DNA of 64,000 bases from Octopus vulgaris. Its lineage: Eukaryota. Below the pieces are notes generated by a model, which was given only the letters and a program-made list of their open reading frames with translations, made no database searches and was not told the DNA's origin. The position numbers were made by a program, and so were the translations under genes. The number at the start of each line of letters is the position of its first letter. Positions within the stretch are counted from its first letter, which is position 1. The stretch spans positions 66,030,001 through 66,094,000 of the forward strand of contig OX597824.1 in the NCBI GenBank assembly GCA_951406725.2. Reading direction: 5' to 3'. This document shows positions 1 to 64,000 of the stretch, one piece after another.

Positions 1-718
1 GATGAAATGCAGTCAATCCAGTGTAAAAACCGTGAAGATAGCTATTGCATGATTTTTCAATGACAGTTGGTGAACATTATAAGTTTGGGCTTTTCCTATT
101 GTTGTAATTTTTACCTATTGTCACATCATTTTCACCTGCCCAGGTAAGTTGATTTTCACATATTTACAAGTTATTGATTTCTAGGTGTTGATTTCCTGTC
201 ATAGAGCTTAATTTGTGCTCTAGTAATCTCTAACTTGGACGCTGCACAACTCTCATTAAAAAAACATTCCAGGATAGGCCTACATTATAAATTAGTGTTA
301 TTTACTCTCATCACAATAATAAACCTACCATTATATCAATAAAGTAATGTTCTTTTTAATCCTCACCATTTACTAGTAAAAGCATCAATGCACTCCTTCA
401 TAAATAAATCTCTATAAATTTCATGCTGACGTGTACAGAAGATACTGAAATGTTACTGATTATTTTTTCCAAGTCTAAGCTCTTTCCCTCAAATACTATT
501 TAAATCATTAATGAATAATATTACCAAGCTTTAACTCAATGTTTGAGGCATTATTTGCCATGATGTTAAAAAATTAAAGGAAAAATACCCATACATTTAC
601 TTAATAAACTGCAACAGTTGCTGTTAATTATGAACAAGACTTTAAAGGTTTACATAGAAAAACTGAGATCAAATGAAAAGAAAGTCTTGATGATAATTTT
701 GCAAATTCATTATTTCCT

Positions 719-724
719 TTTATT
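719..724 (-). promoter_or_regulatory. Candidate polyadenylation signal AATAAA for copy B
   Basis: AATAAA on the minus strand ~143 nt downstream of the stop codon. Confidence 0.45.
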
Positions 725-866
725 GATTACGAATATCAAATAATATATATTAATATGGTTGTAATATAAATATATATATATATATTTTTTTTTTAAATTA
801 GCATGTTCTTGAATAATCAGGAAGGAATTGTCAGCAGTGAGGGTATCATCTGTTTGGCTCCATTCA

Positions 867-929
867 TCACCCAGCTTCTTGTTTACATTTATCAACAACA
901 GAAACTGGTGGCAATATTTTTTTGAAATC
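867..929 (-). CDS. SPATA17: SPATA17-like copy B exon 10 (DFKKILPPVSVVDKCKQEAG*)
   Basis: ctctctaactgtag acceptor, phase 0, TGA at 867-869; resembles the SPATA17 C-terminal DFQTVLP segment. Confidence 0.85.
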   Translation of the reverse strand, partial: DFKKILPPVSVVDKCKQEAG

Positions 930-3900
930 CTACAGTTAGAGAGAAATTGCTATTAACAGATTTGACTTGCTGAAATTTTAAAATTTACAGAGGGTGCGTG
1001 TATGCATGCAAGTGGGTGTATGAAGGTATGTGTTATGCATGATGTTTCTGAGTTTTGACCATTAGTGAAGCTCTTAATCATTCAGGATACTCACATTTGG
1101 GTAACATGACCTCTGGATATGATGATCATCATCATCACCATCATTTAACGTTTGTTTCCCATACTGGCATGAGTTGGACAGTTTAACAAGGGGCTGGCAA
1201 GCTGGAGAGCTGCACCAAGTTCCAAATTTCTGTTTTGGCATGATTCCTGTGGCTTGATGCCCTGCCTAATGCCAACCACTTTACAGAGTGTATTTTTACA
1301 TAATGCCAGCACAAGTGCTCTTTATGTGGTACCAGCACAGGTGCTTTTTACATCCATTCTTAGCAATATTTAATCAATTACATATAACAAACAAAACATG
1401 GATTTTATAAGCAGACACTTCCACCACATCGTTCCTATGAATATGTTTGCTTGCATATATGCACATCAGTGTATGTGTGTGTGTTATTGTCAGACCTCAA
1501 GGGACACTCTACTAAATCATCAATCAAACTACTGTCCACTGTATTGTTTTACAGGCATATGCTCTTGTCACTGACACTCATTTCTCATGACCTCTTATTG
1601 ACAAGGATAATGACAGCATCACTGATTCTAACGAGAATTTCAAGGAAGAGCAGATGTAAATAAGCATGCAGATACATGCATGAGCACACACACACACACA
1701 CACACACACACAATGGCCTTCTTTTCAGTGTCCATCTACCAAATCCACTTACAAGGCTTTGGTTAACCCAGGGCTATAGTAGAAGACAATTGTCCAATAT
1801 ATTACACAGTAGGACAAAACTTGAAACCACATCTTTGGGAATCATAAAGCCATCCATCCTAAAAGAAAAGACATTAGATAATATGATCCTAGATAAACTG
1901 TATCTGGAAACATAAAGGATGAATATCCATGGATGGAATGCTTTTTAGTCATAGATCTGCTTGATCAGAGTTCAACTGGGACTAAACCACAAGACAGGAG
2001 CAATAAACAGGTTTCTATTTTGTTGCTTGGCTTGACCAGCTACAAATAATTGCCAAATCTTAACACAAATCACACCTTACTGTCTTGTAGGTGAAGAAAC
2101 AAAAGAAAAATGTAGAAGTATGTTCTGCTAAAGAGACTATCTGGACGAAATGTTTCACAGCATTTCTTTGGTTTTATATTCTGAGTTTTGACTATAACTT
2201 CTGCTTGATCAAGGATAACATGGACTAAACAACCAACAACAGCAACAACTTGATGCTTCTTGACAGTAAATATTTCTCATGGCACTCCAACGGTTATGAC
2301 AAAGAGGGTTTCAGTTGATCCAATCAACGGAACAGCCTGCTCATGAAATTTACGTGCAAGTAGTTGAGCACTCCACAGACATGTGTACTTTTAACGTAGT
2401 TCTTGGGGAGATTCAGCATGACACAGAGTATGGCAAGGCTGGCCCTTCGAAATACAGGTACAACAAAAACAGGAAGAAAGAGTGAGAGAAAGTTGTGGTG
2501 AAAGGGTACAGCAGGGTTCGCCACCACCGGAGCCTTGTGGAACTTTAGGTGTTTTCACTCAATAAACACTCACAATCCAGGTCTGGGAATCTGGGAATCA
2601 AAACAAGTTTGCTGCCATTGTGCCTCCATAGTAAATATTTACACATAAGGGAACTAGATCATTCAGAATCAGCTTATCCCTGGACCATCATAGGTGAAAA
2701 AATTCAAAGGGTTATTGACCAGAAATTGGAAACTTCTGTACTCAGAAGCTGTAACTTTTGTTGTCTACTGCTGTCAACCCCATCACTCAACAACCTATTC
2801 ACCTATTTTATTGAACAACTTACCTTCTTTCCTGTGGACAAACAGGATTTATATTCCCTGAAGTTCAGTCTTCCATACACAGGGAGTTTATAGGGGGTAT
2901 CATTACAGATACGTGGTTCATACTTTGGTTCATCAACCTTGCTTGGTAAGCAACTGGAATGGTAAACAATTCTGGGTTAATTACACAAATACAGTAAACA
3001 AAGCTGGATTAATATAGCGTTACCGTATAAAGTGGAAATAGTTTATCTGCAAGGAATACTAGAGGTGACTAGCTGGAGTATACCGTACAGTTGAAGATGG
3101 TTAACGGGGTAGTTGGGTCACAGTTTACAATCAGAATGGGTTGTTAGATTTTAGTGTACAGGGAAATGGATTAGTATCTAGGTTTCAATGTGTAGTGGGT
3201 TAGTTGTTGAATACTTTATACAATGGGGGTGGGAAGGACTATACACGTAGTAGGTACTGCCAACTTTCTTACATGTCATAAAAATGAAGTCTACAAAACT
3301 CCGATTGGTCTCACATTTTACCCGTTTTATTTTACTGTTTCATTTTACCCAAAGTAGTAATGTTCTTTGGATTTACCTCACACAAATCTATCACCAGTAT
3401 CTTTCCTACATCAACAGTTGACTTCAGTCAATACTGGTAGAGTACAAAAAATCTGTATCAGTTTTAGAATGACACCCCTACGTAGCACAGTCAGTTATAC
3501 CAGCCTGAGTTACCTAGACCATTGAAAAACAAGTAAGTGTCTTGGGCATTGCAAAATGCTACTGACTACAAATGAGTCACCAATCTTTAAGCTATCCAGT
3601 ACCCATTGATTTGACTACCTGTAGATAACTCTCACAATTCATTTGGAGAAATTTGAGAAGTTTTGTGTAACAGAATTCCCTGAAAAGTATTGCACCTTGA
3701 ATTTAAATCCAACCAAAGTTATTAAAAAAATCCCTTTATAAAGACCTTATTGGACACAGTTACCTCATCAGTATATCAAAGATTATTGTAAGAAAGAAAA
3801 AGAAAAAATTATTTACAAATTTCCATAATGTTTCTGAGATAATTCTGTCTTAAACTTATTCCAAGCTTTAACCAGATGGTCAACATCTGTTTCAGTTTGT

Positions 3901-6900
3901 AGATTGGGATTTAAAGGCTTATAGCGCTTTCGCATCACTTGTTCGGGATTTAGGAATGGCCCCTGTTAACAAAGAAAGGCATGAAAATTAACAATAAATA
4001 GTAGATATTTCCAAGTTTTGTATTCAGTTAGAAACGTAATCTGTGTGTGTGTGTATTTGTGCATGTGTGTGTGCAATCATTGATTTTGGCTAAACATATT
4101 TGGAGTGATGGATGAAATGGTTGAGTGCCTAAAGTCTAGTACTTCTGTAACATGTATTAGATATCCAAATCTACTAAAAATGTTTCTTTGTGTTTGTAAC
4201 AGGATGAGAGGTCTATAACACTGGATGGGTGCAGCTTACATCTTTACATTAAAATATTAACCAAAGGAAAGAGTCAAGACTTCCGATTAATTTCAACAGC
4301 ATAAATATTTTATTTCTGAATTTGCAGTATATACATTCTTCTTTCAGGGCGAATCGGCAGCCCAGGAGCTCGTCGCAGTAGTCAAGTGGAGTGAGCCAAA
4401 TCCTGTCCGTTCAAGCATAGCATAGAAAATGCCACGAGGTAGCAGCTTGAGAGAGCTGCTAAAACACGACTGTCTTATTCGGCTGCCAGTGTTTGAGAGG
4501 TCAATACGAGGGAAAATTCCAGTTTCTGTGCAGGCGCATGAGGGAACTTCTGGCAGGCCGCCCGAAGGAATCCAACTCTGCGCATGCATGCTGAAGATTT
4601 CCAAGATGGCGTCACTACATGTTTTTAAACAGGAAATTTAATCCTACATTGCTTCTACAATTCTATATTCCTGAGATGAGAAACTTATATTATGTTTCTA
4701 TTAATATATTATGTTCCTGTTAGTTGGACTGGTGTCCTCATCTTGATTGTTACTCCCTTTACATTTTGGCTTTTCTACACTCCAGCCTTCTTCTTGTGTT
4801 GAATTTAGTTGTATCAGAATTCTGACACAACTGAGTTCAACAAAAGACACCTGAAGAAGGTTGGAGTGTACAAAAGCCAAAACGTAATGAAAGCAACAAT
4901 CAAGATGAGGACACCAGTCGGACTAATAGAAACAGTGTCTTTTGATTTGGTTTTACTTTTCAGGCCTTGGAAAGTCATATAGGAAGAAATCCCTTTCACT
5001 CAATTACCTATTAACTTTTATATTGTATATAACACCACTTTTGCATCATCAGAGATTGTGTCTTTGGGTTAGATTATATTCTTGACAATAATGCTTTCTT
5101 TTAAGTAGTTTGTAGAATTAAAAAAAGATTCAGTTGAATTATGATAAAAGCATTTATAAATGAGAGGTGCCATCCATTTCAAACAAGGCTAATACTAAGA
5201 TCAAAGAAATTAAAGTAAGCAGTATGTCTTTTGTTTTTGGTGTTGGTAAGGTGAGCTATTTCCAGCTTGTCAATTGACTGCATAGAGGCTCCTTCATTAG
5301 CTTATGGTGTGTGCACATGTGAGAGAGAGAGAGAGGGGGGTGGTGCTTGATTTTAAGTTGGGTAGCGTGAAAGATATAGGATGTGCCTTGCTTCATAGTG
5401 AAACATTGTAGCTATGAAAAGGAGGTTGGCATTTGATGCTCTTATTCTCAACAGCCACTCAAGTGTGAAATGATGTTTAGTTTACAGACAGTTAAACTGA
5501 AACAATTTGACAATGGCTCATAGAAGATTTCAGTGTGTAACCTTATTGTTTCCAGTGTGGAAAAATCAACTAATTTTATTTTCTAAACCGATTTAAACAG
5601 ATTGAGGTTTCATGAGGATATTGAACACTAAGTGTTCCAAGTGAACTCAAGATCTCTTGCAGAAGATATTCTGGAAAGGTTTCCTTCTACTTTTATAGTC
5701 CTCCCAAAAACTTGAGCTTTACTTGCAAGCTAACAAAAGTCTCATTAATTCAGTGATTTAAAGAATGATAGAATTAGTAACAGAAGGATAAGATAGTAGA
5801 TTAACAGAATGGACCTATAACTCTAATGGATCATTGGTACACCACTGAAGAGATCTGGTCAAAAGAAGAATATACAAGAATGATTTTTTTCATGCCTTCT
5901 TTAAGAACATCTACATTATGTCTTTTGCAGCATCAGTTTACTTGGAGGTGAACTGATGTTGCATAAGGCAAATGTTCATGGGCTTAGTGCCAATGACAGA
6001 ATATGAGCCATCAATCTTCCACTCACCAGTTCAACATGCTATCAACATAACCAACTTTAGATTAATTAGCTAATTTTTACTACTGTAGGCACAAGACCTG
6101 AAATTTCTGGAGAAGTAGCTAGTTGATTACATGAATCCCAGTGCTCAACTGGTACTTATTTTATTGACTCCAAAAGGATGAATGGTAAAGTTGACCTCAG
6201 CAGAATATGAACTTGGAATGTAAAGATAGATGAAATGCTACTAAGAATTTTGTCTGCATGCTAATGATTCAATCAACTTACTGCCTTATGATTAATTAAA
6301 AAGAATTTCTACCTGAGGCTTCTGAAGACCAGCTGATTTTTCCGAGACTAATTGTTCATATCCCTCATGGGTAATATCTGGTGGCTTTTTCCTAGGTTTT
6401 TTTCCAGTGAAGCACAAAGATTTCAGGAAATTCTCAGCTTCATGGTTCTGACTTACACAAAACAAATATTTTAGATATTTTCTATTAGGTAAGGAAACAG
6501 TGAAATGGAGTTTTTCATACACATAAATACAGACAAAATTTACATACATTTTTAAAGTTTTGGGTCGTCTGGGGCTCTTACTCTATTTGTTTGGATAGAT
6601 GATTTGATATCATATAGCTAAAAGTAGCATAACAAATAAGTTCACTCTCAAAACAATACAATGTTGACTGTAAACATGGAAACATGACAGCCCAGCAGAA
6701 TATATTGAAAATATATACTATCAAGTATATACAAACAAGTTATTTTTAATCAAATACCATTTAATCCTTTAGCATTCAGACTACACTGTCAAATGTAATG
6801 CTTGTTTGTTCACATTGTTCTGAATTAACCTCAAAGCTCTGAGATTTCAATGATGTGATTGTTTAATTTTAGAATGACATTGTAGGGTAGGTGTAAGAGG

Positions 6901-9900
6901 CTAGATCTGGTCAGTTTGAACATGACAGCAAGGTTTTCTGGAAATATGTGCACTCAAAGCAGAGACCTCACTCTCCAGTGGGCCCTCTTCGCAACCCTCA
7001 CACAAACCAGATCACTGACGACCCCAAGGAATGCGCAGAACTCATTGCCGAGTGCTATGCAAACATATTCACTGTTGAAAGTCAAAATGTACCATCTTCA
7101 CCATCACTAACAGCAAACTCCATAACAACTATGGAATTTACACCTGCAATGCTGCGACGTCACCTTCAAAATAAGCACAACTATGCCTCCCATGGTCTCG
7201 ATGGAGTTACATACCTGCTTCTCAAACGTGGCAGGCACTTCCTTTTACACCAGCTTTCTATTTTCTTCCAGTACTGTCTCAACAATGGTGCTACTCCGGA
7301 GCAGTGGAAAACTGCCAGTGTCATTCCTCTGTTCAAAAAGGGCGACCGCACATCACCTGTCAACTATCGCCCAGTCAGTCTCACTAGCTGTATTGCAAAA
7401 CTGATGGAATCGTGTGTCAGAGAAACACTCTGGAACTTCTGGAGCTCTCACAGTCTCATCCGACCCTCACAATATGGATTTGTCCCTAACTCCAGCTGCA
7501 GTGACCAGCTTGTCGAGTTCCTTGAGGACATTACTCAGATTACTGACAGTGGCTCATGGGTGGATGTTGTCTACCTTGACTTTGCTAAGGCTTTCAACTC
7601 TGTGCCACACAAAAGGCTTATGGTGAAACTCTCTGCAATGGGTGTGGGGGATGACCTTTTTAACTGGTTGAAATCCTTCATCCTCAGCCGAAAGGAGGTA
7701 GTCACAGTTCTAGGACAGCACTCTACACCATATGAGATGTCATCGGGTGTACCACAGGGATCTGTCCTTGGTCCCCTCTTGTTTGTGGCATACATTAACG
7801 ACATAGATGCCAATTTAAAGAATGCCACAGTATTGAAATATGCAGACGACATCAAGCTGTACCTTGAAATCAAGAGGACAGATCCTGATGTCTACAACTC
7901 TTTCCTGCAATCAGACCTAGACACAATGCAGCAATGGATCACAGACTGGCAACTGAAACTGGCTGTGGACAAGTGTACCACCATGCATTTTGGGAGAAAA
8001 AACCCTGCGTTCACATACTCCCTCCACAACACTGATATCAAGAAATCCTCTTGTGAGCGTGACCTAGGCATCACTGTCAGCAGTGATTTGCGTTGGTCAA
8101 AGCATATCTCTAAGATTGTCAGGAAGGCCGAGGGTGTCTTGGCATCACTCAGCAGGTCTTTTGTTAGCCGCTCTCCAGCCATCTATTTAAAACTGTATAC
8201 AGCTATGGTACGACCACACTTGGAATTCGCATCATCAGTTTGGAACCCCTATCTTGCACAGAACATTGACCTCCTGGAATCTGTCCAGAGACGTGCAACC
8301 AAACGCATACCCTCCATCAGACACCTACCATATTCTGAGCGCCTTGTTTCCCTGGGCATGGATTCACTGAAGCTCCGGCGTTTGGCGACGGACTTGGTAA
8401 ACACCCACAAAGTTATCAACCACCTCACCAACAACAACACTGAACACCTTTTTGATCTCCATGTGTCTAACACACGTGGACATGCCTACAAAGTCAGAAA
8501 ACAATACAGCTCCCATGACTTTCGGAAACATTTTTTCACGCTCAGAATTGCTGAAGCATGGAATAAACTGCCTGCGTCAGTTGTTGACTGCCATGACACT
8601 GCATCTTTTAAGGCCCTCATGCTTTCCGAAATCCGCCGAAACTACACCTGATTATATATACACTTTAGATGAGTTGTAGTGCACCTGAGCACTGTACACA
8701 ATTATTATTATTATTATTATTATTATTATAAAGCTGATAGGATATTTACGCCAAATATGGCTGGTTTAAATGCTAAGTTGTTGAACACCATCATCAACAT
8801 TTTTATGTCTACTTTTCCATGTGGCATGGGTTGGATGGGACTTTTTGGAGTAGTGTATTATGGAGAGATGACCGTTCTGATATCAACCTTCATAGCTACC
8901 TCTTACTACATGAATTAAAATTTTTGAAACAAAACTCCCTGTTAAAGACTAAGGAGTCATCCCCTGAAAACAGCACTCACTAATGGCAACTTTCTCACAG
9001 ACCTGATGAACCTATATTACTGAACTACCTCCACATATCAGCAATTTACTTACATTGGTACAATGCCATAAAATTGCAAGAGACAATGGATTATATCAGT
9101 TGTCTCTTCTCTTCCACATATATATTTGTGATCTGTTTTATTATCCCTTGAATGATAAATAGAAACATTAAAAATATCATAGGGGAAACTGAACTCTAAA
9201 TTTCCAACCATTCCACACGCTCTTAGAAAAGATACTCTGGAGTAGTTGACTCTTAATTATATTAACCCTTACAAGAACCTGAATTCAGTATTGAAAACTA
9301 ACAAAACTAATTCTGTGATTTACAATACACATTCACAGAAAGACAGAATTAGTTGAGCAGAATGATGAAAACTCTAACAGAATTAGAATTAATTCAAAAT
9401 ACAAAAAGTTAAAATCAAATATGCTCCACCACTTAACATGTTTTCCATGCTGTCAAGGGTTGGATGGTTTGACACGAGCAGGCAAGCTAGATGATTGTGT
9501 CATACTCCAATGTTTACTTTAGCATGGTTTCTGTGGCTCAGTGCCCTTCTTAATGCTAGCCAATTTGCAGAGTGTACAGGGTGCTTTTTTCTCATGGCAG
9601 CAGCATTAATGAAGTCACTCTGCAACTTGTAAGATAAAGAACCCCACAACTGAGTGATAGTATAACAGAGAGAATTTAATTGTGAATTTTATTATTGTAT
9701 AATCTCAGAATTTTGCAAATATTTTTGCAGTGCTAAACAAGCTTAGTTACCAAAATTGGGGGATAGTAATGGTCTATACTAGCAGAAATCAGTTAGTAAA
9801 TATACAATTGGGACAAGCATGTTTGATATGCAGTGAAAAAAAGTGGAAGTAAATATTTCAGGTGTGGCCTTTCAATGTTATGGGCTGCTCTGAGTTTGAA

Positions 9901-12900
9901 AGGGAATATTCCAAGATGTTTTACTACACAAAAGTTTATGAGATAGTGGTTAAATTTACAAAGTGTTCTCATCTGTTATTAACAGGTAACAATATGTGGA
10001 ATGAAATCTATTAACTGCCTTACCCGAATGGTGAATTATAAACACCAGGAATGACTGCTGTACTTATTAGATGATGTTTCTTATAAGCTTGAGTTTTCTG
10101 GACTTCTTTTTTATAATTCATGAGAATTTCTTTCTCAATATCACTCTTTTTCTTTACAAATTCAGTAATGTGTGTACTAAAATAAAATTAAAGAGACAAG
10201 ATTCCAGTAGTCAGATAGTCCTTCATGAACAACACACATCTAAAACCCTCAAGGTTACTACAAATCATTGATGTTTTTCAGTGATTTCGCATACAAAATA
10301 TAGCAAAACTGCATCACAAAAACTGAGCTCTCTTTTTCAAGCAGTGAAAATACTTGATGTGTTAACTTTTTACAATGGAGTATTGTTTCCATATCTGAAA
10401 CAGTGTTGTTGCTGCATATATAAACATTATAGACAGAGAAAAGGGAAAAACAATCCACCCAACTGAAATGTGCAGTAACACACAGAAATTCTGGTCCACA
10501 GCATATTGTCTTCTCACTGTCTTTCTATCACTGCCATAGTAGCCTCAGTTCTTTAGAGCTGGCTGGTCTCATACCACCTTCACCCAGGCCCAGGAATTAT
10601 TAAATTATTTTTGTGATGACTTATTCAGACAAGGGAGTGCAGTACATACAACCTTTTTTCAGGGCCTCTATGATTGGTAGAAGGAAGGGAGGAAAGGTAT
10701 TATTGTTAGGCCTGAACACTTGTAGCAGAGATGGACTTCACTGCAGTATTAAACTGGGCAACAAATGATATCTACTATCCAAGAACAGAAACAGTTTCCT
10801 TGATAGGTTTCCAAACAATTTTCTGCAACAAAATTTCTCTCATGTGCCATTGGTTGATCAAAAGCTATGATAATAGACACTTGACAAAGATGCCATCCAA
10901 TGAGATCAAACCTGAAACACTATATTTGTGAAGCAAACTTCTAGACTGCACAGAAATGCTCATTCCCATGGATATGCAATAAGAACAAATAGTAACCAGA
11001 ATAGAGGTAGCTGATAGTAGAAAGGCATAGAAATGTTCTAGCTTTATGATTGCATAATATTAATGGATAGAATTGTTGTTAAACACCAGGTCAGGTTTGA
11101 TCAAGCATGCAGACATACAACTAAGTAAATGCATTCAGGCTCCTTCATTGGATTGTGACAGAAGCTACAGGTAAGTCTATAAAACAGATCTAGATCACAA
11201 AAGACATATTAATAAAAATGATCAGAGAATCAGTCTACTTACAGATAGTAAGAATTCTTTTCAATAATCAACTTCAGTTGATCCTTACGCTTGTAGAAAT
11301 TTAGAATGTATTTCCGACTGTAATATCCTTTCCATACCTTCTGAATCTGTATGAGTAATATATATATATGCAAAGTTTAGGTTAGGTAACATAGGTTTGT
11401 GACATATTTCAGCTGCTAAAAGGCAAATTCACTGCAGTTACTGTAGAGGAAACTTTTCTTTTATAGTAAAAAGGTGTGAAAGCACCCTATCTGTTTAATG
11501 TCACCATCTATTAGAATTCCCAAACATCAATGTTTCTAGCTCATTGGCTTTTATCAATGGGAAGTACTTAAGAGAGGCAACTCTGAACAGATCTTATAAA
11601 ACAAGAGCTTCATGTAAAATACAGTCAACAACATTGACTGATTTGTGCTGGTAGATCACCAGATTGTGGAAATTACTGAAATATTCGCGCCAAACAGTAT
11701 TTAGGCAGAAGCAAAGTTTAGATTAGTTAGAAAATGTTTGTGACATATTTCAACTGTGAAAAGGCAAATTCACTGCAGTTAACATAGAGAAAATGTTTTT
11801 CTTATGGTAAAAGGTGTGGAAACACCCTATCTCTTCAGTGTCACCATCTATTAGGATTCCTGGACATTGATGTTTCTAGCTCAGATGCACTCACAGACAC
11901 ACATGCCCTAACATGACAAGCACCCACCCAATAAACCCTTTTCTACCCCCACCAATACAGGTACCTCTCCACACCCCATGCATACATGCCCCCAGAGAAT
12001 TTAACCAAAGTTTTAACTAAAACATAAACAAAAACACACAAACGAACACACAGATGCCTATGCAGCCTTTGGTACCCACCTTGGAAATGCTGCACATATA
12101 GTACCACTGCACACATTCTAGTTCTATAGGAAAACCAACTCTAAAACATACATTTTCCCATACACTCTTTTCCAGAAAACACTTGTTCCCTCACATCACA
12201 CCCAGAGATGATACTTTGGTGCCAAGGGACATAACTCTTAAATTAACCCTTGTTTGGTTCGTTTCATCATCTGTTACACAGCAACTACAAACCGGATGTG
12301 TCTGTTCACCTCCAACAATAGAGAGCAGTCTCCATATTTCATTCCATAACTGCTATCTCTGAAGAGTGCATAGTTGCATAATCAGGTTGTTACCTAATAC
12401 TCCATCGAACTTCACTCAAAACTGATTAGTAAGATTGGCCATAATAGATATATAATACTGTACACTTCAATTAATAAATACACACACACACGAGGATCAG
12501 CTGAAAAGTTCCTAGGTTGACTAAGACACTCTCATGGAATGTGAGGAAATGAGGTTTATTTTTCAACATAGTCCCAGCATAATTCCCCTCCACACATTTC
12601 TTCCATCAGTGTTGCAGTGCTTGGATTCCATTGGTGAAGATTTCATCTTGTTGTTTAGAAAGTCCTCTACAGCATATATGAGGTCATCATTACTATTATT
12701 CTGGTTCCCAGACAAGTGTTTTATCATGTTGGAGAACAGATGATAATCAGATGGGACCAAATCAGGAAGGGAGGTTAATCAATCAATTCAAAGCCACAGT
12801 CATGCACAGCAGCCATTGAAACGAAGATATGTGAAACAAGATCCCTTTAGTTAGTTTTGCTCAGCATTTAATCATGATAGCCGAAGAGGACTTCTGATGT

Positions 12901-15900
12901 GGTGAAAATGACCTGCTCACCCAAGCAAGCATAGTGAAATGAACCTTAAAAATTGTGGTATTGAGGGAGTATTATCTTATGCACACTGTCACCTTATTTA
13001 CTGTGCATTGCAACTGGAATGCAGAAAATTACAGATGAATGAAAGGTGAAATCATATACATAGCTGTTTGCGTGTGTGTGTGTGTGTGCATTTGTAAAAG
13101 TGGAAATATGTCAGTATATAGGATGGAATGTGAATGAAAAAAAACACCCTAAAGAATGTTCATTCAAAACACTATCAAATCTGCAACATTCTTTTTTTTT
13201 TTTTAATGACTATTTTCCGTGCTTGCACGGGTTGGATGGCTCCTTTCCAACACTGTTGTGCCACTTGTTCTTTTCCTTTGTCATTTCCTTTTGTTAGGTT
13301 CAGCAACCTGATATCAATTTTCACCACTTCTGCTGTTCATGCCATCTTTGATTTTCCTTTCCCACAGCAGCTCCCTTCCACTTTGATGTTTAGGTACTTC
13401 TTTACTCAACTATCATCAATTATATGAAGCATATGTTCATACCAACGCTGTCTTATACACTACTTCTGATTACTCTCCTATCCAGTTTTTGTTTGATATG
13501 TGCATCATCATTCATATACACTGACATTATCTGCTTTTGTTTGGAGGTAGATGATGCTTCAAGAATCTACTCTTTGTTATCAACAGAAGTAATACCACTC
13601 TGAACTTTTTTCACCTTGTTTTGATTGTGGATACTTTTCTTTCACTACACCTTCCTTCACTGTGTGTGTGTGTGTGTGCGTGTGTGTGTATGTGAGAGAG
13701 AGAGAGAGAGAGAGTTGAAGGAGGATGAGGATAGTCAATAAATTGGTGCATTAGACAAAAATACTTTGTGCTTATATTACTTCGGTGGACATAACCATTC
13801 AGTAAATAGAGATGGATAAAAAAAGTACCTCAGAAAGTATTGGGGCTGATAAACTCAACTTAGATAGTCCACTCTGAGGAACTGCTATCAGTAGAAAAAG
13901 GATAAAAAAATAAGAGGGAAAGTTTCAAAGAGTAGAAGAAACAAACCTTAGTAGCCATTTTTTCATAATGATTTATACATTTTTCATAATATCTCGTCTA
14001 CAAAAGATAAAAAGTAACAAGAAGATCAATAATGAAGAATTTAGAATCAAAATAAGGACTAAACATTCAGCTTGTGGAAGGCTGTATACTGAAATATTGA
14101 TGTCTAATTTTGGCACAAGGCCACTCGATTTATTTTGATTTATTTTATGTTTTAGTGGGGTGTATCATTGATTAAATCTATTCTGGAAGCATGAAAGGAA
14201 AAGTTGATCCCAGATGTAATTAAACTCAGAACTTAAAACACTAAATAATTATCACACAACATGTTGTCTGGCACCCAACCAATTCAGTCAATCACTTTGC
14301 TTTATACATTGAAGTGACACTATATTATTAAATAGTTCTACAGAGTTGATGCATGGGTTTGATGCTTCTACAAATTGTTAGAATAACTGATTTTTATATA
14401 ATGAGGGATTTGGTTAAATTAAGGAATATAGAAGTTTGACTATGATAAGTGATGCTGTATGCTTTGTCTAAGATAAGTAGTTAGATTAATTGAAGTAAGT
14501 TAATGATTAAGTTTTATTTAAAACTTTAGCATTCGGATTATTCTGTCAAATGCAATGTTTATTTATTCACATTATCTTGAATTAATCATGCATTATCTTG
14601 TGGCTTCAAGATTTCAGTGATGTGATGTTTATTTTTACTATAACATTGTAAAGTAGGTGTGAGATGTTGGATCAGGCCAGTTTGAACATAACAAAAGGAA
14701 GAATATTTTGGCTGGATATGGCTGGTTTAAATGATAAAGGGTCAAGGGAACCTAGATTGAAGACCAAAATCATCAGTGTGATATGTCTGGTCTGTTGGAA
14801 CTCAGCTTACTGATGACTGCTACAAAATTTGAACTAATTTCCTTAATTAATTGCATATTGTAGAATCCCCCGCATACACCACAAGCTATTTCAGCAGCTT
14901 GTGGTGTATATGGGAGATTTGAAGTAAGACACCTACCTTCTCTTTGTCCACACAGACCTCTCCGGTGGTAATGCACCCTTCCATGTGGCCCAACCTGAAT
15001 GCTAAAAATAGCAGCTGCTTTTCCCTCACCTTGTCGAAGCACTCACACGTCCAGCACTGTCGGCTACCCCGATTGAAAAAAAAGCCCAATCGTCCCCTGC
15101 CTGGGCATGTGTCATTCCTGCGCCCTTCCTCTTCCGGTCAGCTCCCAAGTTCCAGTCAGCACCCCCAGCTGCTGATGTCATCCCACAAGTACTATCAGTA
15201 ACTGTACAGTGACTGAAAGAACATAAGAGAAAGAATCACTTTTATCAGTTCACAGCATCTACTGCCTAGTGTTTGTGACCAAAGAGGAGATAACCACTCC
15301 AAAATGCTTGCATTTCACAATCCAGATAGGTGGCACCATGAACTAATTTAGGTGTATTTACACCATTTGTCTACAGCGAGAAATTTTCTCTATGACAAAA
15401 CACAGTGAATGGTTTGTTTATGAGTCCAAACATACCACAAGCATATTTGAACTGGTAATGACATTGCAATTAGTACAAATACTGGTGACAGGGTAGATAC
15501 TACCAACCAGTCTGGTTGTTTATCCAGCAGCTAAAGCATGTCAGCCCATCAAAGCAGTAACAGACAGTCAGTCAGTCAATCATCTACACTGAATGACAGA
15601 TGAGTTTCAACACTTACCCAAAAGTAATGAGCGAAGTAGACACGAGCTTTGTACCCTCGCCAGTTTCGCTGAATAACAATAGCAGCATCAGTGCGGAGTC
15701 TACCAAAAGAGAGAAATTATGGAGATTACAGAATTCGCAAATGGGAATTGTGGAAAACTATGTGTGTGTGTGTTTGTGAGATTTAATAGATACAAGATTT
15801 AAAATTAAGCTACTATAAGTTTCATGCTTACAAAAAGTACTATAGATGTGTGCCATGTATTATAGTATAGTGTGCCATGTACCATCAAGCAGTCTTTCAG

Positions 15901-18900
15901 ATTCAGGATACAACACAGTTGTTCTCTGAGAAAAAGCAAGACAAGATGAAAAATTACTTGATAGTATATGACATACTATACAAGGTCACCTGACAATAGT
16001 ACAATTTTAAGTATGAAAATGATAGAAGCTCAATTTTAAACACTGTGTATATTATGATATTTATCTCTCATCAGATAGAGCACATTTTTTGTTGATCCCA
16101 CCAATTGATGAAGCAATATACAATATGTGTGTGTGTGTGTGTGTGTGCATGTATGTATCTTACATTATTTGAAGATTTAATCTGGGGCTTAATGAAGAAT
16201 ATATGAAGCATGCATTACAACAGTATCTAGGATTACATTATCCATATGTTCTCTTTTTATGGGAGAAAGATGAGTAAGTATATTGAGATCAATCCATCAG
16301 GTCATCAATGAACAATTTGTACCACAAGCTACTCTCTTTTTCACTTTGTGTTACGTAGAGTCTTTTGTACTTAAATCCACAGAACAAACATACACACATT
16401 TGCATAACTAACCCTTTTGATACTATCCTGCCAGAAACCACTTCTGGATCTGTGATACAAACATTCTATTTTAAAGTGATCTGAATTAAAAGTTCCCATC
16501 AAAACTTCATGTTACTTTATGTTCCAAACACCAGTTTAATAATGACAAAGTTTCTTCATTATTTTCAAAATTAATTGAAACAAAGACAGTGGTCTTTAAA
16601 CAGAAATATAGTGACAAAAGGGTTACTTTACAGTTTATGAATGTTATAAACCTAAACTCGAATATCAAAGTTTAGAAGGTTTTAATCAACTAAAAATACA
16701 GCAATATACAATACAAACAAAGATTGCTAAATTGTAAGAAAAACCAAACTTCAACACAGTAACATTTTTATGCAGCGAGTTGCTACATTCTAGACTAACT
16801 AAAATCAACGCAAACAGAACAGAACTCCGTGCAGTTGCACTGCAGGCATATAACAGCAATTGAGACAATCAAAATCATGTAATCAAAACAAAAATCACAA
16901 CATTGAATTAATAAACTTAATTTTTGTAACTATTTATTCAATATGTTTAATTTTTCTTATGTTGTTTAGGTAGTTCTAGTTCACCCTAATCCTCCAGAAA
17001 TATGATCAAAGGTGTTCTTGTAACTGCCCTGATTTGTTTTTCATGCAACTGTATCTAGGATTACATTATCCATATGTTCTCTTTTTATGGTAGAAAGATG
17101 AGTAAGTATATTTAGGTTATGCAATTGGTTCGTATAGCTTTCTATGCTTTTTTCTTTCATTTTTTTTTTTACAGGTGTTTAGATGTTAGATTCCTATAGC
17201 TTACTAAGTCTAAAGGGTTTTTTATGGTTCAGCTCCCATTTTCATCATCATCATCATTAATCAACATCCAAATTCCATACTAGCATATGCAGGACAGTTT
17301 GACAGGATCCAAAGGGCTCAAGGACAGCATCGTACTCCAATGTCTGCTTTGGCAAATGGAAGAGATATAAATCTTCCTTTGGATAGGATTCTGGCCTACT
17401 ACAAATAACATTTCCAAATGATCATATGATGCCTATTGTGAAAAGCTATGAGAAATGATGTGAGCAAGTTCATGAGATGTTGAGAACTTTCTAGCTTATG
17501 TGCAGAACAAAAGGGACAGAAAACTGCAGTGATAATTGTTATAAGTAAGCAGCTTACAGCTTACAAAAAGAAAACAAAATAAAAAAGGAAAGTATGAAAA
17601 ATGTATAAAGAAAATAAATTGCTTTAACTTACGCAAACTTTGAATCTTCTATCCAAACTTTGAGTTTGTAAAGAGGCATGCTCAATGGCCTTTGAGCACG
17701 GCTAAAAATTAAAAAAAATTTAAAAATCAAAATATTAAGTTTGTTTTCAAATTCGATCCTCAGAATGATATTTTGAAACGTTATCTTTACATCATGCATC
17801 AAATTCATAAATGTTGTGCTTATATTAATTACATAAGTCCACAACAGTGATTAAATTCAAAACTTCTGAGAGCAGTTCTAACTGACTATTATAGTTTGTC
17901 AATGTTATCCAAGTAGTATACAATGAAACTGTGTTTAACAACAAATTGGTAGTCACCTTAAACAGTCCTGACCATGCAACATTAGCTTAATGATAAAAGA
18001 TTGGCTAGATAGATATAGTGTGCAAATATTGACCAAATACATTTAAATGTTAATAATACAATAAATATACGAGGGTAAGTAAAAAATTATATGCACTTTT
18101 CTTTCTATAATTTATTAAAACAAAAGCAGGGTTTGAACAATTACACCATTTTTCAATATAGTCTCCTTACTCTTTGATGCAATTCTTCCAGTGGCCCACC
18201 AGCTGGCTTATTTCAACAGCAAAGGTTTTCTGCTAGTCGTGCAGCTATTAATGCACCACTTCCTGCACTTTGTCCATAGCAATTCGACAACCTCTCTAAG
18301 GATGTTTGAGCAGTTCTAAAAGGTGATAGTCAGAAAGGGCAAGGTCTAGACTGTATGGAGGGTGTTCCAGCAACTCGAAACCCAATTTTTCAATAGTTTC
18401 AACAGTGCGTGGGGATCATATGTGTTCATTGTCATGTAACATTAACACTTGGTATGACAATAGACCTTGATGTTTGGTGCAAATTGCTGGTTTCAGTTTG
18501 TTGGCCAGCATTTCACTGCTGACAGGAGACCCCTTTCTCCATATAATCTTCCAGTATATGTCCCTTTTGTGCTCCCCAAAACGGTTCACATCACATTCTG
18601 CAGAAGGTTGAGGCTTGAATTTCTTTTTCACTGGTGATTTCTGGTGTTTCCACTCCATGCTCTGCCTTTTAGATTCTGGCTCAGACTGAATATTCATTCC
18701 CAAAAACACTTTGCCTTCATCACTATAGTGGTCGACTAAGCATTGACAGATCTCCACATGACTGTGCTTATGCAATTCGGTAAACTCTCTTGGCACCCAT
18801 CTTGCACAGACTTTACACAAACAAAGCTTGTTGTGGATTTTGTATGCAGGACCATGTCTAATTTGAAGGGGACATGCCACCTCATTGATGGTCATTCATC

Positions 18901-21900
18901 TGTTCGCCAGAACCATCTTTCAAGATTACTGAGTTTTCATGTCAGCGGCGGAGGTTGATTAGCATCCTACTCCCTCTTTGTGATTAACTATTGTTCATCC
19001 ATTTTAAACTTCTCAATCTACTCATAAACATTTCTAAATGATAGAGTGGTGTTCTTGTACTGAAAGCCTGCAATGAATTTGTACTAAAAGCCGGTGATGA
19101 ATTTGTACTGAAAGCATGTGATCAATGGTTTGATTTCACTGAGAAATCAGACCACCGATCTCTCTACAGATGGAGAAGTTAATAATGAAGACCCACTGAT
19201 AACATTAACATGTTAAACTTGGCAAAGGATATTTAACCCTTTAGCATTTAAACCGGCCATATCCGTCCAAAAGTATTCTACCAGTTTTATGTTCAAAATG
19301 GCCAGATCAGGTCTCTCACACCAACCCTACAATATCATTTGAAAAATTAACAGCTACCTCATCAAAATCTCATGGCTACAAGATAATGCCTGATTAGTTC
19401 AAAACAATGTGGATGAAAAGCATTAATTTTGGCAGAATAATGTGAACACTAAAGGGTTAAAAGCCATCTGTTCAACTGATTCTGAGATTTTTCATAATCA
19501 AATTTAATCCAGGTTTCGTTTTTATCAGCATAAATTAAATAAGGTGCATCTGTAGGAAATTTTAGTATATTATCCTTATAATGAATTATTTGTCCAGTTT
19601 TATAATTATCTGGCAGCCCTAGATGAAAAGCAATGACTAAAAAGAGCCTTTAACAAATACTTAGACATTCCAATTGATGGACTTTTTAATGCAGACTTTC
19701 TGTTGTATCATTAGGTTTTATATTGAAGGTCAAACTTCCAATTTTCTTATAACCAAATTGGTTTTAAAGAGCAGTTTTTATTGAAGGAATTTTGCTTCTT
19801 TGTCTGATATTGCTGCTATTAGAACACCAAAATGAAAAATACTAATTTCCTTATATTTTCTGAGCTCTCCCTGGAATATTGAAAAGCATTGGCTGTGTCA
19901 ACTATCATTGACCCATTTTCAACATTTTGTACACATCCCCAGTCTGTATGTAACCTTCCCAGGGTTGTGATGTAGCCGACTCACTGCACAAATATATTGT
20001 CAGTGCATGTCACAAGATCTGATTTAATTCTTCAGTATCTCTGCTAATATTAGGCCACCAAATACAAGCCCTTATTTTATTTTACTCTTATATGTGTCAT
20101 AAATTGTAGAAACCATTTTTGCATAAGATTCAGGAATATATTGCCTATTTTAATTACAGATAAGGTCATTTTCTAAAATAGGTTCAGAAAATGTCTGGCA
20201 AAAAATTGTTCTAAAGGAGTTGGTCTAAACTACTCTTATTTTATGTCAATGCAGTTCTTTAATCCTTTGCCTGTCCAAAGCATTTTCATAAGTTTGTCTT
20301 AAACATCTTTGTTTTCAGATTTTTAGATAGCCCTTGTTTCCTGTGTTCTGTGTAATGTAAAGCTTTTCTTTCATAAAGCCAAAGTTACTCTGGTGGATGA
20401 AAAGAAATTGGAAATGTGTATCATATATGATGCACGGATACCAAGGAAATGTCTTGTGTATCATATTATACACAGGACAGCTAAAGAGTTAAGTAAACGT
20501 AAAGAATACATGTTTTAAAATAATTTTTAATATCTTCAACTGTCTGAACATTAGTAAAAGTTAATTCATCATGAACTAAGTCAGATCAAACATTGCATCA
20601 AACTGAATTGAGTCATACTTTAGTATGAATAGTACTAAAATCAGGCATGTGAATGATTTGGGAATCATTTTAAGGGCCTAGCCAGTAATCTCATGAGGCT
20701 TATCTAGAAACATCAATATCCTTTGCAAAAAATAAATCAAACAACTAATCATTCTCCTGTATGAAAGATTTACCTAATAGAAAATATCTCAATCTTTCAA
20801 CACACCACATCACTCTATAAACTTCAAGTTCAATTTCTCCGTGTACTATCAAATGTATGACTGAATGCTTCACATTTTCCTTTTTGAAACATTATTCTTG
20901 AGACATTCATTATCATCATTTAAAGTCTGCCTTCCATGCTGGCATGGGTTGGACGGTTTGGTAGGAGCCAGACAGGCAAAAGACTACACCTGGCTTCTGT
21001 GTTTGTTTTGGCATGGTTTTTACAGCTGGATGCCCCTTCTAATACCAACCACCCTACAGAGTGGACTGAGTGCTTTTTATGTGGCAGTAGTACAGGTGAG
21101 GTCAGTTTTGACATGGTTTTTATAGCTGGATGCCCTTCCAAAAGCCAACCACTTCACTGTGTGGACTGGACGCTTTTTATGTGGCACCAGCACTGGTAGG
21201 GTCAGCAAGTAATACAATTTATCCCACACTTGGTAAGGACTGTTTAATTTTGTTCGAGTACAATTAATTATGTTAATAAAAGTTAATTCTAATAAACTCT
21301 GCATCTGGGTAATCTTTGATTGCAGAAAATTCACATAAAGAATTAAGTATATTAAGGTTTAGCAAAGACTTATTGGTTCTTTTTGTTAAGGTATTAGATT
21401 CAAACTTAGATTTAAGGCGGCGAGCTGGCAGAAACATTCGCACGCTGGGCGAAATGCTTTGTGGTATTTCGCCCGCCGCTATGTTCTGAGTTCAAATTCC
21501 GCCGAGGTTGACTTTGCCTTTCATCCTTTCGGGGTCGATAAATTAAGGACCAGTTACGCACTGAGGTCAATATAGTCGACTTAATCCGTTTGTCTGTCCT
21601 TGTTTGTCCTCTCTGTGTTTAGCCCCTTGTGGGTAATAAAGAAATAGGTATTAGATTCAAACATTTTAAACTTGAGTTAGGTATTTTTCAAGGTTTAGTG
21701 ATTTTTTTCGTCAACAGTAAACTTTAAATATTCAGTTGAATGACCTTGCTATATTGTAGGCTAAAAAACATCTTGACTGGTACTTTATTTTACTGATTCC
21801 AAAAGAAAGCAAGTCAAAGTTGATGTTGGCAGGATTTGAGTTCAGAATATAAAGAGCCAAAAGAAATGCCTCTAACCATTTTCTCTGACGTGCTAACCAC

Positions 21901-24604
21901 TCTGCCAGCTTGTCTCTCAACCAGTTTACGCTTTTTGTCATCAATAGTTTTGAGTTAAACTATATTAGCTATGCCTCAGTAGAGTAGCCTAGGGTGTGCA
22001 TATCAAGCAAGGTGGCCACTTTATATGTGCATATAATGTAATTAGGACAGTCTTAAGGCACGGGTATACTGTGTAGTCACCCAGGTGCTTCACAAATCTA
22101 GGGGCCCATTTCTGATCTATGTATGCTGTGGCTTGCTATCAATAAATAAATACTATAGGGCCCAGTGTACTGATTTTCCCAAGGGCCGATAACGATGTTA
22201 AGAACGGCCTTTATTGTAATCGAAGTATACCTATTTCTTTACTAACCACAAGGGGCTAAACACGGAGGGGACAAACAAGGACAGACAAACAGATTAAGTC
22301 GATTATATAGACCCAGTGGGAAACTGGTACTTACTTTATCGACCCCGAAAAGATGAAAAGCAAAGTCGACCTCGGCGGAATTTGAACTCAGAACGTAACG
22401 GCAGACGAAATACGGCTACGCATTTCGCCCGGCGTGCTAACGTTTCTGCCAGCTCTACGCCACTGACAGATCTACCAATGTTTATTTTACACCTTTGTTA
22501 GCTGATTATTTAAACTTGCAAATTACATCACGTGTATTTGTTTACATTTGAAGAAGATTGTCACTTTCCGTAAAAGTTTTTTGGCAATCTTTCATCTCTA
22601 GTAACCTTTCCGTCGATTTCCGTAAAACAAATATTTTTTTTACATATGGGCTTGCGGGAACTTTTGAAGTAATGAGAGCGAAAGAGACTAAGAGAAAGCG
22701 ATTGTATGACGAGGGAAGTTCTTTTGAAGTTACCGTGCATGGGAGCATTGATGGACATGTGTGTGTGCGTGCGTGTGTGTGTTTGATGGGGTGTAGGTGA
22801 AGTGCTTCTGTTAGTGTGTGTGAAGAAACAGAGTAATGTGTGAAAGAAAGAGATAACTGAAATTTTTTACTAGGTGTATGTGTATATGTATGTATATTAC
22901 TTCAAAAGTTCCCGCAAGCCCATATGTAAAAAAAAAAATTTTTTTACGGAAATCGACGGAAAGGTCTACTAGAGACGAAAGATCGCCAGTTTTTTTTATA
23001 TAAGTGGGTTAGGGTTAGGGTTACGGTTAGGGTTGGGGGTGAAGGTTTTCTTTTTTCTTCAGAAATGTAAATAAACCCACGTGGGTTTATAAGTGACAGC
23101 TATGTAACTAGTACCGAATGATCGCCAAATATATTCATTTTCTTGAAAGTTAAGACGAAATGACGTGGGCTCCGGTGAATTTTCCGAAATTCCCCCCCCC
23201 CCAAATTAGACCGTATCCTACTATGCCACATATTTTATGCACTTTAGAAATAATTCCTGATGGACAAGGGGCTTTCACAGACTTCATATTCTTAACTGCT
23301 GCAAAAAAAAAAACCAAAAAAAAAATGGCTGGTCCCTCACTTATGTTCACATTAGAACAGCTCTCACACATTTAATAGCCTTTCATATTTGCAAGCCGTT
23401 CATTTTCACTTTTAGATAGTGGGATGGGGTTGCGAGGGGTGTATACTCTTTTACTCTTTTACTTGTTTCAGTCATTTGACTGCGGCCATGCTGGAGCACC
23501 GCCTTTAGTCGAGCAACTCGACCCCGGGACTTATTCTTTTTGTAAGCCCAGTACTTATTCTATCGGTCTCTTTTTGCCGAACCGCTAAGTGACGGGGACG
23601 TAAACACACCAGCATCGGTTGTCAAGCAATGCTAGGGGAACAAACACAGACACACAAACATACACACATACATACATATATATATATACATATATACGAC
23701 AGGCTTCTTTCAGTTTCCGTCTACCAAATCCACTCACAAGGCATTGGTCGGCCCGGGGCTATAGCAGAAGACACTTGCACAAGATGCCACGCAGTGGGAC
23801 TGAACCCGGAACCATGTGGTTGGTTAGCAAGCTACTTACCACACAGCCACGAATCAATTTTGGAGTTTCCTCATAGAATATTTGAAATTAATTATTTTCT
23901 TTTTTCCATATTCTTATAGCCTGTTTAAAATTTTGGCAGAAGACCAGCAATTTTAAGGGGAGTGGGTTAATCGATAACATTGACTCCAGGACATAACTGG
24001 TATTTATTTTATCGATCCCGAAAGGGTTGAAAGGCATAGTCGACCTCGGCGGAATTTGAACTAAAAAGTGAAGAGGCGGAAGAAATGACACGAAGCATTT
24101 TGCCCGACGCGATAACGATTCTGTCAGCTCACTGCCTTTGTCTAATGATAATGACGACTGCTTCAAATTTTTGCACGGTCAGCAATTTTTAGGGGTAGGG
24201 ATTAGTCGATTAGATCGATCTCAGTACTACTCTCTCTCTATCCGCTAAGTCGAAGACCGAAATATGCCAATCTACGCTTGGTGATCCCAGCTTCTAGCGA
24301 CATTTTTGACCTGATCTGCTTAAGAAGTACACTTGTACTTTATTTTATTGGCTCCGAAAGGATGACAGGTAATGTTGACATCGGCGGTATTTCAACTTAG
24401 AATGAAGAGAGTCGGAACAAATACTGCAAAGTAGTTTTCCGATGCTCTAGCAATTGTACCAGCTCCCTGTTTTAATAATAAAAAGAACAACAATGGTAAT
24501 AACTATAAGAAGAAATATCTCGATGTAACTTACTTTCTCTTAACATAAAGCTGTTTGATAAGCTGGCACTCCACCCTGAAATTGAGATACTGTAAATGTG
24601 ACAT
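867..24604 (-). CDS. SPATA17: SPATA17-like IQ-motif protein, copy B (10 coding exons, ~335 aa)
   Basis: Exons 24534-24604, 17633-17701, 15618-15699, 13947-13997, 11243-11346, 10024-10176, 6313-6451, 3817-3962, 2824-2953, 867-929. All are GT-AG, phases are compatible, total 1008 nt with no internal stop. Motifs IQRNWRGYKAR, IQKVWKGYYSRK, HHLISTAVIPGVYNSPF and GPFLNPEQVMRKRYKPLNP match recalled SPATA17. Confidence 0.9.
2824..2953 (-). CDS. SPATA17: SPATA17-like copy B exon 9 (CLPSKVDEPKYEP...YGRLNFRE...GKK)
   Basis: ttccag/gtaagt sites; 130 nt, same length and phase as copy A exon 9. Confidence 0.88.
3817..3962 (-). CDS. SPATA17: SPATA17-like copy B exon 8 (GPFLNPEQVMRKRYKPLNPNLQTET...)
   Basis: ttaacag/gtaaat sites; GPF...RYKPL motif. 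Confidence 0.9.
4712..4934. repeat. ~220-nt imperfect palindrome of Penelope-like terminal sequence with decayed hammerhead cores
   Basis: Arms are reverse complements around TCAGAATTCTGA; CTGAAGA-stem-(G>A)AAAC at 4851-4883. Confidence 0.7.
6313..6451 (-). CDS. SPATA17: SPATA17-like copy B exon 7 (QNHEAENFLK...GLQKPQ)
   Basis: Ends QKPQ|gtag as in copy A. Acceptor is either AAG (exon start 6451) or an in-frame TAG (exon start 6481). Confidence 0.75.
6924..8729 (+). mobile_element. CR1-clade LINE, 5'-truncated, with an intact RT reading frame and (ATT)n tail
   Basis: Frame open from DSKVFWKYV through YRPVSLTS, YLDFAKAF, GVPQGSVLGP, YADD, ERDLG to TRGH; short 3' UTR and (ATT)n tail. Confidence 0.95.
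10024..10176 (-). CDS. SPATA17: SPATA17-like copy B exon 6 (THITEFVKKK...HHLISTAVIPGVYNSPF)
   Basis: attttag/gtaagg sites; conserved IPGxYNSPF motif. Confidence 0.92.
11243..11346 (-). CDS. SPATA17: SPATA17-like copy B exon 5 (IQ3: IQKVWKGYYSRKYILNFYKRK...)
   Basis: catacag/gtaagt sites; 104 nt, as in copy A. Confidence 0.92.
12489..12830 (-). mobile_element. Mariner remnant
   Basis: LVPSDYHLF motif; cgaggatcagctgaaaagttc TIR-like end. Confidence 0.7.
13947..13997 (-). CDS. SPATA17: SPATA17-like copy B exon 4 (TRYYEKCINHYEKMATK)
   Basis: ttttgtag/gtttgt sites; 51 nt, ends MATK as in copy A. Confidence 0.88.
15618..15699 (-). CDS. SPATA17: SPATA17-like copy B exon 3 (IQ2: LRTDAAIVIQRNWRGYKARVYFAHYFW)
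   Basis: ttttggtag/gtaagt sites; 82 nt, as in copy A; canonical IQ motif. Confidence 0.92.
17633..17701 (-). CDS. SPATA17: SPATA17-like copy B exon 2, read in a shifted frame (RAQRPLSMPLYKLKVWIEDSKF); IQ1 vestigial
   Basis: atttttag/gtaagt sites; 69 nt, phase 2-2, open. The other frame holds a decayed IQ (ASLQTQSLDRRFKVC). Confidence 0.7.
18068..19200 (-). mobile_element. Degenerate mariner transposon
   Basis: KVCARWVPR, PESKRQSMEWKH, LHDN and YSxDLAxSDYH motifs; TA-CGAGGGT terminus at 18068. Confidence 0.88.
19233..19460. mobile_element. TTAA-flanked piggyBac-type MITE
   Basis: TTAA|CCCTTTAG...CTAAAGGG|TTAA; other family copies at 36143-36369, ~14520-14745, ~32388-32615 and a split copy at 6761-8785. 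Confidence 0.8.
21413..21650 (+). mobile_element. tRNA-derived SINE, family 1 (Meta-domain-like)
   Basis: GAGTTCAAATTCC B-box; GCCTTTCATCCTTTCGGGGTCGATAAA core; flanking direct repeat aggtattagattcaaac. Confidence 0.85.
22228..22460 (-). mobile_element. SINE family 1, inverted relative to the 21413 copy
   Basis: Reverse complement of 21413-21650; further copies at ~23960-24140, 29198-29400, 35905-36090, 59662-59865. Confidence 0.85.
22582..22988. mobile_element. Foldback/MITE with ~90-bp inverted arms
   Basis: ...cctttccgtcgatttccgtaaaa...acatatgggcttgcgggaacttttgaagtaat is mirrored at 22897-22988. Confidence 0.75.
23440..23850 (-). mobile_element. tRNA-derived SINE, family 2 (CORE-like, with an internal microsatellite)
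   Basis: TGGCTGTGTGGT A-box, GGTTCAGTCCC B-box, accttgggcaagt-like core; copies at 30833-31215, 54945-55605, 59185-59570. Confidence 0.85.
24534..24604 (-). CDS. SPATA17: SPATA17-like copy B exon 1 (MSHLQYLNFRVECQLIKQLYVKR)
   Basis: aaaATG start, gtaagt donor; 71 nt, phase 2, same length as copy A exon 1; LxxQxY pattern shared. Confidence 0.82.
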
Positions 24605-25104
24605 TTTTCGTTATTAATTTCCCTGCGCTGACAAGAGGTTATGACACGGCCACCACTTCACACGATTAATTAAATGGGCAAAACCTCTTTTCCTTTCACT
24701 TTTCCTTAGTAATTTCTAACGAGGAATTCGTTGCGTTCAAATTTCAGAACGCACAACAATGTTAAGGTTTGTTACGAAGAGTGCGTTGATTTTTCTCTTT
24801 TTTTTTTTTTTTGTGTAAGTCTGTTTTGGAGCAGACGACTTCATTATTTGGTCATGCAAATACGAATAACTATATATCGTACAACACACCTCAACATCGT
24901 TGGCAGCACTCAAGAAATGGTATTGGCATACGAACTTTGTTTTTGCGGCCACCCTGTGACCTTGTCGACAGGGTGTTTTCTTTTTATATAAATAAGAGTA
25001 AGAAGAAGTGGGGGATCTTTTCCTTTTGAAGGCCAAAAGGAAAAGATCCGAAGTGGGGGATTCACAACCTTAGACTGAAAATTTTGGGGCGCTGGGAAAC
25101 CTCT

Positions 25105-25335
25105 TTAATGACTATTGAAGCGCGCCAGCACGCTTGCAGCGTTGCCGCGGGTGATGGCGAGGTTGATGCGCTGGAACAAGTGAGCGTCATCACGAGCTTC
25201 ACCAGATACCTCTTGAAGGCAAGCTACCAGAGAAGACAGGAATCACGCAGTCAGTGGTCCGACCCTACCAAACGTCTCGAATGCCACAGGATGGAAAATG
25301 TAGTTGACCGATAGATCGCGGCACTTTGTTGTTAA
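25105..25335 (-). mobile_element. CRE-like RLE non-LTR retrotransposon, C-terminal fragment
   Basis: Minus frame YIFHPVAFETFGRVGP...LFQRINLAITRGNAASVL* with one internal stop; resembles the CRE-clade C-terminal motif. Confidence 0.75.
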
Positions 25336-25574
25336 TCTTTAGTTCTACAAAGTTGTTTTATGAGGTAAAACAATATAAATTATTCAGATTTTTCATATGT
25401 AAAATATCAGAATATTTCATTTATTTATTTGAAGTAAAATAAGCGTAATTATTCGATTTTTTTTTTTTGTAAATCAGGCGTGAACAAAAAATGAGTTTCG
25501 ACGTTTAGCAGCTGACTTAATAGAATCCTACAAGATTAAACACAAACTTTGGCTATTTTTTGAAATTTAATATC

Positions 25575-25750
25575 TCTACTACTCGTCCCGTCGACATGCA
25601 TAAAAATCTAAAAACACCGTAGCACCCATGATTTCGGAAACATTTTTTCACACTCCAAATTGTCGAAGCATGGAATAAACTATGTGTCAGCTGTGTGTAC
25701 ACATGCACACGTATTCTTCAAATATTCTATGCTTCTGATATTCAACACTA
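25575..25750 (+). mobile_element. Old CR1 3' ORF fragment
   Basis: cccatgatttcggaaacattttttcac...gaagcatggaataaact matches the CR1 above. Confidence 0.7.
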
Positions 25751-26779
25751 CCGCTGATGGGTTAACATGCAGTTAACCGTTGTAAAAAAAGTGAAAGTAA
25801 ACTGTCCAAAAAATAAAAGTAAATTGTGATAGAAACCGGAAGTAATATCAGTGACATGCCAAAATTTCTTCAAAAGAACGATGAACTCCCACGTTATACT
25901 ATGATACACTTGCATACTTACACAAGTGTGTCCACTCCATCTTTGTTTCCTCATGACATTCAGAAAAATGGATATTTTTAATGAAATTTTCTACAAATAC
26001 TTTTCAGATGGTGTAAATTACGATTATATTGGAAGTTTTAAAAAATTTTGCTTATTGTTTACTTTATTACCCGGTCATGAAAACAAAAGAGAAAAAAAAA
26101 AAAAAGCTAGTGCAACAGGCGTAAAAAAATGTGTATGAAACAAATATGAAAACAAAAATGCGGGCAAACCAACCGGAGTGGGGAGAGGACTTTCAGAAAC
26201 TTCCCAAGATCCGAGTTTTTCCCTCATAACTTTTAGGAAAATGGCTTTTTCTAATGAAATTTTTTATATAAATACTTTTCAAACTGCATAGATTATGATT
26301 AAAATAAAATTGGTAAATTTTGATCCTTTCACCCACATGATTTTCTCTAAGGAAAAAAAAATTCGAATTTTTTGCATGGAATCAAGTACCCTGATCTAAT
26401 ATGCTGCAAATCCCTTGTTTTTGTTTGGAAAAAAAAGGGGTGGGGGAAACTGGATCCCACCCACATCCCGGAATCTTGGGAAATTAAAAAAAATTTTCAT
26501 TGAATGAATTACGGTGACCTAATATACTACAAAACCTTTTTTGGGGTCCGGAAAACGGCAGGACAGGGTGGAAACCTTGGAAATTTCACTCCCACCCCCA
26601 TTTTCAAATATTTTTTGCTCTTTCTTTCTTTAATAATTGCTTGTGAACTTAAGGATCATTGGAGTGCATAAAATTTTCTGGCTGTTTCAAGGCATGTCAG
26701 CCATCTAAAATATGACAGAATTAGCCAGGGGCAACAAGCCTTTCAGTTAATAGTAGCTGTCAAGTTTCATCAGTTCTGG

Positions 26780-27150
26780 ATAATTTGAAGTAGCACTTTT
26801 TCGTTCCATGTTCAATACCTCCAAACATCCAGTAATGTAGGCCACATGTCATCAGTAAAAAAAAAAAATGAAACTTAATGAATTGGTTTATGCAATTACA
26901 TCAACTGCATATTTCCATAGGTAACTGTCTCAATGTTCCTTATGTGAAATTTGTCTGACAGGCTCTCCATGCCGTTTGCATGCACAACTGTTGTGAATTA
27001 ATTGGCGTTTTGTGCACCATTCAATACAATTAACATCTAATTCCAGAGCTTGTACCAAATCAACAACTGTCCAATCTTGGTGTTTAACAGCAATGTTCAG
27101 TATCTTGTTTGGGTCGACAGTAGCAATTTTCGCATGTGGTTGTCCAGCAA
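26780..27150 (-). mobile_element. Merlin/IS1595-like transposase N-terminal remnant
   Basis: CIEWCTKRQLIHNSCACKRHGEP...D.YLW resembles the N-terminal Cys region of ISXO2/Merlin transposases; stops present. Confidence 0.45.
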
Positions 27151-27819
27151 TGAAACAAATGATAATTTTGGATTATAAAAGGATAGTCTATTATGTATAA
27201 GCTATCAACATTTTGTTGTGACTCACTATTCTATCAGAGAATCTTGCCTCTCACAATATAAAAAAAACATCTCATGGCGCCAGCAGACAAAATGGAAAAG
27301 GCATTGCTCCAGATGATAGTGAGGGAGATGTGCTGGAAAAGACTATAAAAGCCAAAGAAGATTGTCCACTAGATTTAACTTCTGTGGATTTGCATGTGAC
27401 AATGTAGGCCAATGTAGGATCTATAATTTAAGGGACGCTTGTAGGTGGTTTTGAGATAGCAAGGGGTCTGAGACAATTAGAGGTAGCAAACCCTTGATGG
27501 TATATGATACATTTCTACCTGCTCCACTGGACTTTGGATTTCATTGTAACCCAGGTATGAGGCCAGAAAGGTTATTAATACCTACCTAGCATGCCACCTT
27601 GAGTCGACAAAGAAAGAATGACAATGTCCTCTTCACGGGTTGATTCTGACAAGTGCCCTTCCTTCTCCTTATGCATATTATACTTATTTTTTAAAAATTC
27701 AAAATGGAAAATATGTAACTGTCGAGGCCAGTGTGTTTTTCTGAATATTCCAGTCAATTGGAGTTTTTATAATTTATGTATTTCTATTATATTGGAATCG
27801 AAATTGAATTCACTCAAAA

Positions 27820-28155
27820 ATCAATGGAAATTGTAGTTGTGATACCAGTGCCGGTGGCACGTAAAAGAACCATCCAAACGTGGCCGTTGCCAGCGCTGCC
27901 CTGACTGGCCTCCATGCCGGTGGCACGTAAAAAGCACCAGCCAATCGTGGCTGTTGCCAGCCTCACCTGGCACCGTGCTGGTGGCATGTAAAAAAGCACC
28001 CACTACACTCATGGAGTGGTTGCCGTTAAGAAGGGCATCCATCTGTAGAAACACTGCCAGATCAGACTGGGCCTGGTGCAGCCTCCTGGCTTCCCAGACC
28101 CCAGTCGAACCGGCCAACCCATACTAGCATGGAAAGCGGACGTTAAACAATGATA
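27820..28155 (+). mobile_element. SINE family 3 (GTGCCGGTGGCAC internal repeats, GAT tail)
   Basis: Repeated gccggtggcacgtaaaa units, 3' gcatggaaagcggacgttaaac; copies at ~1125-1350, 20905-21200, 46245-46420, 60955-61215. Confidence 0.8.
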
Positions 28156-30832
28156 TATATCCAAAAGTCACATATGTGCAAATACAGACATTCATATAGC
28201 TTAAATGTATGGAATAGTCCAAATTATTGATTTCGTGTGTTTTCATACTTGTTTTTGTGTACTTCTAATTTTGAATTAAAAATGAGTCGAGATGATGTTG
28301 TAATCTTGGCACCCAGCCTGTACAAAAATGAAATATTCTTAAAAGACAAACAAACAAGATAACCTAACCAAATTTAAGAAGGAAGAAATCGTGAAAGTGC
28401 AATTAATGTTAAGATTTAATGGATGAGCATAAAGTCAAAACTATGGCAGTTCTAGTTGAAAAATTACAATTTCCACTGAAGATTTATTTTTGCCTTTTAA
28501 ACCATAAAATATAATTTGCCATTTTGATAAACGATCCAGTGGTATGAAGACTATTTAGAAGAAATAAGTGTTAATAAAATGCTCTTTAAAGCTAATGGTG
28601 TGTGATTTGATGAAAAATAGGCTGTTATCTCTAGCAGATTGAGCCTCTTTAGAAGTTGGTGAAATAAAAAAAGAATTAAAAAAAAATTAACTGAACATAA
28701 AATTTATTTTATTCTTGAGTTAGCTGGAATTTCCTGACTATCATTCGCTACAGCGGATCTAGTTTGTTTCATTCACAAAATCAGTCCCCTTTAATTTTGC
28801 TCAGACTGTTTTAAATTTTGGTGTATGGATGCAGTTCTGAATTTTGATTCTGCTCAGCTAATTTATCTTTATCTCATAAATTAAAGAATCTGATGTTACT
28901 TGGAATTAAAGTTGGGAAATTTACTACAGACGGCCATCGGATGTGGTCAACAATCTTGAAGGATGTGGTAAACTTGTTGGTCAGAGTCAACTCAACCCAC
29001 CCTAGGTGAATGCACTACTGAAAAAAATCAAGGTAATTTTTCATTGGTGTGCCATTCAAAGTCCCACAGACCACATTTTGCTCATGATTGCTCAACTAGA
29101 AACAGCAGCCAAATCTCCCTTAAATCACAACCTATTGTCTTGGAGAAAAGAACTGACACACTGAATAGTGTAGTCATACTAATATTAAAATGGGATAAGG
29201 TGGTGAGCTGGCAGAATCTTTAGTATGCCAGGCAAAATGCTTAGCAGCATTTTGTCTGTCTTTACGTTGTGAGTTCAAATTCCACCGAGGTCAACTTCCT
29301 CTTTCATCCTTTTGGGGTCAATAAAGTAAGTACTAGTTGAGGACTAGAGTTGGTGTAATCAACTTACCCCTTCCCCGAACTTGCTGACCTTGTGCCAATC
29401 TTTGAAACCAATTTTAGAACAGGATGGTTGAGACTGAAATGCAGTGGGTCATGCATCGGTCAGCTCAGTCAGGTTTGACATGGGCCAAAACAACAATTAC
29501 TGCATTCATAGCTTTCAAAAACAGATCTGATGGTGAAAAAACAAAGAAGTAAAATGCCCAGACTAACATATTCCATTCCCATATAATAAATAAACCACTG
29601 CAGTTTGGAGTACAAAGTATGGTCCTCCATCAGAAGACATGATATCTTTACAATTAAGCATTATCTACAAATCACATCTCATCATTTAAATGATTCACAT
29701 GCATTATAAGGCTGCTAGATCATGATTGACCTGGGGATTTATCAGGAGCAACACTAATAAGAAAAAATATTGATTTCTTGTTTTTGTTTTCTATTGATTT
29801 CTTCCTATCAGCAGTACATATATTTTTGAACATTACTACATGAAAATGAAATATATTAGCCCAGACGACTGGCACAAGGCCATAGATTTCTAAAGGAGGT
29901 GTATAGTTGAGCAATTCTCAAAGAAATAAATATCAGTCCCATCCCAACCCATCCCCAAGAATATTAGTAAAATTATTTTACACCCCACCCTTTATTAATG
30001 TGAACATAAAATAGACTATGCATACATATAAATCTCTTTTATTTGTTGGACAGATCTTAAAAGTTGGAAACCATATTACTTGTATTAAAAAATGATATGT
30101 CTGTCCTCTTTTCCATTCTCGTAGCCCCTATACACGTTCTGCTCTCAATGAGAAACATTGATACAGTAGTCTGAATTGATTCTCAGTGTATGTACAGAGA
30201 CAAATGCCAAAACTAAATGTTGTAAAGTGTTTAGTTTGTAAAATACCAACAAAAGAAACAGGAAAGGTCATTAAGGAAATTGTCATAATTTTGCTGGTGA
30301 GACAAATAAGCAGATCCCACTATTTTAAAAATGGAACAATGAACAATAGGGTCTAAGATGCATTACACCTGCAGCAGTGTATAACATTTGAAAATGTTCT
30401 GACAGTAAGAAGGATTTTAAAATTATTCACCAAATTTCACTCAAATCACTTCTTGTGATTTGAAATGACATTTCTAACTTTGGTACATTTCGCAGACCAT
30501 AAAAGCACAGATTATATATGATTTTTTTTTTGGTGGGGGTTACATTCATTTTTCTATGTTTGCATGGGTTGGATGAATATATTATTTGAGGCATCCTTTT
30601 ACAGGCAGGTGCCCTTTCTGGTGCTACCCTTACCTGTTTTTCAAGTAAGAAAATAGTGGACGATTTGTTGACAAGAGCAACTAACAACACAGTCCACAGC
30701 AATTTCATACAAATGATCACAGATGTACTCCACACACAATCATCATTTAAAGTCCATTCTCCATGCTGGTATGGGTTGGACGGTTTGGCAGGAGCTTGCT
30801 GGAGAGCTACCCAGATTTTGTTTGTATGTTTT

Positions 30833-31215
30833 GGCGCAGGAGTCGCTGTGTGGTAAGTAGCTTGTTTACCAACCACATGGTTCCAGGTTCAGTCCCACTG
30901 CGTGGCACCTTGGGCAAGTGTCTTCTACTATTGCCTTGGGCCAACCAAAGCTTTGTGAGTGGATTTGGTAGACGGAAACTGAAAGAAGCCCGTCGTATAT
31001 ATGTATATATATATGTATGCGTGTGTTTGTCCCCCTAGCATTGCTTGACAACCGATGCTGGTGTGTTTATGTCCCCATTACTTAGCGGTTCAGCAAAAGA
31101 GACTGATAGAATAAGTACTGGGCTTACAAAAGAATAAGTCCCGGGGTCGAGTTGCTCAATTAAAGGCAGTGCTCCAGCATGGCCGCAGTCAAATGACTGA
31201 AACAAATAAAAGAGT
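30833..31215 (+). mobile_element. SINE family 2 nested in a family 3 SINE
   Basis: Full-length copy interrupting the ccatgctggtatgggttggacgg...gccaaccact element. Confidence 0.8.
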
Positions 31216-31912
31216 ATAGTTTCTATGGCTGGTTGCCCTTCCTAATGCCAACCACTCTACAGAGTGTACTGGGTGCTTTAAACATGCAAGCAGTACAGGC
31301 ACTGGCATGGGTGCTTTTATGTGACACCAGCACCCACAAGCCTGCAAGACTAGGATCTCTCTGTTGAGAGAGGGATGTAGAGGACATTCCTGCATGCATA
31401 GATGGCTACAATTTTACTTTACTTGACATGTCTTCTCAAGCACAGCAAACAACCAGAAATCTCGACCCCTTGTCATCTCCTCTTGTCACACACACATACA
31501 CAACAGTCTTCAATTTTCAACCACCAGATCCACTCACAAGGTTTTGGTTGGCTTCAGGCTATAGTAGAAAGCATTTGCTGTTCAGAGGGACTGAACCTGA
31601 TGTTAAGTGACTGAAATTCAGAATTTGATTGATACCCTCCATGCCACATAGTTCCATTGACCTTTGAGGGTCTATTTATGAATCCCTGATCTAGAACTAC
31701 ATTATCCATTTAGTCCTTCCTTTTTAAGGCAATAATATGTAATATGAAGGAAATTTAGCTGGTATTTCTTGCAGGTCGTATGATCAAGTAGAGCTTTTCT
31801 TCTGGGGATAACCAAAGCAGAGGCAGGCAAATACTTTGCCAAAGTATCATAGTTATTATTCTTATGTAGCTTATTGATAGTGTATAATTTAGTACAGAGT
31901 TATTGCTTGGAA

Positions 31913-33221
31913 ATAATGTGGTTAATAACAATAATAAGTTAATTAAGTTGGTGATGATATATTTAATGCAGTGAGCATTAAAAAGTTAATATGGAATAGT
32001 CATTCAGTGAGGTAAAAACAATATAAGTCAATAGTTCATATTTTAATTATCCTTAATAAGTATGGAAGACAACTCTGAACATTATACCTCAGTGAATCTT
32101 ATTATTGTACCTCAGTATATATTCCAAAGTAGTGATCTGAAAATCACTAAGTAAATATACACTAGTTGATGTAGAAAATCAACATATTTAAGAGAATAAA
32201 TTACTCGAAGATGTCACCAACATAAAAAGCAATAATTAAGTCAGTGCTAACCTGTTTAATGCAGTGAACATGAAAAAGCTAAATCTACTTTGAGGTAGAT
32301 ATGTTTCATGCTGATGAGACAGTGTTGTGCAGGTGGAGGCAGGAGCTGTATAAGTTAGATCTTGTTACAGTAACACGCTGTTTATCTTTAACTGTTTAGC
32401 ATTGAGATTAGTCTGTCAAATGTAATGTTTATTTATTCACATTGTCTCAAATTAATCATGCATTATCTTGTAGCTCCAAAATTTTGAGATGTAATTGTTA
32501 TTTTTAGAATGACATTAGAGGATAGGTGAGAGAAGGCAAATCTGACAGGTTTCAAGTAGACTATTTGGGCCTAAAATGGGCCTGATATAGCTGGTTTAAA
32601 TACTATTGAGTTAAATATATTCTTTTTCTTTTCATGTTAGTTATGTCAGTATAAGTTGATAGAAGTTGTTTTACATTAACAGTAAAAAATTCCCAAAGGA
32701 TACCATCTATAGGAAGAACAATTGAGAACTAAATGTATAATCAATAAAAATTACACTGCCAAGACAGCTCTCCAATGTCATAAAAACAGAAATCATTAGC
32801 ATTAATGATAATTCATACCAATGGCTAGACAGAAAACTGCAATATGAAACTGATTAACAATTAAAAAAGTGGTATATAATAGGAATGAAATATGTATGGT
32901 GGCAACTCTGGATATATTTCTATCTTATGAGATCTATTCAGCTAAGCATAGTCTTACTCATACTTACCATAACTACAGGAAAAAAAAACATTCACTGATT
33001 AAATAATTAAAAATCTCTCCAAAAACATGGGATCCCTTCTACATGGAGAACATATGGTTAAGTGGGAACTAAAATAGTTCATATAATGTGGTTAATAACA
33101 ATAATAAGTTAATTAAGTTGGTGATGATATATTTAATGCAGTGAGCATTAAAAAGTTAATATGGAATAGTCATTCAGTGAGGTAAAAACAATATAAGTCA
33201 ATAGTTCATATTTTAATTATC
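31913..33221 (+). repeat. Exact 139-bp direct duplication (31913-32051 = 33083-33221)
   Basis: Identical by eye from ataatgtggttaataac to catattttaattatc. Confidence 0.9.
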
Positions 33222-33637
33222 ATATTTTAATGAGTCATCCCAAATTTTTAATCAAAATTACATCTGTAATGAGGGAAAAATACTTTAATATTAATGCTTA
33301 ACGATAGTTAAAAACAAGGGGACAACTCTGAAATTCAAACTGATTAACATGGTTTTCCCCTCAAATTTGATATATTTTTCAATGTCAACCTCAATTTCAT
33401 TATTGCCAGTCTTGATTACTTTGTCTATCTCAATATCATCATCATTAACTTAAATTTTGTCACTGTAGGATAGAGTGGATTTTTTTATGAACAGACACTG
33501 AGACTGGTGATCACTTGTTGCAGAGTTGTAAAAGAATGTAAATATTAAAAAGTTTTGTGAAGGATTACAAGTTTTGTACAATAAAATTTGTACCCTACAT
33601 TAATATAAAAATACATTTAAAACTACATACTCTACTA

Positions 33638-33890
33638 CAGTGTTTCTCAACCATTTTTTACCTATAGGCTCCTTTGATTCCTATATTACTCTGATGTACC
33701 CTCATAACCACTGTTTAAAAAATCATTTTATATTTTTATAACTAAATAATATTAGGAATTGTATAAAAAGAATTGTTAAAATATTTTGTGTATTGTAGCA
33801 GAATAACCAATTTATTGCAGATAAATTTTTACAACAAAATCTTACATGGACTCCCCAAAGGGCCATACAGACCCTAGTTGAGAATCACCG
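33638..33890. mobile_element. hAT (Charlie-like) MITE
   Basis: CAGTGTTTCTCAAC...GTTGAGAATCACCG inverted termini. Confidence 0.65.
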
Positions 33891-34782
33891 CTGTATTGTA
33901 TACATATAAACAGGACAAAGACAAAAATAAATAATATCATTTTAGCCTTTAATTCATTATTCCCATTTCTTAACTCTCTTAACACATTCCTCAAAAATTC
34001 TGCGCAGTCATTAACCATCTTTAGCAATCAACATATTTACATAAATATATTGATCAATGCCAGGCTGTCTGTGATTACTTAAGGTGATTGCACTAGAATT
34101 TTTTCAGTTTTACATCTTATGTACTAAAATTTTTTATTTAGATATATATTTTTACAGGAGGAAAAGGAAACAAAAACATTAAAAATATATAAGATGACAT
34201 TATTGAGAAAACCTCTTCAAGAACTACCTCACCAAGGAAACAAAAAAGAAAGAAGAAAAAGATGGAAGGGAGTAACAAGTTGTACACTCCAGACCAAATG
34301 GCATGTTCAGCCATGCCTCACAGACAAGATTACAAAGGTGTTGCTGCAGAGAATGACCAGCAACAGCCACCCCACTTTGCGGTGTTCATTTCTCAGATGG
34401 GTCACTGTTATCCCAGTTTTACAGAGGAAATGTGACAGTTTCTCTTATCTTTTATTTGTTTCAGTCATTGAACTGTGGCCATGCTGGGGCACTACACATG
34501 CATATACTGTAGGTTTTCACATAGTTTCTGTCTACCAGATTTATTCACAGCGCATTGATCAGCTTGGAGCTATTGTAGAAGACACTAGCCCAAGGAACTG
34601 AACCTGAATCCAAGTGGTTGCTAAGCAAGCTTCTTAACCACACAGCCACAAAACTTTTTAAATTGACCAAATCTGTTACGTTGAGAGAAGTTAGATAAAC
34701 CGGCCTACCCCTCTATAATATTAACTGGTCTACATCTTAGAGTGTGCTTTTCCTCTGGATTTATGTATTTCTACAAACAAGA

Positions 34783-34808
34783 TATATATGTATATATATA
34801 GTACTCAC

Positions 34809-34887
<79 letters not shown>

Positions 34888-34942
34888 TATATATATACAC
34901 ATACATATCTATCTGCCTGTCTGTCTATCTATCAATCTATCT

Positions 34943-34975
<33 letters not shown>

Positions 34976-35020
34976 CACACACATACACACACACACACAC
35001 ACATACATGCATACATACAT
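34783..35020. repeat. Compound (TA)/(CA)/(TC) microsatellite
   Basis: Direct inspection. Confidence 0.95.
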
Positions 35021-35808
35021 GGTCTGCTATAGAAGAGTTGTTCTTGTGCTGGTGCCACATAAAAAGCACTCGGTACTCTTTGTAAATAATGTTGTTAATA
35101 AGGGAATCCAACTAGAAACCATATCAAAGCAGACTTGGCACAGTCTGCTGACTCATCAGCTCCTGTCAAACTGTCCAATGAATGCAAGCATGGAAAATGG
35201 ATATTAAATGGTGATGATGATGATGATGATGATGATGAGATATATATAGACCAAAAGCAGGCAATACTTTTATTTTAGAGATTTATTAAAAAAACAAAAC
35301 AAAAACAAACTTTGAAATTTGTCATGTAATATTGTCTGTTAATAAAATAATATACAGTTAATAAAATAATTAGGAAAATACCAAATGTTGATTTAGCCAC
35401 AACTCAAAAATCTTAACAAATTCATTTAGGACTAATGAAAATCCAGAGCTGTGAAAAAGTATTATTTTTTATCTTAAATTATGTTTTAGTGCTATAAAAT
35501 TTTTCTTGTAACCTATGTACTATGTACTTATTCTATTCATAAAAAAATGTCCTTAACTGGATTAAATCCTAAATGTCAGCGATAAGTTGTAAATAACATT
35601 TATAATGGTTTGAACTTATTAACCTCATCTGCAGTGTTAAGAAAATCATCAATATTTTTGTCTTCATATTTTGATTGATTTGATCTTCAATCAGTATCTG
35701 GTGGTATTATTTTTAGATTTGTGCATAATCTCAGCAGATTTGAACAATTAGATACTTCTAAAAATCATAATCTGGATAAACCTGACCTAATGTGAGATAT
35801 TTGTGGAT

Positions 35809-35847
35809 TCAAGCATAGGAACTGTTTGATATGCATGACTTGAAGTC
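35809..35847 (-). CDS. SPATA17: SPATA17-like copy A exon 10 (DFKSCISNSSYA*)
   Basis: ttttatttttcag acceptor; starts DF like copy B; possible +1 frameshift near 35826. Confidence 0.78.
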   Translation of the reverse strand, partial: DFKSCISNSSYA

Positions 35848-38800
35848 CTGAAAAATAAAAAATTCAATGATACAATAAAATTCATGTAGAGGGAAGATTT
35901 TACATCTATTTCTTTTACTACCCACAAGGGGCTAAACATAGAGGGGACAAAGAAGGACAAACGGATTAAGTTGATTACATTGACCCCTGTGCGTAACTGG
36001 TACTTAATTCATCAACCCCGAAAGGATGAAAGGCAAAGTCGACCTCAGCAGAATTTGAACTCAGAACGTAAAGGCAGACGAAATATCTGAGTTTAGAATA
36101 ATAAATGAAGTACTTGGATGTAATACAGAGAAACAGCTTGATTTAACCCTTTAGTATTTAAACCGGCCATATCCGGCCAAAATATTTAATCTGTTTTGTG
36201 TCCAAACTGACCAGATCCAGGCTCTCACACCTACCCTACAATGTTATTCTACATTAGGTAATTACAACATCAAGATCTTGAAGATATGAGATAATGCATG
36301 ATTAATTCAAATCAATGGGAATCAATAGGCATTATGTTTGATAGAATAATCTGAACACTAAAGGGTTAAAGGAAGACAACTGTTACTGTTGTTTAACAGA
36401 AAAGTCAGATCTGGTTGAGCAGATATATGATCAATAGTGTTTCAGCTATGATCAACACATTTTTTTTTTTGCACATAGTGTGTCAAGGATGACATTAACT
36501 TGTATTCTCGCTATCTTTTTTAAAACAAAAGGGTATGATTTAAGAGAGATTTGGTTATTTCTCACCAATTGAGCTACCATATTCATTCATTGACTCATTG
36601 TTGCTGTTTAGTTGCATTGCCAGAGTTCTTGAGCTCACCTATGATCAAAAAATTTTCTTGACATGGATATTCCATATTTAAATTTTGAGGCTTAGTCTAT
36701 CTAGGACTATATTATCTTACATGTTCTTTTGTTTTAAAGAGTACTGTGATTTGAGGGAGATTTGATTACTACTACTACTTGCAGATTGAATAATTGCATA
36801 AATGTTTTCTCATTGGCTTGAGGTAGACACCTATTTTAGTATATAAAGTTAGGGAGATATTGGCTCTCTTACCTTGTCTGATATGAATAATTTGTGGTTC
36901 GTCTCTCTGAAGTACTTCATGCCATATGGTCTGTGACCATATTCAGACTTTGTATGGAGAAGAGGTTGGTATTTTGTTGGGTAGTTTTTAGCTGATATGA
37001 AACTGGAAAAGATATTAAAAGACTGAAGTTAATATCAAGTTTATTTTGAAGCTTATAGTTTAAAAAATTTCTCGAGATGAAAAACAAATCTTATCAAGAT
37101 TTATCTCCGCATGCTTGATTAACAATATGTATTTCTTCTATTTTACAACTGATTTCAAGGACAATGGACTGCAAAAAAAAATTCTTGCATAATATAGAAA
37201 TAAAATAAATAAATTGAACTCTTCATGTATGTAAAGGAAAGCCTTTTCCCATTTATAATATTAAGGTAAAATATTCTTAAAACTGAAAATCGAAAAGGAA
37301 AATAAGAGTATCGATATACAACTTAGATCATAACAGTGTTGACTCTTCTTTTATGATTGTCTGGGGAAAAGGGATGTTGTTACTAGATCAGAAGGCTGGA
37401 GTAGAGGTATGAAAATTTAATGTAGTGTAAAATATATATATATAAGGAGAAGAGAAATTTTTAACAGTTCTTCAGAATCATTTTTACACTAGATTAGAAC
37501 AGAAATATGTAAAATGGGAGATTTATATCAAACTTACTTATCATCATGGAGTCTTTTTGCCCATTCTTCCATTTTTAATTCCTTTCTTGCTTTTTCTAAA
37601 GAATCAAAACTAGTTTCTACACGAAGTGTGGGTTTCAGAGGTTTGTAGCGCTGCAACTGTACATTTGCAGGATCAAGGAAAGGACCCTGAATATTTGAAG
37701 ATAAATAAAAAGAAAATATCAGTAATTATAAAGATTTATTCTGACTAAGCATACAAAAGAGGAGGAAGTTTCACTCAAAATTTAAAATCCAAGGGGGCCA
37801 TTAGTATGTTACATTGCATTTGAATAGACTATTAATCCTTAATCTTTATGACTTTGTAGTGTATGGGAGATCAAGTGAAAAAAAAATCAACTGGCACACT
37901 ATGCATGGAACATTAAAACCTACTGGTACATTTCATATAGAAAGATATAAAAATTTCAGAATTGGAAAGTGTGAGTGTGTGTGTGCATGTGTGGTATCTA
38001 AAACTGTATGTGTAGAGTGTAGAAGTGTGTGCACGGCTCAATGAATCATCTGTGTATGCTAGCTGGTGAAATTATCCTGGTTTGCTTGCTGTAATTGGTT
38101 ATGATGTGGTATTCTTTTACTGTTTTTAATCATTGGACTGCAGCCATGCTGTGGCACTGTCTTGAAGAGTTTAGTCAAACAAATCGACTCTAGTACTTAT
38201 TCTACTGAGCTCTTTATGGGTATTTAAACAAACTAACAGTGCTGTGGAAGACAAACACCGACACATATATATCATGATCATAATCATTGTTTTAACATAC
38301 ACTTTTCCATGCTTGCATGAGTTGGCTGGAATTTGTTGAGATAGATTTTCTACAGCTGGATGCCCTTCCTGTCACCAATCCTCACCTGTTTCCTAAGAAG
38401 ATAATATTTCTCCTAGACCAAATGTCTTGGTAGGCTGGAAACAAAGGACACTGCCTGAATGACAATTGACAATGACACTTTTTTTTATTTCCCAGTTTTT
38501 ATTTCCTACTTCCTGTATGAAGCTCTTGTGGTCCTGCATTCCTTATCAGTTGCAGCCAGTTTTACTAACATAAATAATGTAAATCTTTACTGTCTCTTCA
38601 ATTTCACTCCAATCAACCTTTTGTTGAAGGACTCAGAAAGACTCTTTTTGAAATGTTGGATTTTTCACTTCCCATAGCAAGTTCTCTGTACTCTTGTTGA
38701 CTTTACTAAATATTACAAATCTTGCCAACACAGACCAAAACCAATCTTTTTGGATTCTGTTTGTATCTTTTATTTTTTTTTTAGTTCTTGGACAGTATCC

Positions 38801-41800
38801 ATGCTGGGTCATTGCCTTGATGGCTTTTAGTTGAACAGGCTGACCCCAGTTTTTAGTTTCTTTTTCAAGTCTAGTACTTATTCTATTGATTCCTTTTGCC
38901 AAACAGCTAAATTATGGGGATATAAACAAACCAACATCAGTTGTCAAGTGGTGTGGGACACACACACACATACACACACACAATTGTCTTCCATGCAGTT
39001 TCTGTCAACCAAATTCACACACAAGGCATTGGTCAGTCTGGGGCTGTAGTAGAAGACACTTGTCCAAAGTGTCATGCAGTAGGACTTAACTCAAACTTGA
39101 GTCTACAATGCAGCCCTAAACTTACCAGTTTCCTGTTAAACTGTCCAACCCATGCCAACATGGAAAGCAGATGTCAAATGATGATGATAATATATATATA
39201 TATATATACGCGCATACACACACACATACACACACACATACACACACTATAAATAACACAATATTGGAATGAATTTTCTGAAGCTTAACATTATATATTT
39301 TTATTTAAATATTTAGAGTGCACCAGTGCTTTGCAGCACACAATTTGAGAACCACAGCAATAAACAGATAACCTAGTTGCAACAGTCTCCTTTCCAAATG
39401 GGCCAAAGTTTACAAGCCTTACTAGGTGCAATAGGAAAGTTAGATCACATTATTGCCTAAATCTAAACCTAATAAAGAATGTAGTTGCTAAATTATAAAT
39501 TTTTAGTTTAATAGTGGAAGTAATAATTTCTTACACAGATTAAATTTTTTTAAATTTCAAAAATATAATTTCTTACACAAATTAAATTTTTGAAAATTTC
39601 CCAAAACATGATTATATTTTCCAACTAAACAAGAAACTTATACAAGGTTACAGTGACACCCAATACAATGGCATCGCAAATTCTGCATAACAATGAAGAT
39701 AATATATAAGTGAATGAAGTGATAATAATTAATGAGCTGGATGAAGGAACCCTGATTGGACATTAATAAAGTAAAATGGTGTCTTACTTGAGGTTTCTGT
39801 GGAAGTGGCGGCAAAGTTTTTGGAGGAATTAACTGACATCCGTTATCAGTGGATATCTGGAGTGTGCCTTGCTTTAAATCATAAAGTGAGTGATAGATTT
39901 CTGTTTGCTTTGATTTCCTTGAATATTAAAAGAGCAGAAAAAACTTGATCTACTTTCTATTTGGTTAATTCTTAATCTTAACTTGAAACTCCAGAATTGT
40001 TAATTATTCAAACTTTGTAAAGAAATTATGTAAATCTTTGAACAGAAAGTGAAAGATATTTAATTCTATGAGTGAAAACAGATTTGATTTCACTGGAAAG
40101 TAATTTTATAAATAATCTGCACATTTGAAAGAAAATTTAACAGTGGATATAAAATTTTTTCTAGGTCTCCATCCCTTCTCTTAATGCTTGATTATAATAT
40201 ATGCAAACATTTTATGAGATCTAAGCAAATTCATGGGCCCATATATAAGTTGCAACCTTGTATCTTCCTCTCAGTTGGTCCTGTACTAAACTTTTGTTAA
40301 GTAGTTTTGGAGTTAACCCTCCTCCACATAGTTTTGGAGATCAAGAGGATCATTAACTCTATTGATCTCACTGGTTTGGGACAACCTGGGAAGATCATGG
40401 GCATGTTTTTTCCTTGAAACCAAATTCCTCAACAAATATCAGTCAGTAGGGTACAAGAAAATCTTGCAAGAGATCAATGGTTTGTGTCCTTTCATTGGAG
40501 CTGCATTTTATTCATGGCCAAGAGACTTAAATTTCAACAACCAAGTCCACCTAGCTTTATGTAGGTACTGTGAGTGATATAATTCACTTCTGTAACACCA
40601 CATCTTATCCAGAGTGAGTTTTGTCTCTTATCAGCTGTAACATTATATAAAAATACAGTTGAGTACTGGTCCTACCAGTTTGTAGTTTGGAAAGGATTAG
40701 TCTTAAATGGGACAATTTTTATCTTTGTTGAGACAAAATAGTAAAGTCAATATCATTGGTTACTGACTCATGGATCATATGTACATACCTGTTGGAGGCA
40801 TCTTGGCATGTTTCTTGACAATACACTTAATTTTACATACTTCAATCCACTTAAATGTGTAGAATAGGTAGCAAATCTTCTGAGAATGCTACATGAAATA
40901 ATTAATGTTGTACCTAGGACAAAATTTGTTTTCCTCCAGTTTACATTAGTGTATAGACATAAGCAGTTGCATTATGAAGCCTTGCAGAAATAAATGGTAG
41001 AGTGGATATGATAATGGATTACCAGCTCAAAAGTATTGAAATCAAATCCACAAAAGATATTTCAATGTATTTTGGAGTCCATACACCTAGTTCTGCATAC
41101 TTTACTTCAAATCATCAAACCTTTTGTAATTGGTATAGTATAATCTAGGAATGTTGCCTGAAATAAACTAGCCTTCCATCCAGGAGGAACTGTGTCTCTC
41201 ACTGGTTGAATACTATAAAAACAAAGTTAAACATAACCCCATTAACATTCTCTTGAAGGTTTAAGAAACATTTAAGTTTACATTGTTCTAAGATCCTGTA
41301 GATCTTAATAAAAAAAAAATTTTCTCTCTTTTCCTTACCTGCATGTTGTATTGATGTTGATTCCTGGGAAACTGTTTATGCCCTGTACACAGTTATATTG
41401 GAAAGCTTTCTGACCTGACATCATCTCTTTTAATTGACGAGCGATGATTTCTTCAATTTCTTTTGTTTCTTTTGCAAATTTATCAAGTTTAGCTCTGTAC
41501 ATGAAATGAACATTGCATTAGTCTTGGGAATTGAAGTAGGAAAAAAAGGGAACCTAATCTGGGAGTTGGTGGATAGGTTAATCTATTATTTCTTTTTTCT
41601 TCATAGGCACAGATGTGGCTGTGTGGTAAGAAGTTTGCTTCCAACCACATGGTTTTGAGTTTATTCTTGCTGATTAATGCCTTGTGAGTGAATTTGTTAT
41701 TTGGAAACTGAAAGAAACCTGCCATGTGAGTGTGTGTGTTGTGTGTATTTATCTACACACACACAAGCACATAAATACAAAACAAGGTAGAAAAGATAGT

Positions 41801-44800
41801 ACTTGATTACCAAAGTTAAATTTGAAATGTCTTCACAAACTGTTACTCAGAGTTTCACATGATTGTTCTTCAGTCAGTTGTGCTGATATTCTATCTCTGA
41901 GACTCTGAGCAACAGTTTGTGAAGATTTATATATATATATGGGGGTGTGCATATTTGTGTGTGTGTGTGTGTTATTGTCTCTGCCTTGACATCATGTGAT
42001 AGTTTTAAGTGAGTGTACTTATCACGTAAGTGGTATCTTTTATTTCCAATCTTCCAGAACATGTTTGGCTATTGGAAACACATGAAGACTGGTGATAAAA
42101 AGGGCATCAAGCTATAAAGAGTCCAGCTCAACAAATTGTGTCTGACCTATGCAAGCATGGAAAAGTGGATGTTAAAATGATGATGATGATGACTTTTAAC
42201 CAGACAAATCTCCAGGGTCATATATTCCAGGTGTGTTAGGTGTGTGCTGCACACCCATCAAAAATGGCAAATTCATTATAAATATTAACCTTACTCATTA
42301 ATTTAATTACAAATCTTAATGGAAAACTTTTGTTATACTCCTGCTTGAAATTTGGTGACATTAGGTGTGGCAGCACACTCAATACAACAACCATCATATA
42401 CCACTGCAAATCTCCCTTAAATCACACTATAGCTCTCTTAAGAACTAGGTCACATTTGACAATGAAGTCTTAGATACACATTATAGCAGACAAAAAAGGA
42501 TGGGATGGTCACATTTAGAATGTCTATGACATTGTTTTCAGTTACACTCTCTTTCATTTCTCTCTTTGCTCTCTTCTTTTGCTTTCTATTCTATTTCCTT
42601 TCATTTTTTTTTCTACTGTTATCGTGGGGAAGCAGCACTTTAGTGTAACCACATGGTTGTGTGGTTAAGAATCTTGCTTTGCAGCCATGTGGCTTCAAGT
42701 ACAGTATAAAATGATAGGAAACTAAATATGATCCAACAATGCTATCAAATCCACTCACCTGATGATGTGCCAGATCATATTTATTTATGTAATTATTTGT
42801 ATAATATTTTAAGTAATAATATGATATGGAAAACTCAGCTACTAACAATTGTTACCATTGCACAGACACAGCTGTTGTGATTTGTGATTATAGCCTGTTC
42901 ATTCCATCTTGTTTTATAAATTAATGTATATATATACATATCAAGAAATCCTCTTGCGAGCGTGACCTAGGCATCACTGTCAGCAGTGATTTGCGTTGGT
43001 CAAAGCATATCTCTAAGATTGTCAGGAAGGCCGAGGGTGTCTTGGCATCACTCAGCAGGTCTTTTGTTAGCCGCTCTCCAGCCATCTATTTAAAACTGTA
43101 TACAGCTATGGTACGACCACACTTGGAATTCGCATCATCAGTTTGGAACCCCTATCTTGCACAGAACATTGACCTCCTGGAATCTGTCCAGAGACGTGCA
43201 ACCAAACGCATACCCTCCATCAGACACCTACCATATTCTGAGCGCCTTGTTTCCCTGGGCATGGATTCACTGAAGCTCCGGCGTTTGGCGACGGACTTGG
43301 TAAACACCCACAAAGTTATCAACCACCTCACCAACAACAACACTGAACACCTTTTTGATCTCCATGTGTCTAACACACGTGGACATGCCTACAAAGTCAG
43401 AAAACAATACAGCTCCCATGACTTTCGGAAACATTTTTTCACGCTCAGAGTTGCTGAAGCATGGAATAAACTGCCTGCGTCAGTTGTTGACTGCCATGAC
43501 ACTGCATCTTTTAAGGCCCTCATGCTTTCCGAAATCCGCCGAAACTACACCTGATTATATATACACTTTAGATGAGTTGTAGTGCACCTGAACACTGTAC
43601 ACAATTATTATTATTATTATTATTATATATAGTAGACTACCCATGACCCGTTAGGTCACCAAGAAAGTCTAGGTTTAGGTTTTCCAGCAACAGGGTTTTG
43701 TTTTGTGGGTTCTTTTTTCTTTTTCATGTTATTTCGCATATTTTCAATGAATGTGACATAGAAGTCACACACAAACAGCTCGTTTCCCCAGAAAAGGGAA
43801 GATGCTATTTCTTGCATGCCCTGCTACCACATAACAGGTATTTCGGGTCCTTTATTGCAAATAGCTGTTACATGGTGGCAGGGGGCATGCTAGGAATAGC
43901 AACATATTCCCCTCTCATATTCACACTCTTATTGCAGTGGTCCGTCATTTTTTTCTAAGCCATGTAAAGGAATTCAGAAGATTGGGCCTCCTACCAGGCC
44001 TTTTGCAATAACCTTAACATCAGGAACTTTTCACCACTCCCTTGTGGTAATGTTCGTGTGTGTGTGCGCATACACATATACTCACATACATTTGTGTGTG
44101 TGTGTGTGTGTGTATACATATATGTGTGTGTGTCTGTGTGTTGTCCTTGTCACCACTTGACAATCAATGGCAATTTGTTTACATCCCTGTAACTTTGTTT
44201 GCAGTTTAGCAAAGTAGACTAACAGAATAAATAAATAACAGGCTTAAAGAAATAAGTACTGAGGTTAAGTTGTTTGACTAAACCCTTTGTGGGAGATTTA
44301 TCAGAACATGAAAACCAAGCTGTATACTAAAATTATTAGGCCAAGGTTTTGAAACTTCAAGGCAATTTGATTGGCATGACAATTTTGAATACTGAATTGC
44401 AGTTAACAAAATGCATTTAGAAATATCCATTTCTTACTTTTAAATGGGCCAGTAATGTGAAGTACCATTGATACTATTTGGTTGAGGTTGATGGAAATAC
44501 TAGATATTAAGTGGACTAGGACCTTGAACTTGATTTGATGAATGCAATTGGATGATTACTTTTCATAGTTGTTAAAACTGACTGTTTGGTAGCAGCTATC
44601 ACCCGCAGTCTATTTCCTGAGTGGGAGACAAGGTGTTGCTTAACTCCAAGTGAGCCTTAAACCAGTGGTTTTATGATCAAGGACATTCCAGCTATGATTA
44701 TTCCATTTTATTTTCAGGAATACTGTTTAGAGGACAATATTATCCAATGTCCCCTTCCAATGAGAGAGATTTGGCTGCACTTTAGAGAGTGCATTAAAAA

Positions 44801-47800
44801 ATGCTATTGAGTTAAGCAGCTTTGTATGCATTCACTGCATGCAGTACAAGGGGATGCTGTAAAGTCTCTGGATCTCAGTAAAAGAAAATATAGGAAGATC
44901 AGTTATGATTTTATTCAACATATTTCCCTTTCAGATTCACACACTTTTGCAGCAGTCCTTCACTTTTTCTAAGCCTTGTAAAAAAAAACTTGGAAGGCTG
45001 GGCTTCCTACTAGGCCTTATGTGATACCCTTAAAGCTAGAAACTTTTCAGCACCCCCTCATATGACTCATCATAGTAGAGGTGTGCACATGAACCTAAGC
45101 ACTTAGAAATAGCAACCTTGATATCTGATTCTCTATTCCCTTTAAGGTGAACAAAATTTTATTGATTTCACAGAAAAAGATACCCCTCTTGCCTCCAGTG
45201 TACACTCATTGGACCTTTATTGCATCTTTAGTGCCTTTTTTATTGTTATTTTGCAGTATTTCTGGAATACCACTACTGTGCACCAATTGAGTGCCTACAT
45301 TACAGTTATTGTTTATCTATTGCATTTTTTCTCTGGCATTGTTGCATCTCTGTTGCATTTCTGTTATATTTTCTTTGTACTTCTTTTCCTCCCGGTACAA
45401 TGTATTATCACTCCACTCACTCCACTACCACTTTGCCTCTATTATAACTCTAGGGTGTCTCTATTTACCTTTATTCATCTGTCTATCTGCCTTGGTCTGT
45501 CTGTCTGTCTCTCCCCGCTCTCTCTCTTTCTCTCTCTCTCTCTAGATAACAAAACACTCAATGACCATACTTACAAGACTATTTCATTTTTGCGACAAAC
45601 ATTTTCTAGGTAACACTTCCTCTTGTAGTAGTCAAATTTTTTCTTGCGACTCTGGTAACCTCTCCATGTCTTCTGAATCTGAAGAATGAAAAGATTTCAT
45701 CAATTTCTCATTAACCTTTTATCTCAATGGTGTAAGGGTAAACCAGTTTCCACCAGCCACTAAGAGTGAACTTAAACTTAGTGAATTTATTGCTACTTAA
45801 AAGTTTTCACCCTTCTAAACATTTCTAAATCTACATCTCAGAATCTTTTTAGGCCTTCCTCTCATGCTGATGAAAATGAGATTAATACAACCAATGAATG
45901 TTCAACCTGAATGTCTGCTGTTTGATGTCTGCAGGGTAAAAAGACATTGAGGGAACCAAGGTTCTGGTTCAGATGATTGCAGCATAGTGAACTTGTCTAA
46001 CTGCATCTAAAAGCCAAGGAGTGATGCTTAACAGGGCTGTGTGATAGGCTTATCATCCTAAGACTCATATTTGAAATTGGGGTGGGATGCAAATAGCTTG
46101 TAGTCAGTTTATAGAATTGATTCCAGTTTATTACTGGGCATAAGCACCTTACAGTAGAAAGTGAGCTTGTAGTTACTCTAGCCCTGCGTTTCTCATGTAT
46201 GCCAGGGGAAAATTTGACTGGGGTGAGTTGTGAGGATTCAAAAGTCATCATCATCATTTAATGTCTGCTTTCCATGCTGGCATGGCTTGGATAGTTTGAC
46301 AGGAAACCAGTGAGCTGTAGGGTTATGTCAAGCTCCAGTGTCATTTTTGGCATGGTTCCTGTGGCTGGATGTGCCAACCACATTAAAGAGTATGCTTTTT
46401 TCTTGTCACTGGCACTAGTGAGGTTGTCATGTAACTAGTAAGGCAAAAAAGAACAGGGGAAAAAAGGAAGGGAGAAAACTCCCACTACTAAGCAGAAGTA
46501 TTTTGGAGGGGAAGGTGGAGGTGAGTGGTTGTATCCCAGGTGTTGAAAGGCTAAAGTATGATAGAGAGACAAGTACAGGTGTCTTGCTACAGAGGCGATA
46601 CATGACTGAGGGAGATAAAAGGAAGGTAGTGATAGGATGCCAGAGCAAATTCCTAAGGTACAAGAAGGTGAGTATAAAAGATGACATGGACAGTGGAGTA
46701 ACGGGATGATGAAAGAATGGATGCTTTCATAAGAGTATGGGAGGTGGGGAGAGTAAACAGGTAGAGGTGGAAGTTAATGTAGTGAGTGATGAACTAGGGT
46801 GGGATGCAGATGATGGGAAATACCTGTATGTAGAGTGGTAAGACAGGAAAATAGGAGTGACTGAGGAAGGAGAATAGAACAGAAAGTTGTGGGATGATGT
46901 GCAAGGTGTAGGAACAGTGGGAAGGGAAATATAGAGATACATAAAGGGTACAGTAGGTGGGTCATGATAGTAGACATGAGAGGATATTGAAAATGATAGT
47001 AGATAAGTTAGGATGTTTAGAATGGAGCATAGCAGAGATGGGAGAAAGAAAGCAGTGGCTGAAGGCACAGAAAAGAGATGATTGGCAGAAATAGTGTGGG
47101 CAGGGATGATGAGGAATGGAAATAGTTCTGGGTGGGTGGGGGCCTGTTAGGGAGCCAATGGGATAAATTTTCATGAAAGAATTTACTGAGATGTGAATTT
47201 AGTGAAGTAGTTAAACAGAGCATATGATGGTCAGTGTGTGTGTGTGTGTGTGCATGTGCGCGCATGTGTGTGTGTGTACACATGCAAGGGTGCATGTGCA
47301 TGCTCAGTTGAGTTGTATGAGTGTGTGTGTAGCTGGCTAAGTTTACATAAAGTTTGGTGTGTAGAAGTTAAATTAGCACTTACCTTAGTAGCCATTGCTA
47401 TGTAATGTTCAATGCACATTTTCAGGAAAAAATCCTGTAAAAGTTGAAATGTTGGAAAAGTGAAACTTTACTCATTATTTTCGTCATTATAATCACATAT
47501 TGTCATCAACATCACTGCAACATATATTGACTGTCCATATTCAACAAAGCCTTAGAATAATCTAGAATAATGTATTAAAATTTCTTACTTTTTATAATGT
47601 TAGATCATTCATTAATGCAAATTAGAATTTGTCATACAATTTTATTTTTACTGAGTTTAAATGATTAAATCTAATGATTTTCTTCCTCATTTTAGTTGTA
47701 ATTTTAATTAATAAATTTTTTTTATTATCTACATTTATCATTCAACATATGATAGCCTCAATTTAACTGGGGGTTTTTTCATGCAGAAGACGTCCCTAGG

Positions 47801-50800
47801 TAACCTGTCCTCATCACAGTCACTGCTTTAAGTTGTCATGCCTATCAACGTTAATTTACTCAGCCGTTATCTAGGGTCTGGCAGTATTGATAAAGTCTAT
47901 GCTTTGCTGAAGAGCTCTAATAAGACTAAAACATGTCAGCAGTTGTCACTGTATTTGCTGAAGATTACACTCACTCCCCACTGCATACTTCAATTCTTTC
48001 TACTAAATCCTCCCACAATGCTTTAATCAGTGAAAGCAGAAGACAGAAGATACTTGTCTAAAATGCTTCTAACATGGGAGGCAAACTTTTTAACCACACA
48101 GCCATATATCATCATCATCATTTAATGTCCATTTTTCTCTGCTTGCATGGATCAGAAGGAATTACTTAGGGGTACATTTTCTACAGCTGGATGCCTTTCC
48201 TGTTGCCAGCCCTCAACTTTTTCCAAGCAAGGCAATATTCCCCGTGACCAGACATATTTTCACAGAAGATTGGAAATGAAAGATACTGCTGTGACTTTTG
48301 TTCACAACTATCACATGAAATCAAGGTAAGGAGACTGTAACATATACACCCATATATACATGTATGCATGAATGCATGCATACATAAATACGCTTCTTTC
48401 AGTTTCAATCTACCAGATTTACTCACAAGGCTTTGGTTGGCCAAAGGCTAGAGAAAGAGATGCTTGCCCAAAGTGCCACTCAGTGGGACTGAACTGGAGA
48501 ATCTGTGGTTAGAAAGTAGACTTGCACCTTTCATCATCATCATCTTCTGTTAATTTTAAAGGTTCTTTCAATTATATTAGATCATTATGATGTAATATAA
48601 TTATATTGTGAAACGCAAAACAGATTAACTTGTAATAAGTAAAGTAAACATTAACCTACTTAATGTGGTGAATATGATAATTTTGATATATTAAGACTAG
48701 TATTATGAAGAATTGTCGATCAAAAGTTAAGAATATCAAACTAATGCAAGGGAGACAACTCCAAATCGGAACTAATATTTTGGTGTTAAATTTAAATGTT
48801 CTGATGCATCCAGCAACGGGAAGAACAGTTTGGTATTTGATATAGTGACAATGCTACATACATTTTGGTCTTATTAAAACCTCTACAGTGAAGCCTAGTC
48901 ATTTACGTGTCTGTTAAATCAACACAGAGTAAATACATATTCTAGTATGACAACAAAATCTCATGGGAAAAATCCAGGGATATCATTTGTATGGAAGATA
49001 AATGCTAAAATCAGCAGTAACACACAATAAGTAGTACTTATTGTGATAAGTACTATTAACTTTAATCAAAACTTAACTCATCAATAAGAAGTAAACATGA
49101 TTGAACTACGATTCACTCAACCTGACGCAAGGGAGATAACTCAAAATAAAAGCAATATTACTTTAAAAACGAGTTGAAGAACCACTAGATTTTTTCCTAA
49201 TAATTAAAGTAGGACAATGGTAATGTGGATCTACATATAGTTGCATGACAAAAACCAAATGGGGGTACTAATTCCCATAATCCACTTGATCCTTGTAACA
49301 CCAATGTAAGACTTCTTCAGCAAATTTTTAGAGAATGTTTTGCATTATCAACTCTGTTCACACTATACCCAAATTAGGATTTGAATTAAATCTACAAATC
49401 TACTTAGGTTTAATTAATTGTTTAAGGCAATGAACTGTATTATTCATGGTACCTATTTACAGATGGATTATGTAATTTAAGATATGAGTATCTTGGGGAT
49501 GGATACACAATGATGTACTGGGATGTTAAATAAATTCCCTTTAGAGAGCAGTTCTCTATTCTGTCATGACTAAGTTGTCTCTCTCTCTCTGAAATTATAT
49601 AGAAAATGCCAGAAAAAGTATTGTAGGAATATATTTACCCAGGTGGATTTTTGGTAGTAAATACGTGCCATGTAGCCTTTCCAGTGTTTTTGTATGGTGA
49701 TTGCTGCATTGTTCATGAATCTTGATAGTCAGCAGAAAAAAACAAAAGGAAGATAGCAAAAGAGATATCTTGTTAAATAAATAGTAAATTAAGAAGACTT
49801 TTACAATTCTCAACATTTTTTTAGTCTTTCCCAGTCAGTATCACACTAATAGATACATAGAGTTGTTTTGTCTTTTTTTCTTTTTTTTTTTTTTTTGCTT
49901 GGAGGAAATAGAGATAGATTCTACAAAGGTGAATGTTTTTTGGACATAGTACTGTGATGTAGTCTAAAATAACAATAGCATCTTGTACATCAAAATAGTG
50001 ACAGAAAATTGACACAAGTGTGGCACCTTAGAAGAGAGCGAGTTGCAATAATAGTAGAGGAAAAACAGAGAATACAACATAATAGATGTTACTGTGTGTG
50101 TGTGAGAGAGAGAGAGAAAGAGAGAGAGAGAAGTGGGGTATTTTAATTATATTTTACAGCTTAGTCAAGACAAGGCTAGTGCTTTATGGCCTTTTTCTGG
50201 GCTTCCAAAACTTATGTCAGGAAAGGAGGAATTTATCCTTGGAGTGGAGATACGGCTCATCTGCTATCAACAAGGTGTACTCTACTGAAGGCACTTGACA
50301 GCCAGGTCATGGTGTTTAACCAGCAACAGATTAAATCTATCATACAAAAATAGGAACAGTCCTTCTGACAGGCCTCCACATAGTTTCTGTCACCCAAATT
50401 TCACTCCCAAGACTCTGTGTAAGATGCCATACAGTGGGATTGAGCCCCAAACCATGTGGTTAACAAGTGAACTTCTCAAACACAACACCATTCCTCAGAA
50501 TAGGAGGAACTTGATTAAAAAAAAGTTAACAAGAAAGACAGAGTCTGAAGAAAGAATTCTCCACTTACCTAAGATAAAATCTTGATCTTGCACCACGATA
50601 CCATGACTGGATTTTAACACTAGCAGAATATTCATAATTACGGTGTTTTTCTGCTTCACTGAATAAGAGATAGAGGAAGAGAGAGAAGAAAAATAATTAT
50701 AGTGCTCAGTATGATGGTTGTTGTTGAATAATTGCAGTCATCTCAGTGTAAATCTGATAGAAGTAGCTGATTAGATAATTGACTGAATCATTTGAACATC

Positions 50801-53278
50801 AAACAAAATGTCTAGCACTCTGTAATTATAGCACTTTATGTTCTGAGTTCAAATCTTGCCATGGTCAACTTTGCCTTTTGTCCCTTGTGGGTTTGGATAA
50901 AATAAAAAAGCTGCTAATACTGGTGATTGATTTAATGCTCGTATAACGTATCCTAAGTGTGAATGAAATTATAGAACATCTTTCATAGACATTTTTAAGT
51001 AAGAACACATGCACAAACATACATAAACAAAAAATTTAACTGGAACCAGGCAGCAGTATCCAGAAACATGAGAGGAGGAGCAGTGAACATCATGGAAGCT
51101 CCCTCATGAGAAGACATAGATTCCTTCTGGAGGAAAATCTGGAATGAAGAGAAAGTGTTTAACTAAGATGCTCTCTGGCTGGAAGAAATCCAAAGTTATT
51201 GCTCCTACGTTACACCCAAGACACAACATTGATGATGAAACTCTTGCAACTGTGATCCAGAAACTCCAGGATGGAAAAGCACCTGGAAGAAACTTAATTG
51301 TTGAATATTAGTACAAGAAGCTAAAATTCTACTGACCATATTTTATCAACCAGTACCAGCAAGTTCTCATTGGAAACAGTAGCATACCACACTGGTTAGC
51401 TCTGGCAGAGACAAAATTGATCCCCAAATGCAGAGCCTCCCACATGGCAAAAACTACCCTAACCCTAATTGAATGCCAGAACTTAATGTATAGGATATAT
51501 ACAGCATGCTTAAACCTCTTCCTTCAGGGCCATAGTGAAACCAATAACATCATCACAGCAGAACAAGTAGCTGGGAAGAAAGGGAGTCTGGAGATGTGCC
51601 AAGCAATTGTGAATAAACAAAACTGTGATGTCAGAGGTGTCAGAGCATAGGAGGAACCTAGTTTCAATGTAGCTAGACAACAAGAAAGCCTTTGATTCTG
51701 TTCCCAACTCACAGATGCCAGAAGCCCTTCAACTTGCTAAAGTTCCAGTGGACTTAGTCAAAGCCATAACTGACCTGACTTCATCGTTGGCCACCATCTT
51801 GAAATTAAACACAAAGAGTGACTGTATTATTACGGATAGAAAACAGTATCACAAAGACATATTCCAAAGGGACAGCCTCTCTGTGATGTTGTTTGTACTT
51901 TCTGTAAACCTCTTGTCATTCATATTATGGAAGCCTGAAGGATATCTCACAGGTTCATAAAGAAACAGAAATACCAAAATTACACACTGTTTCTTTGTGG
52001 ATGACTTGAAACTTTATACAAAGAATATGCATGAGATGAAAAAGAGCCTTGATCTAAGTAAAACATTCTCAAAGGATGTACGGTTGGAGTTTGGTCAGGA
52101 TAAATGTTGTTATATAGTTATAAAAAGGGGGAAAACTATAAACCAGGCTATTAATACCTCCATCAATGATTTGACTGTTTCCCCTAAATCTGATGAGGAA
52201 TGTTACAGGTATCTGGGAGTGGATAGAAGCATATCTTACAATGGCACCAGTAACAAAACACATGTCACTAAAGAATATTACAGTCAAATAAAGAAAATTT
52301 GGACATCAGAACTCTCTGTATTCAATAAAACAGTGGCCCACAGTGTGTTTGCAGTGCCAGTACTCATACCAGCATTTGGGCTGCTTGATGAGATCTGAAC
52401 CATTGATGTGAAACCCCGAGAAATACTAATTGCATTTGCAGTTCAGGAACAAGAAATATAAACCAAGTACCTGATGCGCAAAAGGGTTAGAGAATCAGGA
52501 AAAGCAGTAAAATGTGACAACAGATGCAAACTTTGTGGAGTTAATGCCAAAGACATCACCCACATCATAAGCAGTTGTCCGAAAATGTCATCATGATATT
52601 ATCTACCAACAAGACATGATGTTGTAGCTAGGACACTCTGTAATGAAATCTGTTGGAAGGATAAACCTGAGGATAAAGAAATAAGAAGCCACAGCATGGT
52701 AGAAGCCATAGCCCACTCATAATAAAAGCACAACAGACCTAATATAATGATTTGGGATAGAGAAGAGAAACTGTGCATTATTGTGGAAATTAGCTGCCCA
52801 GCGGATGTTAACATAAAACTGAAGATCAATGACAAAGAGAATACCTACGCTGAATCACTGAGAAATCTGCAGTTATCCAGATTACAAGTTCAGGTTTATA
52901 CCTGTAATTATTGGAGATCTGGGATATGTAACACACTGCCTAAACATCAATCTTGAGAAATTAGGCTTCGCAAAACCAGAAAGGAGAAAGCTAATTGGAA
53001 GACCACAGATCCAATCCATCACTGGAACTGAAAAAATCTGTAAAGCTTTCCAAAAGTTTATCATTTCAATATATATGAGCATGTCTTGATATGCAAGTAT
53101 ATGCATGAGAATACATGTATAAAGCAAAGCATACAAATCTGCATGCATACATACAAACAAACAAAAATACCCTGTTGTTGATGTTGAAATTCCAATGAAG
53201 GAGTCTTGAATCTAGGTTAGAAACCGGCTCTTTCTCTATTGGTAAGAAAGTTTGAAATAAAACTGAACACTGACATAC

Positions 53279-53314
<36 letters not shown>

Positions 53315-54568
53315 TAATATAAACCATGCACAATGCGCTACACATACACACACACCATTGCCTTTGGCGGCTATTTAATAATAGCAGTAACGTGATCATC
53401 TTCAGCAACGAAGCATGAACATATCAATGAGATGGTACCTATACTGACACACGATTGGCTAGAAATAGCAATCAAATTCTCCTTGAAATCATATGCAACC
53501 GTCTGAAAGAAAAGTTCTAGATATAGTATACTCCCCCCCCTCCCTAATTGGATGGTCTTAGCTGGACCAACTTTAATCATAGGTCTGTTGAATCAGGGCT
53601 GAATGGCTAAAGACGCATGTACATAGGCGGAGGTTGGCAGAACTGTAAGAATGTAGGACAAAACCTCTGCAGTGTGGTCCTTTACATACGGAGTTCAAAT
53701 CCTGTCTTTCATCATCCTGAAGTCAATAAAGTACCAATTAAGTAATGGAGTTTATTTAATATTCCTATAAGGTATCTTTGATATCAATAGAATTATAATA
53801 AAAGACAACTCTGAGCACCTTTTCAAACTCCACCCATCTAACACCCGTGGACATATTTACAAAGTCAGAAAACAGCACAGCTCCCATGACTTCAGGAAAC
53901 ATTTTTTCACGCTGAGAGTTGCTGAAGCATGGAACAAACTGCCGGCATCAGTTGTTAGTTGTCGGAGCACTGCATCCTTCAAAACTTCCATGCTTCCTGA
54001 GATTCGCCAACACTACACTTGATTTTCTCTCCTCCATACACACACAAGCATGTATCTGACTCATACATTGTTCGCTTTCCAGACATTTCTACATTACTGC
54101 ATGTACTTTATATGCACTTTCTGACAAGTTGTGGTGCACCTGAGCACTGTATACAATAATTTCATTATTATTATTATTTCCACACACACACACATTCATT
54201 CAATTAGGAAGCCTTTATGTAGTCACTTGATTTGTTAAAAATAGCAGTAAAATTTCGTTCAGATCACACCCTATCGCCTTAATAAGGGAGGAAACAACGA
54301 AATCTAAGACATACCTAAGAAAAAACTAAAATAAAATAAAGATAGAATTGATAGGACAGTCAAAGTGCAAACAACCTTTGGTCATAGGACCTCTGATGTA
54401 GGGTGACCTAGGGTTAAACACCAAACTATTCAAACTGACACAAACATTAACAGTTGTTGAAATCAACAGTGTGATTTAGCTGCTGGTTGGAACTTACTCT
54501 TTCTCTTTGTATATTTGTTGCACCAGTCGTTTATCAAAATTTTCGAATAAATGTACGAATTCCGTCAT
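35809..54568 (-). CDS. SPATA17: SPATA17-like IQ-motif protein, copy A (10 coding exons, ~333 aa, three IQ motifs)
   Basis: Exons 54498-54568, 50569-50658, 49639-49720, 47384-47434, 45575-45678, 41339-41494, 39788-39917, 37538-37686, 36873-37002, 35809-35847; total 1002 nt, open. Motifs VKIQSWYRG, IQKHWKGY, IQKTWRGY, GPFLDPANVQLQRYKPLKPTLRV. Confidence 0.92.
36143..36369. mobile_element. TTAA-flanked piggyBac-type MITE
   Basis: TTAA|CCCTTTAG...CTAAAGGG|TTAA. Confidence 0.8.
36873..37002 (-). CDS. SPATA17: SPATA17-like copy A exon 9 (FISAKNYPTKYQPLLH...YFRETNHKLFISDK)
   Basis: ttttccag/gtaaga sites; matches the SPATA17 KY.P.H..S.YG...FR....DK segment. Confidence 0.92.
37538..37686 (-). CDS. 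SPATA17: SPATA17-like copy A exon 8 (GPFLDPANVQLQRYKPLKPTLRVETSFDSLEKARKELKMEEW...)
   Basis: attcag/gtaagt sites; strong match to the SPATA17 GPF..QRY.PL.PTLRV..AR.EL..EEW block. Confidence 0.95.
39788..39917 (-). CDS. SPATA17: SPATA17-like copy A exon 7 (KSKQTEIYH...TLPPLPQKPQ)
   Basis: AAG acceptor is the only phase-2 option; gtaaga donor; LPP...QKPQ. Confidence 0.82.
41339..41494 (-). CDS. SPATA17: SPATA17-like copy A exon 6 (AKLDKFAKETKEIEE...FPGININTTC)
   Basis: gtacag/gtaagg sites; phase 2-2; charged coiled-coil-like segment. Confidence 0.85.
42938..43626 (+). mobile_element. CR1-clade LINE 3' fragment, near-identical to 8036-8728
   Basis: Same ORF end and (ATT)n tail; about 3 mismatches seen by eye; inserted in a (TA)n tract. 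Confidence 0.95.
44846..45062. mobile_element. Mariner-derived MITE (related partial copy at ~43880-44045)
   Basis: tacaaggggatgctgtaaagt...acttttcagcaccccctcata inverted ends flanked by TA. Confidence 0.65.
45575..45678 (-). CDS. SPATA17: SPATA17-like copy A exon 5 (IQ3: IQKTWRGYQSRKKKFDYYKRK...)
   Basis: ttcttcag/gtaagt sites; 104 nt. Confidence 0.93.
47384..47434 (-). CDS. SPATA17: SPATA17-like copy A exon 4 (DFFLKMCIEHYIAMATK)
   Basis: ttttacag/gtaagt sites; 51 nt. Confidence 0.9.
49639..49720 (-). CDS. SPATA17: SPATA17-like copy A exon 3 (IQ2: FMNNAAITIQKHWKGYMARIYYQKSTW)
   Basis: AAG acceptor, gtaaat donor; 82 nt. Confidence 0.9.
50569..50658 (-). CDS. SPATA17: SPATA17-like copy A exon 2 (IQ1: EAEKHRNYEYSASVKIQSWYRGARSRFYL)
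   Basis: ttattcag/gtaagt sites; 90 nt, phase 2-2; matches SPATA17 AAVKIQSWFRG. Confidence 0.93.
51035..53275 (+). mobile_element. Degenerate RLE-type non-LTR retrotransposon (R4/Dong-like)
   Basis: RT motifs KKAFDSVP, IFQRDSLS, FVDDLKLY, YRYLG; CCHC finger CKLCG..HIISSC; RHD and RPNIMIWD..E endonuclease motifs; stops and frameshifts; ends at (CATA)/(TA)n. Confidence 0.88.
53805..54178 (+). mobile_element. CR1 related-subfamily 3' end with a longer 3' UTR
   Basis: RGH..KVRKQHSSHDFRKHFFTLRVAEAWNKLP; same GTGCACCTGAGCAC terminus and ATT tail. Confidence 0.88.
54498..54568 (-). CDS. SPATA17: SPATA17-like copy A exon 1 (MTEFVHLFENFDKRLVQQIYKEK)
   Basis: agaATG start, gtaagt donor; 71 nt, phase 2; CpG-containing flank. 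Confidence 0.85.
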
Positions 54569-54592
54569 TCTATTCTTGCGTACCTGGCGACT

Positions 54593-54607
54593 GTAACTCT
54601 TAGCAAC
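54593..54607. promoter_or_regulatory. RFX X-box-like motif upstream of SPATA17 copy A
   Basis: GTAACT-CTT-AGCAAC fits GTNRCY-N0-3-RGYAAC, ~25 nt upstream of the ATG; adjacent CCTGGCGAC half-site. Confidence 0.65.
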
Positions 54608-55347
54608 AGTGTGTAAACGAGGCTGTGGGTTCGGTAGTCACACCCTCTGCGCCGCGCGTAATCTACCCTACAAACATTGTATTCCTCCGCGATTTACTTC
54701 CAGTCAGTGATTTACACAACCTTTTACGAACCATAATACACTGCGTAAGGCCCTAAATCGGATTTCATGAATTTTCCGAAAGTCTTCTCCCCTCCCACGT
54801 TCGTTAGCGCAAATTTGTTTTCCATATTTATCTTCTACACGTTTTTTTACACGTAATAGGTTGTTTTTTTTCTTTGTTGACGGCTCTCGAACTTGATATT
54901 CTGTTAGTGAGTGTTTTTCTCGCAACAATTTAAAAGGTATTCTTTTATTTGTTTGTCATTTGACTGCAACCATGCTGGAGCACTGCCTTTAGTCGAGCAA
55001 ATCGACCTCAGGACTTATTCTTTGTAAGCCTAGTACTTATTCTATCAGTCTTCTTTTGCCGAACCGCTACGTTACGGAGACGTGGACACACCAACATCGG
55101 TTGTCAAGCGATCTTGGGTAGGGGCCAAACACACACACATACATATATGTATGTAAAATTCTAGCTTTTGGTGACATAGAAGAGGTTAGAAGGCTCAAGT
55201 AGCAAAGACATTATTCTGCAAATGTAACTGCTGTTACTCACAGAAAAACTATTGTTTTATCGTAAGAAAAGTGCTGTTGAACTGTTAAATGATATTTGGC
55301 AAACGAGGATCGAATCCACGCTCTGCCTGCATGAAGCCACTACATTG

Positions 55348-55354
55348 TATACAT

Positions 55355-55417
<63 letters not shown>

Positions 55418-55497
55418 TCACAACCACGTATATATATATATATATATATATAGAAGGGCTATATATATATATATTTTATATATATATATATATATAC
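55348..55497. repeat. (CA)/(TA)n microsatellite within a SINE
   Basis: Direct inspection. Confidence 0.95.
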
Positions 55498-56909
55498 GAC
55501 GGGCTTCTTTCAGTTTCCGACTACCAAATCCACTCACAAGGCTTTGGTCGGTCCGAGGCTATCGTAGAAGACACTTACCCAAGGTGCCACGCAGTGGGAC
55601 TGAAAGTGGTAGAAAGTTACAATAAAGTGTTAATTTATTATTATTATTTGGGGGGGGGGGTCAATTGATTTCCCTTTCAGGTATTGTGCATGCGCACTCA
55701 TATTATTTCATTTTCTGTCATCGCGCGAAATTTCGAAATGGAATTGAAGACATAATTCCGAAGTTTATTCCCCGTAAATTCCAACGGTATGTAACATGAA
55801 ATTTCTTTGATATTTTCAATGAATTCGTGTTGTATGTGCATCACATACAGATGTGTGTGGGTATGTGTCAAGAGAATTTGTTGGAGATTTGGATGTTATT
55901 TCGGTACTCATATTTTTTGTAAATACCCTTTCAAGTTTCATTTGGTTGGAAAAAAAGAGAAAAAAAAAAAAACGCTTTGGAAATTTCTAACACTTTCAGT
56001 TGTAAAAAAAAAATTAACACTTTATTTTAACTTTTTGTCAGACAAATTGCTATGGCCAATTCAAGTTCCTTTCCGAAGTGATATTTGGTTTTTCGCCGAC
56101 TTCTAACTTTTCTTGTTGCACTGAAACCAGTGCTCTGAGTGAGATCTTCTGGCCCGCGTCACTTTATAAATTTTGCTCAGTATAGTTTTACAAGATGGGC
56201 AACGCATTTGTTTGGCTGGGAACTCAAGTTCGTGGCAATAACTTTTTATTTTAACTTTTTACCTCATTTTATCGCGGGAAATGTCTCAGAAATTTTCTCG
56301 AAACTCATCCCCAGTCGACTTCTAGTCCCCCCACCACCATTTCCTTCCAAACTTGTTTATTTTTGTAATTTTTGGGGCCAAAAATCCCCGTTTTTGGATA
56401 CGGAGGTTCCGGAAAATTGCCAAAAATCGGCATTGTAAAATTCCCCCCTTTCCCCCCAACTTCTTCAATTTTTACTTTTTCCCCAACACTAACCCTAAAA
56501 CCATAACCCTAATCCTAAAACCCTAACCCTAAAACCGTAACCGCAAGTACAGAAATGTTTTGAAATTTTTGTCCGAATCATGATGTCCGTATTTTTCCGC
56601 ATCTTTAAAAAAAAAACATTCTTAAAAACAAATTTTACAAAGATTTTTGGAAATTTTTTCAGAATCTCCGTATTTTTCCGCATATTTTGAAAAAAAAATT
56701 GTGAAAAAAGTTAAAAATGAAGGAAATGGGGGTGGGGGTGGTAATTTAGAAATGTCAATTTTTTTGCAGATTCGTATTCCCCGTAGCCGAAAAGGAGTGG
56801 GATTGTGTCGAAAAAAAAATTGTTTTTTAAAAGGGTGGTTTGGAGGGGGACGGGCGGAAGTCTTGCCCAGATCCGTAATCTCCGTACCCGAAAATGGGGC
56901 TTTCTGTAA

Positions 56910-56944
<35 letters not shown>

Positions 56945-57504
56945 TTAAAGGTGGGGGTTGATGGGGGTAGAAAGGGAATCTATGCCGTTTGAAAAGTATT
57001 TCTATAAAATTTCGTTAATATACATTTTCCTGAAAGTTATAAGGGAAATATCGGATCGTGTGAATTTTTCGAAAGTCTTCTCTTCACCACCCCCGTTCAT
57101 CAGTGCGCATTTCTTTTGTATTCGTTTACTACACATTGTTTTACACCTATTGCATTATTATTTTTTTTTTTTGTGACCGGGTGTTAAACTAGAAATTAAC
57201 CCAAATTTTTGTTTTCATATCCGTTTTCTATACATTTTTACACCTATTACACTTGATTTTCTTTTTGTTTGGGTGACCGGGAGTTAAAGTAAACATTAAC
57301 CTAAATTTTGATGTGAGTTTTGTATTAGATATGTATCATGTACATACGTGTTATATATGCAATTATTAAATAAATAAAATATAACTAGGCAAGGTGAACC
57401 AATAACATGCGGGTAAAATTTGGTGAACGGTAACTATATTGAGGCCCGTTGCAGCTAATAACATTCACCTTCATGCTTCGATACTAAAAGAACAATAAAG
57501 GATG

Positions 57505-58270
57505 TGTTTTTGTGTTTATCCTCACCTATGGTCATGAGGGTTGGGTAATAACCGAAAGGGAACAATTGCGAATACACGCGGCCGAATTGGGGTTCATCCG
57601 AAGGGATTCTAGAGTAACGTCATTCGACGGGGTGCGGAGTTCGGAGATCAGGGAGTCTCTTCAGAGCGAGTCACTACTTTTCTGCATTGAGAAATTACAG
57701 CTCCTGTACTACGGATGTTATTAGAATGTCACAGGAAAGAATCGCAATACGGATCCTTTAAGCTGAGCCAACAGACAGGCGATCTAGGTACTACTAGCGA
57801 ACAGTGGCCCCGGTGCGCGCACTCGCGCAAGCTAGTCGTAAGTAGTCAATCCTACAACGACTTTTTAACCCTAAACCTAACCCTAACCCTAATTATTTAC
57901 TTAGTTTAAAAAATTATTTACTTGGCGTTTTATTTACTTTATTCGAAAAATATTATTTAATTTTCTTTGATATGTATTCAGCCTTGAAATACAAACATAC
58001 ACGCAAGTCGTTGTAGGATCGACTACTTACGACTAGCTAGCACGGATGCGCGTGTGCGCGCATCGGGACCACTGTTCGCTAGTAGTACCGGCGACCTAGG
58101 GGTAGATCAAGAACGAGATGGATAATATCCATAATCGGCAACCCATAATCTCAGTTGGGAAACCATCCGGAATATCTAATGACTGTTTCTTCTTATAGGA
58201 CCCTATTGAGGTGGTGTCTGGGGATTATACCCAAACGACCCTCTCAGGAATAGTGGGCAGAGAAGATGAA
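57505..58270 (+). mobile_element. RTE-clade LINE 3' remnant interrupted by a MITE
   Basis: ILTYGHEGW...IHAAELGFIRR..RVT..D.VRS.EIRE is typical of the RTE C-terminal region. Confidence 0.7.
57787..58089. mobile_element. Mutator-like/foldback MITE with ~85-bp TIRs and a 9-bp TSD
   Basis: GGTACTACTAGCGAACAGTGG...CCACTGTTCGCTAGTAGTACC; flanks ggcgatcta/ggcgaccta; internal TAACCC repeats. Confidence 0.85.
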
Positions 58271-58368
58271 TGGAATGGCTGGATCGAGATGTGCAGCAGT
58301 AATATCTATTTATGCTAATTTTCCGCTCATTTTTTTAAAAACCGGAAATTGATAGGCTGAGACAGTAT

Positions 58369-58382
58369 GTTGTCATGGAGAT
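58369..58382. promoter_or_regulatory. RFX X-box-like motif upstream of the CIMIP6-like gene
   Basis: GTTGTC-AT-GGAGAT, ~130 nt upstream of ATG 58510; ETS-like ACCGGAAAT at 58341-58349. Confidence 0.6.
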
Positions 58383-58509
58383 GACTGTAATTACAGTGTA
58401 TATCCGTTATGAGGTTCTTCAACTGAGAGAAGAATATCGTGTTGTCGCTTTGTTCGCATGTGCATACTAATCCAAGTTCCTTGGGAGTCAAGATTTAACC
58501 AGCAACAGG

Positions 58510-58571
58510 ATGGCCGTACGCGTGTCTGTGCCAGTTATTACTCGCAAGAAGACAGTTCCATCAAAACACAA
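58510..58571 (+). CDS. CIMIP6: C2orf73/CIMIP6-like gene, coding exon 1 (MAVRVSVPVITRKKTVPSKH)
   Basis: aggATGG start, gtaggt donor; phase 2, compatible with the exon starting at 63104. Confidence 0.7.
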
Positions 58572-59994
58572 GTAGGTGGTGGCTGTTGTTGGTGTGACAG
58601 TTACAGCTTTGATATCTCTTCCCCAACCTGATAACGTTTCCTCAGAAATTTCTGAAAAGAAAAAGAAAATGCATATATTTTCAATGGAATTTTGTGGTGA
58701 TACGTTTTCGAGGATGTGGTTGCGATTTTGTTGATAAAAAGATAATTTTTTTTCAGCATAGTTTCGAGTCACCCCACCCGAATTTTATTTCCTCATAACT
58801 TTCTTTAAAATACATAATTTTAAAGAAAATCGACATAGTTTCTGATGTGAACTGGACTACATCAAAAAAGTTGTTTTGCAAATTTTATCAACATAATTGG
58901 GACCGTATCTCTGCAAAATTTCGTTAAAAATTTTAAATGTTTGTTTGAAAACAAAATCGGCGGTGGAGGACTGTAACACAAAACTTCGCCACAAAAGTTT
59001 TGTTTTTATTTTGTTCAAAATTTCATCAACCTAATCGTCAGCTACACCCTAGAAAATGAATATCTGCAAAATTTCGTTAAAAAATATGCGTAGGAAATAG
59101 AATTCAGGGGTGAAGAGGGGCAATTTGTTGTATGGGCCTTCCTTATGCTGGTCTTCCATAAAAGTAAATAATAAAAAAGAAAAGGCGTAGCTGTGTAGTA
59201 AGAAGCTCGCTTCCCAACTTCATGGTTCCGGGTTCAGTGCCAATGCACGGCACCTTGGCCAAGTGTCTTCTACTATAGCTTCAAATTGACCAAAGCCTTG
59301 TGAGTTGGATTTCAGAGATGGAAATTGAAAGAAACCCGTTGTATGTATGTATGTGTGTGTGTGTGTTCACCCCCTCACCGCTCGACAACCGGTGTTGGTG
59401 TGTGTATATATATCCTCCTTAACCTAGCGGTTCGGTAAAAGAAACTGACAGAATGAGTACCAGGCTTAAAAATTTTTTTTTTAAGTACTGGAGTGCATTC
59501 AATCAACTAAAATTCTTCGAGGCGGTACCCCAGCATTGCCGCAGTCTGAAATGACTGGAACAAGAAAAAGTATGAAAGAAAAAAATAACTTAACTACTGA
59601 CTGATTGCGGACTTAAACAGTGGAGAGGTGTAGTACTAAGAGTTTAGTGGAGCCGATTTTTTCGGCGAAATGCTTAGCGGTATTTCGTCTGCCGCTATGT
59701 TCTGAGTTCAAATTCCGCCGAGGTCGACTTTGCCTTTCATCCTTTCGGGGTCGATAAATTAAGTACCAGTTATGCACTGGGGTCGATGTAATCGACTTAA
59801 TCCGTTTGTCTGTCCTTGTTTGTCCCCTCTGTGTTTGACCCCTTGTGGGTAATAAAGAAACAGGCTATTAATTTGCTTTACGGTTACAGTTTGTCAGCAT
59901 TTCTATTAAAATGTTAGATTTGTTTCTTTCTTAAGAGTTTACATCCTCTCCCTCTCTCTCTTTCTCTCTCAATGTAAAATAAGGAGTATTAATT

Positions 59995-60555
59995 GATTCT
60001 TTCACCCTCACGATTTTCACTAAGAAAACAAAAACAAAACAAAACAAAAACTCGGATTATTTGCATGGAATCAAGTACCCTGACCTCCTAATATGCTGGA
60101 AACTCCTTACTTTTTGCTCGGAAAGTGGGGAAGGAAACCGCCCCCCCCCCCCCATCCCAGAATCATTGGAATTTTTTTTTCGTTGAATGAATTCCGGTGA
60201 CCTGCTAATATGCTACAAAACACTTTTTTGGTTCCGGAAAACAGGATGGGGCAAAGTGGAAGCCTCGGAAATTTCACCCCCTACCCCCATTGATCTTTTC
60301 ACCCGCACAATTTTCACCAAGAAAAAAGAAAAAAACACGGAATCAAGTACCCTGACCTCCTAATATGCTGCAAACCCCTTATTTTTGTTCGGAATCATTG
60401 AAAATTTGTTTTTTTCTTTGACTGAATTCCAGTGACTTCCTTAATATGCTACAAAACCCTTTTTTAGGTCCAGAAAACGGGGTGGGTTGGGGTGGAATCC
60501 TCGGAAATTTCACCCCACCCCCATTTTCAAATATTTTTTGCTATTTCTTTCTTTA
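59995..60555 (+). repeat. Unclassified interspersed repeat with an internal tandem duplication; homologous to 26320-26630
   Basis: Shared units gcatggaatcaagtaccctga...aatatgctg and ggaaatttcaccccacccccattttcaaatattttttgct. Confidence 0.7.
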
Positions 60556-61486
60556 CCCATAATTTTAGATAACGTTTTTGAGAGAGTATAGATTACAATA
60601 GATTAAAAATTCAAAGAAGTTTGAAATGAATAAGTGAAAATGCAGAGGTTATAGAAGTTAGGTGATAACGAAGTGTGCATAGAGATAACAAACGATAAAT
60701 TCATCTAAAAAAAACGTTCGAGTTTTTGCATGTATGTGTGAAATGAAGTAAAAGTATAATATTAACAAAATATCTTCTTCCTACCTCTTAAAATCATTGG
60801 ATATAATATATATAATAATCCTGAATAGATTTTCCCTTTGCAATTTTTGGCGCCGAAATGTGTTTCATTTTTGTGTGGAGAGAAAGAGAGTGAGTGTGTG
60901 ATGAAGTTTATCTAAACATTGAATGGGTAACAATCTATCATAATTATATATATCATACATCATCATCATCGTTTAACGTCTGGTTTCCATGCTGGCACGG
61001 GTTGAACGGTTTGGCTGAGTACTGACAAGCCAGGAGGCTGCAATCAGACTCCAGTCTGTTCTGGCAAAGTTTCTACAGCTGGATGCCCATCATAATGCCA
61101 ACCACTCCGAGAGTGTAGTGGGTGCTTTTCAAGTGTGACTAGCATGGGGTCCAGTCAGATGGCACTGGCATCAATCACACTTGAATTGTACTTTTGACAT
61201 GCCGCCAGCACTGACATTGGCTACACCTTTTTTCTGAACAAAAATAAGGAGTTGCAGCATATTAGGAGGTCAGGATACTTGATTCCACACAAAAATCCAA
61301 GTTTTTATTTTTGAATTAAGTATTTAAAGCATCTTATATATAAAAAAATATATATGTATATAATCACTCGTATTAAATATATAAATACTTTAATAGTATT
61401 GATACTTTGATACAACAGAGCACTCAATATAAGTTCAGTATATAATATTCTTATTGAATATATTTAACTAAAGATTTATATATATA

Positions 61487-61871
61487 CTAGCAGTATCGCC
61501 CGGTGTTGCTCAGGTTTGTAAGGGAAATAACTATAAAGCATTTTTAGAGAGTTATAGCCAAAAAATAGCAAAAAAATGGAAAAAAAAATGATGGTAAATT
61601 TTTTTTGAGAGTTAAAAAGGTCGAGTTGCGTCCCCATGACAGTCTGTGGTTTGTGTTTCTGATTCTCGACCCCATGTCGAATTTATCAATTTTTTTCAGA
61701 ACTGGGGGAACTTTTCAAAATTTTTGCTGCGTTAGTTTTGAATTATGACATTGGGCTATGTGTGTGTCAAGTTTCATCAGAATCGGTTGAAAGCAGTGGT
61801 CAGGGTGAGGGTACAACCAAACAGACACACAGAAACACACAGAGACAAACTGCCGTTTATATAGAGAGAGA
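61487..61871 (-). mobile_element. Non-autonomous Helitron
   Basis: Minus strand A|TC...GC-rich subterminal segment...CTAG|T; no TSD. Confidence 0.8.
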
Positions 61872-62616
61872 TCACTGAAGTTAACCATACTATCAGATAT
61901 TTTTATATTTTGCTTGTTACAATGTGCTTCTTTGCATTATTGTAACTTTCAAATAATGCCACCCCATTGGCTTGGTGGACTCCTAATGCTAGTCAATTGC
62001 ATGGTTACCCTTTTTGCAGTTGAGTACATATAAGCTTTGGAATTCTCCAATTTGTGATATTTCTCAATTCGTTCAAATTTTGCATTGACAAAATTAAATT
62101 GTTTTTATCATTAGAAATTTTTTTCATTTATTCAAATTTTTATTTGTTTCTAAAAAGAAAATTGAATTCAAATCAATTTTCAATTTCCAATGAGTTTTAA
62201 ATAGCAAAAAAAAACCCAACAAAAACAAAACAAAAAAAAAGACAAAAAAAAATCAGACATTGCTATCTTTGAAACAAATGTTATAATTGTTGACATCATA
62301 TAAACTTTCAAGAGAAGGTGAAATAATTAGTTTTGGAACAATGGATCTCAATGCTCACATACGCATAGAGCTATAAATAAGCTTGTAAATATTGAATTGA
62401 AAATCCACTTTTGGATATAAAAATTCAAAAGCTACCTTTATGACAAGAACCCACATCCCCTGTAGACATGACAGGCTTTCTACCATTGAACCAAATCAGT
62501 CCTTTGAATTTCTCTATTCATTTTAGTAAATTTATTCTTACCAGTGAAAATTGTATGCTGTTGACAGCCACCTTTGAATTTTTCTATCTAACCCATTATC
62601 TATATGCTCTTGTATA

Positions 62617-62932
62617 TGTAGCTTAGTGGTTAGGGGTATTCAGCTCATGACCATAAGGTCATGAGTTCAATTCCTGGCAGTGGCGTTGTGTCCTTGAGCA
62701 AAGCACTTTATTTCACATCGCTCCAGTTCACTCAGCTGGCAGAACTGGATAGTACCTGTATTTCAAAGGGCCAGTCTTGTTACATTTTGTGTCATGCCGA
62801 ATCTCTCTGAGAACTACATTAAGGGTACATGCATCTATGGAGTGCTCAACCACTTGCACGTTAATTTCATGAGCAGGCTGTTCTGTTGGTTGGATCAACT
62901 GGAACACTCATCGTCATGACCAACAGAGTGCT
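62617..62932 (+). mobile_element. tRNA-derived SINE, family 4 (V-domain-like)
   Basis: TAGCTTAGTGG A-box, GAGTTCAATTCC B-box, gtgtccttgagcaa; its 3' part recurs inverted at ~2280-2460. Confidence 0.75.
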
Positions 62933-63103
62933 AGTTATTATTTATAGCTTTATGTGCTTCAATATCCACTGTTCCAAAACAGAAATGTTTTTTTTTTGTT
63001 CTGTTGTTTGCAGCTGTTTTGTACATAGTTCCAGGGTGGCCAGTTGTGAACAAACTATCTTATGTAGTCTCTGTCTGCCCGTCTCTCTCTCTCTCTCATT
63101 TAG

Positions 63104-63513
63104 CCCAAATACCTTTCGTGTTGTTTGCTATAATGAAGACAGTAATGTAAGAAAATACCCAGATACATCTCCTGCTATTCGGGCCCAGGATCCACTTGGA
63201 ATCTATGGAAACAAGCGTCCAAATATTTTGTCTTATGATACTAAGGTCCTGTCTTCATCACTGTATGATTACCGTGCCAATAATCCTTACCACAAGACTT
63301 GTGGCTTTCTGAGACAAAACTACCACATGCTCAACAGACCAGTATGTTATATGCAGACAGAGGGTCAGCCTGAAGGACACTGGATAGCACCAACCCTTCA
63401 TCAAGAGAAATTTCCACAACCACCATATGGACATGGTACAATTTCTCGAAGAGATTACTCTACCTTTGCCGTGTCAGCAAGTAGAAAAGTAGAGAAGGAC
63501 AAGATGAAACCAT
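63104..63513 (+). CDS. CIMIP6: C2orf73/CIMIP6-like ciliary microtubule inner protein, exon 2 (gene continues beyond the window)
   Basis: Polypyrimidine-catttag acceptor, gtaagt donor. FLRQNYHMLNRPVCYM..W..FPQPPY...TISRRDY resembles recalled C2orf73 FINTNARTYNEPFPYI..WW..FLPPY...STQRSDF. Confidence 0.75.
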
Positions 63514-64000
63514 GTAAGTTTTGTTGTTTTTATTTAGCCCCGGGTCTTCCTTGCTTAAGTAGACTTATGATCAAAGACATTCCAGCAGTGACCATCATAC
63601 CTTTTTTTTTTCATTTATTCAAATTTTTATTTTGTCTAAAAAGAAAATTAAATTCAAATCAATTTTCAATTTCCAATGAGTTTTTTTTTTCATACATGGT
63701 TATCCAACGTATCATCCATTCTCATTTGATATAGTAGAATGGGTATTTGACTGCTATTTCTGCATAGAAGCTTCTTCATTTTGCTGTTCATATGTAATGT
63801 GTCTTTGTTTTGATACTTTTTCCATTGATCTTCAAACATGGGCCCCATCACAGAGCTGTATCCTCCTTTTCTACAGCTTCCTACAACAATCCATGCTTCT
63901 CTAAAAACTGCTGACTATATTATCACTAACCCCATCTTAACCCATTCTTTTCGTTTGGTTCCTTTTCTGCCTTCAAAAGTTTGCAATAACGTATTCTGCA

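Follow-up and report, generated by a model that had tools for sequence, protein, structure and literature searches.

The genome of Octopus vulgaris contains two intact SPATA17 genes in tandem which have lost different conserved parts of the protein: copy B is devoid of the first IQ motif (IQ1), copy A is devoid of the HxLxST..PG.YNSP motif and of the C-terminal tail. Both genes are located on the minus strand of the window, i.e., the 64-kb stretch of DNA which was analysed and from which the models were built (Table 1). Each gene has 10 exons. Copy A starts with its ATG at 54568 and codes for 333 aa; copy B codes for 335 aa and its stop codon ends at 867. All introns of the two copies are GT-AG (18/18) and internal stops are absent. 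The intron phases are 2,2,0,0,2,2,0,2,0 in either copy. Thus, the models, with ten exons, open frames and canonical splice sites, bear out a first-pass annotation of this DNA which had claimed two complete same-strand SPATA17 genes, identical intron phases (all nine agree) and equal lengths of exons 1, 3, 4, 5, and 9 (71, 82, 51, 104, and 130 nt). An HMM built from 18 non-cephalopod SPATA17s was run against the six-frame translated window. At most two matches per exon were obtained; therefore, the window contains no third SPATA17 copy or remnant. An Rfam search returned nothing at gathering scores.

Table 1. Coordinates of the two SPATA17 genes and their exons in the 64-kb window.
Feature	Position	Strand	Evidence or remark
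SPATA17 copy A, whole gene	35809..54568	-	IQ1, IQ2 and IQ3 present, without HxLxST motif and C-terminal tail; same protein as O. vulgaris CAI9730385.1
A exon 1, 71 nt, within CpG-rich stretch	54498..54568	-	
A exon 2, 90 nt, IQ1 intact	50569..50658	-	Pfam IQ; conserved columns
A exon 3, 82 nt, IQ2	49639..49720	-	Pfam IQ 31.8 bits
A exon 4, 51 nt	47384..47434	-	
A exon 5, 104 nt, IQ3	45575..45678	-	Pfam IQ
A exon 6, 156 nt, with decayed HxLxST..PG.YNSP motif	41339..41494	-	5/14 conserved columns kept
A exon 7, 130 nt	39788..39917	-	
A exon 8, 149 nt, QGPF..RYKP.LRV block	37538..37686	-	20/23 conserved columns kept
A exon 9, 130 nt	36873..37002	-	
A exon 10, 39 coding nt, tail out of frame after frameshift	35809..35847	-	
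Copy A, out-of-frame remnant of ancestral C-terminal 12 codons and stop	35787..35825	-	tail-profile scan
SPATA17 copy B, whole gene	867..24604	-	IQ2 and IQ3 only, HxLxST motif present; same protein as O. sinensis XP_036363322.1
B exon 1, 71 nt, within CpG-rich stretch 24001-26000	24534..24604	-	
B exon 2, 69 nt, IQ1 lost	17633..17701	-	2/13 conserved columns kept
B exon 3, 82 nt, IQ2	15618..15699	-	Pfam IQ 34.1 bits
B exon 4, 51 nt	13947..13997	-	
B exon 5, 104 nt, IQ3	11243..11346	-	16/21 conserved columns kept
B exon 6, 153 nt, HHLIST..PGVYNSP motif intact	10024..10176	-	12/14 conserved columns kept
B exon 7, 139 nt	6313..6451	-	
B exon 8, 146 nt	3817..3962	-	13/23 conserved columns kept
B exon 9, 130 nt	2824..2953	-	
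B exon 10, 63 nt, with LPP tail in frame	867..929	-	tail-profile score reached by 0/1000 shuffles

The two proteins have diverged profoundly. A global alignment shows 33.5% identity (108/322) at a score of 403, whereas the best of 300 shuffles scored 12. Synonymous sites are saturated (pS 0.74; 10/33 four-fold sites identical), therefore the nominal dN of 0.70 and dS of 3.3 are unusable as a ratio. In exon 9 the identity of 12/43 counted at first pass was obtained again; in exon 8 the level was similar to the earlier hand count of 22/48, yet the exact count differs (21/49 by the present cut). The first-pass observation that no introns can be aligned also holds. A blastn comparison of the A and B regions gave no collinear intron homology; it listed 30 matches at E<1e-3, the longest of which is a LINE copy, and the rest resemble dispersed repeats.

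A different picture emerges when the conserved parts are examined individually. The HxLxST..PG.YNSP motif at the helix end, which is our own reading of the alignments and has no published definition, is conserved from Chlamydomonas to mouse; a strict pattern for the motif matches 106 of 127 near-full-length homologues. In exon 2, copy A keeps 11/13 conserved columns and B 2/13; in exon 6 the respective numbers are 5/14 and 12/14. IQ1 of A matches Pfam IQ with an E-value of 0.0018 and 18.4 bits, slightly below the cut-off of 20.3. Exon 2 of B is 21 nt (7 residues) shorter than that of A and has no Pfam IQ match; exon 5 of B, searched alone, had no Pfam match. A possesses three IQ motifs, spaced by 23 and 36 residues, and B two only. 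The IQ2/IQ3 spacing and the QGPF..V..RYK..P.L block after the helix are kept in both copies, and the pI values are 9.6-9.7 (Patella 9.8). Over 114 conserved columns retention is block-wise, with 13 runs versus 22.7 expected (runs test p=0.0014, which is optimistic because neighbouring sites are not independent). Both copies keep 52 of these columns, A only 30, B only 17, and neither 15, i.e., there is no negative association overall (Fisher p=0.39).

The C-terminal tail of A was lost by a +1 frameshift and its remnant is still readable out of frame. This remnant is the best and, at its score, the sole match among 1,757 twelve-codon-plus-stop windows (63,961 minus-strand windows); the score is reached by 24/1000 shuffles. 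The FK..PPIP.F tail of animal members is partly present in B (3/7 columns). A compensated frameshift as the origin of exon 2 of B is not supported: the scores of its frames are reached by 88, 112, and 166 of 1000 shuffles, that of the control, exon 2 of A, by 0/1000. By eye, one alternative frame of B exon 2 is IQ-like.

In the passages of the structural literature which were covered, SPATA17 is the C1a rachis of the sperm central apparatus with three calmodulins (PMC12297659). FAP305 forms the stalk, which carries calmodulin, of the C1a projection on the central pair, with a rachis repeat of 16 nm within a 32-nm lattice (PMC9113940). Each C1a arm is organised by one rachis molecule (PMC9113940, PMC12297659). 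These passages describe no role for the motifs lost by A. Mouse SPATA17 (PDB 9ijj chain 3B) is a full-length match of A (E 1.7e-46) and B (E 8.6e-33). It shares with both the IQ2-IQ3 spacing, the long helix (predicted in A and B) and the QGPF block, and it has all motifs on one chain with three calmodulins bound (PMC12297659); in octopus, A alone has IQ1, and B alone has the HxLxST motif as well as the PP tail. Chlamydomonas FAP305/MOT17 (PDB 7n6g, 7sqc) is homologous in the N-terminal half (E about 1e-17 to 1e-18). It is a partial match only: A covers FAP305 residues 15-153 and B 53-177; the A-like sequence P0002 covers 10-181. AlphaFold predicts one long helix each, residues 2-171 in A and 33-164 in B, at pLDDT 66-95 there and pTM <0.3. 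A Foldseek search with the B model, which has a low pTM, gave nothing at E<=0.001. Of note, the first-pass annotation mentioned neither the C1a rachis role nor the reciprocal motif loss, the most informative feature of the pair.

Among solved structures and named proteins, A and B match SPATA17/FAP305 best, and these matches span most of the length; in the ESM Atlas the top clusters for B are SPATA17 at 0.97. In a 32-row tree A and B are nested within animal SPATA17, in a cephalopod-type clade supported at 100/99. Matches and nesting uphold the SPATA17 identity initially assigned; the proposed old tandem duplication is likewise supported. An ancient paralogy of all animals, which the first pass had considered along with the genes being already annotated, was rejected (B with non-molluscan outgroups, AU p=0.00017); annotated as SPATA17(-like) in NCBI they are. 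A phmmer scan with B of 1.84 billion cluster representatives yielded 583 matches; among the best 150 none is full-length and closer than A, and one is a B-like fragment of 68 aa (P0069). Within the clade the order of the four cephalopod-type lineages is nearly unsettled in three tree builds, the 19-row ones of which leave out the long-branch Brachionus, Priapulus and P0021, also vertebrates and several others. B plus cuttlefish has a bootstrap of 73-83, flagged as long branches meeting. The stem branches are long, 0.8-1.1 changes per column for A and 1.5-1.8 for B. Private shared residues number 14 for A+B, 16 for A+P0002/P0010, 16 for B+P0002/P0010, 10 for P0002/P0010+cuttlefish, 8 for A+cuttlefish, and 5 for B+cuttlefish; judged by these residues no pairing is favoured.

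A hint as to the age of the duplication comes from the distance between an Ala and IQ2. It is 38 residues in 111/115 measurable rows and 31 in two cuttlefish-cluster rows and Octopus B. The protein of Acanthosepion (Sepia) pharaonis (CAE1271379.1) has this spacing of 31 residues, is devoid of IQ1 like B and keeps the HxLxST motif; it is 32% identical to B and differs from it by a C-terminal extension. It is likely the orthologue of B. The 7-residue shortening common to B and a cuttlefish SPATA17 suggests that the duplication occurred close to the split of octopus and cuttlefish. The alternative, a duplication within the octopod line and an independent loss of IQ1 in cuttlefish, appears doubtful. 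It would agree with the octopus-only A+B clade, which is not rejected (AU p=0.40), with the 14 residues private to A+B, and with exons 2 of B and cuttlefish which, except in length, are not much alike. Yet the same shortening is found in no other measurable row, B and cuttlefish have the start of exon 3 in common, in each of the three builds the best tree unites B and the cuttlefish protein, and the cryptic tail of A stops at the same codon as P0002/P0010.

Letter for letter, the translation of A equals O. vulgaris CAI9730385.1 and that of B O. sinensis XP_036363322.1. Both copies are annotated in three Octopus species (O. sinensis, O. vulgaris, O. bimaculoides) with 89-100% identity, and in each the orthologues share one chromosome-length contig. 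Both copies in one species were seen in Octopus only. The NCBI entries named SPATA17-like (XP_029643134.1, XP_036363322.1, XP_014784426.1, XP_014784434.1, CAI9730384.1-CAI9730386.1, with CAI9730384/5/6 adjacent in O. vulgaris) are the same two genes; the names do not tell the paralogues apart and do not note the motif losses. CAI9730384.1, which represents B in O. vulgaris, is a partial model and has a different first exon. Compared with O. bimaculoides, B has 1 change in residues 1-126 and 35 in the remaining 209 residues (Fisher p=6e-7), with 0 changes in the first 47 residues and an unchanged exon 2. By this pattern of substitutions the rewritten N-terminus of B is constrained. With this constraint and the Octopus orthologues, the earlier claim that both copies are intact and retained under selection is supported at the protein level. 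No literature on the octopus pair was found, also by accession, in a search with most subscription journals outside its coverage. Titles and abstract starts of SPATA17-paralogue literature contained no cephalopod paralogues, and SPATA17 is not mentioned in the main text and one supplement of an O. sinensis gonad study (PMC11202624) or in three supplements of PMC9712504.

How can these losses be explained? A and B lost different conserved parts, therefore the ancestral job is likely divided between kinds of cilia; further, as SPATA17/FAP305 is a calmodulin-bearing C1a stalk, stalks with three and two calmodulins are likely. We consider that A and B are two specialised C1a stalks in different cilia, A with three and B with two predicted calmodulins, a proposal to which we give an even chance. 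A single tandem duplication at about the octopus/cuttlefish split would have been followed by an early loss of IQ1 in B, the new N-terminus of which then came under constraint. A would have lost the HxLxST motif and the tail later and in the octopus line only, because in the A-like P0002 and P0010 all parts are intact. In the mouse and Chlamydomonas structures the C1a rachis is formed by the long IQ helix, thus loss of a calmodulin site would alter the arm; one site fewer may change the calcium response or the stiffness of the arm which relays feedback to the radial spokes. A split of the copies between sperm and somatic cilia, a possibility raised at first pass, is plausible. Sperm-limited paralogues generally evolve faster, and because of this we guess that B may be sperm-biased and A may serve somatic or sensory cilia.

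Alternatively, A and B may reside in the same axoneme and cover each other's losses or, given the 16-nm repeat of FAP305 (PMC9113940), alternate within the 32-nm repeat. The losses are indeed reciprocal, and the loss from A of motifs conserved from algae to mouse is confined to the lineage in which B keeps them. However, with one rachis molecule per C1a arm a neighbour is not obviously able to supply the missing part, and P0002/P0010 keep all motifs, therefore B was not originally retained to complement A. We regard a shared axoneme as unlikely. Still less probable is that one copy, A or B, left C1a and now binds calmodulin as a scaffold at another site of the cilium or in spermatids, with the other as sole rachis. 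The long stem branches, the first 47 residues of B, rewritten yet invariant between species, and the absence from A of so widespread a motif would fit, but IQ2/IQ3 spacing, long predicted helix, basic charge and QGPF..RYKP block are kept in both. A dying duplicate or an artefact of annotation or assembly is largely refuted and highly improbable. Motif losses, long branches and the partial CAI9730384.1 might point to it; against it stand ten open exons with canonical splicing despite saturated synonymous sites, full-length orthologues in other species whose genomes were assembled independently, and strongly non-random substitutions (B versus O. bimaculoides).

Duplication-degeneration-complementation is a general model for gene duplicates. 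It likewise has two retained copies with reciprocal losses of conserved parts; here, however, the losses look sequential, first in B and, for A, in octopus alone, and complementation inside a single structure is a conjecture. Tentatively, and at less than even chances, we propose that coleoids at their origin split the C1a rachis, an all-in-one single chain in the structures from alga and mouse, into three- and two-calmodulin isoforms, that the octopus deletions in A made both mutually indispensable, and that the pair either tunes calcium control in sperm as against sensory or epidermal cilia, or is arranged alternately along a single central pair.

As an event the duplication is of an ordinary type, and NCBI had annotated both genes already. 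The structures place three calmodulins on SPATA17 but do not reveal the task of each one in the calcium/calmodulin control of ciliary beat by the central pair. Octopus provides two naturally selected deletion variants of the stalk: B is devoid of IQ1, A of the post-helix motif and of the tail. Should one copy belong to sperm and the other to somatic or sensory cilia, this would be a handle on which part serves which beat; should the coleoid split be true, nature would have provided a series of domain deletions in the C1a arm.

The window has the composition of AT-rich animal DNA (36% GC), and a six-frame scan reveals two clusters of IQ-like exons on its minus strand. These are two complete genes, copies A and B, which are SPATA17 by descent; a third SPATA17 copy is not present in the window. 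All introns are GT-AG. Intron phases are the same (2,2,0,0,2,2,0,2,0) and exons 1, 3, 4, 5 and 9 are equal in length (71, 82, 51, 104 and 130 nt), as the first-pass annotation had stated for two complete same-strand genes. The proteins are identical at 108 of 322 positions, with an alignment score of 403 versus a maximum of 12 among 300 shuffles. No alignable introns had been noticed earlier, and indeed blastn between the gene regions at E<1e-3 returned a LINE copy and dispersed repeats only. The exon 7 acceptor is the less common AAG in both copies, amid otherwise unalignable introns. A CpG-rich stretch surrounds each start codon.

Features of the SPATA17 tandem and its surroundings
Feature	Position	Strand	Remarks
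Copy A	54568-35809	-	ten exons, 333 aa; read from sequence, verified by building gene
Copy B	24604-867	-	ten exons, 335 aa; read from sequence, verified by building gene
Exon 7 acceptor, A	39918-39920	-	AAG
Exon 7 acceptor, B	6452-6454	-	AAG
Other first exon of B (CAI9730384.1)	27676-27584	-
CMIP6 putative exon 1	58510-58571	+	read from sequence
CMIP6 exon 2	63104-63513	+	Pfam PF15667, E 6.9e-8, above cut-off
LINE copy, B intron 6	6897-8726	+	584-codon open reverse-transcriptase frame, RVT_1 E 1.6e-37
LINE copy, A intron 5	42938-43630	+	99.4% identical over 693 nt to B intron 6 copy
Older LINE fragment	53771-54022
Reverse-transcriptase remnant, A intron 1	51336-52398	+	broken; another non-LTR element; weak RVT_1, E 4.4e-6, under cut-off
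Transposase-like stretch, B intron 1	18416-18895	-	decayed
GC- and CpG-richer stretch, B intron 7	4340-4640	+
Inverted repeat	~57785-57865 / 58003-58090		long, imperfect; read by eye
CCCTAA-like runs	near 23000-23040 and 56500-56540

Exon 8 of either copy, used as query, retrieved Octopus proteins named SPATA17-like, and cluster look-ups found A and B each in O. sinensis, O. vulgaris and O. bimaculoides. Within each species the contigs that carry the two copies are equal in length, and the O. vulgaris accessions of the two are adjacent. A is identical to O. vulgaris CAI9730385.1 (333/333) and B to O. sinensis XP_036363322.1 (335/335); identity to the O. bimaculoides orthologue is 92.5% for A and 89.3% for B. 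The O. vulgaris model of B, CAI9730384.1, is partial, having another first exon and ending inside intron 8, and O. bimaculoides isoform X1 of B starts with yet another one, without match in the window. Alternative 5' ends of B are one possible reading of this, errors in the models the other. P0069, a database protein of 68 aa, corresponds to part of a B-type exon 6 and reaches about 85% identity with B where it matches best, so at least one further octopus-like genome carries a B orthologue.

The tandem duplication, proposed earlier to be old, is real and old. Synonymous divergence between the copies has reached saturation, with pS at 0.74 and identity at 10 of 33 four-fold sites. A tree of 32 rows unites A, B, the cuttlefish protein CAE1271379.1 (Acanthosepion pharaonis) and the database homologues P0002, P0010, P0188 and P0020 in one clade with support 100/99. 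The duplication had been held open to refutation if it were animal-wide and already annotated: annotated it is, animal-wide it is not, grouping of B with non-molluscan outgroups being rejected (AU p=0.00017). The best tree inside the clade joins A with P0002/P0010 and B with the cuttlefish protein in two of three builds, and the third again joins B with cuttlefish, at support values of 64-86 and with a tool warning of long branches meeting. A and B as sisters are not rejected (AU p=0.40), and private shared residues favour no pairing (A+B 14, B+cuttlefish 5, others 8-16). Internal branches are about 0.1 versus stems of 0.8-1.8; therefore, under any resolution, the duplication lies near the base of these lineages. 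A discrete character, the spacing between a conserved Ala at about residue 26 and the IQ2 Gln, favours one early event. This spacing is 38 residues in 111 of the 115 rows that could be measured; two of the 111 are B models that begin with other first exons. It is 31 residues in the two cuttlefish-cluster rows and also in Octopus B, where it was counted directly. The count covers 127 near-full-length proteins out of a set of 207; 12 of the 127 have no anchor, among them the two main B rows, shifted by the aligner. A single coleoid duplication is the reading to which we incline, with some reserve.

Conserved parts have been lost reciprocally. Across 18 non-cephalopod SPATA17s, 114 alignment columns are conserved in at least 78% of the sequences; 82 of these are retained in A and 69 in B, and the retention is blockwise. 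IQ1 in exon 2 persists in A (11/13) and hardly in B (2/13) or cuttlefish (4/13). The exon 6 motif HxLxST..PG.YNSP is eroded in A (5/14) and kept in B (12/14) and cuttlefish (13/14); in exon 8, A keeps 20/23 and B 13/23. Columns kept by only one copy fall into 13 runs versus 22.7 expected (p=0.0014, an optimistic value given the dependence between adjacent sites); over all columns, retention in A and B shows no negative association (Fisher p=0.39). Matches to Chlamydomonas SPATA17, FAP305, in the PDB independently give the same picture: FAP305 is matched by A over residues 15-153, by B over 53-177 and by P0002 over 10-181. The losses in A seem confined to octopus and more recent than those in B, because P0002 and P0010 retain IQ1, the motif and the C-terminal tail. 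A parallel frameshift origin of B exon 2 failed its shuffle test.

Copy A is devoid of this tail. Its last exon, read in the +1 frame, contains 12 codons resembling the P0002/P0010 tail, with a stop at the same codon. No other of 1,757 twelve-codon-plus-stop windows (from 63,961) reached its score; 24 of 1000 shuffles reached its local profile score. The short tail is common to all three Octopus A proteins and hence is no error of this assembly. The reciprocal motif loss, the IQ1 deletion common to cuttlefish and the fossil frameshift are new; the genes are already annotated by name, and the pair is undescribed in the searched literature, where nothing published on it was found.

CMIP6 (ciliary microtubule inner protein 6), another cilium gene, lies head-to-head with A, about 4 kb from its start. 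The inverted repeat between them, probably a non-autonomous DNA element, flanks a brief segment containing telomere-like CCCTAA units. The LINE of B intron 6 and A intron 5, with its nearly identical copies, is a recently active element. The stretch in B intron 1 resembles a decayed mariner-type transposase and has no Pfam match at E 0.01. The stretch in B intron 7 is suggestive of a promoter or a small-RNA-like element and has no match in Rfam or Pfam.

In mouse sperm SPATA17 forms the rachis of the C1a projection; it emanates from C1 protofilament 3, contacts SPAG6 and has three calmodulins bound to it (PMC12297659 and its preprint 10.1101/2024.08.06.606614). FAP305 has the same C1a rachis role with a 16 nm repeat (PMC9113940), and C1a is described as relaying mechanical feedback to the radial spokes (PMC9113940; review PMC7999657; PMC11949450; 10.1101/2025.05.29.656921). 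AlphaFold renders each copy as a single long helix with low-confidence segments after it, which is what one expects when a stalk is folded by itself. Of the features tested for a canonical three-calmodulin rachis, neither copy has the full set. We infer that the three IQ motifs are the three calmodulin sites; A would then be a stalk that bears three calmodulins and lacks the post-helix motif and the tail, and B a stalk 7 residues shorter that bears two calmodulins and has both.

Decay or artefact is most improbable. Relative to O. bimaculoides, B differs at a single position within residues 1-126 and at 35 of the remaining 209 (p=6e-7), and the rewritten stretch formed by its first 47 residues is unchanged (p=0.005). 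For A the counts are 5 changes in 133 residues and 20 in 200 (p=0.035). A decaying copy would not show such uneven change, and the proposal that both copies were kept under selection thereby gains support at the protein level. Co-assembly of A and B in one axoneme is a possibility we consider rather unlikely, and a new role taken by one copy unlikelier still. Published work searched for expression of either copy, among it the O. sinensis gonad study PMC11202624, yielded none. Judged from sequence, this is a genuine and ancient tandem duplication of a known ciliary gene, with both copies retained by selection. We favour, at about even odds, that A and B are divided between cilium types; our guess is that the faster-evolving B may be the sperm copy.

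Follow-up and report, generated by a model that had tools for sequence, protein, structure and literature searches.

Reciprocal motif loss between two tandem SPATA17 paralogs in Octopus vulgaris

Two intact 10-exon SPATA17 paralogs, copies A and B, lie in tandem within the window, the 64-kb stretch of Octopus vulgaris DNA that was analysed, and each lacks conserved elements that the other keeps. As each copy is without a different conserved motif, the two proteins likely share the job of a protein that is single elsewhere. The best explanation, to which we give an even chance, is a lopsided subfunctionalisation in which the tandem copies share the binding surfaces of an ancestral C1a stalk protein, both being predicted calmodulin-coated helices, one with three calmodulins and the other with two.

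The gene models are listed in Table 1. Intron phases of copy B are the same as those of copy A, and the two proteins share 34 % identity. The copy A protein matched O. vulgaris CAI9730385.1 at 333/333 and O. sinensis XP_029643134.1 at 328/333 residues, and the copy B protein matched O. sinensis XP_036363322.1 at 335/335 and O. bimaculoides XP_014784434.1 at 299/335; both copies are present in the annotations of three Octopus species. The public B models O. vulgaris CAI9730384.1 and O. bimaculoides isoform X1 have differing N-termini. Synonymous sites between A and B are saturated (pS 0.74), which marks the duplication as old, and the first exon of each copy lies in a CpG-rich region of its own, with observed/expected ratios of 1.08 and 1.24. 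A scan for X-boxes gave four loose matches, none of them at the first exon of A or B. An IQ-like string upstream of B (25122-25139) was rejected, being another frame of an apparent remnant of what we take to be a retroelement. A sequence-only reading had placed the reciprocal loss at 10024-41494, a range that does run from exon 6 of B to exon 6 of A but misses IQ1 of A and exons 7-10 of B.

Table 1. Coordinates of the two SPATA17 copies and their motifs in the window
Feature	Position	Strand	Remarks
Copy A	35809..54568	(-)	10 coding exons, 333 aa; open frame, GT-AG in 9/9 introns
Copy A exons 1-5	54568-54498, 50658-50569, 49720-49639, 47434-47384, 45678-45575	(-)	
Copy A exons 6-10	41494-41339, 39917-39788, 37686-37538, 37002-36873, 35847-35809	(-)	
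Copy A IQ1	50580..50612	(-)	kept
Copy A exon-6 motif, YNCVQGINSFPGININTTC	41341..41397	(-)	eroded; in frame, one extra codon
Copy A LPP, exon 7	39806..39814	(-)	kept
Copy A exon 8	37538..37686	(-)	fully conserved block, 12/13 + 12/12 sites; matches 9IJJ_3B residues 259-306
Copy A QRYKPLKPTLRV, exon 8	37618-37653	(-)	confirmed as read from sequence alone
Copy A ARKELKMEEW, exon 8	37561-37590	(-)	confirmed as read from sequence alone
Copy A exon 10	35809-35847	(-)	shortened; about 9 residues lost, early stop
Copy B	867..24604	(-)	10 coding exons, 335 aa; open frame, GT-AG in 9/9 introns
Copy B exons 1-5	24604-24534, 17701-17633, 15699-15618, 13997-13947, 11346-11243	(-)	
Copy B exons 6-10	10176-10024, 6451-6313, 3962-3817, 2953-2824, 929-867	(-)	
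Copy B exon 2	17633..17701	(-)	IQ1 destroyed
Copy B exon-6 motif, HHLISTAVIPGVYNSPF	10026..10076	(-)	intact
Copy B exon 8	3817..3962	(-)	first half, KPQGPF..RYKP, kept at 11/13 sites; 6/12 after it
Copy B exon 10	867..929	(-)	DFKKILPP...; tail partly kept

Identity to named non-octopus SPATA17 members was 36-45 % for A and 29-38 % for B, and both copies were placed in a cephalopod clade with 100/100 support. Four proteins of this clade carry all of the motifs, and the two of them included in the tree group with the Octopus copies at 100/100; their sequences suggest the form expected before the duplication. The free trees did not separate A, B and the cephalopod-clade proteins in order (65/31), and an A+B clade is allowed (AU p 0.55). 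Conserved-site statistics were based on 30 named outgroups and the four cephalopod-clade proteins (34 rows), with site retention calculated leave-one-out and the profiles for bit scores built from outgroups. One listing of 150 matches contributed no rows beyond its two Octopus proteins, and other unnamed matches were likewise set aside, as were named vertebrate entries that were partial or redundant and members from Haliotis and Biomphalaria that nearly duplicated others. AlphaFold2 predicted a single long N-terminal helix in each copy (residues 2-170 in A and 2-164 in B, pLDDT mostly 75-95). The model of A aligns in register to residues 2-172 of 7N6G_4Q (28 % identity, Z 7.8), amid unrelated helices; a Foldseek search of this model against the PDB returned no matches, and the VIA-align matches were all generic long helices, among which FAP305 ranked 26th of 50.

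The motif of exon 6, just past the helix, was found to be intact in B and eroded in A, as had been read from sequence alone (11/12 against 3/12 conserved sites, 55.8 against -0.2 bits). The lowest value among the 34 outgroup rows was 10/12, and the motif is also present in mouse SPATA17 (chain 9IJJ_3B) and Chlamydomonas FAP305. Its erosion in A consists of point changes without a frameshift, the residual homology remaining in frame codon by codon.

The opposite pattern was observed for IQ1, kept by A at 13/14 conserved sites (59.7 bits) and lost in B (3/14, -2.1 bits), where exon 2 is 69 nt long against 90 nt in A and thus seven codons shorter. The lowest complete outgroup retained 11/15 sites in the leave-one-out comparison, in which the N-terminally truncated Tegillarca model scored 0/14. 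IQ2 and IQ3 are kept in both copies, and Pfam IQ stretches numbered three in A-type and two in B-type proteins, so that the family trait of three IQ motifs is present in copy A and absent in copy B. Likewise, the LPP of exon 7 is complete in A (3/3 sites) and in 33/34 outgroup rows and is absent from exon 7 of B (0/3).

Further towards the C-terminus the division is less clean. The exon-8 block is intact in A, as had been claimed, but in B it is only half eroded rather than lost, with the GPF..RYKP core still present (profile scores 95.9 bits for A and 41.9 for B). The C-terminus that B had been read as keeping does not bear out the claim: the pattern 'DF..LP' has no match on the minus strand, the true text being DFKKILPP, and each copy retains 2/5 conserved tail sites. 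Tail profile scores were 10.1 and 7.5 bits for the two copies, against about 45 for the cephalopod-clade outgroups; the tail is therefore eroded in A and B alike, with DFK common to both.

Evolutionary rates mirrored these losses locally. Branch lengths were 0.11 in A and 5.86 in B for IQ1, and 5.63 in A and 0.24 in B for the exon-6 motif, the burst in each copy falling exactly where the other is slow. Relative-rate tests gave 10-11 changes in A against 0 for the exon-6 motif (p 0.001-0.002), 10-11 in B against 1-2 for IQ1 (p 0.006-0.04) and 14-16 in B against 0-2 for exon 8 (p 0.004 or less). B was faster than A in 9/10 partitions, whole protein among them, and also in an overall comparison (78 vs 40 changes, p=6e-4), and whole-protein tests against cephalopod-clade outgroups were significant in 16/16 cases for B and 2/16 for A. 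Acceleration of A is confined to exon 6 and that of B covers most of the protein. Acceleration in one copy alone, which the sequence-only reading had named as evidence against itself, was thus half borne out: it was seen at the level of the whole protein, where only B is significantly accelerated, but not locally, where both copies have bursts.

Between Octopus species, the eroded exon-6 motif of A is still drifting and the altered segments of B are unchanged. The A motif (residues 165-184) had 5/20 differences from O. bimaculoides compared to 20/313 elsewhere (p=0.011, one of ten regions tested). For B, exon 2 was identical (0/23), as was late exon 8 (residues 243-271, 0/29); together these gave 0/52 vs 36/283 differences (p=0.003, with the pooling chosen after the data were seen). 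Since the altered B segments do not change between species, new constraint fits better than decay, and their freezing may mean such a constraint. The segments retained opposite the losses showed 0/19 differences (B exon-6 motif) and 0/30 (A exon 2), neither significant by itself.

These rates could also be read as a tissue split with neofunctionalisation, one copy serving the cilia of somatic cells or embryos while B, the faster one, was remodelled for sperm, or with these roles exchanged; each copy would then work by itself in a separate axoneme, where the motifs it has lost are dispensable. Fast, testis-biased paralogs are common among axonemal genes, and the acceleration over most of B, its frozen, remodelled N-terminus (0/112 differences from O. 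bimaculoides, with the boundary picked after the data were seen) and the copies' own CpG-rich first-exon regions would all be consistent with this. However, A would then have to function alone without a motif kept in 34/34 outgroup rows and in Chlamydomonas, and B without IQ1 and LPP, and we consider such a split unlikely, if the strongest of the alternatives.

Conserved-site coverage was used to compare the copies further. Together A and B cover 86/92 conserved sites, A alone 74 and B alone 61, in agreement with the proposal that the two proteins jointly hold the ancestral motif set; the sites missing from one copy alone number 12 for A and 25 for B. An ancestral form with all elements is indicated by the molluscs and the four cephalopod-clade proteins, which keep every motif. 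The outgroups keep the motifs near-invariant, so the objection that these are variable anyway is rejected. Discordant losses were clustered, falling into 5 runs where 17.2 were expected (p=5e-5). Double losses were no fewer than chance would give, 6 observed vs 6.07 expected under independence among the 92 sites, and 17 vs 13.7 among 120 sites in a molluscs-only set. Smoothed losses of A and B were anti-correlated (r -0.24 to -0.42), but block-level avoidance between the copies was not significant (cyclic-shift p about 0.065-0.21). A has just one or two loss blocks, 15 % of B windows are as intact as the window facing A's lost block, and the losses of B are diffuse (scan p 0.08-0.5).

Independent erosion under redundancy, in which block-wise decay hit different blocks by chance and reciprocity arose without any division of labour, has several of these results on its side: double losses matching independence, non-significant avoidance, so few loss blocks in A and the continued drift of A's eroded motif. 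It is nevertheless rather improbable given that neither reading frame has been broken in the time over which synonymous sites became saturated, nor in any of three species, and that the motif lost by one copy is kept almost perfectly by the other. An artefact, in which wrong splicing, a frameshift or faulty assembly produced the eroded segments and intact exons lie elsewhere, is very improbable: the exon models here have no reads behind them and the N-termini of two public B models differ, but splice sites are canonical and phases match, the in-frame homology rules out a frameshift origin, a six-frame search found no intact alternative exon for the lost IQ1 or exon-6 motif, and the same eroded segments occur in independent annotations of other species.

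The reciprocal losses and mirrored local bursts are thus in line with a signature of subfunctionalisation, while the chance-level double losses and lopsided rates are not; these, with the non-significant avoidance, the diffuse losses and faster overall rate of B, the unchanged state of its altered segments between species and the tail eroded in both copies, count against the subfunctionalisation that we favour. A split of docking against calmodulin binding, as had been suggested from sequence alone, is not supported, because IQ2, IQ3 and the GPF..RYKP block are present in A and B alike. Under subfunctionalisation each copy would make up a complete stalk by itself. The stalk of A would have three calmodulins as well as the LPP and exon-8 contacts but not the ancient contact just past the helix; that of B would be shorter by two helical turns, would have two calmodulins and would supply that post-helix contact.

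According to the literature, SPATA17/FAP305 is itself the rachis of C1a, with a 16-nm repeat and, in mouse, three calmodulins; 9IJJ contains two SPATA17 chains. The family is characterised by its place in C1a and by binding to calmodulin, SPAG6 and the SPAG17 head. The O. vulgaris axoneme is of the 9+2 type (PMC11753710). In the available text of PMC12297659, C1a repeats at 16 nm and the C1 surface and C1e at 32 nm. The physical arrangement that we would favour, though improbable overall, is that a single octopus axoneme builds C1a on alternating A and B stalks, each at one of the two C1a positions of a 32-nm repeat, which have differing neighbours, turning a 16-nm homotypic arrangement into a 32-nm heterotypic one. 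If so, the motifs lost by each copy would map the contacts used at each position.

The pair is a clean instance of a well-known evolutionary process, and the octopus SPATA17 case was not found in the literature searched, nor were six accession numbers found mentioned there. SPATA17 was unmentioned among the matches listed in a wider search, the O. maya supplementary files searched gave no match, and SPATA17 motifs were not found assigned to partners in the available text of the literature searched. Known systems resemble the pair in part. In the fungal V-ATPase c-ring, as treated in the available text of a review (PMC7982386), complementary interfaces were likewise reciprocally lost after duplication (duplication-degeneration-complementation or constructive neutral evolution); the octopus pair differs in that its complementation is a prediction, in its lopsided rates and in that SPATA17 is a periodic stalk, not a ring subunit. 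Chlamydomonas FAP114/FAP119 of the C1a/C1e head similarly place two paralogs in one projection where mouse has only CFAP119, but these belong to the head rather than the stalk, and the available text of PMC12297659 does not mention reciprocal motif loss for them. A further counterpart is SPATA17/FAP305 (MOT17) itself, the rachis of the C1a projection and a conserved scaffold at the core of 9+2 cilia (9IJJ_3B, 7N6G_4Q), which the octopus copies resemble in sequence, IQ motifs and one long predicted helix. Octopus differs from it in having two tandem copies, A without the post-helix motif common with Chlamydomonas and B without IQ1 and LPP and seven residues shorter before IQ2. The pair thus amounts to a deletion series made by nature, in which the ancient post-helix motif is missing from one copy and IQ1 and LPP from the other, and predicts that the exon-6 and IQ1/LPP surfaces are able to work separately.

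The two octopus SPATA17 paralogs, copies A and B, lie head to tail with 11.2 kb between them, and both have an open frame, GT-AG boundaries in 9/9 introns and the same intron phases. Both already have public annotations for O. vulgaris, O. sinensis and O. bimaculoides, in each species on contigs of equal length; A is identical to CAI9730385.1 of O. vulgaris and B to XP_036363322.1 of O. sinensis. Homology and tree placement assign both to the SPATA17 family, with each failing one family feature. Their synonymous sites are saturated (pS 0.74; 21/30 fourfold sites differing) and their identity is 108/322, indicating that the duplication is old. An A+B clade, bearing on whether duplication followed the split from other cephalopod proteins, was permitted only (AU p 0.55).

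Features located in the window (local coordinates)
Feature	Position	Strand	Description
SPATA17 copy A	54568-35809	-	333 aa, 10 coding exons
SPATA17 copy B	24604-867	-	335 aa, 10 coding exons
CMIP6 open frame	62865-63734	+	Pfam CMIP6 (ciliary microtubule inner protein 6), E 1.3e-7
CMIP6 gene, possible first exon	~58509-58572		
X-box-like site	~58370		found by eye
LINE-type reverse transcriptase frame	6897-8723	+	584 aa, Pfam RVT_1, B intron 6
Repeat of its 3' 689 bp	42938-43626	+	99.6% identity, A intron 5
Frame just upstream of B	25090-25260	-	reads LFQRINLAITRGNAASVLA; similar to a CRE-type retroelement end
Direct duplicate	31913-32051, 33083-33221		139 bp, exact, between the two genes
159-aa frame	18416-18895	-	no Pfam match; resembles a decayed mariner-type transposase
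CpG-rich regions	22001-26000, 54001-61000		observed/expected 0.7-1.24, around both first exons

The CMIP6 frame represents a second ciliary gene in the window, divergent from copy A. The LINE-type copies are recent independent insertions, in introns that do not match. Every 1-kb bin outside the two CpG-rich regions was at or below 0.6; the pattern would fit each copy having an unmethylated promoter. The public B models CAI9730384.1 (O. vulgaris) and isoform X1 (O. bimaculoides) have N-termini unlike the present B model, reflecting either mis-prediction or alternative first exons.

Retention of conserved sites was scored leave-one-out in an alignment of A and B with 30 named outgroups, of which 8 are molluscan and 22 not, and with 4 unnamed cephalopod-clade proteins, two of which were placed in that clade by the tree.

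Conserved sites kept by each copy
Block	A	B
IQ1 (predicted calmodulin-binding)	13/14	3/14
IQ2 (predicted calmodulin-binding)	6/9	6/9
IQ3 (predicted calmodulin-binding)	13/16	14/16
Exon-6 motif (after the long helix)	3/12	11/12
LPP (exon 7)	3/3	0/3
Early exon 8 (GPF..RYKP core)	12/13	11/13
Late exon 8	12/12	6/12
Tail (C-terminus)	2/5	2/5

The sequence-only reading had proposed reciprocal motif loss, and the motifs it quoted sit at the expected places. The proposal held for the exon-6 motif, lost in A, and for IQ1 and LPP, lost in B; it was overstated for the exon-8 block, whose core is still present in B, and for the tail, which is eroded in both copies rather than kept in B. The exon-6 motif is retained at 10/12 or more in every outgroup and is also carried by mouse SPATA17 and its Chlamydomonas counterpart FAP305, whose model in 7N6G reaches residue 172 and so includes the first half of the motif by structural alignment. 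In A it has eroded in frame by point changes and one codon, and no intact alternative exon for the lost motifs was found within the window.

Across 92 conserved sites, both copies keep 49, A alone lost 12, B alone lost 25 and both lost 6. The discordant sites fall into 5 runs versus 17.2 expected (p=5e-5), with p <0.001 at each of three other thresholds. Losses in A are concentrated in a single block (9/12 sites, scan p=5e-4), and B losses are more diffuse (scan p 0.08-0.5). Fixed-tree branch lengths, rough given the short partitions, were mirror images for the IQ1 exon (A 0.11, B 5.86) and the exon-6 motif (A 5.63, B 0.24). Counting against reciprocity beyond chance, double losses matched the independent expectation (6 versus 6.07), and block-level anti-correlation was not significant (p 0.065-0.21), the few blocks giving low power. 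The complementary pattern of motif loss in this conserved ciliary scaffold is real and unusually clean, and is lopsided in rate.

In relative-rate tests against cephalopod-clade proteins, B was significantly faster in 16/16 and A in 2/16, the acceleration of A being local to exon 6 (14-16 versus 0-1 changes, p 3e-4 or less). Ten regions, some picked post hoc, were compared with O. bimaculoides. The eroded exon-6 motif of A is still changing (5/20 versus 20/313 differences, p=0.011), whereas the remodelled exon 2 (0/23, p 0.15 alone) and late exon 8 (0/29, p 0.056 alone) of B are unchanged (pooled p=0.003). This suggests relaxed loss in A and, in part, remodelling with later new constraint in B.

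According to PMC12297659 and bioRxiv 10.1101/2024.08.06.606614, SPATA17 forms the rachis of C1a, a projection of the ciliary central apparatus, extending from C1 protofilament 3, binding SPAG6 and carrying three calmodulins in mouse. AlphaFold2 predicted one long helix in each copy (A 2-170, B 2-164), then a low-confidence chain. Exon 2 of B is exactly 7 codons shorter than that of A, about two helical turns, and the N-terminal segment would stay on the same face. With IQ2 and IQ3 present in both, the prediction for each copy is a stalk that bears calmodulin, at odds with the earlier suggestion of a docking versus calmodulin split. The exon-6 motif may be a docking contact.

That A lost a motif kept by every outgroup would be most simply explained by B covering it, and the loss of IQ1 and LPP in B by A covering those. 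We favour a putative arrangement of both copies in one axoneme, at the two non-equivalent C1a positions. Its near rival is a division between tissues in which B was remodelled. FAP305 has a 16 nm period (bioRxiv 10.1101/2022.01.23.477438; PMC9113940), and the C1 surface and C1e a mainly 32 nm one (PMC12297659).

No paper on the octopus pair was found in a search covering only a minority of subscription journals. The process resembles the reciprocal interface loss of the fungal V-ATPase ring (PMC7982386) and also the FAP114/FAP119 pair, which belongs to the same projection (PMC12297659).

Follow-up and report, generated by a model that had tools for sequence, protein, structure and literature searches.

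The 64,000-nt stretch of Octopus vulgaris DNA that was analysed (referred to as the window) was found to contain two tandem paralogs of SPATA17, a gene of cilia and of the sperm tail in other animals. Both paralogs (i.e., copies A and B) were intact and located on the minus strand, with exons at the positions listed below.

24604-867, minus strand: SPATA17 copy B, ten exons with AG/GT sites
24534..24604, minus strand: copy B exon 1, 71 nt, ending in phase 2 and homologous to copy A exon 1
17633..17701, minus strand: copy B exon 2, 69 nt, phase 2/2, encoding residues 25-46, which form the new peptide
15618..15699, minus strand: copy B exon 3, starting in phase 2 and carrying IQ2
867..13997, minus strand: copy B exons 4-10, with the frame open up to the stop
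13997-13947, 11346-11243 (with IQ3) and 10176-10024, minus strand: copy B exons 4-6
6451-6313, 3962-3817, 2953-2824 and 929-867, minus strand: copy B exons 7-10
35809..54568, minus strand: SPATA17 copy A, ten exons
54568-54498, 50658-50569, 49720-49639, 47434-47384 and 45678-45575, minus strand: copy A exons 1-5
50569..50658, minus strand: copy A exon 2, 90 nt, with intact IQ1
41494-41339, 39917-39788, 37686-37538, 37002-36873 and 35847-35809, minus strand: copy A exons 6-10

Nine of the ten copy A exons were joined and found to be stop-free. Exons 1, 3, 4 and 5 were equal in length between the copies, which were 42-56% identical in these equal-length exons. Joining the ten exons of copy B gave a translation of 335 residues, every one of them as in protein record P0001 of O. 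sinensis, and the features of a pseudogene were not noted in this copy, given its ten exons with AG/GT sites, its open frame and the identity across species of 122 of 123 residues in exons 1-5. In genome searches that scored best candidates only, exon 2 gave a single match each for copies A and B, and these copies were also the sole places found with exon 8.

Membership of both copies in the SPATA17/FAP305 family was evident from homology over their whole length to named and structurally solved members. A total of 31 homologues were found, which were mostly SPATA17 where named, and a family profile from alignment A1 (16 rows, 4 of them copy B) matched mouse SPATA17 (PDB 9ijj) with an E value of 6.5e-113 and Chlamydomonas FAP305 (7n6g) with an E value of 3.8e-47. 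IQ2, IQ3 and a Q-G-P-F block were kept in both copies. In a tree built from exon 3 onward, copies A and B and protein P0005 formed one group (99.1/78), within which the branching order was unsupported (13/48), and P0005 may lie inside or outside the A/B split. A fold search performed with a low-confidence model returned no match at E 0.001.

According to earlier studies, the C1a arm of the flagellar central apparatus has FAP305 as its rachis (bioRxiv 10.1101/2022.01.23.477438), mouse SPATA17 makes C1a stalks with three calmodulins bound (PMC12297659), and MOT17/FAP305 is listed in a review as SPATA17, with IQ motifs (PMC7999657). By homology to these proteins, copy B would be a C1a stalk (rachis) protein, with a localisation that is predicted by analogy. 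Unlike mouse SPATA17 and FAP305, the octopus proteins are encoded by two tandem copies with reciprocal losses, and the copy B stalk, with two IQ motifs, is predicted to be seven residues shorter and to offer two calmodulin sites instead of three. Searches of a library with few subscription journals found no published work linking SPATA17 with octopus and none on cephalopods together with a frameshift and an IQ motif.

Several other features were noted in the introns and elsewhere in the genome. Intron 6 of copy B held a 584-codon open frame (window 6897-8651, plus strand), presumably a LINE reverse transcriptase, and a 689-nt piece in intron 5 of copy A (window 42938-43626, plus strand) was 99.6% identical to the 3' part of this frame; the LINE-like pieces shared by the introns of A and B represent either recent insertions or conversion between the paralogs. 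Decayed transposase-like frames, which were taken to be mariner-like, were present in introns 4 and 1 of copy B (window 12563-12778 and 18416-18895, minus strand). The canonical calmodulin of the genome was split over exons, and single-exon EF-hand open frames belonged to a different family. Two adjoining intronless frames with four EF hands each (L020 1243-1752 and L021 1057-1746) were assumed to be calcineurin B retrocopies. On the minus strand of L010, a canonical-looking calmodulin gene was noted with a short last intron that was in frame and stop-free, so that retention of this intron would lengthen the last EF hand.

The first-pass annotation had proposed that paired frameshifts replaced the first IQ motif (IQ1) in exon 2 of copy B with a new peptide, and its description of the exon was borne out by the gene structure. 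Thus, the exon was bounded by strong splice sites (an AG acceptor after a T-rich tract and a GTAAGT donor), exon 1 ended in phase 2, exon 2 was in phase 2/2 and exon 3 started in phase 2, and the two translations that had been quoted, one of the translated frame and one of the IQ-like neighbouring frame, were both correct. The exon was symmetric as described, dropping it leaving the copy B frame open. The losses of 10 and 11 nt relative to copy A were also confirmed, as copy B had 36 nt before the first codon of the motif and 33 nt from there on, compared with 46 and 44 in copy A. Pfam IQ stretches numbered three each in copy A, P0005 and Lottia and two in copy B, in agreement with the contrast that had been drawn between the paralogs, and the first of these stretches in P0001 began at residue 50. 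No match to either frame of copy B exon 2 alone was obtained with the IQ profile (PF00612) or with other families.

In a search of 15700-24533, the interval in which another intact IQ1 exon would have counted against the first-pass annotation, the best-scoring window was exon 2 itself. A GC-rich window at 25151 scored higher and was located upstream of exon 1 in a repeat-looking stretch. Rescue of the IQ frame by other splice sites was rejected. Thus, among 25 AG and 38 GT or GC candidates within 200 nt of exon 2, ten AG/GT or AG/GC pairs enclosed the motif and could be joined to exons 1 and 3 in an open frame; every one of the ten used the new frame, and no such pair gave the IQ frame.

If the neighbouring register is the ancestral one, exon 2 of copy B and its end would be divided as follows.

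17684..17695, minus strand: putative first-frameshift zone, with about 7 nt lost at some point within the zone
17633..17683, minus strand: putative fossil of IQ1, read in the unused (-1) register; it covers family columns -7 to +10 and lacks a codon between columns -6 and -4
17622..17633, minus strand: exon end and donor, where a putative second loss removed 11 nt from the exon, by deletion or by a move of the donor

The two registers were one base apart and could therefore be tested on the same bases. For this comparison, a family profile was derived from 102 distinct IQ1 exons other than those of copy B, the rows of which were excluded (106 of 187 proteins passed the selection pattern, which fixes Gln at column +1, where an independent alignment gave 0.96). 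The unused frame scored +4.1 bits and the translated frame -11.1 bits, and when the amino-acid profile was applied to 5,000 shuffles, p values for the unused frame were 0.004 for one frame and 0.012 for any of three. With the codon-level model described next, the best 14-codon window of the unused frame was matched by only 2 of 20,000 dinucleotide shuffles, and the match of this frame was thus beyond chance. In this codon-mutation model with the ancestral codon drawn from the profile and each base free to mutate, 14 codons scored +14.0 to +15.9 bits in the unused register as opposed to -6.9 to +0.4 bits in the translated register over five divergence settings, and the minimal numbers of base changes over these codons were 6 and 15, respectively. 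The canonical IQSWYRGFKVR, which the annotation had restored by a few reversions, was upheld in its IQ match, whereas the F-K-V part fitted the wider family rather than copy A or P0005, both of which have A-R-S there. The unused frame was still ahead when the F-K-V codons were dropped (+9.5 vs -2.9 bits) and, by 8-14 bits, when the ancestor was limited to residues of copy A and P0005.

Alignment of the whole exon improved by 16 bits once frameshifts were allowed, and none of 300 shuffles gained as much. Four penalty sets gave one common best path, in which the first codons kept the ancestral frame, a loss of about 7 nt came next, E-H followed, one codon was lost, and A-S-L-Q-T-Q-S-L-D-R-R-F-K-V-C was paired with family columns -4 to +10 before the loss of 11 nt at the exon end. 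The 10 nt that had been described as missing before the motif was best split into a frameshifting loss of about 7 nt and an in-frame loss of 3 nt. In a frameshift-aware model summed over all paths, the probability of no frameshift ranged from 8.9e-6 to 4.7e-3 over the four penalty sets. The posterior of the unused register was 0.89-1.00 for columns -4 to +8 and that of the translated register was 0.95-0.98 at columns -15 and -14, with the changeover to the unused register between columns -13 and -8. In these codon-model, alignment and posterior tests, the paired-frameshift reading held up against in-frame decay with codon deletions. The exon thus had the marks of a compensatory frameshift pair (pCFM), i.e., two losses that are not divisible by three and a sum that is, an intervening segment in a new register (-7, -3 in frame and -11 on the best path) and an open frame restored downstream, with 335 codons to the stop.

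Results that did not favour a shift were also obtained. Direct base comparison with copy A was tied (17/42 shifted vs 18/42 in frame), BLOSUM scores against P0005 alone placed the in-frame register ahead (17 vs 8), a preference driven by Trp, and plain nucleotide alignment to copy A, which was the sole nucleotide partner and near saturation, gave three different alignments with three gap settings. In a MAFFT protein alignment, the translated K-L-K-V-W was paired with K-I-Q-S-W by means of whole-codon gaps, the missing 21 nt being equal to seven codons. These are the results on which a history with no frameshift would draw, the translated frame being ancestral, IQ1 having decayed by substitution from K-I-Q-S-W to K-L-K-V-W with the loss of three plus four whole codons, and the IQ likeness of the other register being due to chance. 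In its favour are the Trp column retained by MAFFT, the 18 of 42 bases matched to copy A, the BLOSUM scores and the example of copy A, in which a conserved motif of this gene pair decayed in frame. The same history calls for 15 rather than 6 base changes over 14 codons, keeps just 2 of 11 strongly conserved exon 2 columns, has a posterior of at most 0.005 under the family model and leaves unexplained a window in the other register that 2 of 20,000 shuffles matched; it was considered very unlikely. Less credible still was a shorter shift, with the ancestral frame read through the Trp codon and about seven codons recoded after it. Such a shift, which needs no new substitutions for Trp, scored +8.6 to +10.3 bits, which is far more than the no-shift reading but about 5 bits less than the full shift over the same codons, and at columns -4 to +3 the translated register had a posterior of at most 0.01.

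Among changes assigned to the period after the shift, those that are silent in the new frame were no more frequent than expected (p 0.46). In homologue searches, copy B exon 2 was not found outside three Octopus species, and none of the outgroups found had an exon of intermediate form; a search for shorter copy B fragments found none, and a 50%-cluster search added just a 68-residue exon 6 fragment. Because of the tied base comparison, the BLOSUM result, the unstable alignments and the unsupported branching order in the tree, the frameshift itself was regarded as highly probable rather than certain. The whole explanation, namely that splicing puts exon 2 of copy B into a frame without IQ1 and that the old IQ1 persists one base off as a fossil of cancelling losses after tandem duplication, was regarded as likely at a lower level of confidence.

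Within the paired-frameshift explanation, the 11-nt loss at the exon end would have been either a deletion or a move of the donor. A new splice donor 11 nt upstream, with the old exon end now part of the intron, would account for a loss exactly at the exon end, and the eleventh base past the donor closes an AG as at the end of copy A exon 2. Nevertheless, the 11 bases scored below background against family columns 11-13 (-0.8, -0.9 and -2.3 bits), leaving no remnant of the old end, and were not followed by GT, and this form of the second event was considered rather doubtful.

Use of the new peptide was examined in protein records and sequence runs, and the following additional features were noted in copy B.

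27582..27676, minus strand: alternative first exon of copy B, present in O. vulgaris model P0004 and ending in phase 2
17677..17679, minus strand: possible downstream start ATG (Met32) in the translated frame, with a purine at -3; putative

The peptide was unchanged in four records (P0001-P0004) from O. sinensis, O. bimaculoides (two isoforms) and O. vulgaris. Its occurrence in three Octopus species, a mark of a pCFM as opposed to an assembly error, was thus observed in these records. Three different first exons were used in them, exon 2 being included in all four and skipped in none; O. bimaculoides isoform P0003 had a first exon of its own, which had no match in the window or in four flanking stretches. 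Model P0004 (280 aa) ended by read-through of the exon 8 donor into intron 8 (window 3816-3820, minus strand), and copy A model P0183 (278 aa) was likewise short. Identity between O. sinensis and O. bimaculoides copy B was 22/22 in exon 2, 122/123 in exons 1-5 and 172/207 (83%) in exons 6-10. The chance of 22/22 was 0.017 when the rate of exons 6-10 was applied, 0.007 with the rate of the four exons that vary most and 0.065 with that of the whole protein. This identity points to constraint at the protein or RNA level, and the new peptide may be under purifying selection as protein.

Inclusion of exon 2 in the transcript is suggested by database gene models, splice signals and conservation. Exon 1-2 and exon 2-3 junctions were absent from the joints listed for runs X2, X3, X6 and X11 (4 of 24 runs), the listing being swamped by repeats. 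One X2 contig bridged the 3' end of copy B exon 2 without a gap. This contig (17249-17700, taken by guess to be RNA and from one study) ran from exon 2 into intron 2 and ended one base short of the acceptor; it is unspliced RNA or DNA. Cover by X2 in intron 1 of copy B was slight. The open frame left by skipping and the lack of either junction among the listed joints would also suit a mostly skipped vestige, with exons 1 and 3 joined directly in the working protein and the new peptide being incidental. Presence of the exon in every copy B record, the 22/22 identity of the peptide across species, the consensus donor and the T-rich acceptor argue against this possibility, which was judged improbable.

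In models with a mean pLDDT of about 60 (i.e., low confidence), copy A had a predicted helix at residues 13-66 that spanned exon 2, and in copy B the helix ran from residue 33 to 159 after a break at 27-32. The new peptide may thus continue the long N-terminal helix after a proline-bounded break, although the input alignment of the copy B model paired this peptide with IQ1 columns and may bias the prediction toward helix.

In the sequence of events proposed for copy B, about 7 nt would have been lost after the first two to six codons, with a further 3 nt lost in frame and 11 nt at the end, for a total of 21 nt, and about 17-19 codons would have been recoded between the two frame-breaking losses. 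An intermediate with a single shift would stop early, at codon 4 or 35 when counted from exon 3. This intermediate is proposed to have been tolerated for two reasons, namely that copy A covered the function and that the frame is kept when the symmetric exon is skipped; copy A alongside, exon 2 skipping or the in-frame ATG at 17679 could each have softened the single-shift state. By this route, calmodulin binding at IQ1 was presumably lost from copy B.

The inferred changes that separate the fossil from the family consensus were also read in the new frame. One changed a stop to Tyr35, two were silent and two changed Phe to Leu37 and Gly to Trp40, and Leu37 and Trp40 fell exactly at the Ile and Trp columns of IQ1. 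The placement of these residues at the Ile and Trp columns would explain why aligners miss the shift. In a test that used an inferred ancestor and four changes, with Asp at column +4 uncounted, the gain was 11.1 bits compared with 0.7 +/- 3.3 in 50,000 simulations (p 0.006). Because this test was post hoc, having been chosen after Trp was seen, and depended on an inferred ancestor and four changes, the result was taken as a lead only. It is conceivable, but unlikely, that selection rebuilt the IQ1 docking face in the new frame, that the recoded helix seats calmodulin or another partner differently, and that the damaged paralogs make two different C1a stalks or one mixed stalk.

A loss of the opposite kind was noted in copy A.

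41339..41494, minus strand: copy A exon 6, with the H-x-L-x-S-T...G-x-Y motif decayed in frame

Six columns of this motif reached a conservation of 70% or more among 69 family proteins, its His and Thr being invariant in all 69; of these columns, copy A kept one and copy B all six. By the same measure, copy A kept ten of eleven exon 2 columns and copy B two, and P0005 kept both motifs. In addition, copy A ended early in exon 10 and copy B lacked the E-W...D block of exon 8. The reciprocal motif losses fit a division of the ancestral job, which copies A and B have likely split, with another near-invariant motif lost from copy A.

The mechanism is known in kind as a compensatory frameshift pair and is unusual in striking a conserved ligand site. 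In a screen of vertebrates and insects by Biba et al. (PMC8935012), six high-confidence genes with pCFMs were reported. These pairs were mainly in poorly conserved regions, with recoded stretches of 7-99 nt in the six genes, and the screen covered indels of 1-2 nt that passed a filter for recovery by ordinary aligners. In some cases substitutions had brought the peptide back toward the ancestral one, with no general tendency to do so. As in these pCFMs, the octopus exon has two frame-breaking losses that sum to a whole frame, an internal recoded stretch (here about 50-55 nt), a position near a gene end and occurrence in several species, and the changes to Leu37 and Trp40 resemble compensation toward the ancestral peptide as seen in some of them. 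Unlike the pCFMs described there, the octopus losses are about 7 and 11 nt, with one of the two located at a splice site and nearly all of the exon recoded. In addition, they occur in a paralog of a mollusc and affect a ligand-binding motif that is strongly conserved. A further parallel is the euAP3 motif of the APETALA3 lineage (Kramer et al. 2006, PMC1513400), in which one of the paralogs left by a duplication had a conserved motif replaced through a frameshift. Both cases involved few further base changes and conservation of the new motif thereafter. The euAP3 change was a deletion of 1 nt with no compensating event, at the C-terminus of a transcription factor in plants, whereas the octopus exon is internal with 289 codons downstream, so that a second event was needed.

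Well-supported compensatory frameshift pairs are rare, and in this case a conserved calmodulin site appears to have been erased from a structurally mapped flagellar protein with a readable fossil left behind. The shift is hidden from protein aligners, which show an ordinary decayed motif, and events of this kind in paralogs may therefore be undercounted in protein alignments. Exon 2 of copy B would also serve as a worked case of how duplication together with a skippable symmetric exon can bring a gene through a frameshift, and with it one can ask directly if ancestral chemistry is restored in a new frame by later substitutions. For the octopus flagellum, the two paralogs would represent a natural variant of the C1a stalk with three versus two calmodulins, as predicted from sequence.
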